A stretch of 64,000 nucleotides of DNA. Source: Antedon mediterranea. Its lineage: Eukaryota > Animalia > Echinodermata. The position numbers and the translations under genes were made by a program. The DNA is taken from NCBI RefSeq assembly GCF_964355755.1, contig NC_092676.1, forward strand, positions 25,624,871 through 25,688,870. Reading direction: 5' to 3'. Position 1 is the first letter of the stretch; every line of letters begins with the position of its first letter. Shown one piece after another: positions 1 to 64,000 of this stretch. Under the pieces are notes generated by a model that searched no databases, was not told the DNA's origin, and saw only the letters and a program-made list of their open reading frames with translations.

Positions 1-192
1 GATCAAGAGCGTTTGAATCGTGCAGTCAATTTATGCTTGGTTGCAAGTACATTTAACTAGGTGCAAACGTCAATATTGTAGTGTGAAATGTTACAACAAA
101 TAGCATAGGAAGGTCTCTAGTATATGCATCTGATGCTATCCTACAACAATAGGAACACATAAACAAAAATACAACAATAGGAACACATAAAC

Positions 193-790
193 AACTAGAG
201 GGTACTCCGAGAGTACAAACCTCCGCCTACTGTAAAATTCCCCTACATAAAATTCCCCCTGAATATTTTTTTGTTTACATTTTTTTTTATTAGTTCTAAG
301 TGTAAATATGTTAAAAACTGCACACTACAAAGTTGTGGATGACAGTGTGGTGTAATGGTTATGTATCCAGCCTCTCACAGTTGAGATCGCTGGTTCAAGT
401 CCCACTGAGGATTTTTTTTTTTTTTATTATTTTCTTATTTCTTTTTGTTTTTGTTTTTTGTGGACCTTGATCTTTGACCCTGACCCTTCAAAATTTAACC
501 ACAATTATATGATGTGTCATTGATCATTGTGGCTAAGTTTGGTGACAATCAGATCAAAACTGTGGTCTCTAGGCAGTAAAATAGTTTTTTGTTAGTTGTG
601 ACCTTGACCTATGACCTTTCCCCCTCAAATTCGAACTCGTCCAAGCTTTTTGGGCATAGATCATTGTGTCCAAATTTGGTTAGAATCGGATAAAAACTGT
701 GGCCTCCAGGCTGTTCACAGACACACACACAAACACACACACACACAAACATACAGGGGTGAAAACATAACCTCCTTGGCGGAGGTAAAA
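193..790 (-). mobile_element. Non-autonomous Helentron-associated element (HINE/DINE-1-like) carrying an internal tRNA-like segment
   Basis: Subterminal inverted repeats ACCTCCGCC (219-227) / GGCGGAGGT (778-786). Terminal palindrome TAACCTCC-TTGGC-GGAGGTAA near 768-788, stem-loop GTACTC-CGA-GAGTAC (202-216) at the other end, and (CA)n at ~715-750. This is the DINE-1/HINE architecture. A box TGGTGTAATGG and B box GGTTCAAGTCC at ~348-402. Confidence 0.7.
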
Positions 791-3108
791 ATATACTGTA
801 ATTGAAACACAATAGAATGTAAATGGGGGAATAACCTAGGCTGAATTGCGCAGAAACGTGGACAACACATACCAAAACTTTCTACTCCCCTAAGGGTTTC
901 CTCGTTGTTGAGTGCTGTCACCAAACGGTGCCTGTACGTCTGTCCACAGTGACAGGGGCTTAATTGAGGGACGCAAGAAAGTATCTGCATAGGAGTGTCC
1001 CCTGAATAGTGAATGGGCCTTAGTGGTAAAACATATATTTTCCTCATTCGTTTCACAAGAAAAGTACCCTCTTAATAGGAGTGTCCCCAGAAGAGGGGTG
1101 TCCCAAAGGAAGGTTTACTTGAATACTGGATAAGCCTTTACAGTATGACCCACTACACTATAAAACTTTAGCAACAGACTATTTAACTATTATATTTTAT
1201 AGACTGTAATTTTAATGCCAAACATGGGTGTGGTGACTAAATTATGATCATTAAATTATAAATAGTACAATACATACAGTAGTATGACTGTTGAATTTTA
1301 ACTGGTAGATTTACATACAAAACAAAAGGGTACACAGATGTGACATGCAAAAACTACCTTTATGTTGAAATGGACCCTTCTGATAATATTGACAAGCATG
1401 TTACAAGAGCTGTTATGTATTACTGATATCCCGTTGCTCGGCCAACCGCCCTACCGTGCTAACTGGTTTTGTATTTCTTGTTGGCAACAAAGAACGTACA
1501 GATTACGTGCGTAGATACCAGTAGCTCTTGAGTATTAGAGCGAGGTCGTAGGTTTGAAATACGATGAGAATAATAATTGTAAAGCGGCCGTCATATGTAA
1601 AGCGACATGTATATGCAATAGATATACCACGTTCATGAATAAATCAACGTTTCATTTTCTGGTCTGTCTCCTATCAGCTTTACTGTAAATGTCTATTTCT
1701 TCCATAAACCTAGAACCTTTAACAACTCTTTGTCTCCTTCTTACAATGCTTTTCTGACAGTTTCTCTATCAATACAGTATATGACAATTATCCATGTACA
1801 ATATTCCTTTCCTACAGGTATCTTGTGCATCATTTTTCTTTGAACCAAGTTTTATTCTGTAAATCATATCACTATTATAAAATGCTTTTAGTTTCTATAG
1901 CACCATTAAATCCTACAGCAATTTTTTCCCCAAAAAAATGTTGAATGAAGTTTTTCACATAAAAAAAGGCAAACTTACACTACAGCAATTTCAATTTTTT
2001 TTTCTCATAAATTGTCTCCTTTTATTGTTTTTAGTTGTGATCTAATCAATATTAATTGGTTTGAAGGAGGTTTGCGCAGTTTTTTGGGGTTTTGCACAGT
2101 TTAGCAAAACCCTACACCATGAAAGTGTCAAAATCTATGATTTTCCACTCTTTCTTTTCTTTTTCACTGGACACTCTGGGCTACAGGTAAAATCTGGGTT
2201 TCTCAAATTATTCTTTTTCACAATGTATTCTGAATTGTAAGGAATTCGGGACCAATATGAAAATTCTGATAATTGATCATTTTGAGAGAGTTGATGGTTT
2301 ATTACAGTAATATCGTCGACATTTCATAAATGAGATCGAATTTGTTAAGTAGGTCAAAGGAGCCAAAATGAAAATTGCAAACAGCAACATTTCAATGATG
2401 TCACTGCATAATTTTCAGGTACACTCACATGACCATACTCTGTAATTATAATCTGAAAGCAGATTTGTAATCTATTTATCTGGACTTCTTAGATAACGAT
2501 GATATTGCACTTTTAAATCCAATTTTAATTTCCTCTCCTTGTCAAACTAATTCAATTATAATTCATATTTATTAATCCTGTATTACATTATTATTTATTA
2601 ATTTTACAAGAAGATAACAAGTCATTCATTTTAATATTCAACTTATTTCAATATTCACATTATTAAAGAATCTGCAGTGACACTTCTGTATATATTACAA
2701 ATTTAATGTTGCGATGTGTTTTTCTGAATGATCGTACGATCAAAATAGCGATCAACTAACGTTTATGTTCCCAACTAATCATCCATTCATAAAAGTACTG
2801 ATGAAGAAGTCAATCTGTGGCGACTATAGGATGGACCCCAGACCTGACTTTCTTCGACTTTTTTTTAAATAATAGAAAGTTTAGAATAGTTTGTTAGGAT
2901 AGGAATGTACAATGTATAATGTTTATCAAAACTTTGTATATAAATTATGATGGGAAAACAGTTATTTGATTACTAGATATGTTCATTTAATTAATAAAAT
3001 AATTAATTTGATGAACCAAAAGTAAATAGGGATCACACTGACTTGACTGATCAATAAGGGGAGAAGGGGGGGGGGGAAGGGAAAGTTTCTTCCAAAAAAT
3101 GGTTACTA

Positions 3109-3761
3109 GACCCCATTTACACTTACGATTTAGGCCGGCCCTGGGTCGGCCCTGGGTCGGCAATTGATAAGTGTAAATACTCCAAAAAGTTAGGCCGGCC
3201 CTGGGCCGGACGCAGATCTGGGCCACCTCTCCAGGTAGGTTCAGGAGCGGCTTTTACGTTTGGGCCGGCTTGCGCAGTGAACCGTGAACAACGTTTGACC
3301 TTTTTATGAGGTTGTTGTTATGACGATCCGACATTCTCAGTACATACCGTACCTTCCTCCTTTTCGGGCGACAATTTGTTTTCTTCATTATATAGTTAAA
3401 TTTATTTTCAGACATCTTCTTTCAATAAAGTATTCCTCCGCTTGTTTCGCATATACATAAAATATAGCCATAATATATATAAAACAGTGGGGTTCATTTT
3501 GTTTTTAATGGGACAAAAAACAACAATACAGTATAAATATAAAACGGTCGGTTCGCGCGGAGAGTTGAATTGACGATCGAGAGAGAAAAATGTAAACAAA
3601 CTGTACTTCGTATCCCAGCATGCAATGGTACTTCCGATAAAATTATTTACGACCAGTAATCTGCGTCGCTAGTGTAAACGCTCTGGGGCCGGCCTAAAAG
3701 GTAAATATTTGCAACCGGCCCAGGACCGGCCCTGGACCCAAACGTAAGTGTAAATGGGGTC
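3109..3761. mobile_element. MITE, PIF/Harbinger-like
   Basis: 20-bp perfect TIR AGACCCCATTTACACTTACG (3108-3127) / CGTAAGTGTAAATGGGGTCT (3743-3762). Internal GGCCGGCCC(T/A)GG repeats; no transposase ORF. Confidence 0.8.
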
Positions 3762-3845
3762 TATTACATAGCCTGAAGAGAAAAGTATGTTACAAACATC
3801 AAGCATAAAATAATATGAAAAAATCTGATCTGAAATTAAACTCAC

Positions 3846-4006
3846 TTGAGTCCAGTTTTTAGGCTGTCTAGGATAAGCTGTGTTCGCTGAGGCCTGGGTA
3901 TTCTGGGCATGATTTTGTGAATGTTCCGGCCCAGCTGGTTCATTCTCATCGGCTTCTTGTGTTTGAGCCGTCGCTGCACCGGAGGGCTAGCAAAGCTACC
4001 GATGTT
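3846..4006 (-). CDS. RIPOR: RIPOR/FAM65 (Rho family-interacting cell polarization regulator), common internal exon; gene continues beyond the left edge
   Basis: Acceptor ttttctgtctgtag, donor gtgagt. Only phase 0 is open: NIGSFASPPVQRRLKHKKPMRMNQLGRNIHKIMPRIPRPQRTQLILDSLKTGL, resembling RIPOR2 PKEPQPKRVEEVYRALKNGL. Ends in phase 2; no downstream exon found in 1-3845. Confidence 0.8.
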
Positions 4007-5673
4007 CTACAGACAGAAAAACAAAACTCTAATTAAATTGATATATCAGTTTTTTTTAAATAGAAGCAGTAAAATTAAGACATTTCATTAAAAAAAAAAT
4101 GATGAAATCAATGTTGTTTATTAGTAGACTTGCCAAACTAAATTAAGAAACTTGGATGAGAATGAAATGTTCAAATAAGGAAAAACAAACTTCATAAAAA
4201 CAGTGTTCTGTTACTAAATAAGCACAGTATTTATTTTTCTAGACAATATACACAGTGCGGTACTACAGTAGTCGCCCACCCACTGTGTAGTCCGTTTTTT
4301 TTTAACATTACAAAAGAGACATTGTTTTGGCAGAAGAAAGTGTCCATAAAAAAATATAAAACGACTCTTTTAAAATAAGATTAATGATTATGGTATGTAG
4401 TAATAGCATCAATAAATGCGTCATTTCACAGACAACAACAACATTAATTACCTTTCACTTTCAGGCATATACAGTAAATAAACTATATTACTTTGGTAGT
4501 ACCGTCATACAGTAGTACAATTATAATGTTCCTAGTAAAAACGTAATTCACTTTTAATTAATGATTTTGTGACAAAGTTATTAACTGCCTATCCAAATAG
4601 ATTGTGACCTTTTCCTTTCACACTGATGATGCTATACAGCAACGACCAACATTATCATGTGATGTAGTTTATAAGTGAAAGCAAGACGGTATGATAACAT
4701 TATATCTATCAGCACAACAGATACCATTAATAGCGCAGTTTGAACTTTCATTTTCATGCATGTATACATAGAGATTTATTTAGTAGTAGGCTGGCGTCCG
4801 TATCAAGCCTTTAGCTTTGTTTACAGAGAGGTGCTTTTCCCAAAAAAGGAGGAAAGAGAGAGAGTGTTAAGCAAGCACTATGACCTTGGGGACCAACGAG
4901 AGGGGGGTGGGGAGAGGCTACGAAAGAAAATATTTTTTTGGTCTACAGTAAATGAAGGAGTGGGTCAAATATTTTTATGAGCCATGCTTTTACTGTTGGT
5001 CTCAAGTTTGAATAATGCACTGCCTCTGGGTGTCTGTATAGAACACCCAATTTGATGATTAACTACAGTATAGAATTATATATTTATGTTTATCCTTGTT
5101 AATGTTATTTTGCCACCAGCACTATCAGGAGAGTCTTTTATAGCGATATTTTTTGCTTTTTGACAATCCGCCAGGATAGTGTTCTGCGCTTTTTCTCTGC
5201 TTGTTGTTGTTCTATGTTATTTAAATGCTTTTTGTATTTTTTTGTTTTGTTTTATTTTTTCTGGATAATAAATGAATATGAATATATGAATATATTCAAT
5301 AGTCCAAATACATTGATTGATCGAAATATGTTTAAACATAGTTACTGTATCATTAAATTGTGTGCACAGTGTGGTTTATTAAAACACAACAACTATTGTC
5401 CTAAAAACTGGAGAAAATTCATTGTACAGTACAGTATAATTTATATAATAATTACATTTTTCTTGCTTAATGTAAACACAAACTGTATTACATGTAATTA
5501 AAATAAATCTAACTTTATTTACCTTGCCCCAAATAGTGGGCATAAAACGGTTTAAAATCAAGTCTTTCAGACAGCTCTATAGTTATAACTTACAGTAAAG
5601 TAAACGTTTTAATAAAAAGTTAACATTCCGTCTAACTTAACATTTAAACAATATCTATGAAAGAGTGATTTAC

Positions 5674-5730
5674 CTGTAGCTTGCGATCAAAGCAACGAAA
5701 AAACAACTCAAAACATCCACAATTATACAT
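5674..5730 (-). CDS. Candidate alternative first coding exon of RIPOR (MYNCGCFELFFRCFDRKLQ)
   Basis: ATG at 5730, 19 open codons, CAG|gtaaat donor in phase 0 matching the 4006 acceptor. Short, so a chance match is possible. Confidence 0.5.
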
Positions 5731-6506
5731 GGATACATTCAACAAAGAACAATTCAGTAAAGAAAAGTAAATAAATCCTTAAAGGCGATTGTCACTTAAT
5801 TAGCACCACTGTGAGGTTAATAAGAAAATGAATTTAAAACAAATGCAAAAGTTAATATAGTCGTCTGTTGGAACAAAATCATTATCAGTCCTCCACAGAC
5901 TTTAACACATGAAAAGTCCATTTATGGATAATAATATCCATTCTATAAATGTCAAATCTATCGATAACGCATGTTGAAATAATTACTAAAAGTTTCATCT
6001 GCAATCTGCAGGTATTCAAAGAACGATCTACAAAGGAAATGTCAAAAGTCTTAGATGCTAAAAACGAAATTTGAACTTTCTTTTTAGCACATGGTTTTAG
6101 AAAAGAAATCTGGCGCCAATTCAAGGTATTAAGATTTACACTGTCAGATAATTAATATACTGTAAGATATGAAATGAACAGAAATATATCATATTAACTT
6201 TGATAATAGAAAGTTGATGCTTATACAGTAGTAACGTTTTTAACGTTGATAATAGGAAGGTAAAGTAAGATAATAGTGTAAGGAAGGTATTAAAGTACTT
6301 ATACTACTTTATTGAAATATGCACTCCTGTACTGTAGGGACTTGTGTCCTGGCCTAGCCAACAGTGTCCGTGGCGGTCCAGAAAGTAAGGAAATAGTTTC
6401 AACTTTTCTTTACATTTTTTTTACTTTCTATGTACGGTAGTCAAATAGTTATCCTGTTTTGAGAGATTTTCTATTTTTTCAGGAGTTTCAGTTTGGGGAG
6501 AGATTA

Positions 6507-7435
6507 ACGCCCGTATTCTTAAACCGGACTTTAGTCGTAGTTCGAGCTAAAACTAAAAAAATGACGTCATTTTAATTCATAAACCGAACTTCAACTAAAT
6601 CACCGACTAAATCAGGCCAACCTCGACTAAATCGAGACGGATTTTGATCGATTTTTTTAGTCCTGGAGGGGGCAGACTAAATGGTCGACTAAATGGTTTT
6701 AAACGATGTTTATAAAAAACGTAACAGTCATTGAGTTGTTATATTGGCCAGATATTGAAGAATGAAATATCTATATTTATATTAGCTTAATTAAATATAC
6801 ATTGGTGTAAATTATAATAATGAAAATCATCTTTATTTACAACTGTATACAAATTACATTATTTTCTTCGCGCAAGTCCGACTTGAGCTACGTCACGCCA
6901 TAGCGACAATGACAGATGCGGCAATTCACCACGCGATGGAATGTTTAGGGGGCCTAGCGCTTTCTTGTCACGCTATGAAGTGCGTGGTTCGTCACGATCA
7001 TACTTTGTTGGGGTCCTAGAAAATATAAAAGTTACCGTACCGCCATGGTTCCTAAATATATTTTGAAGATTTTGTTTGTTGTTAATCAAATATACTTCAC
7101 TGTTAAATTAATACTGATCTTGTTCTAATAATTAACGATTAAAATTATTTTTCATGTATATAGTCCCGATGTGTAAAAAGTGTTGTAAGAAAATGGAAAG
7201 TGATATCAATGCGCAAAATTTCGTCTGCTCCTCAAATACTCTCTTGTCATTGGCCAATGTATAGCCTTTGTTACCCAGACGTGTGCAACTCGACTAAAAG
7301 CTCGACTTCATTAAGTCGAACTGCAAACTTCGACTAATTCGTTTTTGAATCGAATTTGAAGTAATAGCTCGAACTACGACTTTTTCAAGTCGAACTTCGA
7401 ACTACGACTAAAGTCCGGTTTAAGAATACGGGCGT
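6507..7435. mobile_element. Non-autonomous DNA transposon, PIF/Harbinger-like
   Basis: 39-bp perfect TIR ACGCCCGTATTCTTAAACCGGACTTTAGTCGTAGTTCGA (6507-6545 / 7397-7435), subterminal CGACTAA repeats, TAA/TAG-like flanks. Confidence 0.85.
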
Positions 7436-8456
7436 AGGTCAGTACATTAAAACATTTGTTCACACATCTTTTTGCAGATATAAAGTTTTAAAATATTTTC
7501 AAAATTCTAAAATTAAGTTCCTATCAGTTCCTGTTAAACTAAGATAATGTTAAATTCTACTTTTACTTCTTTATAAAATAAAAGAAAAAAATGTTAAATT
7601 CTCAATGAGTGACAGGAAAAGATTTTCTTTCATTACTGAAAATTAGTCCGAGAAAAAAATGTATCCGAGAAAAAAAAAATATCTTCAGAAATGATAAATT
7701 TAATCAGGAAGATCCAGGTCTCAAAAACATCCCGAGGCACGCTCTAATAATATTTTCTGTTTTAAAACGTTAATATATTAAGAAAGTTACTTTTCATATC
7801 TAATAAAATACAATAATTAAACTTTAAAAATATTACAAAGTTATGATTTCTTATTTTTCATTTATCTGTTTTTGTATCTCAGAGCAAACATAATTTCTGT
7901 GTATTTTTATACAGTACGCAAATGACAATATATTGAAGACATTTTCCACTGATGAATATATTTATGGTTTTCACAGGAGGTTGAGCTTAACTTGCCAAAA
8001 GTTATAATCTTTTTAGTAGTAGCCGGCATTATAATATTTTAAACTATGTATACAGTAGGTATGACACGCCATGTGTGCCAAAATGTTTTTCTTCTTTAGA
8101 ACCTACTATAGACTACAGTACTATAGGTATAATATTAAGGAAGGATATGGATGATCATTGTATGTACTGTACAACTTTCATTCTTTAAACTACTGTATCG
8201 ATGACTATTTTTCTCGCCTAATAACACACTTACACTTTGTGTGTTATCTGCTTCCAACCAGGGCGAAAATGATCCAGGATATAATAAGGGGTACTAACCT
8301 CAAGTTGATTATATCCAGGGACCTCTTCTAAACTCAAGTCCACTTATAATTATAATTTAAGAATCAGGTTAATTCTAATATTTACAGTATTTGTGTAAAA
8401 CCTTTAAAAATTACTACTGTAGCTTGCTTAAAATTAAATAATTCAGCACGAGTAGT

Positions 8457-8775
8457 GTAAAAATACTGTACATGCTACTGTACAAACAATCTACAGTAAT
8501 ACTGTAAAAATACTGTACATGCTACTGTACAAAAAAATTACAGTAATACTGTAAAAAATACTGTATATGCTACTGTACAAATAATCTACAGTAATACTGT
8601 AAAAATACTGTACATGCTACTGTACAAACAATCTACAGTAATACTGTAAAAATACTGTACATGCTACTGTACAAACAATCTACAGTAATACTGTAAAATA
8701 TTGTACATGCTACTGTACAAACAATCTACAGTAATACTGTAAAAATACTGTACATGCTACTGTACAAACAATATA
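8457..8775. repeat. ~47-bp minisatellite, 6-7 copies
   Basis: Unit TGTAAAAATACTGTACATGCTACTGTACAAACAATCTACAGTAATAC in tandem. Confidence 0.95.
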
Positions 8776-9395
8776 TACTGTACTGAAATGATTCCACAAT
8801 ACAACTTGCCACTATGAATACTGTATCACACGCCACCAAGCCTGCCTTATTTATGGAGTCACGTCTGTTTCGAAAACTAACATTTATACCGTAAATTGTT
8901 CTGCAGTTACAAAAGGATCCACAGAAGTCTTGCCACAACTAACAGCGAGCTTGCCTTATCTATAGCAAGCCAGTCAACAGAGTATTAGCTAAGGACGACT
9001 GTTGTAAGTGGTGCCACCAACGCAAATTAAGGTATCCTGACGGTTCATAATGCAAAGTTTTTTTTAGTGTCTACAGCGTACTCAGTAAGGAAATATAATC
9101 TGTCAATACATTATTGTTGGTCAAGGTTTTAACCATTAAAACCACTTTTGTATGTAGTACGCCACATATCTTTCAATAGAGTTTCTTCCGTCGTTTAATA
9201 ACTATTGTAATTTACACAAAATTAAATTAATAATTTTTTGTATTCTTTCCATTCAACCATAGTATTGAAAGTTCTTTAAAGGAGAAAGTAGTTGGTTAAT
9301 TCAAGAACAGGTTAATTCTAATTTTCAGTTATTTTGTAGAGTATACAAACTTTTAAAACATGTACAGTAACTATACTCAAAATTACTGTACTCAA

Positions 9396-9537
9396 GGGAA
9401 CTCCAGGAAGGGAACTCCAGGGAGGGAACTCCAGGAAGGGAACTCCAGGAAGGGAACTCCAGGAAGGGAAATCCAGGAAGGGAAATCCAGGAAGGGAACT
9501 CCAGGAAGGGAACTCCAGGAAGGGAACTCCAGGAAGG
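9396..9537. repeat. 14-bp purine-rich minisatellite, ~10 copies
   Basis: (GGGAACTCCAGGAA)n; explains the spurious ORFs 9325-9594 and 9360-9614. Confidence 0.95.
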
Positions 9538-10513
9538 AAAGGGTGAATTCCTGTGATGGGATGCCTGAATTACTGGAAAGGGAAATGAATACAACTGGGA
9601 GGGGGAAAGGGTAAACTTCTCAGAGGGGATATTTGATACTATAGAATGTTTAGAATATTTAGAAAACTCGGATCTCAGATATATCTGAGATTTCTAGACA
9701 CCCAATGTTGGGATAACAATTTTGAAGTACAGTAGGTCATACTCCCAAGCAATTAAAAAAAACACATTCACATTGTTACTATAGTATAGCTTTAGGGTAC
9801 GGACATGCCTCCTCATTAAATTTTAAAGTTGTACTGTAAAAGTTCACTCAACCTTTATACAGACAAAGATACAATTTCATAATAAAAACAGCTATACCAA
9901 TAAAATAAAATAAAATTAAGAATGATGCTTTCTTATTAACACAATTATGTAAAAAATAAATATTAAAATTCAAATTTAAGGGTATTATATTTGCCAAATA
10001 ATTAAAGCTGACCATGTTATTTTGATTACCACAAGCCTTTGTTTTATCTTTCAGTTTCATCAGCATTTGAACACCCATTAAACACACAATCGCAGTAGGT
10101 CAACGACCATCAAGTTATTGACCCAAGTTTCATCTGGTATTGAATTTCAAGATTTCTAGTATGATGATGTTTTCGGCACTTTTTTTAGATGAAAGTGTTA
10201 AAACATATTTTTGATATTAGTCATATTTTATGGTCATTGAAATCTTAAAATATATTATTAGGGTCAAGACGATTATTCTATGTGACTGGTTAAGTTAAAA
10301 AGCTATTATAAAGTTTGAAAGATATTATTTCGGAGTATAGGCATTGTAATTACAGTCTGGGTCACTGACTTTACTGTATAGTACCTCTGAATTATGAATT
10401 TGATAGATATAGTCGTATTACGAGTCTCAATTTTTTTCCTTTTTTCCGTGTCATACGCATGTAATAGTGAGAAACTTGCCTAATTCCAGGATTGATGGAT
10501 ATCCTATAACTAA

Positions 10514-10643
10514 AGCTCTGTCTACACTATCAAACTAGTTTGAGAAAAAAAGTGTGAAGTGCCCAAATAAGGAAGTGATATACTCAAATATGGTAGTGAT
10601 ATCACATCATCATGTCCATATATGGGCACATAAAGACAGAGCT
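10514..10643. mobile_element. AGCTCTGTCTACAC-family MITE (internally deleted copy)
   Basis: Left TIR AGCTCTGTCTACACTATCAAACT, right end AGACAGAGCT, TAA/TTA flanks. Confidence 0.85.
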
Positions 10644-10689
10644 TTAGTCTCATTTGAGGTTAGGAAGTGGAGCAGAAAACGTTAATTTA

Positions 10690-10770
10690 AAACCCTGACA
10701 CACTAAGTCAGGATTGAACCCAGGACCTTGGGATTGGAAGGCAAGCAAGTTAACCATCCTGCTCCAACCA
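10690..10770 (-). mobile_element. tRNA-Gly(TCC)-derived SINE head fragment (second copy on + at ~22945-23015)
   Basis: GGTTAAC..GCTTGCCTTCCAATCCCAAGGTC..GGGTTCAATCCT in both copies. B box present, cloverleaf degenerate. Confidence 0.6.
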
Positions 10771-11776
10771 TTTTTATACCGATTAATATTTATTATCCGT
10801 TCCTTTCTGTACAATATTTTGACCAAATATAGAATATAAATTGTCTTACAAAAATATGATTTTCAAATCAATGCTAAGAAAAGAAAAATAGTTTCAGTTT
10901 TACAAACAAAACAAACATATCTGGAAGTGCGTATTGATTGCTTCCACCAGTTATGATCTATTGTTAATATCTGACAAAGTTTATTATTCAAATAATACAA
11001 TACATAACTACACAATGATAAGGAAATGAAATAAAATAAACATGTTGGACATGTAATATCCGTCAATTAGTTGTATTACATCACGTTCACAGATTTGAAG
11101 AAGAAATGTGAAGTAGTCTACAGTGTTTTAAACAGCCTGTTGATGGGTAATTACAAAAATGGTTAAACTCTACTTTGAGACTCTGACTGCACTACAAATA
11201 CACTACAACAGGAAGATGCGGGTCCAATCAAAACCAAACAGCTTGTTTCTATTGAACAGAATATGGAATAGTATATTTGAAGAATTCCTATTTCCTTGCC
11301 AGCAGAAATATCACAAAAAAGAACTGATCTTAAAAACTGTTTTTAACCCTAAATCAGGTTCCATGGAGAAATTTCGCAACGCAGTAATAGTCTCAATTTG
11401 ATCTATCTACAGTACAGTAACTGACTATTCTCTGTGGATACAGTAATATTATGACGTCAATGCAAAGGTTATTTCTGTGGCCACAACCAACATTAACATT
11501 ACACTTATGAAATATTAAAACTTTGATTACGCTGAAACTATGAAAATATATTAATTTTGTCAAATAATCATATTCAGTAACATTAATTACTGTTGTACAA
11601 TAGACCTACAGTATCACAGCTTTTGTAGACCCATCTGGAAATAATAGGGTATATGTAAAATAACAATAATAGTGTGATTTTGTGTGAAATAAAAACAATA
11701 GCTAATTGTTTAAAAACTGGTCTTTGGTCTGTGTACAGCACATGATCTTACAATACAATTTCCATCACCCACCAAA

Positions 11777-11889
11777 TATACCATATGTGTGCATATATAC
11801 CATATGTGTGCATATATACCATATGTGTGCATATATACCATATGTGTGCATATATACCATATGTGTGCATATATACCATATGTGTGCAT
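11777..11889. repeat. 19-bp minisatellite, ~6 copies
   Basis: (ATATACCATATGTGTGCAT)n. Confidence 0.95.
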
Positions 11890-13778
11890 TGAAAATAAAA
11901 ACCTAGCTGAACTACCTAAGTAATACAGTACATTTTATTTTCCATTTGAATTGAAAGATGGTAAAATTGACATTTGAAAGGAGACTGATACTGTACCTAT
12001 AAATTATACAGTATGTTGGTCATGTAGCCTAATTAAGAAAATAGCTTGAAATAAGCATCACTACTTATATTTACATTTTATATTAATATCTCATACTTTG
12101 TGTAAATATATTAATTTACAGATATTCATGATAATGAACAATTAAACCAATAGATTTAATCTTGTTCAACAATAATATCACAGGTTTATTTGGTTAGAAA
12201 TTCCAACATGGTTACGGTATACCAGATCATAGAGATATTATAGTTCACAATAAAGTCAATGCTTCTAAAAGGGCAAAGGGCACTCTCAGTCTGAATTGTC
12301 TGGTTATATTCAGAAAGTCACAATTTTCAAGATGTATTATAAACATTAAAATAATAAAAAAGCATTTACAACGCCTAATCAATGATTGCTCATAGGCGCA
12401 GTACATATGTATAAAACCATTTTAAGAATTAAAACAACTTTAGACAGCAAGTAAAGATACCATAAAGGTCTACGACAATTAATTGGAAGTATGGAAACTG
12501 ATTCTTTGTAAGGATTTACATGGGTCATAGTCATCCTAAATCTATTGTGATTTTTGTATAATACAGACTATATGTAGATTAAAAAAAAAAAAACATCATA
12601 AAAACAAATGCGAAAATGTTTCAGTCTCAAGTTCTCAGAGAGATGGATTTCGAGACAGTTGACTGTACTATGGATAAAATAGTTCATAGACATGACGACA
12701 ACAAATGTTTTTGGTTGCCAAACACCTGAGAAAAGATGCAAATATTGACTACATGCTTCGGGCAAACACTTACCACACATCAAACAGAATAATCTGAGTA
12801 ATATCCAGTTTGTTAATTCCTATAATTCCGAATGAGGCAAGTAACAACTTAATATTGCACTATTATAGCTACTAACACCCTAACAATACAGTCTTCCTAG
12901 CATGTGATTACCTGGTTGACTATTATTGCTATATCCCTCCCGATTGTTCCGCATCATTGCACAATATCAATATATTCTTACTGGCTATTATTGTCCCTAA
13001 TGAAGTCTTTGTACTAATATATAGACCACCATTCATACATTAACTTAGTACTAGTAGTGCGTTCAATAGATTTTCCATTCACTTGAACATATCACATGTG
13101 CTGGTTCCTAATTCTATTATTTATGGAAATATCCTATAAGATATGTTGTTTTGATAGAGTTCAATGACCTCATTATACTATTTACTATTTTTACCACTTG
13201 TTAAGTTTAAACTGCTATATATTTTTTTTTTTTTTACAAAATACAAGTATAATTTTTCTAAAAATGAATAGTACACCAGATATGTGACATTTCCTTCCAA
13301 AAACAATTGAACCCCATTATACTGTAATTTTTTATCCTAAATTATATAATTATATATTCTAGGTTCTTTTTATTTTTTTAGTAATGTGTTTTGTTGTGGG
13401 TCCCTACGAGACAAGTTTTTAACTTCTAGAAGGGATCCATGATAATAATGACTACCAATTACTGCTTTATCTATGTTCACTTTAATATCTTTTTTCTATT
13501 TTGTATATATTCATTCATTATCTAAATAAATATTATCTGAATCTGAATCTGAATCTAACATGAATGAGTTTTACTGTACTTTTATACAATCACATATCAT
13601 TAAAATAATCAGGCTCAGAATTCAAGATTTTCCTGCAAAATATCACTCCTAATTAACATTTTCCTGTGAGCTGCATGTACAGTAACCATGAATTAATTAA
13701 ATGTAGTCTTAATAGAATCTAATTAAAAGATGGTTAACATAAAAAAAACTCAAGAAGTAATTATACAGGAAGCCTTTA

Positions 13779-13937
13779 AGCTCTGTCTACACTATCAAAC
13801 TAGTTTGACAAAAAAATGTGATGTGCCCAAATATGGTGGTGATATGTCTAAATATGGTAGTGCTATGACATCATCATGTCCATATATGGGCACATCACAT
13901 TTTTTGTTACATAAAGTTTGATAGTGTAAACAGAGTT
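13779..13937. mobile_element. AGCTCTGTCTACAC-family MITE, full copy
   Basis: Both TIRs present, TTA/TTA TSD, internal 20-bp CCAAATATGGTAGTGATATG repeats. Confidence 0.9.
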
Positions 13938-15417
13938 TTAGATAATAAAATATCATAGACAGGCTAAAAAAGGCTAGTTCAGCTAAAAACGGAAATTAAA
14001 ATTGATATTTTGTTATTTAATCTTTCCAATAATTTCATTTCATAATTATCAATTATAGTAAATTATACAGTATTATTGTAAATCAATGACAAATAAGGTA
14101 AATATAACACACTAAAGCATAAATTGTTTGCATTTTCCAAATTTGTTTGATTATTGTGTTTGATTTCTTCCTTTCCTTGAAAAACACACACATTTTCAAT
14201 ATATACATTTAAAATATTTATAATATACTTAATATTACTTAAGTCATTGTCGGCCGACTAAAAACAAGTCCTACTGTAATAAATAACACTGCAATTATTG
14301 AACAAAACATCAAAACATATTTAACATGGCTAATTACTCCTGACTTGACAGCAGAAATAGATTTGTCAAACAAATCAATGGGTTCAATACTCATTCAGGT
14401 AGCAATACAATCTTAAATTGAACCAATGTTCTGCGTCAGTAAATATCAAAGAAACAATTTCTTTTATATTCACAAGTTGCTTGTCATTTATTCAATACCG
14501 ATACTATTTTTTAACAATTGGATTTAAAAAAATTGTTAGAAAAATAGTTTAACAAAAGAATATAGTACCTGGGGTTTTCAAGAAATTTAAATGCAACAAT
14601 TTTACTTTATTTAATTTTTTAAAGATGTATTTCCCCAAAAACATGAAAAATGACGATTAATAAAATCAAGCTAATCCCTTCTGCAGAAAAAGTGAATAAC
14701 TATTTAATATGAAACATAATTTTTTCATGAAAACAAAATATCATAACAAAAAAAATGCTTGACAAGATTAGAATACTAAATCTATTAAAAACTAAAACAA
14801 AATGCGTATTTTAAGGTTTTTAATAAGGTATATTTCGTTCACTAAACTTTTATGTGACCTTAGCTCAATATGTAGGAAGCTACAATAGATTAAAGATAAT
14901 CTTGGTTTATAATAGATTCCAGAATATCGTATCAAAAAGGCCAACTTATGAAATTGAAAGTGTCATAAAATTGTTCATGACAAGAAGAGCTAATTTAATT
15001 TAGCTCTTGAAAATAAAACTAATTCTCTTTCTTAATCTTAGATTTTGATAAATTATTTATTATACTTTTTTCATGTTATTAAACAGTAAGTTTTTGTTAA
15101 TGCTTGTGTTCAATGTCAAAACCTACTTGGTCAGTAGTTAGGGGTGGGTCAGGGGGTAAGATTTTGAACATATGAAATATGAAAACATGGTTTATACATG
15201 GACCTATGTTTTATTATAGGTTGCCTAATAACACTACATTCTATAGAAGATCATGTGTACAACAACAACAAATCTGTTTAAAGCAGCATGTGAACTGTTC
15301 AGAATCCATATGGAAAGATAAAATTCCTAATCAATGAAAAGTTTAAACCTAAACCAAACTGATTTCACATCATGTACAGTATAATACATAATACAAAGTT
15401 AAGAATCCGTGCCTTAC

Positions 15418-15468
15418 CTGTTGGTAGCCTACTACACGGCGTCTAGGTGGAACCGACACCCCACGCAT
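15418..15468 (-). CDS. Candidate alternative first coding exon of RIPOR (MRGVSVPPRRRVVGYQQ)
   Basis: GC-rich patch in an AT-rich intron. ATG at 15468, 17 codons, strong CAG|gtaagg donor in phase 0. Confidence 0.55.
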
Positions 15469-18290
15469 TATACAACATGTGTATGGGCATCCATAGAAAG
15501 AAATAAGTTAATATGCACATAAACTATCGGAGACAAACGACTTGACGCCGCAGTGTTCGCCAACTCTACTGTGACATATTAGTCGGAAGATAACGATTAA
15601 CTGCTAAATGACAAATTCCATAATGAGAACGAAGATTTAAACTGTCAGCGATCTAATGACGAGGATCATCAGGAGAATATCAAAAATTATACACGCAAAG
15701 CTTTTAAAATGGTGAATAATGTGTTAAAGTCAAAAACACACAGACTTTGGCAATGTTGACTTATAATTACTAAAGCTAGGCACGAACATCCAGATATTAC
15801 TTTGCTGAGATATTTGTTTTAAAATCTAATTACGATATTAGAACACGGATTGGTAAACAAAATGAACTATAGGTACATAGAAATGTTAACATTAAAGCCC
15901 GAAAAACAGCATTATATAAATCCAAGGAACATCCCAAACAACAAGCTAAACCTTTTCTTCAACAATGTGATAATATTGAAAAACAATCGCTTTACACACA
16001 CGATGTAAATTGTCTTTAAAATCCTAAAAGTTTAGATCCACAGAATATAAGTTAGTACTGTATATAAGCAATAAGCACCAAAATCAATCTGTATATTTGG
16101 TGTCCTGCGCTGACATCTGTTGTATAGTAATACATATTCAATAGGCCGTATTGTCAATGATACTGTGTTAATGCGAAGGTTTTTTGCTTTAGGATTCTGC
16201 CGATTTGACTGTAAATCAATGGAATGATAAAGCCAAGCCCACACATGTGCTATTCTGAGGATTATTAATCTACAGTACAGCAGAAAAAGGTTAAATCGTG
16301 TCAAAATAACTAATGAATTGTAACAGATTTTTGAATATTAATGATGTTCATTTCTGTTAATTAGTCTCAAGTTACATAATTTATTCATTAAAAAAACCAA
16401 AAAATAATATAACAGTTAATAATAATAATTTATATCTCAACCGTAGGTTGCAACAGTAAATATGGTTGAGATATAAACCATTATATTTTATTTTTATTAA
16501 CAACCGATTGAATCTTTCCAAGGATTAATTAAACCATACTTGTTTATTAAAGGAAAACCTTTTGAAATAATGTTACAAAACTTTGGTAGTACGCATCAAT
16601 GAAAATTGATATACTTTAATTAATACTGTAAGGTCAAATGATAATAGGAACGTTTTATATTCGAGTCTCAAATGAAGTCACATATTTTACTGTAATTTAC
16701 TTGTATGTGGTGTCAAAATAAATTCAAGACATTTTTTTCCATCCAACGAACAGTAAAGACGAAATAAATATAATACAGATTGTGAAATAAAATGAATGAA
16801 TGAAAAATGAATGAATGAATGAAACAAACAAGTGGACAAAAGCAGAATTCCAAAAATATAAAAATCTTATGGCGGGATTGCTTAAGTTTTTTCTTTAAAT
16901 TACAGAAAACCTTAATCTCTAAATTGAATTGTTGTATTTCAAACATCTTGTCAGTGAAGAGAAATAAAATGTTGATTTATTTGAAGTTGTAAAATATAAT
17001 GTACAACTGATTCTAAAAATATAAAACTAGGATAAGAACTATTACACATTAAACAAAGATGCTGGTATATAAAATAGACAGAAATAGAATGAGAAATGAA
17101 TTAAAAAGAAGGTCGACATAAAAATACTTCTTGGCAGAAAATATCAACATACAGTAGTACAATGCATCCAAAATTATAAATTTTAAAATAGTTTATCCAT
17201 CCTGTAATGTAATGGGTGAGTTACTTGCTGTTGGATGCGAATAAAAACAGATAATTTTTTTAAAACTATTATTACAGGTAAGTCGTGTACAGCACTTGAG
17301 AGAAAAATTTGAGAGAAAAAAAGATATTTCAACCAATTTATTTTTACTTTTTAAATACAAATATTATACTAGATGATTCTCTATTTTATTCAACATGAGG
17401 CTCTGTCTTTGCAATCCCTATTGAAGACAACATTCTTTTAACACAATAGAAATGAATGTACTGTACTAACCATACAGTACATACTTGTATCTAAATGTAT
17501 GTAAAAAACTGCAACTCTAACTCTCAGTAAGTCAACAAGACCGAATCAATTGCTACTGAAGCTTAAAAAATTTAATAATTGATAGAAAATAATAATTGTA
17601 ACTTCTTTTCTTCTTCTCAAATAGTACGAAATTAACCAAGTTTTCAAACATCCTTTAATAAATAAATGATTGGAGGTGGGTAGACATTTTGTGACGTTTG
17701 TTGCGATGTCCCTGAAAAGGTTTTAATATTGTTTGGGTTTGGTATTTTCAAGGTAGACCAAATTATTAATATTTCTAAGGAACAAACAAGCTAACAGGAA
17801 TAATATGGTTCTTCCTACACAAGTTTACCAAATAGCAATCACATTAGTTAATTATTGATATTAATTATTAACTGGTAAAAATATTAATGAATTAAATATT
17901 GTTAGTTAAAAATAAACAAGTAAAATTTGAAAATGTTTATGACCAATATTTGAAGTTAAAGCAATTTTAAAAAAAATAAAAATTTAATATTTGAATTCAA
18001 ACAATCTACAATGAAAGAAATAATGAAAAAAAAAGTGTGTTAGGTAAAATACAAAAAAAATAAAAAAAATTTTCTAGCAAAATATGGAAAACAATCCAGA
18101 AACATAATTGAAAATATGCTTCACGTGATATAAACTTTAAATTCAAGACACAGGAAAAAGAAAAATAATTCATTAAAAAAGACATTAATATTTTTATCAT
18201 CATAAATGAAAATTCTGAACGACTAAAATGGAAACTGGAATGAAATGAAACTAAAAGAATGATAACGCATGCGTAATGAATTCTGCATAC

Positions 18291-18641
18291 CTTGGTCATC
18301 TGCTGCGGCACCGGCGACGAAGAACGAAACTGTAAATCAACTGGATCTGGATCAACCGACAACACATCAATCGCGCATCGCTTAATAGAATCATCTTTAA
18401 AATCAGAAAGCAAACTCTCGACGGATGACGCAGAATTTATACTGTTTAAACTATCCGTCTTGTGAAGAAGATTTGGAACTTCTAGATGTTGTGGATCGAA
18501 CGAACGCCTACGTAAAGCGTCCAATTCACGCTGTTCGCGACTTTTTCGTTTGTTCCAGTTACGGAGGTGTTGATATTTCAACGCACCCCCGCCGTTGGGC
18601 GTCAACAAATTGTCATCAAGAACCGGTATTACTGTCTCCAT
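18291..18641 (-). CDS. Alternative first coding exon of RIPOR, 117 aa (METVIPVLDD...PVPQQMTK)
   Basis: The first 117 codons of ORF 18006-18641 are protein-like and GC-richer. AAG|gtatgc donor in phase 0 at 18290; the rest of the ORF is F/I/L-rich intron read-through. Confidence 0.7.
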
Positions 18642-21600
18642 ACTTAGTAGTTAATAATCAAAAATACTGTAGTATGATATACGGTTTGTTGAGATTTGTG
18701 CAATAAATATATAATTTTGGTGATTAATATAAGAACAATTGGTTTAAATTCAGCTCCTCCAGATTTGATAAAAACTAATGAAACATACTGTACTGCGTTT
18801 CTATAAGGAATGAAAGAAAAAATGCTATCGAAAGATGACATTGAAAATAAACAATGGACTAAATAAACTAAACAAACACTAACAATATCACTTTCTAATA
18901 TCATTTAGCTTGTTGGAAATTCTTCTATACTTGATTAATCTAGCATCTTTAAATTTGTTTTTCCTGTGTTGCTATGGTTTTAAAATAAACATTGTTTAAC
19001 ACACACTTTTCCTAAAATATCAATCTCACAGAACATATTTGAATTATAAATCTAAATATGTTTAAATCAAACTTTTTTTAAATAATAAAAATTTGTTATA
19101 AATAAACACTAACAGGAAAACAATAAGTAGTAAGTACCAATTAAAACAATTGCTTACAAATGAACTAAAATAAAAATAAAACAAACAGTTAATTATTTTT
19201 TAGTATTCCTTCTATAAAGACAAAATAGCAAACAAAAATTTAAAACAAAAATTACATACAAAAACTGAAAAAAACTCCTGAATACTACCAGCAATAATAT
19301 TGTTTAGTCCTCTAGGCTTTGATTGAAAATGAACTACCACATGAAAAAACAAGCATGCTCCTCTGGGCTGCTGAGTAATTACAACAATATGTTTAAAAAC
19401 ACACCCCTAAACAATGGCTGTTTGTTGTACGGCTCCTCACCACAGAGTCAAAGGAAAACACACAACTTCCTATCGACCTTTCCTACTTTTTTTCCTGAAG
19501 GCATAAACAATCCTACTCAACACCTATCTACAATTAATTAAATTAAATTCCCTTCCTTTGGGAGAGATTCAAACCATTTAATACTGGAACGAAAATTATA
19601 CATCTGTATTTAAGGACTCTATCGGGGTTAAGAAAATTTATGAATTTAACACAATTTAAGATGTTTCTTGGGAATTGAATCTCTTTGTATAGATATCATC
19701 TCCTTTTAAGGATGAAAAATAAAACCTTATTTGTATACTTACACCATCCAAGTAAAACGTGTTACAATTGACTCACGTTTTGAATCAAACAAAGGAACTG
19801 TAGTTTTGCAGTCAAGAATATATTGTTTGCTTTTTTTCTGTAGACTGTATTCCTCCTACCAAAACAATGCTTTATGAATGTACTATACCACTACCAAGGG
19901 CCTGTGTAAATTATTATGGCCTCTGGCATGACCTTGGCTAGTTTCAGTGACTTATGATGAGTCATACAAGATTATGCTGGGCATCCCTAATAAACAGAAT
20001 ACAAAGACCTATAACTAGAAACCTAACAGTCTTCTCATTAACAAACAGGTCACAAACTGGACTATTCTATTATGAAATAGGTAAAATATATAATTAATAA
20101 GTTCTTGTATCTATTACGTCATCCAATGTTAAAATATGAATATGGAATATTGCTTCCTCAATTTAAATGTAACAAGAGCAGTTGTGTAGTTGTGATGTTA
20201 TTATGACATCATTTATAAGGTTGTGGGTCAATGGCAACCAGATGGTTTAATAAAGAAAATAGTACTACTACTTAAGTACAGAATTAGACATTCCGAGAAG
20301 AATTACTAACATTATTTAATAATAATAAAAATTATACAAAGACAGCTATTGTGATATTTAATGACAATGACATTTCAATTTGTACTGTATACTAGGAAAA
20401 AAGAGTTACCGTCCAGTGAAATACTAGAAATTGAATAATCTTTTATGCGGTAAAGATGAAGAAATCTGTGAAAAAAATAAGAAAAAGCCCACACAAATGA
20501 GATTCGAACCTTGCTTCAAATTCGATCGCCCGGGGTAGATCCTGGATTTCAATTAAGTCAACCTTATATCTCAAATTTTAACCCCTTGTTTACTTTTACT
20601 ATTTATTTTTTTCAGTAATTTGCCTTTGGATTTACACATATATATTTATAAAAATTTGATGAAGTGTGAAAATCAAAGTATTCACTTTGAAAATTAAATT
20701 CTAATCAAATTAAAGTTTTCCATTTTCATTGATTTTAAAATTGCCCTTGAAGGTTTTATGTCGTGCGCCATGGTCTTCTAAAGGAAGGAAACTTTATAGC
20801 AGTGATAAAACTTGTTTTTAATACGGCTTGACAACGCATGACCTTCTTTTAAATAATAATGATCTAAAGTAATAAACTTTAGGATGTTTTCTTATGTAAG
20901 AAAGGACATTGTTTCTCTCTACATTATCAAACTAGTTTGAAAAAAAAAAGTGAGATGTGCACAAATATGGTAGTGATATGCCCAAATATGGTAGTAATAT
21001 GACATCATCATGTACATATATGGGCACATCACATTTTTCTGTCACATAAAGTTTGATAGTGTAGACAGAGCTTTTGTTGGGATATTTGTTAGGTGCAATG
21101 CAAATAGAATAGTGATTTCTTTGACAAATATGGCCAAAATATTTCGAGTTTGAGTGAGAAAATGCGCAGTTTGGATCAAGCTAATTTACTACAGTATATC
21201 AAAGTTTTTTTGTTAAATTTATATTTAGAAACATTTAAATAAATACTATGCCCTTGTCCTTAAAACTACAGATTATCCATAAGAAACTATAGAGGGCGTT
21301 ATAACACTAAAGTATACAGGCAAAAGCATGTAGATGGAATATACTTTGTTTAATGATATCGGGATTGATATGACTCCTTGTTAGTGCTCGTTATTAAAAA
21401 GCTGTGCTTTGCTATTCCTTTCAGACAGAGCTAACCACAGTATAGAATGACATAAGTCACGTTTTGCAGCTTATTTTCCATATTAGCCACAAAACCACTC
21501 TACTAAAAAATGTATTACCTGATACCATGGTCTATGACCATAACAGAGCTTCGGTGAACAAATTTTAATGCAGAGACTTGATAAAGCTTCCGTTTTCGGG

Positions 21601-21835
21601 TTATTTTTCAAGTTAAAGTACAGAAAAAATGTATTTTAAGTGGAGAGAGTGGAGACAAATAATTCTTGGTCCTCTCTCTATATTACGGTTTTCAATGTCA
21701 GATAATGCTTTGTACGTCTTTTCTTTATTTTTCTTTATTGTTGTATGTATATGTTTCATATGGACAGTTTATTGAATTGAATTGAATAACCTGTTATCAA
21801 TTGTTAAATGACTGGAACATTTCTAGACAAACATT

Positions 21836-21948
21836 TTTCTTCAGATTCAGATTTATTTGGTCCTTGCAGAAATTCATGACAGTTATTCAAACTTTGAATA
21901 ACTTTCATGAATTTCTGCAAGGACCAAATAAATCTGAATCTGAAGAAA
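21836..21948. repeat. Near-perfect 113-bp palindrome
   Basis: 56-bp arms, 1-nt spacer (C21892), one mismatch. Confidence 0.95.
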
Positions 21949-23240
21949 TAAATTAAAACATCTAATTAATTGAAAACAAATATGAATTTGTGTGGTAAAA
22001 AAAATATAACAGGAAATCTATGAGTTTAAACAATCCAACACCAAACGAAATGTAAAATGTTGAACCTGGGTGGTTTGACATCAGTGAACATATGTATTGT
22101 AATAATACCGATGATATTAATAATATTAAAGACAGAACATTAATCTTACCATTGTCATTTATTGATGATTGATGACTGAACAATCACGAATAGACTTAAT
22201 AAATATCCACAAACAAAACCGATCAGATCTATCAGAACATTCAGCACAACAAGTGAACATCTAGAGAAATCCACAAACCACCAAGTCTCTATATAAAGTC
22301 ATATGATCTACACAGTAGATTCTTCACCAGATAAATATACACAAATGTAACACATTATGCTGAGATACTATTTCTATTACTTCCTATATTGAGTACTATT
22401 TCATAGTGGCTGTCTGTTGCATACACCGTTCATATGGCAACAACAGCCTTTAGGGGATAGGGGTAGGATCTGCAACATGTGCTCACAGTACAGGAAGTCA
22501 TAAAGCTTACATTTCAATAGACAGGCTGTCACTGGTTATCGACTAACCATCACATTTTAAAGAGTGATGATTGAGCCTACTAGATATTCACTGTCGTACG
22601 AAATACATGTGTATATGCATGTGTATTATAAATTAATTTGCATTTTGTTTATAAAGTGATAATTGTATTTAAGTATTAAATAATTCAAATAAAATTTATT
22701 GTAAATTATATTTGCAGTTTTAAGTCTATAACTTAATTATAATTTCTCTATTTGAGTGGTATTATTGTTATCAATTATTATTGTCAATTGATTTGTATTT
22801 GAACAAATTTATATTTTATAAAATTAATTAAATATTCATGAAGTCAAAATATATGTAGGTACTGTAGGCTAATATAAATATCTTAAATCACCACGTCCCT
22901 CCATCCACCCCACATTTCTTTCTTCTAACAATATTTGAAATTGAGCTATAGCTTGGTGGTTAACATGCTTGCCTTCCAATCCCAAGGTCTGGGGTTCAAT
23001 CCTAGTGCCAGGGCTGTAACTCATATTTCAACTCCACTCCCTAAAAGCCTCAAAACTTAGTTTATAAACACGATAAATTATGAAATAGTTTATTCATCCT
23101 GTGTAATTGGCGAGTTTGTACTCACTGTTGGATTTGTATGAAAAAAAAAATCACTTGCATTGCAATAAGCAGATTTATATGTTTACTCGCTCTATGATTA
23201 AGACCCAACTTTTAACACTGTCAGCAAACCCTTTGCTTAC

Positions 23241-25547
23241 CTTTGAATGCTTTTGCTCACACATATTCATAGATTCTTCACCTTTAACAATATCTTTGAA
23301 TTCAGCTTCTCTCACATCAGATCCGCCTATATCTATATCATCATAATAATCCATTACTTTACTGTTTTCTTCAGTTTTTGATCTTTTCAGTACATTTTTG
23401 AAATGGCTCCACTGAACACTTGATTTCTGCATTTTGTTTATCGCAGATGACTGATTCGGTTCCAATTTCTCTTGCGAGGTTTTCCTGCCAAATTTCTGTT
23501 TTTGTTCTTTAACAAAATTGTTTGATCTGAGTTGTCCATCTAAACTATCTTTAGCATTCTCAACATGATCTATATCCTTTGTTTTAAACGCATTAGAAAA
23601 TTTATCTAACTCTTTAGATTTTCTATATTCTTGATTTGATGGCTGGTCAGAAAGATAACTGGAATTTGTGATATCTGGACTAACGCCTCTACTTGAGTTT
23701 ACGATAGTAGGGTAGATCCAAGTGTTTGGAGCAGGACTTCTCACTGATCTCATAGTATGACTAGCTAAGGATGTATCGGCAGAAGGACTAGATACAACTT
23801 CGCCCTCTTCAGTACTTACTGAAATATTTCCACTTGTTGTTTCTGGTGGACTGACATCTAGACTGCCATTTAAAGATGGTTCAGTAAAGGAGTCACTCTG
23901 TAATATCCAATTTAAGGATTTGTTTGGCCAACGCCATATTTCACAGTTGATGTGTTTGTTTAAATCTTCTGGTAAAGACTGACATCTTCTGGTACTGGTT
24001 CCTTGAGATTGGTGATTTTGTTTACTATACAGCGTCTTTGGAGGATATGTTAAATGTTTTAAATTAGAGGGTGCTTTCTTGTTGGGAAAGTCTTGACCGA
24101 CAGTTATAGTTGGCTTTTTAGACGACAAATTGTCCTGAGTAGAATAGGATAAATTAGAGGATGCTTTCTTGTTAGGAAAATCTTGACCGACAGTGACAGT
24201 TGGTTTTTTAGATGGCACATTGTCCTGAGTAGAGGAAGATGAAATATTTAATTCAGCTTTACTTGAAGGATTTGTCAAATTCTCAGAAGTCACACGTCTT
24301 TTTAAGTTGGAATAGAGTCTGTCAGGACTGATTGATTTTACATTTGACTTTTGAGATTTTGAAACTGCTTCTTTAAAGGAAACAACGTTTTGTGTTTCAT
24401 TATATTTTGATGGTAGCTCCAATGGCTGTGACAATTTTTGTGAAGATGGAATATTTCCAGTGGAAAGACTTTGCGTTGCTGACATTTCATTTTTAAAAAC
24501 ATGGCCTCCTGGTGACATCTGCTTTCGAGGATGATCTCTATGATTCTTCACAAAATGCACTTGCAGTGATGAAGTCTGTTTTTGGACACTACGATTCTTC
24601 AAAACATTGTCTTTTGAAGAAATCTGTTTTTTAGAAGAATCAACTGTAGACTTTTTAGAAATGTGGAAGCTATTTCTTGGTGAAACAATTTTTCGAGAAG
24701 CATCAACTCTACGATGATCTTGAGTTTTTGATGGAAAAGGTTTATGCGAAGTATTAGTTAAAGACTGCTTAGAAATATGAACTTGGTTTGTTGTTGCAAC
24801 ACTTCCTTTTCGATTAATATTACTAGAGCTTTTTGAAACATGGACTTTTTCTGCTGAAACAGTTCTTTGAGATGCTGAACTTCTAATAGGAATGTGGTGA
24901 GAAGATGTTGATTGTTTCGATGTAGGCCTACTATGATTGTTAGAGAAATTTAATTGTTTTCTAGATGTAATCTGTTTCTGAATATGATGACTATTATCAA
25001 CGTGTCTTGATGAAGGTTGTTTTTCCGATGTAGTCATTCTACTGTTTACAGAAACAGACATTTGCCTAGTTGTATTCTTTTGTTTTGGAATACTCGTCCT
25101 GGAAGATATTGCAGCAACATAGTTTTTTGATGAACTTTGATTTTGAGAAGAAATATCTCCAGAATGTGATGTTCTCCTCTGCTGAGTAGTTCTAGGCTGT
25201 TTCAATTTAAGATTTTCTCTACTATATGGCAATTCCTTTGTTGCATCTTGTTCGTGCTTTCTTGCAGAAATTGCTGACTTAACCTTATCATGTTTCTGGG
25301 TTATATATAACATAGAATCTTTCTGTTGTTTAAAATGTACCTGACCATTTCTTGACTTTGGTCTACTTCCAATATCACACATGCCATTTGCAGCACTTTT
25401 TCCTCTACTGACCTCATGCCTAAATCTATTTTCCGCTACATCTTTTCTTTCAATATAATCCACTTTAAGTATTTCATCTGGAGACTTAATATTTCTTTGC
25501 GATGAAACATCACCACTGGATCGCCAAAGTTTTGATAGTAGAGACAT
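23241..25547 (-). CDS. Giant (769-codon) Ser/Lys/Gln-rich disordered exon, probable alternative N-terminus of RIPOR; otherwise a nested intronless 790-aa gene 23175-25547
   Basis: A 2.37-kb ORF in AT-rich DNA is very unlikely by chance. Consensus AAG|gtaagc donor at 23240 falls on a codon boundary (KHSK|). Internal 30-aa duplication STQDNxxSKKPTxTVGQDFPNKKAxSNL. Confidence 0.75.
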
Positions 25548-28500
25548 TTAGATCTTCTTGCTTAAACACTCAATAGTAAGTCCACATTATTTAACTCTAA
25601 CCACTTGTAAACAGAAATTCAATCCTTTTATTACCATCTATTAATAAATAGCAAACACAAACCTATAGATGTATGAACAATTCCAAGGAACTCGCATAGC
25701 AACTATTTACACAAGGTTTTCATGAGAATAAACACTGATAGTAATGAATATTGACAATATTTCCTCTTGTAATAAGACCATGTTTTCACCGACAAAATGT
25801 TATCAAGATGTTGACACACTGATGCACAAGAACCAATTGAATATGCTCCAATTGTAAAGACTGTGAAAAGACTAATTATATCTCAACTCCAAGGGAACAT
25901 AATTTAAACATAAACTGCCATTTTATACTGTACCCAGACCTCACAGAGAGGAGACAAACCAAAGACAGATTACATACTGTACAATGCCAAGGAGCACAGT
26001 CTAAAAGTATTTGTTAGTTTTCACTCAACCATGTCAACCTATTCTTACATTGATAGCACAATAGTAACCGAATAGGCTTAACAAAATCAATTTATTTAAT
26101 AGACAATAGGTAGCTTACCTATCTAGATTAAAAACTTGAATATCTCGTAGCCTGATTAAAACACAAGAGGATACACTACACTATCAAAGTAATATTTAAT
26201 TGAAAGACCCCTGCAAAAAAGTAGCTCCATTCAGCATGCAATCTGTTCTATCAATTGAATGACAATTGAAGAATTCCTTTATTTAAATAATCAGATATTA
26301 AACCAAACAAAATTGTTTTTTTAAATAATAATAGTTAATTTTTTTAAGCCTAAAGTTAATATGCTAATTTTTCATCTTTCTACTTTAGTTTTTTAACAAA
26401 TTCTTGGCCAACCCAGGGACATCCTATTATCACTATCAACACATTACTGTACTTTTAAATGTTTTTATACTTGTTCCACAGTCATCATGGTTCATATTCT
26501 ATGGAATAAGTTGGTTTTTTATGTAAATTCTACCACTGAAGTATGATGCAATAAACGAAATGACATTTGTTAGAGATTTAAACATTGAACTACTGAGTTA
26601 ATACAGTATTTCGCAACATAATAAGTTCATTAAACTTTACATTCGAATGGAAAAAAAGTACATAACAGTAAGCACAAAGGTAACCAAAATGCCAATTGAA
26701 ACAGCCAAAGATGAGACAGAATAACCTGTACTGAAGTTAAACTGATTTGTTTTCTTGATGTCCCGCGGAGAAGGCACGTCATTTGAGACCTTGTCGACTG
26801 TAGTTTGGCTGCTTCTGCTAATATCCGACAGACAGGTGTGTTAGGCTACATAGTGTGTTTACAAGCAATGGTGCCATCAAACTCACGGAACTACGCACTA
26901 GGATACTGAAAAAGCAACTTCTTACAATTCACTGGTGTGTGACAACAACTTGAAAGTGAATACTAAGAAGCTGGCGAGGGTCACAGAATTTTAATGTTTT
27001 ATCTTTTAATATATTACATTACAGGAATTCATGTTTTTTATGTGTGTAATTCATTTATTATTAATATTTATGTATTTCGATGTGGAGAGCCTCTCGACGG
27101 TTATTTTTATTTATAACATTTAGGTGCCTCATTGATTTACTTTTGTACTGTTTTTATATCTTTCTTTGTACTGTATTTTAAATTTGGCGAAATAAATGTA
27201 TCTTACAGTATAATACCATAGATTATGTAAATGCTGGTCACTTACTCATAGGTAGGATATAAAATAGACATAAAAAAAAGGAAAGATAGAAAAATTAAAC
27301 AAGAAACAAATGATAAACACAAGATTTTACACACAGAAGATTGTTGAGTTGTTTGTACTAAAAAGTCGAACTTAAATTTAATAATTTTTTGGATGAATAT
27401 TTTTTATGGATTTATAATTTTCATATTTTCTTAATTGGTCAATAAAAAGGGATCATTAAATTAAAATTGATAGTAAGAACAGATGTTATAATTGTATATC
27501 TTATACAGCTGAGGATGTGACTGAGAAAATGTGGTTAAATTATTCATTGCGACTTATTTATTATCTTGCAGCTGAGTTTTAACTGAAATTGCTTATTAGA
27601 TAGCTCGGTAAAACTAGTTTGTAGCCCGATTTCTTCATGGGTGAAATATGTCACTGGGCTACTAAAAATTGGCTATGATGTTAAACGGCACATTATCCTT
27701 AATGTACATTTGAATTATTATTCAAAAGGTAATTCAATCTTTTAATTATTTGTTAAAAATAGAGGGTAGCACAACACATTTATGTAGTCTACACTATCAA
27801 ACTTGTTTGAGAAAAACCAAATATGGTAGTCATATGCCCTAAAATGGTAGTGATATGACATCATCATGTCCATATATGGGCACATCATGTTTGATAGGGT
27901 AGACAGAGCTTTGATAAGTTTGGTGAAACATCAAACATTCTGTTTGTTTTGATAATACACCTTCCTATGGCTTGGCATGTGGACAAATATTTCAAAGAAA
28001 AACCACAAGTTTCTGTCTGGCTCCTTGGCTGAAAAATTTGCATCAGATGGTCACTGGTATTTTTAGAAACATTTTAATACTGCTGTCAAATTGATTATGA
28101 TACAAAAATAAACAGTTTATTTTTACATTTTTGGTCTATTAATAACTTTATCAAAGAACTTAATTCTGTTCAGTAAAAATCACGGGCAAGCCACTCCGAG
28201 GCTCTGTTGAGACTTGGGCTAGTGAACTGCCATGCTTTATATAGTGGGTATAGAAATTGTTATTGTTAATTTTGGACTAGCAAAAATGCATGGCTAGTAA
28301 AGGGTTAGAAATACTAGCCAATAATAAAGATAAATTGAAGAGGGTTGCCCACACGTTACTGTAAAAAGACTGAAGGGGGTACAAAGGTTAAAGGGCAAAG
28401 CCTTGGTTGGGGGTCATGAGCCAGACAATTGGGGAGGTTTACATTGGATTTCACACCATAAAGCCCATAATTACATGACACAAAAAAATATTTGAATGAA

Positions 28501-28563
28501 AATATGCCGGGAAATATATAATTTATAAGCCAATTTATTTTTAAAAAGTTTTGAGAGACTTAC

Positions 28564-28734
28564 CAATAGCGGGTTAATCAATGGATCACTTCGAAAACCC
28601 GCAAATGAATTACTCCGGTTCAGTGACTGGCGATGGGTGCTACTACGGCGCCTTAACGTTCCCGAAAAGTCTTGTAGCCGCCCTAAATAAAACATAGCGA
28701 GGTTACTAATGGAAGCGGTGGATAAACGACTCAT
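28564..28734 (-). CDS. RIPOR: RIPOR/FAM65 canonical N-terminal coding exon (57 aa)
   Basis: MSRLSTAS...SLNRSNSFAGFRSDPLINPLL contains the family motif RSxSFAGF (RIPOR2 RSQSFAGF). Acceptor tttataatctag 5 nt before the ATG (exon starts 28739); phase-0 donor gtaagt. Confidence 0.85.
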
Positions 28735-30862
28735 TGTGGCTAGATTATAAACAAAACATGATGACCGACGTTAATCCTTCCATGATATGACAGATATTAA
28801 ATGATATGACAAACCATCTTACATATGGAAGAGTTCATTATATCAATAGGGTCCCAAAAAAATTAAAAGGGCAATTAACAATTTAAATACACAATGATTA
28901 ATTGGTTAGTATATGAACATATAAATACATAAGAACGTATCTGTTGTTAAAAGTATAAAACTTCATTATTAAACGATATTAAATAAACTTTATTAGAAAG
29001 AGGATTTAGTCGGCTGTGGCTAGGCCTACATTCGTGATTATAGGCATGATGAGCACATCCGCTGCAAGGTATAGACCCCTGGTATGGCAGTTAAGCTTCT
29101 AATTTCAGAAACTCATAGGTTGTTTCTAGGTATCTATCATGTTGCAAGGTAAACAGTTTGCACAGATAGCGTGCTGAGGGTTTTAATATAGAAAGTACTA
29201 AATGCTGTCCGTTAAAAAAAAAATATTAATGGTGTTAAAAACAATGTAAATTTCAACCATAAATGAATTACCAATTTTAGAAATACTCAACATAAAATGC
29301 ATAATGAACAGGGAAAAATTTCATTTAAAAATTTTGTTTAGCAATATTGCTAATCAAACTGATTTTTAAGTCGAAAAACATTGTATTTTTTGCTACACAA
29401 TTTTCAAAATGTGTAGCAATAAGGTTGTTTTGTTTAGCTTTTTGCTATGCTACACTGGCGAAAATGTTCCCTGATGAACACTAATTTTTACATGATGAAT
29501 GTTATGTAAATGATGGGTACTTTTCAAATCTACACATCATTGCTGTATGAATTAAAACATATTCGTTTTGTTTAAACCAACTTTTAATTTTAAAAATACT
29601 CAACATAAAATTGTTATAAACATGAACACTAATTTTTACATGATGAATAAATGTTATGTGAATGATTGGTACTTTTCCAAATCTACACACCAAAACATCA
29701 TTTCTGGAAAGATTGGTATTCGTAATGCATTTTAAAGGGTTTTAAATTTGGGGCAAAATTTCGGACCTTAGGAACATTCTGGCGCCAATAAAACACTATT
29801 TCAAATTCACTGAAACAAAAAACAAGTAAATAAACAAACGTGTGAGGTGCAGAAGCACTATTGCAGTATTAATGACAAATTGTTACACCTGCCTTAGCCA
29901 TCAAGAAGATGTTGATGATAGACAGGTGGACAGCTGGCCCTTAAGGCACACCTGGAGGAAAGGTGTGTGTGCTTATTTGTTTTAAGAATGCTCTTCATCT
30001 ATACATTAATTGTCTATCTGATGGCTATTATAGTTGTAATTAAGGAATAAAATGCATTCATTCAAGATGGGTGATACTATCATGACAAAGTCAGGGCTGT
30101 AGCCACCAGTACGTTTGGTAAGGTTTGAACCCGACTACTTTTTCACAGAGGCTTTTGACAACCCAGTGGCTTGAACAGAGATTGTTCCCTTTTTCTTGTG
30201 AAAACCGGACCATTTTATTTCTCGTGGCTACATCACTATAAGTATATAGTCACAGACAATTTAGAGAACATTATCGGGTGGGATTATACTTGGATTATAT
30301 TGATGGGAATTTTGTGTCCATAATTTGCCTAAATTAGGAGGTGGGATTATACTTGAGTATGGGATTATATACTCAGTCATACACAGTGTATACCATGTGA
30401 CACTATACAGTGAAAATTAGTGGTTAGATACAAAAAAACAACATTTTTCTAAAAAGCAAAACTTTGAATATGAGAAACATTGCTGCAGAAATGATACATT
30501 ACATGATATGACATTTCGTCAATAAATGGAATTCTACTAAACAAATCTATTCACTCCCCAAACCATACTCACTTTTAAATCTAGTTCTTCTACTACCAAT
30601 TACTCCCAAAAACTAATATTTAGCGACACGTACGTATGTCAGGCAAGATGGGTATCATCCAATTGCTCCAGGAACAATGGAGGACAACATACAACACATG
30701 GAGCTTCAAGTGACATAACTAATTAACATCAAACTGTACTAGATTCTCATACAAACTTTCTCTGTGATGTTTCCTTATTCTATGAGATCTGACTTCTAAC
30801 ATTATTAAGATATTGTGTAAGGGAGATGTAGTTTAATTACCTGCTGTAGATTTCTTTTATAA

Positions 30863-31070
30863 AGCTCTGTCTACACTATCAAACTAGTTTGAAAAAAAAA
30901 AAGTTTGATGTGCCCAAATATGATAGTGATATACCCAAATATGATAGTGATATGCCCAAATATGATAGTGATATGCCCAAATATGATAGTGATATGCCCA
31001 AATCATCATGTCCATTTATGGGCACATCATATTTTGTTGTCACATAAAGTTTGATAGTGTAGACAGAGCT
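30863..31070. mobile_element. AGCTCTGTCTACAC-family MITE (PIF/Harbinger/Tourist-like), reference copy
   Basis: 23-bp TIR, TAA/TAA TSD. Other copies or fragments at about 10514, 13779, 20914, 27786, 31646, 37915, 41018, 45709, 46393, 50211, 50547, 52180, 57099, 59531, 60043 and 63592. Confidence 0.9.
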
Positions 31071-31770
31071 TAAAATGTCTGTCAAATTGATTAAAGAATA
31101 CTTTGACAAAAGAAAAGATGTGACTGCCAGGGTTCAAAAGATTCTGTTGAGTTTTGTTTTGTTGTTGTTTTTACGAGTGGGGGAAAAGTTGTTAATAAAA
31201 AGATTTGAAAAATACGAGGATGATTATTTAAAAGTTAGCTAGGCCGAGTTTACTTACACTGGAAGGAAAGCCATTAAATAATGGATTTCAAACAGGAACA
31301 GGGAGATGTTACTTACTATATCAGGATGATTCTGCCTGGGCTTTCACTGACTGGTGTGAAATACACTAATACACCAAATTCAATTATTTATTTTTTTAAA
31401 TAAAGAAAATACCTAGCTTCTACAAAAACACTTTCTTCGTGACTTTCATGTGTTTTGAGATGTTTGACTTTTTTAACATGTCTGTAAATGGAGAGCTTTT
31501 TAAATTATCTCAAGTTTATTGAACGACCTCATTCTGTCAAACTGCACATCTTGAAAATGGCTTGATGTGCCAAAATAAATGTTTACACTTTATTTATTTC
31601 CGAATAGAAAAGACTAAATGTTTGAAAATTAATTTGTTTGTATCAAGCTCTGTCTACACTATCAAACTAGTTTGACAAAAAAGTATGATGTGCCCAAATG
31701 TGGTAGTGATATGCTTAAATATGGTAGTGATACGACATCATCATGTCCATATATGAGCACAACACATTTT

Positions 31771-32104
31771 TTACTTGGGGTACCCGTGTCTAGGACTCTC
31801 TCATCTTCTCCTCCATCCGACACTATTGAGTAAAAAGTGGGATTTATAAAGTACTACTCCTCCCTTATTCGTTGTAGTATTGAGCTGGGATTTGGCATGA
31901 ATATACTACAGGAACATGTCCTCAAAGCTATAGAATTTTTAAATTTCAAACCGGATGCAGCCATATGACGTCTCAAAGATGGTACCGTATAGCCGTATTT
32001 GATACCGAGGTTATTGATGTGTATGTGACGTCACATCCCGTCTTATGATGTCATTAAAGTTTCTTTAAATGCTGTACCCCGAGTATCGCACATTCGTGCT
32101 TGTT
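31771..32104 (+). mobile_element. Second HINE/DINE-1-like element nested in MITE 31646-32137
   Basis: Sub-TIRs ACTTGGGGTAC (31773-31783) / GTACCCCGAGT (32074-32084), 3' stem-loop GCAC-ATTC-GTGC then TTGTT. Inserted in the T-run of the MITE, whose two halves flank it. Confidence 0.7.
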
Positions 32105-32784
32105 TGTCACATAAAGTTTGATAGTGTAAACAGAGCTTTAGATTAATTATGATTTCCAAACAGTTAATGAATACCAAATAATTAAAACCATCAATGTTAA
32201 CAACAAAATGATGCAAAAATATTACTGTACAATATGTAATGTGTTAATTAAAGAGAGCTAATAATAGCTACAACAAAACCCTACCTTCCCTGTCTCTAGC
32301 TCTGCTCATCCGAGCCGAGAAACTACGTTGAAAATTCATCACGTTGTTGATTCCTTTTAAACTTCTGTTTATTTGTGGACGAATTTGGAAAATAAATTTG
32401 TTTGTAAGTTTACTGGAATAGTTGAGCTGGGTGCCAGTGTCAAGTTCATGGCAAGGTTTGCCTATAAGCGTTCTATGTACTAATAGTACTAATAGTACTA
32501 CTACTTTGGTATAATTTTTAAACAAAACTACAAGGTCACATAAGAATGTGGACACTTGAGTCAGTTTGTTTAACAGATTTGTAAACATTGTTTAACTAAT
32601 AGGATTATATTGTGTTCAAGTGTATTAAGTACAGTATAGATAGAAGGTCAGAAACAATGATTTTTGCAGTGGTTTTTCTTTTATTTGTTTATTACAAATC
32701 ATATTTTTCTTTTATAAAAACCATAATGTGAGATTATTTACTGATTTAGCACATAAAACAAAGAAATATATATTATAATTAGAA

Positions 32785-33240
32785 TATATAAACACAACAG
32801 GCATAGAAATAAATTCCAAACCGCCCGGTGATACACTGAAAATTATTTAATTAAATTTTGAAACGATAAAGATGAGGAAATCTGGGAGAATGAGAAAAAG
32901 TCGCCCCAACCGAGACTCGAACTCGGACCGTCTGCTTGATATGCAGTTGCCCTAACCATTAGACCACTGGGGCTTTCATGGTATTGTTCTTTAACTCGAT
33001 CGGATAACGACCCTTTAACATTCTCGGCGTGGTACGGTTGGAACACAACTAGTCCTCAGTTGTACGCACGCGCACCAGAGATCAAATTGATACGCCCTCA
33101 TTTATAATTCAGTATATTTATTCACTAAGCAGGATCTCGAGAGATACTTTTATATATAAACACAACAGGCATAAAAATAAATTCCAAACTGCCCGGTGAT
33201 ACACTGAAAATTATTTAATTAATTTTTGAAACGATAAAGA
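32785..33240 (-). mobile_element. (TA)n-associated interspersed repeat with internal tRNA-like Pol III promoter; one unit plus a tandem partial unit
   Basis: A box AGTGGTCTAATGG and B box AGTTCGAGTCT on - at ~32900-32975. 32785-32871 is repeated at 33153-33240. Related copies at 55950-56265, 39041-39170 and ~20410-20510. Confidence 0.7.
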
Positions 33241-33641
33241 ATATGAAATATTATAAATAAAAAATCTATATTCTTAGAATCTTATGTAATGCAATTTAAT
33301 TTACTAATATTATTTTTAATGTAAATTTGCTCACATTACTACTACTACCAATACAAGCTAACAAAAAAATAAAATGTCAAATTTGACTATCTTTCCATTA
33401 AATACCCCATCTATCTATAAATAAGACATCTAGTCCAGTTTCCCTGTGCTCTAACCCAATTTATGTCTTCATGTTTAAACTAGAGGGCATCATTTACAAG
33501 ACCACTCATTTTCACAAGCCTACAGGGAGACAATAATCAATAATTTACATCTCTCTGTAGGCCTACTTTTTGGTAATTCTATGGAAGGGCTGCTACCAGC
33601 TGAACAATTCAAAAGACAAATATAGTACAAACGATACTTAC

Positions 33642-33684
33642 ATGTGCTATACCAACTTCTCTTATGAATACAATTTAATGCCAT
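33642..33684 (-). CDS. Candidate upstream coding exon of RIPOR (MALNCIHKRSWYST, phase 1)
   Basis: ATG at 33684, 43 nt, gtaagt donor. Phase 1 joins exon 28739 in frame (T|CC ACA ATG). Confidence 0.45.
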
Positions 33685-35949
33685 TGTTATTATCCCAAAT
33701 TCTCTAAATGTCCGCGTTTAAAAAATATTTTAGTTTGCAATTTCGAATTAAGTAAATACAACTTAGCATCAATTTTTGAATCTGAGCATAGTAATATATA
33801 CGAAAAAAGAAAAATGTCGAACGCGGCAACGAAAATCTTTCAACGAGTGTCCAAATAGTAGTAATAATTAAACACGAGGATAGAGTGAGAAAGACACTAA
33901 TCCACTTCTTCTTGACACGTCGGCTCCAAGCACTCTAGTTCACTTTTTACTGCAAATGCTATTATAAAAAATTAATAGCTTAAAAAAACCACAGCTAATG
34001 GTCACACTTGCCGTACAGAGGCTTTCATGTGCTATTCAAGTGTAATGAACGGATTTAAAACAGGATTTTGCAACTCACCAATAAAAAATCTCACAAGCTA
34101 ACGTCACATATTGCGAATACCTGTCAAGAAAAAGAAATTAAAATATGATTAATTATACTAATTAAGTTACAACTTTACTTAGATGCATGATTTATAAAAT
34201 GTTAAAATTCAAATTAAACACACACTAGTACAGTAGTGTAAATTAAATACTGTATGTCTGTGATGACTAAGGTAAAGTAACATAAAACAAGAAATATTTC
34301 TTACAAAAAACGCTGCTAGCTTATTGAAAAATATTTTTTATTTCAAATGTTTTTTAATGTGTCATTTTATTGTCACATAATAGTTATTTTGCCTGAAAAA
34401 AATGTAACTTAAAGCAACAAATACTTAAATTGTCTGTCAGACAATGGTTTTTGGGTTTCTTTTCTTTTTTTATATGTGAATAAATATTATATTTTTGTTA
34501 CAGAAGTGAATACTCAATTTCTGTCACTTTAGTTAATTTTATTGCTAAGGTCAAATCTGGGGGTCACTTCATCACCCTAGATATTTCAATTGTGAAGTAT
34601 CCTATTACAAACACAAACTTTAATTGACTGTTTCGATAATAATTCAATGAATATCTGACACTGACAGTGAATATAGGGATTTGTAATTTTAGCATGACAT
34701 GTCCTAATAGACTCTTTCCCAGCCGTTTTTTGGGTCTACTGTGAATCAATAAATCATAGTGGAGTTTCCATTTTCACAAAACTGTCTGTCCTTAGAACTA
34801 TAACTGCTGCTTGCTTTAGCTTCTGATTGAGTAGTCCTAATGGGACGTAGCGGGCTAGAGCAGCAGCGTGAAAAACTAACTAGACTATAATTTATATCAA
34901 AATTTTTTTTCTTAATAAATCAGACATTGTTGAAAGAGGTGAGATATGATATTACCAAAAAAAAACTATGTTAGTTTAGACAATATTTTAACAGTTTTTG
35001 ATCATCAAAACAAAAACACAAACATGGGCAACAGCAGATGATTAAAGTAAAAACTGATAATTAGTGTAGGTTCTAGACAGAGTTTTGACTTTATAGTAAA
35101 AAGATAAATATTTTGGCACATACTGTGTTTCATACGTATACTACCTGAGAAAATCAGACTGATGGAATAACATAAACTAGACAACTACAGACTTGCGGAA
35201 AATCTAACCAATCAGACGATAGTTGCAACATTAAGAAATGTGCACTTAGAGCAATTTTGCAAGAGGAAGTAAGATTATATAATACATTCCTTTAATTCGT
35301 GACATTTCATAAATAGGACTACGAACCGAAATAAAACACATCTAAATGGGAAAGTTCTAATTAAAGATATGGATACATGCCACAGTTTATGGTTTATAAG
35401 TCATAAGGGAGATATTACATGGCTAATGACAACATAAAGGTATTGCCATTTATGACACATGCACTTATTCTAAGAGAAGCATAAAATCTAGCATACCTGT
35501 GTCGGGAATGTGAAATTACCTGTAAATTATTACTTGAAAAAATGCTTGCAAAAACATTTTTATAGTACTTCATTTGTATGTTTGTATATATTAGGATAAT
35601 TTCTACAATTTTTTAAATTATAGTCAATCATTTTATTTAGCATTATAGGTATACCAACACACCATGCCTTTTGATTTTCAGGAAATCTTTAGTTTGGCTC
35701 ATCTCATCTCATCTGTATCTTTCAAATGGGATGCCAATCATATTTTAAAATAGCACGCCCTCTTCTGTGGCCTTCTCTGCGTTTTGCCGAGTATTTCACT
35801 TAGTTTTTGACTAATTTTTTAAGTAATTATTGTTATTACAATTTGAAACAGCGTTAATATTTTTCTTCAGTATTAAAAAATAAATGCAGAATTTCAAATT
35901 GCGCAAATCATGTATAAACATTTGATTACAACCTCATCATATATCAAAC

Positions 35950-36589
35950 CATATGCCTAGCTAGCAGTCTACACCAAGATAAATTATGCTAGGACTAGGG
36001 CTCGCTTACAGTGTATATCACTTTCCTCGTCCCGTAACACACCACAATATTATAGTACTGTATAGACTCTAGTCTACCACCTCCTAGGCCTATTATATTT
36101 AAATTACATAGTTTGGGCCTGGGTCTACTTCCTACAGGAAGTGATCTGGGCCTAGGCCTAGCTAGCCTAGCTAGGCCCTAGCTAGGTATAGACAGTTTAT
36201 CCCTTTTCTTTTGTGGAATATATTATCACGCAGTGTTTCTGAAACATGTATGAATTTGTATGTTTATATATAATACTTACTAGGCCTAGATATAATAGAT
36301 TTCTAATTAAAGTATAACAACAACTACAACTGAAAATGCAATTTTGTACTTCCCGGTGTGATGGGCATTTCTTCCCTGATGGCCGGTTGCAAATTTTGGT
36401 TGTGAGCCCTCATCGATTGGAAAAACTACGCAAGTTTATTAGTCTTATTATTTTAATGAAGTTGAAACTACGTGGCTGTACATGAGAGGCTAGGGATTTC
36501 AATTTTTCAACCATCAAAAAAGTGCATGCGAGCGCACATTTTTAATATTTGTTAGTTTCATAAAGATATATTTTTTGTTTATAATAATA
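35950..36589. promoter_or_regulatory. Probable bidirectional promoter for RIPOR (-) and NUP35 (+)
   Basis: Lies between a minus-strand donor (gtaagt at 36280-36275) and the NUP35 ATG at 36590. Inverted ETS pair ACTTCCTACAGGAAGT (~36127-36142), ACTTCCCGG (~36348), raised CpG, TAGGCCTA clusters. Confidence 0.55.
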
Positions 36590-39500
36590 ATGGATGCTCA
36601 AAGTAAGACATCTCAAGTTCCGTTATAATATTAGCTTATAAACTACCGATGTTTGGTTAAGTATAACTCAAGGATAGTCTATATCTTGATTGAAAGGCTA
36701 GGCCTAGGCTAGCCCATCTCATTATGTATGATGAACGTGGTGGTTGACACTGAGACGACCACAGCAATGTTTGGAGTAGGCTCGTGTGCATGTTTTCTGT
36801 TTTGTGATATAGGCTAGGCCTAGCCTAGTCCTACCATATCTATACGACTTTCAATCTTATTCTAAAGATAGAGCATAAATGAGACTAGGCCTAATGAAAA
36901 GTAAAAAGTATAGGCCTTTGAAATTGAAATAAATTAAAGAATAGATTAAAAAAATAAAATCAACGTGAGTATGTCATGGACCATGGCAAAAAAGTCCATG
37001 GTCCATGGAGTGCTGCTACTGTACATTTTACTCTCTTTTTATTGAGTACATGTGTTAGGCCAGCTGAACTCGCCATCATCATCATCTTAATTCGCCATTG
37101 CCAGCACTTGTCCAAGTATTAATAAGATCTTAACCCAATTTAAAATAGCAGAAGAAGTTTTATCGTAACCAACATAAAACGTGACAGATTTCAATCATTT
37201 TGAATCTATATAATAATTATATCATGGTAAAATATTGCATAAATATTTATTGATCTGTTTTTAGGTGGTTACCATAGCAGCAGTCATCCTGGAATAGAAC
37301 CAATGACTCTTGGTTCTCCAATTTCAAGTGGTAGTCAACATTCCAATACCGCCTACCTCCCAGGATTCCTAATGGGAGATCCCACACCCACAGCATCTGT
37401 AAGTATTGTGTGGCACAACGAACGTACCCACAGTTAGTCTTGACTAATAGTTGTGATGCATAGAAACAAAGGAAGGGTCATAAAAGCTATTTAGGTTGTT
37501 AATCGACTCATTACCATCATGCAAGTATATACTGACGTAGTATGTAAAATTCAACTCAACATTTTGTACTTAAACATTTTGTACCCACTGTTAATAAAGC
37601 AAGTTTTCTGACCAAAAACATCTACATCATCAGTAAAATGTATTAAACTTATTAAACTGTTCATTTTTTTTCAGCCATCGGCTAATCGGCTGTGGTCAAC
37701 TAGTCCATCAAAAGCTCTCACGCCATCAACACTTGGACCAAGGGACAGTACACCAAGATTTGATAGATCAGAAAGCAGAAACATTACAAGGTAAAAAATG
37801 ATTAAGAAATGCTAAGAAGTGATTAAGGAGCTTGCCTTTAATAATCCCTCAGAAATTAAACCTCTGATTGAAACGTTTCAACAAAAATAATAAAATGCTA
37901 TCAGTCATATGTAATATGTAAGCATATCACTACCATATTTGGGTATATCACTACCATATTTGTGCATATCACTACCATATTTGTGCATATCACTACCATA
38001 TTTGGGTATATCACTACCATATTTGTGCATATCACTACCATATTTGGGTATATCACACTAATCTATTATAATTATTAATTGCTCTTTTTCCAGGGGTTCA
38101 ATTACCCATACCCCTAAAGATAAATCTGGAGCGCCACCAGTGGCCGGTCTCTTTGACAACGTCAATGCGATGAGAGGAAGTCCAGCAGTCCACACATCCT
38201 ATGCCGCATCACCTGACAGACGACAGGTAAACATTTTATTCAAAATATTGTAAAATTTGCAAAATTAATTTACATAACACATGTAATTATAAACTGGTAT
38301 TTAAATTGGAAGTATAAAGAGTGTTGTATCAAATTGTGCAATTTATCATTTTGTACAATATTTTCTTCTAGATGGATTCCAAGGGCCATATCCCACCGCC
38401 TTTATCCGCATCTTTTTCAAGAACTCCATTATATAGCTCAGTTGGTAAGCATGCATAGGTCCATGATTCTTATATTAATCTATAAATAGTATTTCATGAT
38501 TTTATAGCAAAGAATATCCCTAGTCTCAGGGTATTCAAATATACACTTTCTTGATAGGTACGCCAAGTCAGGTGCAATCCCCAGGAACTGGCAGTTTCTT
38601 CAGCCATCAAACACCCACCCCAGCATCACCAGCTCAAATTGATCCATTTTATACACAAGGGTGAGTAGTACGCAATGACCATGTTTTTTTGTAAGAAGTC
38701 TACTACAAAGTCAAGTAGACCACACACAGTCTATGCAATAGTAAATCTTGATGAAATTTTGTTATAATTTATTTTTGTTGTTGTAGAGAATCAATATCTT
38801 TAGGAGATCAACTGAATGATACATGGGTAACTGTGTTCGGGTAAGTCAATATTAAATACATTGAAAGAAAGAATTTTTAAAAGCCCTGCCAGATTTTCAC
38901 AGTCAACAGCACAGCTCTCTTACATCAGTCATTCATTCATTCATTTGTCAAGCTAGTTTAAAAAAACACAAAAATGTTAGCATACTGTAAATAGTTCATG
39001 CTTTTTATTGTTTATATATATATATATATATTTATATATATACCGGGCGGTTTAGAATTAATGTTCTTTGCCTATTGTGTTTATATATATATATTTATAT
39101 ATATACACATCAGGCAATGAACATTAATTCTAAACCGCCCGGTGATATACTGAAATTTAATTAATTAATTTGAATATGTTTATTGTATTGTATTGTAATT
39201 GTTGTTCTGTAATTTTTAATGCAAGCAATGGAATTTCCAGAAATGGATGAGAATAAAATTTGAATCTTGAATCTTAATAAATAACAATAAGCAATAATAT
39301 AAAATTGAGTTTCTTCTCGTTTTTTGTGTTCATATCTTATTATGCTAATTACTTACTTATTTACATACACATGTCCTATTGGTATATAAGCACTCTAGGC
39401 GTTGTTTACTGTTCTGATGATGAGAATAGTTTCTCGAAACATGTCACATTTACATTTTAAGGCAATTTGCCTTTTTATTAAATGCCTCGTTATAGTCATC

Positions 39501-40830
39501 CTAACTCGCAAGTTTGGTGGTATTATGCATGATATATCTTCATATTGTGTTTAAAAACTTTTCAAAACTATTTATTTCTATGTAAATATGTTTATTTTGT
39601 AGAGTACCCTCTGCTGCCGTATCATTTATTATTCAGCAGTTCTCGCAATATGGCAATATTGTCAAACATGTGGTAAGTATTCTGACTCCACATCAAATAA
39701 TTTAATTTTGTATATAACTGTGTAAAGAAATAGATGTGACTGTCCACAACTATGACGATGACAACATCTTTTCTTTGTTCGATGAAATTACAAATGATAA
39801 TATAACAAATAAATATATTGTTTTTAACAAAGATAAATTCATTTTATTTAATTCATTTTATTTTTTATTCTAAATTTGTTTGTTTATTTTATTTTGATTT
39901 TATTGTTACATGTTTATATCTTGTCATGTTTTATTTTTGTTGTTCAGCTTCGACTGGATGGACCCACCCTTGTTTACCACATTTTATTGAAGTAAATTCA
40001 AAAAATTAAAAGAAAATAGGAAGATTCTTGAAGCATAATACATATAAAAGAAAGAACACCATATTCTTATTTTTATTATAGGTCTTTTTATTCTCATCCA
40101 AATCTTTTTTTATATTATTATCTGTGTTAATTTTATTTTTTTTTATTCTTAGGTGGCAAGCAATGGAAACTGGCTTCACATTCAGTACACATCTAAAATT
40201 CAAGCAAGGAAAGCGTTGAGTAAAAACGGAAAGATCTTTGGCAATAGTATCATGGTTGGTGTCACGCCCTGTATAAACAAGGTAAATTACATTCATTTCA
40301 TAAACATTTATTTCTATTAATAATGCATAGAAAATAACAATAACAAAATAATTCAACCAAAAAATACCATTAATAGTGGATTTTACAAGAAGAAAAAACT
40401 TGTCACATCAAACAAATGGACAAAACAAACAAAAAATAAAAATTCAAAATTAGAATAATTATATCAAAATGTTTTTTTTTTTTTACAGAGTGTGATGGAA
40501 GGAAGCAATAGTCAAGCGAATGTTACGGGTCACTTAACTCCTTGTACGCCCTCATCTACGACGTATAATCGCAATTCAACAACGCCAGTTAAAAAACCCA
40601 TTCGACCTTTAACCTCTGCATATAAAACAGTTAACAGTGAAATTGAGGTATGTAATGTTTTTTTGTTGAATATACATGCAGTAAATTAAATATATGTAAC
40701 AATGCAGGAATGAAGTCAATGAATTAAGTGTCATTTTTTTTTATGTTTATAGGTTGTGCCTGACAGCAATACGCCAAAGAAATCAAATAATGTACTTACG
40801 AAAACGATGGAGTATATGTTTGGATGGTAG
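36590..40830 (+). CDS. NUP35: Nucleoporin NUP35/Nup53, complete, 11 exons, 353 aa
   Basis: join(36590-36602,37265-37398,37675-37790,38094-38226,38372-38444,38558-38660,38787-38840,39603-39672,40153-40281,40489-40647,40753-40830), all GT-AG and phase-consistent (1062 nt). Motifs [47 protein letters not shown]...[11 protein letters not shown]...GNWLHIQY...ALSKNG, C-terminal MEYMFGW*. Confidence 0.96.
39408..39450 (+). ncRNA. Minimal type-I hammerhead ribozyme motif (Penelope-like element type)
   Basis: CTGATGA (39414-20), T, stem II GAGAA-tagt-TTCTC, GAAA, then C-AT-G-TC with palindromic ACATGT helix III. Stem I is imperfect. TATATAA upstream and ATTAAA downstream, as in a pseudo-LTR remnant. 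Confidence 0.65.
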
Positions 40831-42139
40831 TGGATAGCAGGTGGTAGCATTTACACAGCCAAACAATATTTTATAGTGATTTTTATGATTGAAACAATTG
40901 AAAAATGAGGGAAAAAATACAAGATATTAATATAGAAAAATGTGTAAACATTACCTGACCTGCTGATTAGGCGGCCATGATCTGTTTTTTAACTTTTTTA
41001 AAACATCATATGTGTAAAGCTCTGACTACACTATCAAACTTTATGTGACAACAAAATGTGATGTGACCATATGTGGACATGATGACATCATATAACTACC
41101 ATATTTGGGCATGTCACTACCATATTTGGGAACATCACACTAGTTTGATAGTGTAGACAGAGCTTTAAACATTTGTTCTTCATAAAATTGGTGAACATTT
41201 ATGAGCAACTTAATGTAAATTAATATTCATGTTTTTCCTTCATGTTTGTGTCATTTATAATGTTTTATGTGTATTTTTAAACTAGTTTAGTTGTATGGAA
41301 GAATTTATTTATTACTGCTAAATTTAATACTCATTGAAAATATAATAACAATTCATCACACTAATTAATTATTATAGATCTAATCATGTCATTTAATAAT
41401 GTTTTTAAATATGATGTTTTTAATCCAAAAAAACTAGGAGTGGTTAATCACATGTATGACATTTTACGAGTTTTTTGTATATGGATAATTCTGTTCTCAT
41501 TAAAGCATATTATATTTAATAATAAAAGAAATTGGATTTTAAGTCAGTTTTTTATTTCTTTTTGTCATAGAATGTATTTTTATGTAGCTATAAAGACCAT
41601 AGCCACTAGTACAGTTGGTAAGGTTTCAACCTGACTATTTTTTCACAGAGATCTTTGACAACTCAGTGGCTTAGAGATTGTTCCATTTCTCGCGAAAACC
41701 GCACCACTTTATTTCTCATGGCTACATCACTGTATTGCATATAGCCAGTATGCTAGTAAACTACAATTCTGTATGCCTACAGATGTCCTGTTTATTTAAC
41801 AATTAATAACAGCCAATCACCTTCCATCAGGGAAGTATGGACAATTACTACATATTACTTGATATGGTTTTAGTTTTGTATCTGGAAAAGACCAATAAAA
41901 GATTTGGTGTGGGGTACTGCGTGTATGTTCATATTGCATTAGTTGGTCATTAAACAAATTGGATTTAAGGATTATGAATTTTAAAAATGGAAAAAAAGGT
42001 CTGAAAGCGCTGTGAAAAACAATTCTCTTAATCCCATTAAGCATACTACTTAGTATACTAGTAGTTACTACAATGATGGAGAATTTGTTCAAATTCAATT
42101 AGAGAAAATTATAGAGGGGGTAGTTGCATTTTCTGCCCG

Positions 42140-42195
42140 TCTGTGACGCGTGACGTCAGGACTGTTGACCTATGCAAATGAGATTGACCTTGTAT
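42140..42195 (+). promoter_or_regulatory. Proximal promoter of the PHD-finger gene
   Basis: Full CRE TGACGTCA (42151-58) plus half-site, octamer ATGCAAAT (42172-79), two TGACCT half-sites, 150-180 bp upstream of the ATG. Confidence 0.55.
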
Positions 42196-42333
42196 GTCAA
42201 GAAAGCGGTTACCGAAAGTGTCGAGAAAGGTGAAAAAATACAGGAACAGTGTTGAAAAGAAGCAGAATTTGTCTTTAATTAAGTCATTTTCCTAGATTCA
42301 AGACTAACAGAGTGCACATGAATATATGCCGAT

Positions 42334-44732
42334 ATGTTATCAGGTAAAAGAAAATGTCTTCTCTTTGTAAATAAATAGTTTGCAGTCGTTTTCTAACCCA
42401 CCTCTTTTCTTACTGCAACACTTTAGGCAACCAGCTGGCTAGAAGGACAAAATCAGCAATCACCTTTCAAAATATGTAGATTTAGTGTCAAAATATGTGT
42501 TATTATCACTAATATTTATTGTTTATAAGTTCAGCATTGAAAACTGATTGTTTTAATGTAGCATAGCATGCTTGGAAGTTGGTATTATGTCTGCTATTTC
42601 TAACGCAAACTTGGAACATATTTTGACAACAATTTGATGCGAGCCGTGGGTGTCTAGGCCTCTCGGACCCATTTACGCAGTGGACACTGGTAACATTTGG
42701 GCGTTGGAGAGAACAACAACTGCCGCTTCTCGGCAAATTGACATTAGCGATTATCGTGTTTTCCTATACTGAAGGGATTAAATTACAACTCTATGTTAGT
42801 TGATGTTATGGGTTACAGTGAATACCAGAAATACTCTTACTAAACTTGATTTGATATGCGATACTTAAATTGTAATATAGACTATACTTTTAATTTAAGG
42901 GTAAATATCTTGACTGTGTTTGTCCAGTACTGCAATTAAGATACAGTTTCCCCATAGATTTTTTTTATTTAATCATGTAATTCAGCTGATTGTATAATTG
43001 TCTTTATTTGTTAATTGAGTGTGATCATCCTTTTAATACCATAAATTCTATTTATCAACCAACAATCAATTTATATACTAATTCATTTATTTTGATTCTT
43101 AGTTTCATCGCCCGTTTTGAAACGTCCATCTCCAATAAAAGAAGAAGTAGAAGACATTAATTATTTTGAGGTTAGTATAATATATCATTTTTATAAACCT
43201 TTAAACAAATATTAATTATAAGCTTTATAATTATATTTTGCATCACCAAATAGGGTATCCATCGATCCAGTTATGTTAGAGAGAGTTTCTGGTTTCCTGG
43301 TATTGGGATAATTGCCTGTAGTTATGGTTGTGATCTCACTGTATATTTACATCTTGTAGACTATGTTCTAAGCTTTTCTTAGTAAAATAATTTTTAACAT
43401 TTTAACATTTATTTGATTTTCAGCATAATAAAACAAAGAAACGTCGGACAATGACAGATTTCAACACGTTTTGTACATGGGTGTTAGACTATGAGGCTTC
43501 ACTTCAAAAGAGAGAGGTAAATTAGCAAATATGAGTATATAAAACCTAGAATAAAAAATATACAATTTTGTAATATGTACAGAGTTGAATTTATTGAATA
43601 AACGAAAAGGTTAAGTTCAACCAAAAACCCATTGACTTCCAGTAAATGTGACTAATTTTTGCTTTAAATTACAGTTTTTATAGGTAAATAACTTTTTTAG
43701 TTTATCTAATTTTTGGTAAAAGTGAATAACTATTATGGAACATCAAAATGGCATTTTCAACAACAACAAAAATTGAAAAAAATATTTTTTCAGGGGGACA
43801 ATATATCTTTAAATGAAACAGTGATACTTTTTCTCTTCGCAGAAATCTAGAAACTACAAGCGTAGTCATATATGGAACATCAAAATGGCATTTTCAACAA
43901 CAAAAATTGAAAACAAATATTTTTTCAGGGGGACAATATATCTTTAAATGAAACAGTGATACTTTTTCTCTTCGCAGAAATCTAGAAACTACAAGCGAAG
44001 TCGTAGTCCTCAAGATAGTGAAGGGAACAGCATTGCAAGTGGATCAGAGATTAGTGTACCTTGCTTACCAACTAAGAGAATGCAGAGCCAAGGTTCAAAG
44101 AAACTCAGTAAGAGAAAAATCTTAGTTCAGAATCTAGATGCAATACAGTAGTATACAGATAATGAATGTTTATATGAGTTGATTAGGGAGGGATATTTCA
44201 TGACAGAGTGAATAGTCTCCCTATTCAACAAATACAAAATAGTCCTTATTTGACACCTCTACTGTTTTAAAGTAAACTTTATTTAATTAATACATTGCTT
44301 TCATTTTGAATCAATGCTACATAAGTACCATTAAAGATCACCATTAAATATCACTTTAGTAAAACTAATATTGAATGGCACGTGATTTAATTAACCAAAT
44401 CAAATGTGTGTCAGGTGTGTTATCATATTTAATCATGCCCTTTTTAGCGATGTTGTTTATTCATATATTGCATACATTTTATGTTTTTTCTTGCAGATGA
44501 AGATTGGGAACTAGTAACGTGTTACTGCAGTAAACCATTTGCCGGACGCCCCATGATTGAATGTTCCGAATGCCTCACATGGATTCACTTATCATGCGCT
44601 AAAATCCGCAAAACGAGTGTTCCCGATATTTTTATTTGTACCAGATGCAGGGACTCTAAAGTTAAAGTACGCAAATCGTTCCGTGTTAGAGAGCCAAAGA
44701 AGCATTTTACGGAGCTCTATCCAAAAACATAG
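42334..44732 (+). CDS. PHF13: PHD finger protein, PHF13/PHF23 family, 5 exons, ~178 aa
   Basis: join(42334-42343,43103-43170,43424-43516,43978-44107,44497-44732). N-terminal family motif [19 protein letters not shown] (cf. KRRRTVEDFNKFCTFVLAY) and [39 protein letters not shown]. Exon 1 is less certain; probably co-orthologous to PHF13 and PHF23. Confidence 0.9.
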
Positions 44733-44991
44733 TTCTTATGGTACTACAACTTTAGAGCGACAATGAGACAGGGTAGCACATTTTCACAAGAATGAACATT
44801 TCGTGCAGCTGTTTTATTGTCCTTGTAAATATTATATATAAAAATATTTGATAGTTTAAGCAACTTTATCGAATGGGTAAAATCAGGTAAAGAAAAATGT
44901 CCCCTGAAACGAAGACCAAAGAATCATAAACAAAAAATTAATTGTGATATCTGGACTGTAAAATGTTGGTGTCATGTATCAACAAGTTTTA

Positions 44992-45165
44992 GGGGCCTTT
45001 CACACCTGTTCCGGTCCGGCGAATCAAACGCCAATGTTTCATTTTCACGACGCTTCACGCGGCCAAGCACCAATCGATGTGCGCGTAGCCGCGTAAAAAC
45101 GAAACATTGACGTTCGATTGGATTTGTCGTCACGGGACCGTGCCGGAGCAGGTGTGAAAGGCCCA
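44992..45165. mobile_element. PIF/Harbinger-like MITE in the probable PHF13 3' UTR
   Basis: TIR GGGCCTTTCACACCTG / CAGGTGTGAAAGGCCC, TTA/TTA TSD. Confidence 0.85.
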
Positions 45166-47599
45166 TTAGGGGTGATTTTAAGACTGTTCACTAAAACACA
45201 GTTCCTAATAAGGTATTCATATTTACACCTGCCAACCTGAATATAGAATTTTAAAACAAAAATTTTTTACAGTCCTGATAATCATAATATTTTGTTAAAT
45301 TTGCAATCTGATACTATGATTAATGATCTTATGAATTCTATCTCTTATGCTCTTTTGATTCATTAGCCTTAATTAACTGCATTTAGTTAAACTAAGAAAA
45401 ATTTCTATGTATTTTAAAAGTAAACTAATTTACTTGCTTATGTTATTGCAAAATAAATACAAATATGATAAATTTATTTATAAATTCTTGTTGGGAACAA
45501 TGTAAAAATTATTATACTGCAGTATAACTGTATTTTGTTTACTCTTTAAAGCTGTTTATGAAATCAGCAAACTTTTTTTGGGTAATCATACACAATTTTT
45601 ATTGCAGTGACTGCCTCATAAACTTTTATATTGAAAAAATCTAAATCCATTTGTTATTACAGTTATATGTAGTTAACTGCAGTAGAATAATTTTGACATT
45701 TTACCTTAAGCTTTGTCCACACTATCAAACTAGTTTGACAAAAATTGTGATGTGCTCGAATATGGTAGTGATATGACATCATGTCCATATATAGACAAAT
45801 TACATCTTTTTGTCAAATCAAGTTTGATAGTGTAGACAGAGCTTAAGAATGTCTTTAATTCATCTAATTTTCAGGGGACAAAATATCTTTAATATAGTTT
45901 ATCAGTAGAAATATATTTGACTTCTTTATTTTACTCATTGTAAACTTAGTAATAACTTTTTGCCTCTAAAGAAAAGGGAATAGTGATTTTTTTTTATTGA
46001 GCGTATATTGTCAGGTCACCTATTTTTATTAAGACTTAATGCTTTTTCTAAATAGATTAAAACATGGTTTTCACATTAAAACAAGATCATCTCCGAAATG
46101 TTGGTGCTACATTTGACTTTATATGTCCCTGTTAAAAACATAGAACACTGCCATTACTATTATCTTTATATGAATTATTTGTAGTAAGTAATTTCTTACA
46201 ATGCTAATTGCTGTAGCTTTTATAGACTGAAGCATGTAATGAAATTGTCCCAAAAAAATGTCATGTAAAGCTTGCCGTGTGCTAGCATTATACCCGTCAG
46301 TAGCGTAACTGCTATGAGCACTCATTGACTAAACCCAGCGCCCCCGAGCATGAGCCGTCCACTGCAACTAACCAGTGTTATAGGGTTCTTAAAGCTTTGT
46401 CTACACTATCAAACTAGTTTGATAAAAAAAAGTGTGATGTGCCCAAATTTGGTAGTGATATGGTCAAATGTGATGTACCCATCAAATTTTGTTGTCACAT
46501 AAAGTTTGATAGTGCTACAGACAAGGCTTTAGGAGTGCTAAACCAGGGGCTCATTGCCTGTGAGTGATACCTGTTTTTTCATGAGTATATTCACAGTAAG
46601 CTATACTTCACTCACACTTCTATTGCTAGTAAGTCACTAGGTATAGAAGTGTCTCTCGGATAACATACCTTCCACCACACAGTTGGAAAATTAGCGTAAA
46701 AGTTATTGACTATACCCGGGACTATACCTCATCACTGATATTGAAAACTAGTAAGTTTTAGGTGTTTATAAAAATAGTGTCATGTGGATTGTTGATTATT
46801 TATAAGAAAATAATGATATAAGAATTTAAGAAAGTTTTTCATTTTAAGACGTTGATTGCATTAAGTTGTAGACACATTATAGTCTATTACAAAGTACTAT
46901 ATTTAATATAGCTACAACAGTGTTTTTATCTTAATTATTTTTTTTTTTTGTATATCTAAACACTTACTGTACATAACAAATATTTTGTTCATTTTAACTT
47001 ATTTTGTTTTAATTTCCCTCTTTAAGAACTAACTGTGTTTCTTAGAAACATTCTCTAAAAAATATAAAGTTTGAACTTAAGGCCAATTATGTACTAACTT
47101 GTCACATGTTTCACTCGATGGCTGCGAATAAAAATGTCAACAAATTGTAATTATGCAGTATATAAATAATTAAGTTTCAATAATAATAAAGAAGTAAGCA
47201 AATTAAGTTTTTAAAAAAATAACATTTATGGATATACTGTATATATAGCTCTACTTATGCAAATAAGGATGGTGTGGTAATTCATAATGTTGGTTATTAA
47301 AATACTGCTGTATCAAATTTAAACAAAAAGTTTCTTATTCATGAGCAACTCACAATGTGTTCGCTTTTGTTAGCTCCACTTATGTACTTTAACAAATCAT
47401 GTCTCTTGTTTTTATTTGTTTCATTTATTTAACTGTATTATTTTATATTCTACTAGTGCCTTCAGTCTGTGTAGATGTACATTAGTACTTTTATTTTATA
47501 ATTATTTCAAGCTATTTATCATAATATACATAAAAGCAAAAGAAATTGAATAAATTTAACAGGTTTGAAAGAAAGAGAAATATTTGTTTTTACTTTTAA

Positions 47600-48059
47600 A
47601 GATGTATTGTCCCTTGAAACACAAAAAAAGTCAAAATATACTAAATTTTTATTGGCCATATCAAAGTAATATTAAAGTTATTGACTTAGTCGCGATTAAA
47701 AGTAAACAAAGATTTTAAACCATGAGTATACATTATGCATGATGCTAATTAGGATTGTTTACAACTTGTCACGGTTGAGAAGGTGTTTTCACACAGATCG
47801 CGAGGAAGTTTTATGATTATGCATACAGAGTAGCCAAATAAGCGCATTGCATTATAAGATATGTTTTGATCAAAACTTTGACTGGAAGTCAAAGTTATTT
47901 TTTGAACCAAAAAACGTCTGTATTTCAGTTAAATGATTTTTTTTCCGACTAATTTTTGGTGAAAGTTAATAACTATTATGATACTTCAAAATGACCCACT
48001 TTTTTTCGAAATCTTTTTATTTTTATTTTTTTTGAATTTGACAAAGGGACAATACATCT
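47600..48059. mobile_element. TTAA-targeting MITE (Kolobok-like)
   Basis: TIR AGATGTATTGTCCC / GGGACAATACATCT, TTAA on both sides. Single termini of the family also at ~14620, 43790-43812, 43925-43947, 45870-45892 and 63845-63868. Confidence 0.8.
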
Positions 48060-48466
48060 TTAATATTCAGTATTTTGAATCTTTTCAGTTTGTAAATATG
48101 TCATAAATTGTTTAAAAAACATGATTGCACTTTCTATTTTGATTTATATTCGCATCACTTATGACCAAAAATATTTACATAAATACAAAATAATGATTTT
48201 ACTAAATTATTTTTTTTTAAACAAAAGAAATGTGTTACTCTTTCAAATAAAATTAATTGAGAAATTTTACAAATAATGGACGAATCCAAAAAGTAGTAGC
48301 CTCGTTTATCCAGAACCACCACGCCTAGGCTAGGCTTCCGCAACACAAAACGTACCTACGATAAAAAGAGCCGCGAGCCGCGACCGAGGCTGTTTCCGGG
48401 TTCACGACGGGGCGTTGATGGAGTTGATTTGAGTGTTGAAATTAGCTTGAAAACGTACCCAAAAAC

Positions 48467-51400
48467 ATGTCTCGACAGCTAAATCAGAGCCAACAAAAGC
48501 TGGCTGAGAAATTAACAATCTTAAATGAGCGTGGCATTGGAATGGTTGCTCGCCTTTATAACATTAAAAAGGTAACATCTGAATTCATAATTATGGCCTC
48601 CACTTTGTTTATTTTTAGGCCTGTCAGTTGAATAGGTTGCAGATTTAGAGTTGAGTGAGCAACTGATCCTGCATGTACTGTATTGTAGCATACACAGCTG
48701 CTGTCTATTATTAAAGAATAAGGCTAGGCACTTACAATATTTTCAATTGTTGGTAGCCAGGCATAAAAGCCTTATTAATGTAATTATATACAACAATTTG
48801 TTTGAATAAAGTTTTTACTTGTGATTTTGCTCAAAAAATAATTACGACGGTTGCAGAATTTGTTTATTCAAAGATATTTCTGCAATTTCACATTAAACAG
48901 AATCGTCTCAGTGCCGAATTGTCCCGGATTCAAACAATGAATTTGCACAATTTCTAAATTGCACACAAGTGACAAGTCAGCTTTTTAAATTGAGAAATAA
49001 TTATGCAAATATTATTTTTAGTGCAGTAGCGCTATGACGTGTATCTGATGATGCCTAGATCAGCCATGCATGGAAAATATCTTTAATTAATCAAGGAACC
49101 ATATTTTTTTTCAGGCATGTCAAGATCCAAAATCAAAACCTCCATTCTTGTCCGAGAAGGCGTTAGAAGCATGTGTGAAAAAGATTGTTCATAAGTTTCC
49201 ACAGACGGATATGAACAATGATCATGTACAGTACTTTATTTTAATTTTCCATAAAAAACCCATCAAAAAATATAATTTTAATATTATTTAATTATAATAA
49301 AATATATCACTGCAAAACCTACAGTAACCATGGTTATGTATTAATTTTTTTTTTTTACTTAACAGGGTCAGTTAAATGCTGTAGATCATAGGAAAGGAGA
49401 CATCATGAAAGTTCTCTCCATATATTACTTAACATTTAGAGATATTCTGGACTATAAGGTAGGTGTTCTATTTGGATTTAGTTACAGTCTATCAATGTCG
49501 AGTAAAAACCTTGATAGTTACGCATCTTCCTTTGGGCTGATTGAACCAATCCCACCATCTCTATGATCCCACCAAACATGTAAAAAAATGGGTACAAATT
49601 TGCATCAAACCAAATCCAATGCAAACCAATATACATTGATATCTTCTTTTTTATAGGATCATGTAGCCGAATTAATGGTGATTATTGATGCTTGTAACGT
49701 CCGGTTTGATATTGTAAGTTTACAAATTTATTACACTCCCAAAAAAATATTGAAAATTTAATAATTAGCTGGCATACATACCTTCCAAACACACAGATTT
49801 ACACTGTTAGCTACTTGATTTAGTTATATGCGCTATGCCTACTAATTTACAGTAGCACAGTCTTTGCAAATCTTTTTAAAAGAAATTCTACCACTTTTAT
49901 TATCCCACCGATAGTATCATGATCATTTGTCCTTTTGCTAATATACTTATTGTGTCTTCACTCAATTCAATTTTGCAGACAACTAATTTTGATTTAACCA
50001 AGTGCTACCTAGACCTGGTCTGCATCTACATCTCCTTAATGATAATGCTAGCAAGAGTAGAAGATCGTAAGGCCATGTTGGGTCTTTACAACCAGGCTTA
50101 TCATCTCTCCAATCACAAAGTGTAAGATAAGATTTTGCTAATGTATTTAATATATTACTCCTTTATATGTAACCATCTTAAAGTTTAGTGCACTAGATGT
50201 TACATACTTTAGCTCTGTCTACATTATCAAAAACTTTATGCAACAAAAAAAATGTGGTGTGCCCATAATATGGACTCAATGATGTCATATTACTACCATA
50301 TTTGGGCACATCACTTTTGTTGTCAAACTAGTTTGATAGTGTAGACAGAGCTTAAGAAAGTAAGAGAATGACAGAGCTTTAAGGTCCCTTTCATGTAGAG
50401 CTGCCACCACATGGAGCTCACCCCTGCATCCATGACAGTTTAGAAAGTGATCTCTCTAACCACACTGTGGTTTTTTATTTGTTTTTTTTTATCCAGAGTT
50501 TTAACATTATTGTAGCGTAACGTGTTGATTTTTTATGTTAATTTTAAGCTCCGTCTACATTACAGCATCAAACTAGTTTGACAAAATATGTGATGTGCCC
50601 AAATATGCCACTGGTATGACCAAATATGGCAGTGATATGGCCACATCAAATGGTTTAGTTGCATAAAGTTTGATAGTGTAGACAGAGCTTTAGAGATTAC
50701 TTCCTTTTCTCTTTTATTTTTGAATGACGTTCTAAAAATATTTTATTTATAGGGAACCTAATTTCCACCGGCTTGGTAAACTAATTGTTGATTTTGAACA
50801 ACCAACAAGGAAGTTGTTGGAAGAATTCACGCCTCACACAAAGGTTATAATCATTTGTTTTTCCTTCTACTGTATTTAATGATACTGTATGGTGGTTATA
50901 CAGCATACAAATTTGTATTTTTATATCTACATCGTAATTGTTGATATAAAGTTTGTGGTACACCACGTATATATAGTTCTGAACAGAACTGTTGAGTTTC
51001 TCGACGTTATATAATATACGTCGATTTTCCTCAGGAGTAAGAATGTAATTGCCATTATGCATATTAGTTATTACCTCTGTTTTGTTTGTGTTGTAGTTAC
51101 AGCCAAATACTTGTTATTATAGTAAAATTATAATAATATTGAATAACAATAAAATTTATCTAATGTCAGTGTTATTGTCTGAACACATCAATAACATAGA
51201 GATATTCAAGATTCATCAAATTTTATTCTCATCCATTTCTGTAAATTCCATTGCTTGCATTAAAAATTACAGAACAACAATTGAAACTACATTACAATAA
51301 ACATATTTGATATATATATAAATCTAAAGGCAAATTACTGAAAAAATGACAATGCTGTGGGTATCAGTGGCTGGATCACAATGGAGGTACTGTACAAACA

Positions 51401-54400
51401 AAATATGCAATGAAAATGACAATACTGTGGGTATCATCAGTGGCTGGATCTCAATGGAGATACAAAAAAAAAGAGAGAACAGCTAAATCAAAACGATAAG
51501 TAAAACAGCCAGAAAAGTTAGCAGAGCATTCGGGCAACACTAGCCCTTCATCAGTGCAAGTATATATATATAATATATAAGGCTTTACCATGTTGAAACA
51601 CCGGTTCTCGTCAGATCACCGAAGTTAAGCGTCGTTGGGCCTGGTTAGAGCTTGGATGGGAGACCATCTGGGAATATCGGGTGCTGTATATGGAGCTGGG
51701 GTCCCGTTAGGCATTTGAAATCAGCATTGCTGACTCTTATGACAGCCCCTACATCTAGTATCTGCCTTTCCTCTGGTGAAGGTGGGCACTGGACGAGCGA
51801 AGCCCTTGATCAATGTTAGGACCAATCAAGGTGCTTTAAACAATCCTGGCTTTGTTTGTATCAAACCTGTTTTTTGGCGGTAATTATCGCTGTTGGCTTC
51901 GATTGAATAAAATAAAAATAAATAAAATATAAACAATAAAAAGCAAAACTATTTACAGTAAATTACATTGCTTCAATTTGTTTACTTACAAAGTATAATT
52001 TCTTCACTTTTTTTCTTTTCTTTCAATAGTGCCTGAGTTCTGCACTGTTCTCTCTGGAAAAAATCTACCCACGACGGAATCTTGGTGCTGAGCAATGGAG
52101 GGCGCAAGAAATGCTGAGTATCATCACAAAACCTGCAGTAATGCTTAACCCAGCTCAAAGTGATACAGTAAGTAAAATTAAAGTGATGTGCCCATATATG
52201 GAAATGATGATGTCATATCACTACCATATTTGGGAACATCACACTTTTTTTGTCAAACTAGTTTGATAGTGTAGACAGAGCTTTAGGCAAGATGCTTTAC
52301 TCTCTTTGCCTAGTAATTAAGTTGAGCTATACAGTGCTGCTAAAGAATAGAAGTCCTTAGGGGGAATGATCTTTGTAAGATTTACTCTGCTGCAGTTACT
52401 GCAGCAAGCATTACAGTATTGTGTGCTATTCATTGACTGTTTGTTTTACTATATTATTTGAAGTACTGTAGTTCTTAAACTGACATTTTCTTTGCATCAG
52501 GAAGAACCGCGTCTTGTGGCCAATAGAAATAGTACAACGTCCATAGATTTCTATGGTTATTATAATAGACAGGTGGGCTGATTTACATAAATTTGCATAA
52601 AGCTGAATGACCTGCATTGGCATGGTTATATTATGGGTAATATGATATACATGTGGACTGATTTGCATAAAAAGCTGAAAATCCTATATTTGGCATAGTT
52701 GCATTATGGGTAGTATTTTATTACAAGTGGACTGATTTGCATAAAGCAGAAACCCCTATATTTGGCATAGTTGCATTGTGGGTATTTTATTACAGGTAGA
52801 CTGATTTGCATATCCAAAAGTTGAATGACCTGCATTTTGCCTGATTACTTAATTCAAAATTGCATGTTTTTATTTTTATTCATTAACAGAAATGTTTGCC
52901 ATAAACTCATAAGCAAGGAAGCATGTTGAGAGTATTTTTGATAAACAGTAGAACTCCTACCTTCAGGACCCTACAAAGTGGTCCCCTTAAAGGGTGTCCC
53001 CTTAAAAGGAGGTCTCCTAAATAGGGGGGGGGGGGTCTAAAAAAGGAGTTCTATTGTATATTGATTTGACACTTTAAATATTATGAATATATTTTAAACT
53101 TTAAAATAATAATTATTAGAATAATAATTTACATCCTGCAACATTTTTGTTTTTTAAATAGATTAGGCATTATGATATTTTTCATGTTATGAAATTATCA
53201 TTCGACTTTACTATATACATGGGCATTATGACCAGAATGAGTTATAAACAGATATGGAGATACAATTACTATATATGGGCATTATGACATACCTTAATAA
53301 CCAAAATATGGAGATACAATTACTATATGTGGGCATTATGACATACCTTAATAACCAAATATGGAGATACAATTACTATATGGGCATTATGACATACCTT
53401 AATAACCAAATATGGAGATACAATTACTATATATGGGCATTATGACATACCTTAATAACCAAATATGGAGATACAATTACTATATATGGGCATTAAATAT
53501 GGAGATACAATTACTATATGTGGGCATTATGACATATGTTATGACCAAATATGGAGATACAATTACTATATGTGGGCATTTTTACATCTATAACCAAATA
53601 TGGAGATACAATACTATGGGCATTATGATATAAAGTCATGAATATGTATGATTTTTAACTGTTGATCTGTGGATAGTTTCAGAACTTTCTCCAGACAAAT
53701 GGAAAGTAATTGGCACTTAAACATATTTTACAGGACTGTCTTATGTAATGATGATATCAATCGTATAATATTATTCAAAATATATGAACTATATTTGTAC
53801 CTAATTATAATATAATGGTTGTTTTAATAGATGCGTTGTGAATACTTTTCCTTAGATGCAATGGAGCGTTGGATTATTTGTAAGTTGATTTCTATACATT
53901 TCAAAATATACAAATTCACAATTCATTTATTCATGGTCAAACACTGTAAAATATAGTACATAGTTTGAAATTATTTTCATTAGAAGTTAAAAATTCACAT
54001 AAAAATACAAAAATGAGTTAAAAAGTTGTGATAAAATACAGGTAAAACACATCTTTTAAAATACAGATAAAATACATCATTTAAAATACAAAATATACAG
54101 TAATCAAGATTGGTGTGTGTAAGTGTATAGCTGGCATAAAATGGTTAGGGGTTAGGGTTAGGGTTAGGGGTTGGGGTTAGTGTTAGGGTTAGGGTTTCCA
54201 TGTTTCATTGAATTGCCTCATTTAATTCCATAAATAAACTCACACAAATGATCAAACCGTACTGTACAAATTACCATTTATAGAATTCAATTCAATTTAT
54301 TTTCATAACATACATCATTGTGAAATAATATTACAGTGTTTTTTGTGAAAATTAGAATGCACTTATGTTTGAGAAACATAAAGAAGCCCAGAATTCTATG

Positions 54401-57400
54401 CTATCATGTAGAATTGAAATTGTCTTGTCTTTATTATTATAGTGGGTTTTATGGTGTGCCCTAACTTACTGAATCAACCTAGAGCTGTCCATCTGTGGAA
54501 GCCAGCTCTGCAAGGTGGTTATTGTATCACCTTGTTTCGTGACGAAATCCTTACATTTCACAAATACATTGAAGTCTTCTTTGATTCTATCAAGGGGTAA
54601 GTACATCATCATTTTTATTCTCGGAGAATAGCATCTCAAGCGTGGTTCCCACTAGAATGTAACGCAGTGATGTCTCGAGGCAAAGTGATGTATTGCGTAA
54701 TCACAAGTGGGAAACATCGTTTGATGCAACGCAAGTCAAAAGGACACTGGAAAACAGTATCCGGGGTGAACCAGGTCAAAGTCTACCTGCAAGTAACATT
54801 GACGCGCAACAAGCAGGTTAGATTTCACGCAGGCGGCAGCAAACAAAATTATTGGAAGGGCATTTTCTTACGTTGTGTCAGTTGCATGCTATAGTGAGAA
54901 CCACGCTTCAATGATTTTAATACATCATCTTACCTTTACTATATATGGAAGTCCAAATTTGGAGATGCCATTACTATATATGGGTATTATGATGCTTGAT
55001 ACTTGATATTTACAGCATGGATATAATGCCATTACTATGGGTTTTTTCAGGTATAACAAGAAAGCGGCCGAAGTCAAAGAATGCAGTATACATGCTTTGC
55101 AGAATGCGTAAGTTTCTTTATACAAACACTAGCACAAAAATAAACAAAAAAATTCACATGTACCATCTGAAATGTATGTCATTTCTAGTTGTTCAAACCA
55201 GCTTTTTTAAAATTACAGTACATCTTGGTACATATATACTTTATGTTCTTTTCTACCTTTCAATTTCAGGCCGGAAGTGCATCGCGAACGACGCAAATAC
55301 TTGAGGATGGCGTTAAGAGAGTTGGTGACCATTCTTAGTGACCAGCCTGGACTCCTTGGTCCTAAGGTAAAAATATTCAGTATACCATACCGGTAGATTA
55401 TATATATAAGAACAACCAATCTAAAATCGGCCAGAAAATTCTGAAATAATTAAAATTACAAATATTACATTTTTGTCCTTAGGCATTGTATGTCTTTATG
55501 GCCTTGTCATTCACAAAGGATGAAATATTGTGGCTTGTCAGACACTCTGAATACAGACCACCTAGGTCAAAGGTCAAGATTAACACTGACGATCTAGTAG
55601 ATGAAAATCTTCCGGAGCTTTTATTCCTAGTGGAGGAATTACGCAGTAAGTATCAACAGATTATGGCAAATAATGTTACAGAAAAAAATAAAAATCACAA
55701 ATTCTTAACTGTCAACTTGCCCAACTTTGGACTAGCGATTTTAATAATTTCAGAATAAAAAAAACATTTGTTTATTTATATTTCAGGTCTTGTTAAAAAA
55801 TACAACCAGGTATTTCAACGTTATTATCTTCAGTACTTGAGAGGGTATGACGCCATTGTGCTGAACAACATTGTCAAGGTAAAATTATTGCATTTTTTTT
55901 TTTTGTGTTGTCTTGTTACAAATCTTTTTTGTATGTGCATTTTGTGTTTATATATATATATATAAACAGCACAGGCACAGAATAAATTCTAAACCTCCCA
56001 GTGATATATTGAAATTTAATTAATTAATTTGAAACGATAAAGATCAGGAAATCTGTGAGAATGAGAAAAAATAACCCCAACCGAGATTCGAACCCAGAAC
56101 CTTCTTCTTGATATGCAGATGTCTTAACCATTAGACCACTGGAGTTTTCATGGTATTGTTTAAACTCAAATGGATAGCGACTCTTTAACACTCTCGGCAC
56201 GTTACGGCAGAACAGCACTAGTCCCCACAGATCAAATTGATACACCCTCATCTTATAATTATATATTAAATTGTTTTTGTATTTTTTAGAGTCTAACTGT
56301 ATGTCCTGAAGATGAGTCTGTTATCTTAACATCATTTGTCAACACAATGGAAAGTCTTAGTGTGAAACAGAGTAAGTACTCGCCCACTTTACATTGCTAG
56401 CATCAATCTGTACACATTAAACACCGTAATAATTAAGTGTTACAGATTGTGTTGAGCATCAAGTTACTTAAACATACCCATTATTAGACTTGGTTCTCAT
56501 TAGAGAGGCAAGGCGAGTGACCAATGACAAGCGACCGTTTGAATAATCCATCGATTGTGATTGGTCAAATCACCTGCATTGTGTTACGTCCTTGCATTGC
56601 CTCTCTAGTGGGATCAATTTGTGACGACCGACGACCAAAGTATGTCATGTTAATTCAGTGTGAGTATGCCAAAGTACTGTATTGTGATGTGTTTCCTCCT
56701 TCCCCAACTTGTCATTGTTTAGATGGTCTCTATAGTAAGTCTAGGTGACGACCAATGATACATCGATTGACCTGACCTAGCAAGGTAGTCGCAAATCAAA
56801 AGCGTGTAAATTGCTCATCTTAATTTAGCATGATCTTTTGTATCTCGTAGTTGAAGAGGGAGAAATCTTTGATTTCCGTGGATTCCGACTGGATTGGTTC
56901 CGTCTGCAAGCCTACACCAGCGTCAGTAAGGCAACGCTGATGTTGACTGACAACCAGGATCTTGGTAGAACAATGAATTCCATTGTCTTTCATACCATGA
57001 TGGTGGATCATCTGGATGAACTTCTTCTGGAGACTTCTGATCTCAGCGTCTTCTGGTGAGTTCAGTTTATCATATTTTGCATTCAAGGCAAAGAAGAAAG
57101 CTCTGGCTACAATATCAAACTTAATGTGACAAAAAATGTGATGTGCCCATATGGACATGATGACATCATATATCACTACCATATTTGGGCATATCACTAC
57201 CATAATTGGGCATATCACTACCATATTTGGACACATTACACTATAGTGTAGACAGAGTTTTACTGTTTTTATTTTTCAATGAATTTTCTTATAAAGTTTG
57301 TTATATAATTACAGTTAAAATCAAAGACTTATTTTTTTCAGTCACTTTGGCCGATTCTTTGAGAAGTCATTTGAACAAGGCCTTAAGGATTTCTCCCAGA

Positions 57401-60400
57401 TACGCTACACCATTGCATACCCTCTCATATGCTCACACTTCATTGATTGTACTCACGACCTTTGCCCTGAAGAGGTAAGTTTGATTTCTTTTTATATCAA
57501 GGCAGTATTCGTTATCGTTATCTAAAAATGGAAAAGGTTATATTATCAGTAATAAATCTGTCTGTTTCCAAAATAAGTCAAATTGTCATCTATAATATTA
57601 GTCATGTGGTAGGAACTATTTTTCATGTTATCAATGATTACTGTACTTTTCTTTGTAATGTACATTATTTGTAATTTTTTTAATTATACGGTTTCCATTG
57701 TTTATTTAAGTTTAAATTTTTTTTAATTTGTCTCAAATCCAACGTTATTCTAATTTAAGGTTGACTTTTACCCCAGTTAGGCTTGGTAAAGTTATCTGTC
57801 TGGCGTATAAATTTTATAGATTTTTTCCCGCTATTTATTTTTATGTTTTGATGCGCAGTTTATTCAGTTATGATACGGTAATCTAAATAATTGTTTCAGA
57901 AAATGCCATGGGACTTCCGTGAAAACAAAACCTATTTCATGGATTTGGTAAGAAAAAAAAAAAGAATCCACCATTTGGATTGTTGGTTGCCCACCCTAAA
58001 GTTGTTCACAGTGTTTGGTTGCAATTTTTTAATTTCTAGTTGTTAAATTTGAGTTCAGTAGCTTTGTATCATTTTTTATTTTTTGTGAATTATATTATTT
58101 ATTTAAGATCATTAGTCATAACGATGTATTTTAATTTTTTAGAAATTGAATGTTGTCACCAAAAAAAAGACATAGCTTGAGTCTTTATAAAATTTTCATT
58201 ATTGAAAGAATGTCAGAAAGGTCAATGAAGGCTGTTAACAATGGGTCAAAGGTCATTACTTGATCATTCAAGCAGACAATAAATATCATGATTGCACCAA
58301 CATAGTTATAATACATTTTAGAAACAAACAGTAATATTTTCATATAAAAATATAAACGTCTCTTTTTGTGTGGTTGTTTTTGTTTTTATTTGTTCATTGC
58401 ATTGTTTTTTTTCTGATTGTTTTGTCATGTGCATGAGATTTTAAATTTCTGATGTACTAGAAACAAAATTTAGATAATGATTTGTTAAGAGAGCATGAAA
58501 CACAGGGTTAACATGTGTAGAAATGGTTTGTGTTCTTAGGAAAGGTAAATTCAGCCCTCATAATGGAATGGAACAGTCCATGATGTACTGCGCACCCCAA
58601 ACATGAATTACCCTATTGTCTTCATTAATACTAAATAGCAACAACTGCAAATGGTTAATGATACCGTACTACAGCATAATACAGTGTAGGGTAACACATA
58701 CCAAACATTGAAGACCTTATACACATTATGGAATTAATGATTTAGTCAATCTGAACATTTTTGGATAGATAACCACATTCAACATTGAAAAATAAAGTTA
58801 AAATAATTAAATATTTCTTGGGTATTTTTTACCAAATGGTATGTTGCATGTAAGCACCAATCAGGCAGAAGGGTTTTGAAACAAATTTGGAGTTGAATAA
58901 TGATGGTTTTTTTTAACAGCGTTATCATATTGGTGAGAGAAGTGTATCTGTGACAAATTTGTTCTTAGATGAAATGGCCAAGTCGGTGAAGAATGTTGTT
59001 ACCAAGATCTGTTCAGAGCAATGCACTCTCAGCGATCAGGTAATTAATACCTTTTGTTTCTTGGGAAATAAAAATACAGTTATTCTAGCCACTCTAAGAG
59101 TTGCTTTAATTTTCACTGTCTTTTTTCTCATAACCATCTTACTCGAGGTTCAGCGATAGTTCATGTCATTTTTCAAATAGTTGTCCCATGGAGAAATTAT
59201 ATTCCACCAACATAGTGTGTGTGTGTTATACATTATATTTTCTTATTATTTGTGATTTTCTTGAATGTAGCTTCTCCCGAAAAATGCAGCAATTGTTCTG
59301 GTTATTGACCTCCAAAAGAAGAATGCAATTAAAGAATTAAACAAGAAGTTAAAGAACGTACAATCGCCTCGGAAACCTGGACTAGAAAGCTTCCGAAAGA
59401 CCAGAGAAGACGTCACAGAGTAAGACCAACAATTCAAACTTGATTTACTCTATGAATTCTGTTCCGGAGAACAGAGCGGTGAAAATTGTTCCTCTGATTC
59501 TTTTTCCTTTTTTGGTTATCGCTCTGTTAAAGCTCTGTTTACACTATCAAAGTTTATGTGACAAACAAAATGTGATATGCCCATATATGGACAGTCACAT
59601 GATGATGTCATATCACTACCTTACTTTTGGCATATCAATACTATATTTTTGTACACTTTTTTTGTCAAACTAGTTTGATATTGTAGACAGAGCTTTAGGA
59701 TATTTTATGTATCATATTTGTGTGTAAAACATTGTATTAGGTGCTATATAAGACTGCAGTTATTATTTTTTAAACTTCATTACTTCACTTTATAAGATAA
59801 AGGTAAAAAAAACGTACCAATTGTACAATACCATATGAAGTTAACAGTTTGTTTTTTGTTATTATAGAATTGATGAACTTCACACTCAGCTGACAGAGCT
59901 TTGCTTCGCCATTAATTATTCATCGTCCATCACTGTCTGGGATCATGTGTTCTCTCCAAGAGAATATCTCATTCAGCATCTTGAGTCTCGCTTCTCAAAG
60001 TAATTGACAATTCTTTTAATTTTGTACTCATCTCACATCTAAAGCTCTGTCTACACTATCAACTTTATGTGACAAAAAAGGTGTGTGCCCAAATATGATG
60101 GTGATGTGCCTAAGTATAGTAGTGATATGATGTCACATTTTTTTGTCATTTTTTATAGTTTGATTGAATTGATTGAATATATATTTATACTGGGTAACCC
60201 CCTACTCGTCTCGAAAGATGCACTAGGTTCTTTAAAGTGCACACGAGCTAGATGTGTACACTGGACCTACGGTTTATAGTCCTTATCCGAGAAGACTCGT
60301 TCTACCACCAGAACCACGGAGTGAGTGAGCCTCGAACCGCTGCCGATGTTATGGCTACGTAATTACGGTTCCACTGTCTTAACCGCTCGGCCACTCACTC

Positions 60401-63400
60401 CCTACAGTGTAGACGGCTTAAGCAGAATTAAGTTAAATATCATATTTTAGTGATTCAAATCAAAAGAGGAATAATTAGCAAATGTAGATCATCATCAGTC
60501 GGCTGCGGAGCAGGCGACTACAAGCTTTCTCCAGCCACAACGGTCCTTGGCTAACACTGACAGCTTATCAGTTGTAATCATGCCTCCTTCATCCCCTAAA
60601 AGCTGTTGGATGTATCTCAGAAAGTTGGTTCTCTGCCTTCCTCATTTTCTTTTCCCATGTTGAGGAACATACAAAGCGTACTCTTTGCAGGGTTCGTCAT
60701 CAGGCATTCAGCAAATGTAGATAATTAACAGTTAAATGTTAAAATCCTTCCTTTTTTGACGTACCAATAATCTTATTATGTTACATTCATACGTTATCAG
60801 TAAATCAATACAATTTGTTTTAATTTCTGATTCACAGAGCCCTTGTGGGAATGATGATGTACAATCCAGACACTAAAGAAATAGCCAAGCCGTCTGAGTT
60901 ACTGCTTAGTGTTAAAACATACATGGGTGTACTACAGAGCATTGAGAACCAAGGTAAAATATATTACACTATCTCTATAGAGGTATTATACAACTTACTA
61001 TAGACAATGGACAACTGAGTATGGCCAATCAGATGGCTCTATGCCTACCTCACACTGAGACTTGGTTTATAAAGCATGTGTTTTCATCCTGTAATTGTTG
61101 ATATGTTGATTTTTGAATGCGAGACAAATGACATGTTCACCCTCCCCAAAGTCAGGACACAACACACAAAAAACTTCATTACTTTCCACGGAGTTTTCAA
61201 TGATTGTTGAATGATCAGAAACTGAGTTATGATAAGCAAATTGTGAACCCCTTTTGGTTTATGTTCCTGGACGTACTATGATGGCCATTGAAAGACTGAT
61301 TTGTGGACTATGATATATTTTAGTAACTTGTTTGATTTGTGTTATACTATGTTTTTTTTTCTTTTTTTTTCTTTGATAAAGTTTTTTTAAATATTTATGT
61401 CAACTTCATCACTGTTTACTTGATCCAATAAAGGAATTGAATATTAATAATAAAATAATGGTGTATTTATACATTTTTTTTAGTTCATATTGATATAACT
61501 CGAGTGTTCAACAGTGTGTTACTGCAGCAGACACAACAACAAGATGCACATGGTGAAAAGACAATAACACTCAACTACACAAACTGGTAAGTTTGTACTC
61601 ATTGCCGTCGGTGATGGCTGTCAGAAACTTGCTCCAAAACCAATTGTTGTCTTGTTAGCTACCATGACTAGAATTTGGAATAAAACCATGTAACAATGTT
61701 AATTTATTTAAATACTGTAGTTTTATCTATTCAATTAAATTAAATTCAATTCAAAAGACATTTATTTTCCTCCATAGCAATACAATACAAAATAATAAAC
61801 AGAAATGGTAAGGTATATTAAAAAATGAAATAGTGGAAGACTTTTATTATGCTAACCAGTCACCAATCAGCTTCAATGCAGAGTACGAACCTTGAGTACT
61901 GACATATTCATAGAAACGTATCTATGTATATACCTGTATGTCATTAAGTGTCTAATGCCTCTATGTGCCTAATGCCTCTATGTGCCTACTATGTCTCTAT
62001 GTGCCTATGTCTGTATGTGCCCTATGTCTCTATGTCCCTACATGTCTATTCCTATGTCTATGTCTGTTCTTACAGTTTTATCAATCTTGGTTTATTACTC
62101 CTTTCGCTTGTGTTATTGTGTTTCGCTTTTTTCCTAACAGGTATTTAGAGACATTGCTGCGCCGTGTGACTGCTGGCCAGATCTGCTACTCTCCCTACCA
62201 AAAGGCCTTCGTCAGCCTGGCTCCAGACCCACAGCTTCCATTCAATGCTGAGGAGTACACTGATATCACAGGTGCCCTTAATATACAATTCTTCTACTTT
62301 AATTTGTTTATAACTAATCTGTAACAGACAGGATCTATGATGGGAAGATGGCGAAATCAATATGATCACACCACATATTTACAATAGTTTATTGTTAAGA
62401 TTTGCATGGCAAAATCAAATGTTAATATAAAGTTTGCGTTACACCACATACAGTAGTTTAGTTTGCGACATTTTGATCAATATATTTTGATCGTCCTCTG
62501 GAGTGAATTTTGTCATGCAAACGATATAAGATATTGATGGTTATAATGATGATTATGTTTCAGAGTTACGGGCTTTGGCAGAATTGCTTGGTGCTTACGG
62601 AATGAAGTTTCTGCGTGAGAGTTTGATGTGGCATATCGCAAGTCAGATTGGTGAGCTCAAGGTAAGGTCAATGCAATAAAGTTTCCACCATCTTCATTTA
62701 ACTTCTAATGAGAACAATTATCTTCTGAAAAGGTCCATACTTATTATTGTTGATAATTATTTTGTTTCTTTTTCTGATAGAAATTGGTCGTAGAAAATCA
62801 TGATGTTCTCCAACAACTCAGAACAAGTTTTGACCAGCCAGAGAAAATGACAGAACTCTTCCAGCAACTTAAATGTAAGTTGATATACATGATTAAACTT
62901 AACTGTAACTTGCTATACTGTAGGTGATTTAAAACAATGTTTTCTACTATTATACCACCCTTAATAGTAATATACGAGACATATTGCTAAAAAAAATCTC
63001 TCTCTGAAAATATTTTCAAAAACAACATTTCTTTGAAGAAATAATATTTGCAATAGTCCCTTGACAAAGCTATACTAATTTACTTTAACTGAGCTTTATT
63101 GACAGAGCTAGCTTTAAATAATTTTAGTTAATCATTTTTGTTGTCTTGCTTTTAGATGTTGATAACTTGATGACTCGACTGAACATTATTGGTGTCATTT
63201 TGGCCTTTAAATGTCTCACTCAAGAGGCTTTAGCTGATGTAAGTGTAATTTGTATAAATTAAACCTGTTAAATACTGTCCAAATTCCTTTATCTTACATT
63301 ATTTTTACTGCAATAAATTACAAATTATTTACCTAATGGTTATTAACAATTTAGGTGCTGGGTATACGAGTACCGTTCCTAAACAACTCGGTCATCGACT

Positions 63401-63517
63401 TCCGTGAACATGTGCCGGATGGTAGCTCCATGATCGTTAACGAGTTGGCCTCCAGCGTTGGCCTTTCTGTGAATGTAGACCCAGCACTTGTACGTGCTTT
63501 GCAATCTGAGAAAAGCA
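48467..63517 (+). CDS. NCKAP1: Nck-associated protein 1 (Nap1/Hem-2, WAVE regulatory complex), exons 1-26, 3'-partial (986 codons in window)
   Basis: join(48467-48571,49115-49225,49366-49458,49657-49713,49979-50121,50753-50843,52030-52167,53831-53879,54443-54596,55051-55107,55270-55366,55483-55645,55787-55878,56290-56371,56851-57055,57342-57474,58920-59039,59271-59419,59868-59999,60838-60953,61484-61586,62141-62271,62564-62661,62781-62874,63156-63238,63355-63517), phase-consistent. Starts [25 protein letters not shown]; motifs [49 protein letters not shown]. Confidence 0.97.
51519..51559 (-). ncRNA. Degenerate Penelope-type minimal hammerhead motif
   Basis: Minus strand reads GCA-CTGATGA-A-GGGC-tagtgtt-GCCC-GAAT-GC-TC-TGC. 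Stems I and II are intact but the core GAAA is mutated to GAAT. Confidence 0.5.
51581..51930 (+). mobile_element. 5S rRNA-derived SINE (SINE3-type)
   Basis: 51581-51690 aligns to nearly all of animal 5S rRNA (ACACCGGTTCTCGTC.GATCACCGAAGTTAAGC...CTTGGATGGG.GACC..CTGGGAATA.CGGGTGCTGTA) with many substitutions and no T-run terminator. Followed by a ~210-bp body and an (AAAAT)-rich tail. Confidence 0.8.
52946..53056. mobile_element. Small Tc1/mariner-pogo-like MITE
   Basis: TIR CAGTAGAACTCCT / AGGAGTTCTATTG, internal GTCCCCTTAA repeats; a related decayed copy at ~872-1120. Confidence 0.55.
53215..53630. repeat. ~53-bp minisatellite, ~7 copies
   Basis: Unit AAATATGGAGATACAATTACTATATATGGGCATTATGACATACCTTAATAACC. 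Confidence 0.9.
54143..54195 (+). repeat. Short interstitial (TTAGGG)n tract
   Basis: About 8 imperfect TTAGGG units in NCKAP1 intron 8. Confidence 0.9.
54639..54907. mobile_element. PIF/Harbinger-like MITE
   Basis: TIR AGCGTGGTTCCCACTA / TAGTGAGAACCACGCT, TCA/TCA TSD. Confidence 0.8.
55950..56265 (-). mobile_element. Second copy of the (TA)n-associated tRNA-bearing repeat
   Basis: Colinear with 32785-33110; abuts (TA)n at ~55949-55964. Confidence 0.75.
57900..57947 (+). CDS. Candidate 48-nt cassette exon of NCKAP1 ([16 protein letters not shown])
   Basis: ttgtttcag acceptor, TTG|gtaaga donor, 16 open codons, phase 0/0 matching the host intron. Confidence 0.55.
60163..60400 (-). mobile_element. 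tRNA-derived SINE with Deu/Nin-like core, nested in MITE 60043-60418
   Basis: Head GGAGTGAGTGGCCGAGCGGTTAAG...GGTTCGAGGCTCACTCACTCC, core TCTTCTCGGATAAGGACTATAAACCGTAGGTCC...TTAAAGAACC...GAGTAGGGGGTTACCC, TTCAA-repeat tail. Splits the MITE right TIR. Confidence 0.75.
60490..60709 (-). mobile_element. 5'-truncated RTE-like LINE 3' end with 13-bp TSD
   Basis: TSD AGCAAATGTAGAT at 60477-60489 and 60710-60722. Encodes [37 protein letters not shown]...[19 protein letters not shown] followed by a (TGA)n tail. Confidence 0.85.
61915..62070. repeat. Degenerate (TATGTC/TATGTGCC) simple repeat
   Basis: Low-complexity tandem array upstream of NCKAP1 exon 22. Confidence 0.8.
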
Positions 63518-64000
63518 GTAAGTTGGTTTATATTTTTATTGATTATCCACATATTAAATCGACATTATTTACATCAACAAATTTGTAGTTAAGCTCTGTG
63601 TACACTATGAAAAAAAAGAAAAAAAAAACAAAAAAAAATTATGTTTTCACTAGTAAAATGACAAAATAAATGGTTAAATTCAACCAAAAATGCATTGGCT
63701 GGCAGCCAATTTGACAATTTTTTGCCTTCAATTACATTTTTTCAGGTAAATACATATTTTTTCAATCCAATTTTTGGTCAAAGTGGATAACTATTATGTT
63801 GCATTAAAATGGAATATTCAACAAAATTTTTTTAAGAATTATTTTTTCAGGGGGACAATACATCTTTAAGAATAAGAATCTTTCAATTACACCACACTAT
63901 ATTTTACTATAAAACCAATAGAACGTAAATACAAACTCTTAGCATTCCTAATAAATTTGTGTTGTGATAGATTGCATAACTGACCCCAATTCTTAGTATA

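What the first reader, a model, noticed from the sequence alone, without database searches (positions are those of the whole stretch)
3846..28739. RIPOR/FAM65 locus built as an array of variable first exons splicing to one constant exon
Seen in sequence: the constant exon 3846-4006 is open only in phase 0. Six separate minus-strand ATG-initiated segments each end in a GT donor exactly in phase 0: 28564-28734 (57 aa), 23241-25547 (769 aa), 22150-22158 (MTM), 18291-18641 (117 aa), 15418-15468 (17 aa) and 5674-5730 (19 aa). Knowledge: only the 57-aa exon has the conserved RSxSF site, a phosphorylation/14-3-3 site in vertebrate RIPOR2. Inference: promoter choice swaps the regulatory N-terminus of a RhoA effector, in a plectin/protocadherin-like variable-exon architecture. 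The three long exons are well supported; the short ones could include chance matches.
Basis: partly seen in the sequence, partly recalled or inferred. Interest (0 to 1): 0.85.

Follow-up and report, generated by a model that had tools for sequence, protein, structure and literature searches.

The report
Swappable front ends of echinoderm RIPOR
A feather-star gene of the RIPOR family (RhoA regulators in vertebrates) has at least three annotated alternative coding starts, plus a likely fourth, unannotated one of 769 residues, that join the same second exon, and only one of them carries the family's conserved phosphorylation motif; similar very long front ends appear in gene models of the four other echinoderm classes.

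Summary
The sequence observation holds exactly. The window is the 5' end of the Antedon mediterranea RIPOR2-like gene. Three of the six segments (57, 117, 17 aa) are already NCBI isoforms; a fourth isoform starts at a Met inside the constant exon. One RNA-like contig joins the 57-aa exon to the constant exon; no other junction was seen. The 769-aa segment is unannotated but clearly coding-like. Sea star, sea urchin, brittle star and sea cucumber models carry 389-1058-aa low-complexity N-termini joined at the same point, so it is likely a real first exon. The 19-aa segment is suggestive; MTM is at chance level. The exons are unrelated to each other, so this is plectin-type, not protocadherin-type. 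Multiple RIPOR starts are common in animals. What stands out: echinoderms switch downstream of the RSxSF motif (3 of 17 models keep it; 33 of 34 non-echinoderm isoforms do). The scan had no earlier RIPOR finding. Real, mostly ordinary, with one modest new twist.

The parts
3846..4006 (-). Shared coding exon (phase 0 to phase 2); holds the Met at 3949 that starts the 884-aa NCBI isoform X4
   Evidence: inside Pfam PF15903; covered by spliced contig
28564..28955 (-). V57 exon: 57 codons (28734-28564) with RSNSFAG motif, plus at least 221 nt of contiguous 5' leader; NCBI isoform X2
   Evidence: 861-nt contig of run X1 lies on 28564-28955 and 3845-4007; P0005; 56% identical to Diadema X2 N-terminus; CpG o/e 1.13
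28564..28683 (-). Internal phase-1 acceptor (TTTTATTTAG|GG, last G 28683) inside V57; likely entry point for an upstream exon (use in this species not shown)
   Evidence: Diadema X3 diverges from X2 at exactly this codon
23241..25547 (-). V769: unannotated 769-codon Ser/Lys/Asn-rich segment with strong phase-0 donor; likely giant first exon
   Evidence: analogous 389-1058-aa N-termini in four other echinoderm classes; no junction seen; 790-aa read-through ORF not in the collection
22150..22158 (-). MTM candidate; probably chance
   Evidence: CpG o/e 0.35; not among the 4 listed NCBI proteins
18291..18641 (-). V117 first exon; NCBI isoform X1
   Evidence: P0008; orthologue starts the Anneissia japonica model, 55% identity; CpG o/e 1.42; both listed variants synonymous
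15418..15468 (-). V17 first exon; NCBI isoform X3
   Evidence: P0009; strongest donor in the intron; CpG o/e 0.87
5674..5730 (-). V19 candidate (MYNCGCFELFFRCFDRKLQ); unannotated, amphipathic with early cysteines; possible membrane-anchor exon
   Evidence: hydrophobic moment 0.78, reached by 0 of 122 background 19-mers (chosen after the fact); CpG o/e 0.84; not among listed NCBI proteins

Best explanation
This is the 5' end of the feather star's RIPOR/FAM65 gene, in which unrelated coding first exons (57, 117 and 17 aa annotated; 769 aa likely; 19 aa possible) are each spliced, likely from their own promoters, to one shared exon, so promoter choice would replace the predicted-disordered N-terminal tail while leaving the HR1-like Rho-binding core intact. 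Shown: sequence anatomy, NCBI isoforms X1-X4, one V57 junction contig, family membership, and the RSxSF motif in V57 only. Inferred: separate promoters (CpG-retaining patches at V57, V117, V17), use of V769, tissue specificity. Predicted function: the V57 form keeps the S21-type kinase/14-3-3 site that helps release RIPOR2 from RhoA in vertebrates; the other forms drop that site and bring their own targeting or phosphorylation elements. The same switch point and a giant low-complexity N-terminus occur in models from all other echinoderm classes, so the layout likely predates their split. My odds: V769 a real RIPOR first exon 0.7, V19 0.45, MTM 0.2.
For: Four NCBI isoforms differ only before NIGSF. 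Spliced contig V57 to constant exon, depth 42.9 against about 5 for intronic contigs. V117 conserved in Anneissia and V57 in Diadema, each 0 of 300 shuffles. Diadema has X1 (389-aa N-terminus), X2 (V57 orthologue), X3 and X4 (internal Met); Amphiura X1 393 aa and X2 internal Met; Holothuria 870 aa; Patiria 1058 aa; all join at GLRG, the column of NIGS. These long N-termini match V769 in make-up (Ser 11-18%, order-promoting residues 17-23% against 33% in the body). V769 codon-position bias chi2 145.5 against a maximum of 13.9 in 58 intron windows and 64.2 in 2000 stop-free random frames. AlphaFold model: residues 1-91 below pLDDT 50, helices from 96 on; Pfam HR1 match at 166-223 (below its cut-off).
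Against: The only junction seen in the one RNA-like run is from 28563; contigs of that run cross the V769, V117 and V19 donors unbroken. V769 is in none of the 4 listed NCBI proteins, has no detectable homologue of 422-1346 aa, shows no significant alignment to the other long N-termini (best 7 of 500 shuffles with Amphiura), lacks the CpG patch seen at the annotated exons (o/e 0.39, intron median 0.47), and has an in-frame stop 21 codons past its donor with AATAAA 81 nt later. Two of three listed V769 variants change the residue, and one X1 contig over 22967-24452 has 33 differences and 23 gap letters that I could not place. RIPOR2 14-3-3 binding was mapped with five serines mutated together (PMC8741841), so losing one site may matter little. 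The structure model is weak (mean pLDDT 50.9, 8 sequences). I could not see the RNA support behind any NCBI model.
Confidence: 0.72

Rival explanations
1. V57, V117 and V17 are ordinary alternative first exons, but the 769/790-codon frame is a separate single-exon gene nested on the same strand, or an intronic-poly(A) product, and never joins RIPOR; V19 and MTM are chance.
For: Frame runs on to a stop at 23175 with AATAAA at 23094; no junction in run X1; absent from NCBI isoforms; no CpG patch; short hits near chance rate.
Against: Second-strongest donor of the intron sits in phase 0 near the end of the frame; four other echinoderm classes have long N-termini of like composition fused at the same point; the 790-aa product is not in the protein collection either; AATAAA is frequent here (7 in 1.7 kb).
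Confidence: 0.2
2. One dominant promoter makes the V57 isoform; the other first exons are low-level or neutral promoter noise with no distinct function.
For: Only the V57 junction was seen; V17 and V19 have no orthologue in the proteins retrieved; many distinct N-termini appear in scallop and octopus models too, which suggests easy gain of starts.
Against: V117 keeps 55% identity with Anneissia and starts that species' only listed model; a 769-codon frame with strong codon bias implies maintenance; long N-termini start the only listed models of Patiria and Diadema setosum.
Confidence: 0.15
3. A protocadherin/UGT1-type array of duplicated variable exons that diversifies one recognition module.
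For: Tandem same-strand, same-phase layout before one constant exon.
Against: No pairwise similarity among V57, V117 and V769 (151, 239 and 90 of 300 shuffles score as high); no DNA similarity between exons in self-BLASTN; sizes range from 3 to 769 codons.
Confidence: 0.02

Closest known systems
Plectin (PLEC) multiple variable first exons (PMC3695321, passages read)
   Same: Several first coding exons spliced into one common exon 2; some first exons are non-coding and translation starts further downstream; isoform-specific N-termini target the protein to different places.
   Different: Plectin has nine coding first exons, the longest 180 aa, with tested functions; here 3 are annotated, a likely one is 769 aa, and no function is tested.
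Human RIPOR2/FAM65B (PMC9740487, PMC8741841, PMC6141708; passages read, one section of PMC8741841 in full)
   Same: Same family; seven transcript variants and four listed promoters; serine 21 phosphorylation in a 14-3-3-type motif; phosphorylation weakens RhoA binding.
   Different: The four vertebrate RIPOR2-type proteins I examined vary upstream of the RSQSF segment and keep it; the echinoderm starts replace it. PMC8741841 states RIPORs are vertebrate-only, which the echinoderm, hemichordate, mollusc, brachiopod and arthropod proteins contradict.
Clustered protocadherins and UGT1 (PMC1885805, passages read)
   Same: Tandem variable first exons before constant exons.
   Different: Their variable exons are similar paralogues made by duplication, a dozen or more; here they are unrelated and few.
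NCBI models of Antedon mediterranea RIPOR2-like, XP_071955553-559 (555 not listed)
   Same: X1 = V117, X2 = V57, X3 = V17, X4 = internal Met (three accessions).
   Different: V769, V19 and MTM are not among the four proteins listed.

Membership tests
RIPOR/FAM65 | N-terminal PL48/FAM65 domain (PF15903) | tested here: met
   290.9 bits against cut-off 31.4, residues 39-376 of the V57 isoform
RIPOR/FAM65 | HR1-like Rho-binding motif and C-terminal HEAT-like repeats | tested here: inconclusive
   HR1 29.4 bits (cut-off 33.1) and HEAT_2 21.9 bits (cut-off 27.7), both below cut-off; helical hairpin at the HR1 position in the model; these parts lie outside the window, in the NCBI protein
RIPOR/FAM65 | Binds RhoA and 14-3-3 | not testable with these tools
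   needs biochemistry with phosphorylated protein
Plectin-type variable first exons | Two or more different coding first exons spliced to one common exon | tested here: met
   NCBI X1-X3 map to three separate window segments plus the shared exon; one junction seen in contigs
Plectin-type variable first exons | Each first exon has its own promoter | tested here: inconclusive
   CpG-retaining patches at V57, V117, V17, weaker at V19, none at V769 or MTM; no 5'-end data
Plectin-type variable first exons | Isoform-specific tissue use or localisation | not testable with these tools
   one RNA-like run, contigs only
Protocadherin/UGT1 clusters | Variable exons are paralogues of one module | tested here: not met
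Protocadherin/UGT1 clusters | Shared promoter element and CTCF/enhancer-based choice (recalled; titles) | not tested
   no motif search made; self-BLASTN showed no shared upstream block among the candidate exons

The most novel reading that the evidence does not exclude
Echinoderms have kept, across all five classes, a promoter switch that replaces RIPOR's conserved kinase/14-3-3 site with a giant (390-1060 aa) disordered, serine- and charge-rich head whose length and make-up are conserved while its sequence mostly is not, giving a RhoA regulator that escapes the usual phospho-release; in the feather star a further 19-aa cysteine-rich amphipathic exon would anchor another form to membranes.
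Probability: 0.3. Interest if true: 0.65.

Novelty: new member of a known kind. Interest (0 to 1): 0.4.

Why it matters
Alternative first exons are common and most of this locus is already annotated, so the layout itself is no surprise. What it adds: a likely missing 1,672-aa isoform in the crinoid annotation; evidence that a giant disordered RIPOR head is shared by all echinoderm classes; and a natural set of isoforms with and without the serine-21-type site, which would let one test how much that single site contributes to RhoA release, something the vertebrate papers I read addressed only with multi-serine mutants. It also shows RIPOR is pan-bilaterian, against a review's statement that it is vertebrate-only.

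Tried and rejected
No whole genome is held for this window, so downstream exons come from NCBI proteins and no other crinoid genome could be searched for V769. No RNA holder listed on record; run X1 is RNA only by guess, and its lack of other junctions or of cover in some intron stretches is not evidence of absence. Pfam found nothing on the four exon peptides alone. No homologue of V769 among proteins of 422-1346 aa; longer proteins were not searched with V769 as query, though searches with the constant part reached 1785-2000 aa and found no crinoid long form. ESM Atlas gave no usable hit for V117. No window match to the Diadema X3 upstream exon, and no convincing phase-1 partner among 40 upstream donors, so the entry exon for the V57 internal acceptor is not found. 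V117 as a relative of the long echinoderm N-termini: not significant (best 10 of 500). Patiria's long N-terminus ends in ERSPSP like Diadema's, but its alignment to the others was not significant; only Diadema-Holothuria was (0 of 500 on the last 130 aa, 2 of 300 on whole length). Literature: no paper held both 'RIPOR' and 'alternative first exon'; 2 papers held 'FAM65' and 'echinoderm', both unrelated by title and abstract start; searches gave nothing on this locus in their listings. Zhang, Haws and Wu 2004 is not held. No supplements were read. No complex prediction was run, since binding depends on phosphorylation.
Full report
Observation. Every coordinate is right. The 161-nt exon at 3846-4006 is open only in frame 0, and the six upstream segments each run from ATG to a GT donor in phase 0. 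With a recalled generic donor matrix and a threshold chosen to include the named donors, the intron has 17 minus-strand donors, 9 with an open phase-0 ATG, against 2.6 +/- 1.6 in 100 Markov simulations and 4 on the plus strand. The excess comes from the long or annotated exons. The five short hits (MTM, V19 and three unlisted ones) are close to what chance gives.

Identity. The constant exon matches 100% an NCBI protein named RIPOR2-like of Antedon mediterranea. Its cluster holds four proteins: X1 begins with V117, X2 with V57, X3 with V17, and X4 (three accessions) begins at a Met inside the constant exon. That such models rest on aligned RNA is my recall of NCBI practice; I could not see the support. 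Pfam PF15903 starts at residue 39 of X2, at the RSNSF motif, and covers the constant exon, so V57 encodes the ancestral start of the family domain and the other exons replace it.

Transcript evidence. Five runs hold the region, none on record as RNA. In X1, one 861-nt contig of depth 42.9 lies on 28564-28955 and on 3845-4007 with adjoining record positions and no mismatch: a V57-to-constant junction. No other junction appeared, and low-depth X1 contigs cross the V769, V117 and V19 donors unspliced.

V769. The frame is not chance (about 5e-26) and has strong codon-position bias in all three thirds (chi2 145.5; maximum 13.9 in 58 intron windows; maximum 64.2 in 2000 stop-free random frames). It starts at ATG right after an in-frame stop and has the second-strongest donor of the intron. 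Neither it nor its 790-aa read-through form was found in the protein collection. The best support is comparative. Diadema antillarum X1 (389 aa), Amphiura filiformis X1 (393 aa), Holothuria leucospilota (870 aa) and Patiria miniata (1058 aa) carry long N-termini that join the shared part at the same column (GLRG, matching NIGS), with like composition. Only the Diadema and Holothuria ends align significantly (0 of 500 shuffles on the last 130 aa); V769 aligns with none, and I could not check that those N-termini are single exons. Against it: no CpG patch at its start (o/e 0.39; V57 1.13, V117 1.42, V17 0.87; intron median 0.47), a stop 21 codons past the donor with AATAAA beyond, two residue-changing variants of three listed (40 of 146 variant rows were shown), and an X1 contig over 22967-24452 with 33 differences and 23 gap letters that I could not place. 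I put it at 0.7.

Short candidates. V19 has a hydrophobic moment of 0.78, reached by 0 of 122 background ATG-started 19-mers of the same intron, and two cysteines in the first seven residues (3 of 122). The test was chosen after seeing the peptide and the background peptides overlap, so it is a hint of a lipid-anchored amphipathic helix, no more (0.45). MTM has nothing beyond its donor (0.2).

A second tier. Diadema X2 begins with a V57 orthologue (56% identity). Diadema X3 replaces the first 17 residues and joins at G|RLQD; the Antedon DNA has a pyrimidine-rich AG acceptor at exactly that codon, phase 1, 28683. V57 is therefore likely both a first exon and a possible internal exon. V57 has no Met after that point, so a non-coding exon entering there would give the X4 protein (inference). 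The entry exon was not found. Plus-strand PHD-finger and NCKAP1 exons lie upstream from about 44.5 kb.

Comparison across animals. Several N-termini per gene are usual for RIPOR: five distinct starts among six Pecten maximus proteins, and more in Argopecten, octopus and a tick; human RIPOR2 has seven variants and four listed promoters (PMC9740487, passages). In the 34 non-echinoderm proteins printed, 33 keep an RSx[S/T]F motif ahead of the shared region; the exception, Ptychodera X3, starts further downstream. Many of the 34 share an N-terminus, I left out seven listed proteins (six octopus entries and a krill singleton), and six scallop members were not listed. In echinoderms 3 of 17 models keep RSNSFAG. 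A looser count over 55 representatives found the motif in 39, absent in 8 (one is Patiria; the other seven are unnamed) and 8 too short to judge, so loss is not strictly confined to echinoderms.

Mechanism. Shown: anatomy, annotation, one junction, motif placement. Inferred: separate promoters choose the head. The AlphaFold model puts the junction inside a low-confidence tail (1-91) ahead of the helices that include the HR1-like region (weak model), so the swap would not touch Rho binding directly. From the literature: RIPOR2 is phosphorylated at serines 21, 37, 341, 523 and 535 in 14-3-3-type motifs (PMC8741841, passages and section 6), and phosphorylation lowers RhoA binding (PMC6141708, passages). 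Predicted: the V57 form keeps the S21-type input; the others lose it and add their own (V117 has a conserved RRxS; V769 has 15 RxxS/T). Since the published mutants changed five or nine serines together, the weight of this one site is unknown.

Classification. It works like plectin's unrelated variable first exons (PMC3695321, passages) and meets the structural feature tested; promoters and tissue use are untested. It fails the paralogy test for protocadherin/UGT1 clusters (PMC1885805, passages).

Verdict. Real feature, largely annotated, a new member of a known kind. The likely unannotated giant exon and the echinoderm-wide bypass of the RSxSF motif are the new parts. Interest 0.4.

Noticed in passing
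window 44497-44732 +: Terminal-looking exon with a PHD finger (Pfam PHD_5, E 3.5e-09), on the strand opposite to RIPOR; PHF13/PHF23-like by recall.
   Followed up: partly
window about 48466 to at least 59159 +: NCKAP1/Nap1 gene (Pfam Nckap1 on three exon frames; start codon placed by eye). A WAVE-complex subunit (recalled) two genes from a RhoA regulator.
   Followed up: partly
window 51575-51692 +: Full-length single 5S rRNA match (78.1 bits) inside the NCKAP1 span.
   Followed up: no
window 32902-32973 - and 56072-56146 -: tRNA-Asp(ATC)-like sequences inside a 300-bp repeat shared by both places; likely tRNA-derived SINE heads.
   Followed up: no
window 10510-10631, 13775-13950, 20914-21074, 30860-31074, 41015-41168 and about ten more: Abundant 120-170-bp repeat with inverted ends and an internal 21-bp unit, very high depth in all runs; MITE-like.
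   Followed up: no
window 24060-24246 -: In-frame 90-bp tandem duplication (86% identity) inside V769; each copy holds a phase-0 acceptor-like site.
   Followed up: partly
proteins P0055 and P0019: An Arapaima RIPOR2 model and Diadema X3 both start with a short acidic peptide (MEEDF.../MEEFDWEDF...) ahead of RFPEIM/RLQDMS; possibly an old shared upstream exon. Seen by eye only.
   Followed up: no
PMC8741841 section 6: [quoted passage not shown]
   Followed up: yes
window 26118, 19440, 12773 -: Good donors without a phase-0 ATG; candidates for non-coding first exons behind the three X4 transcripts.
   Followed up: no
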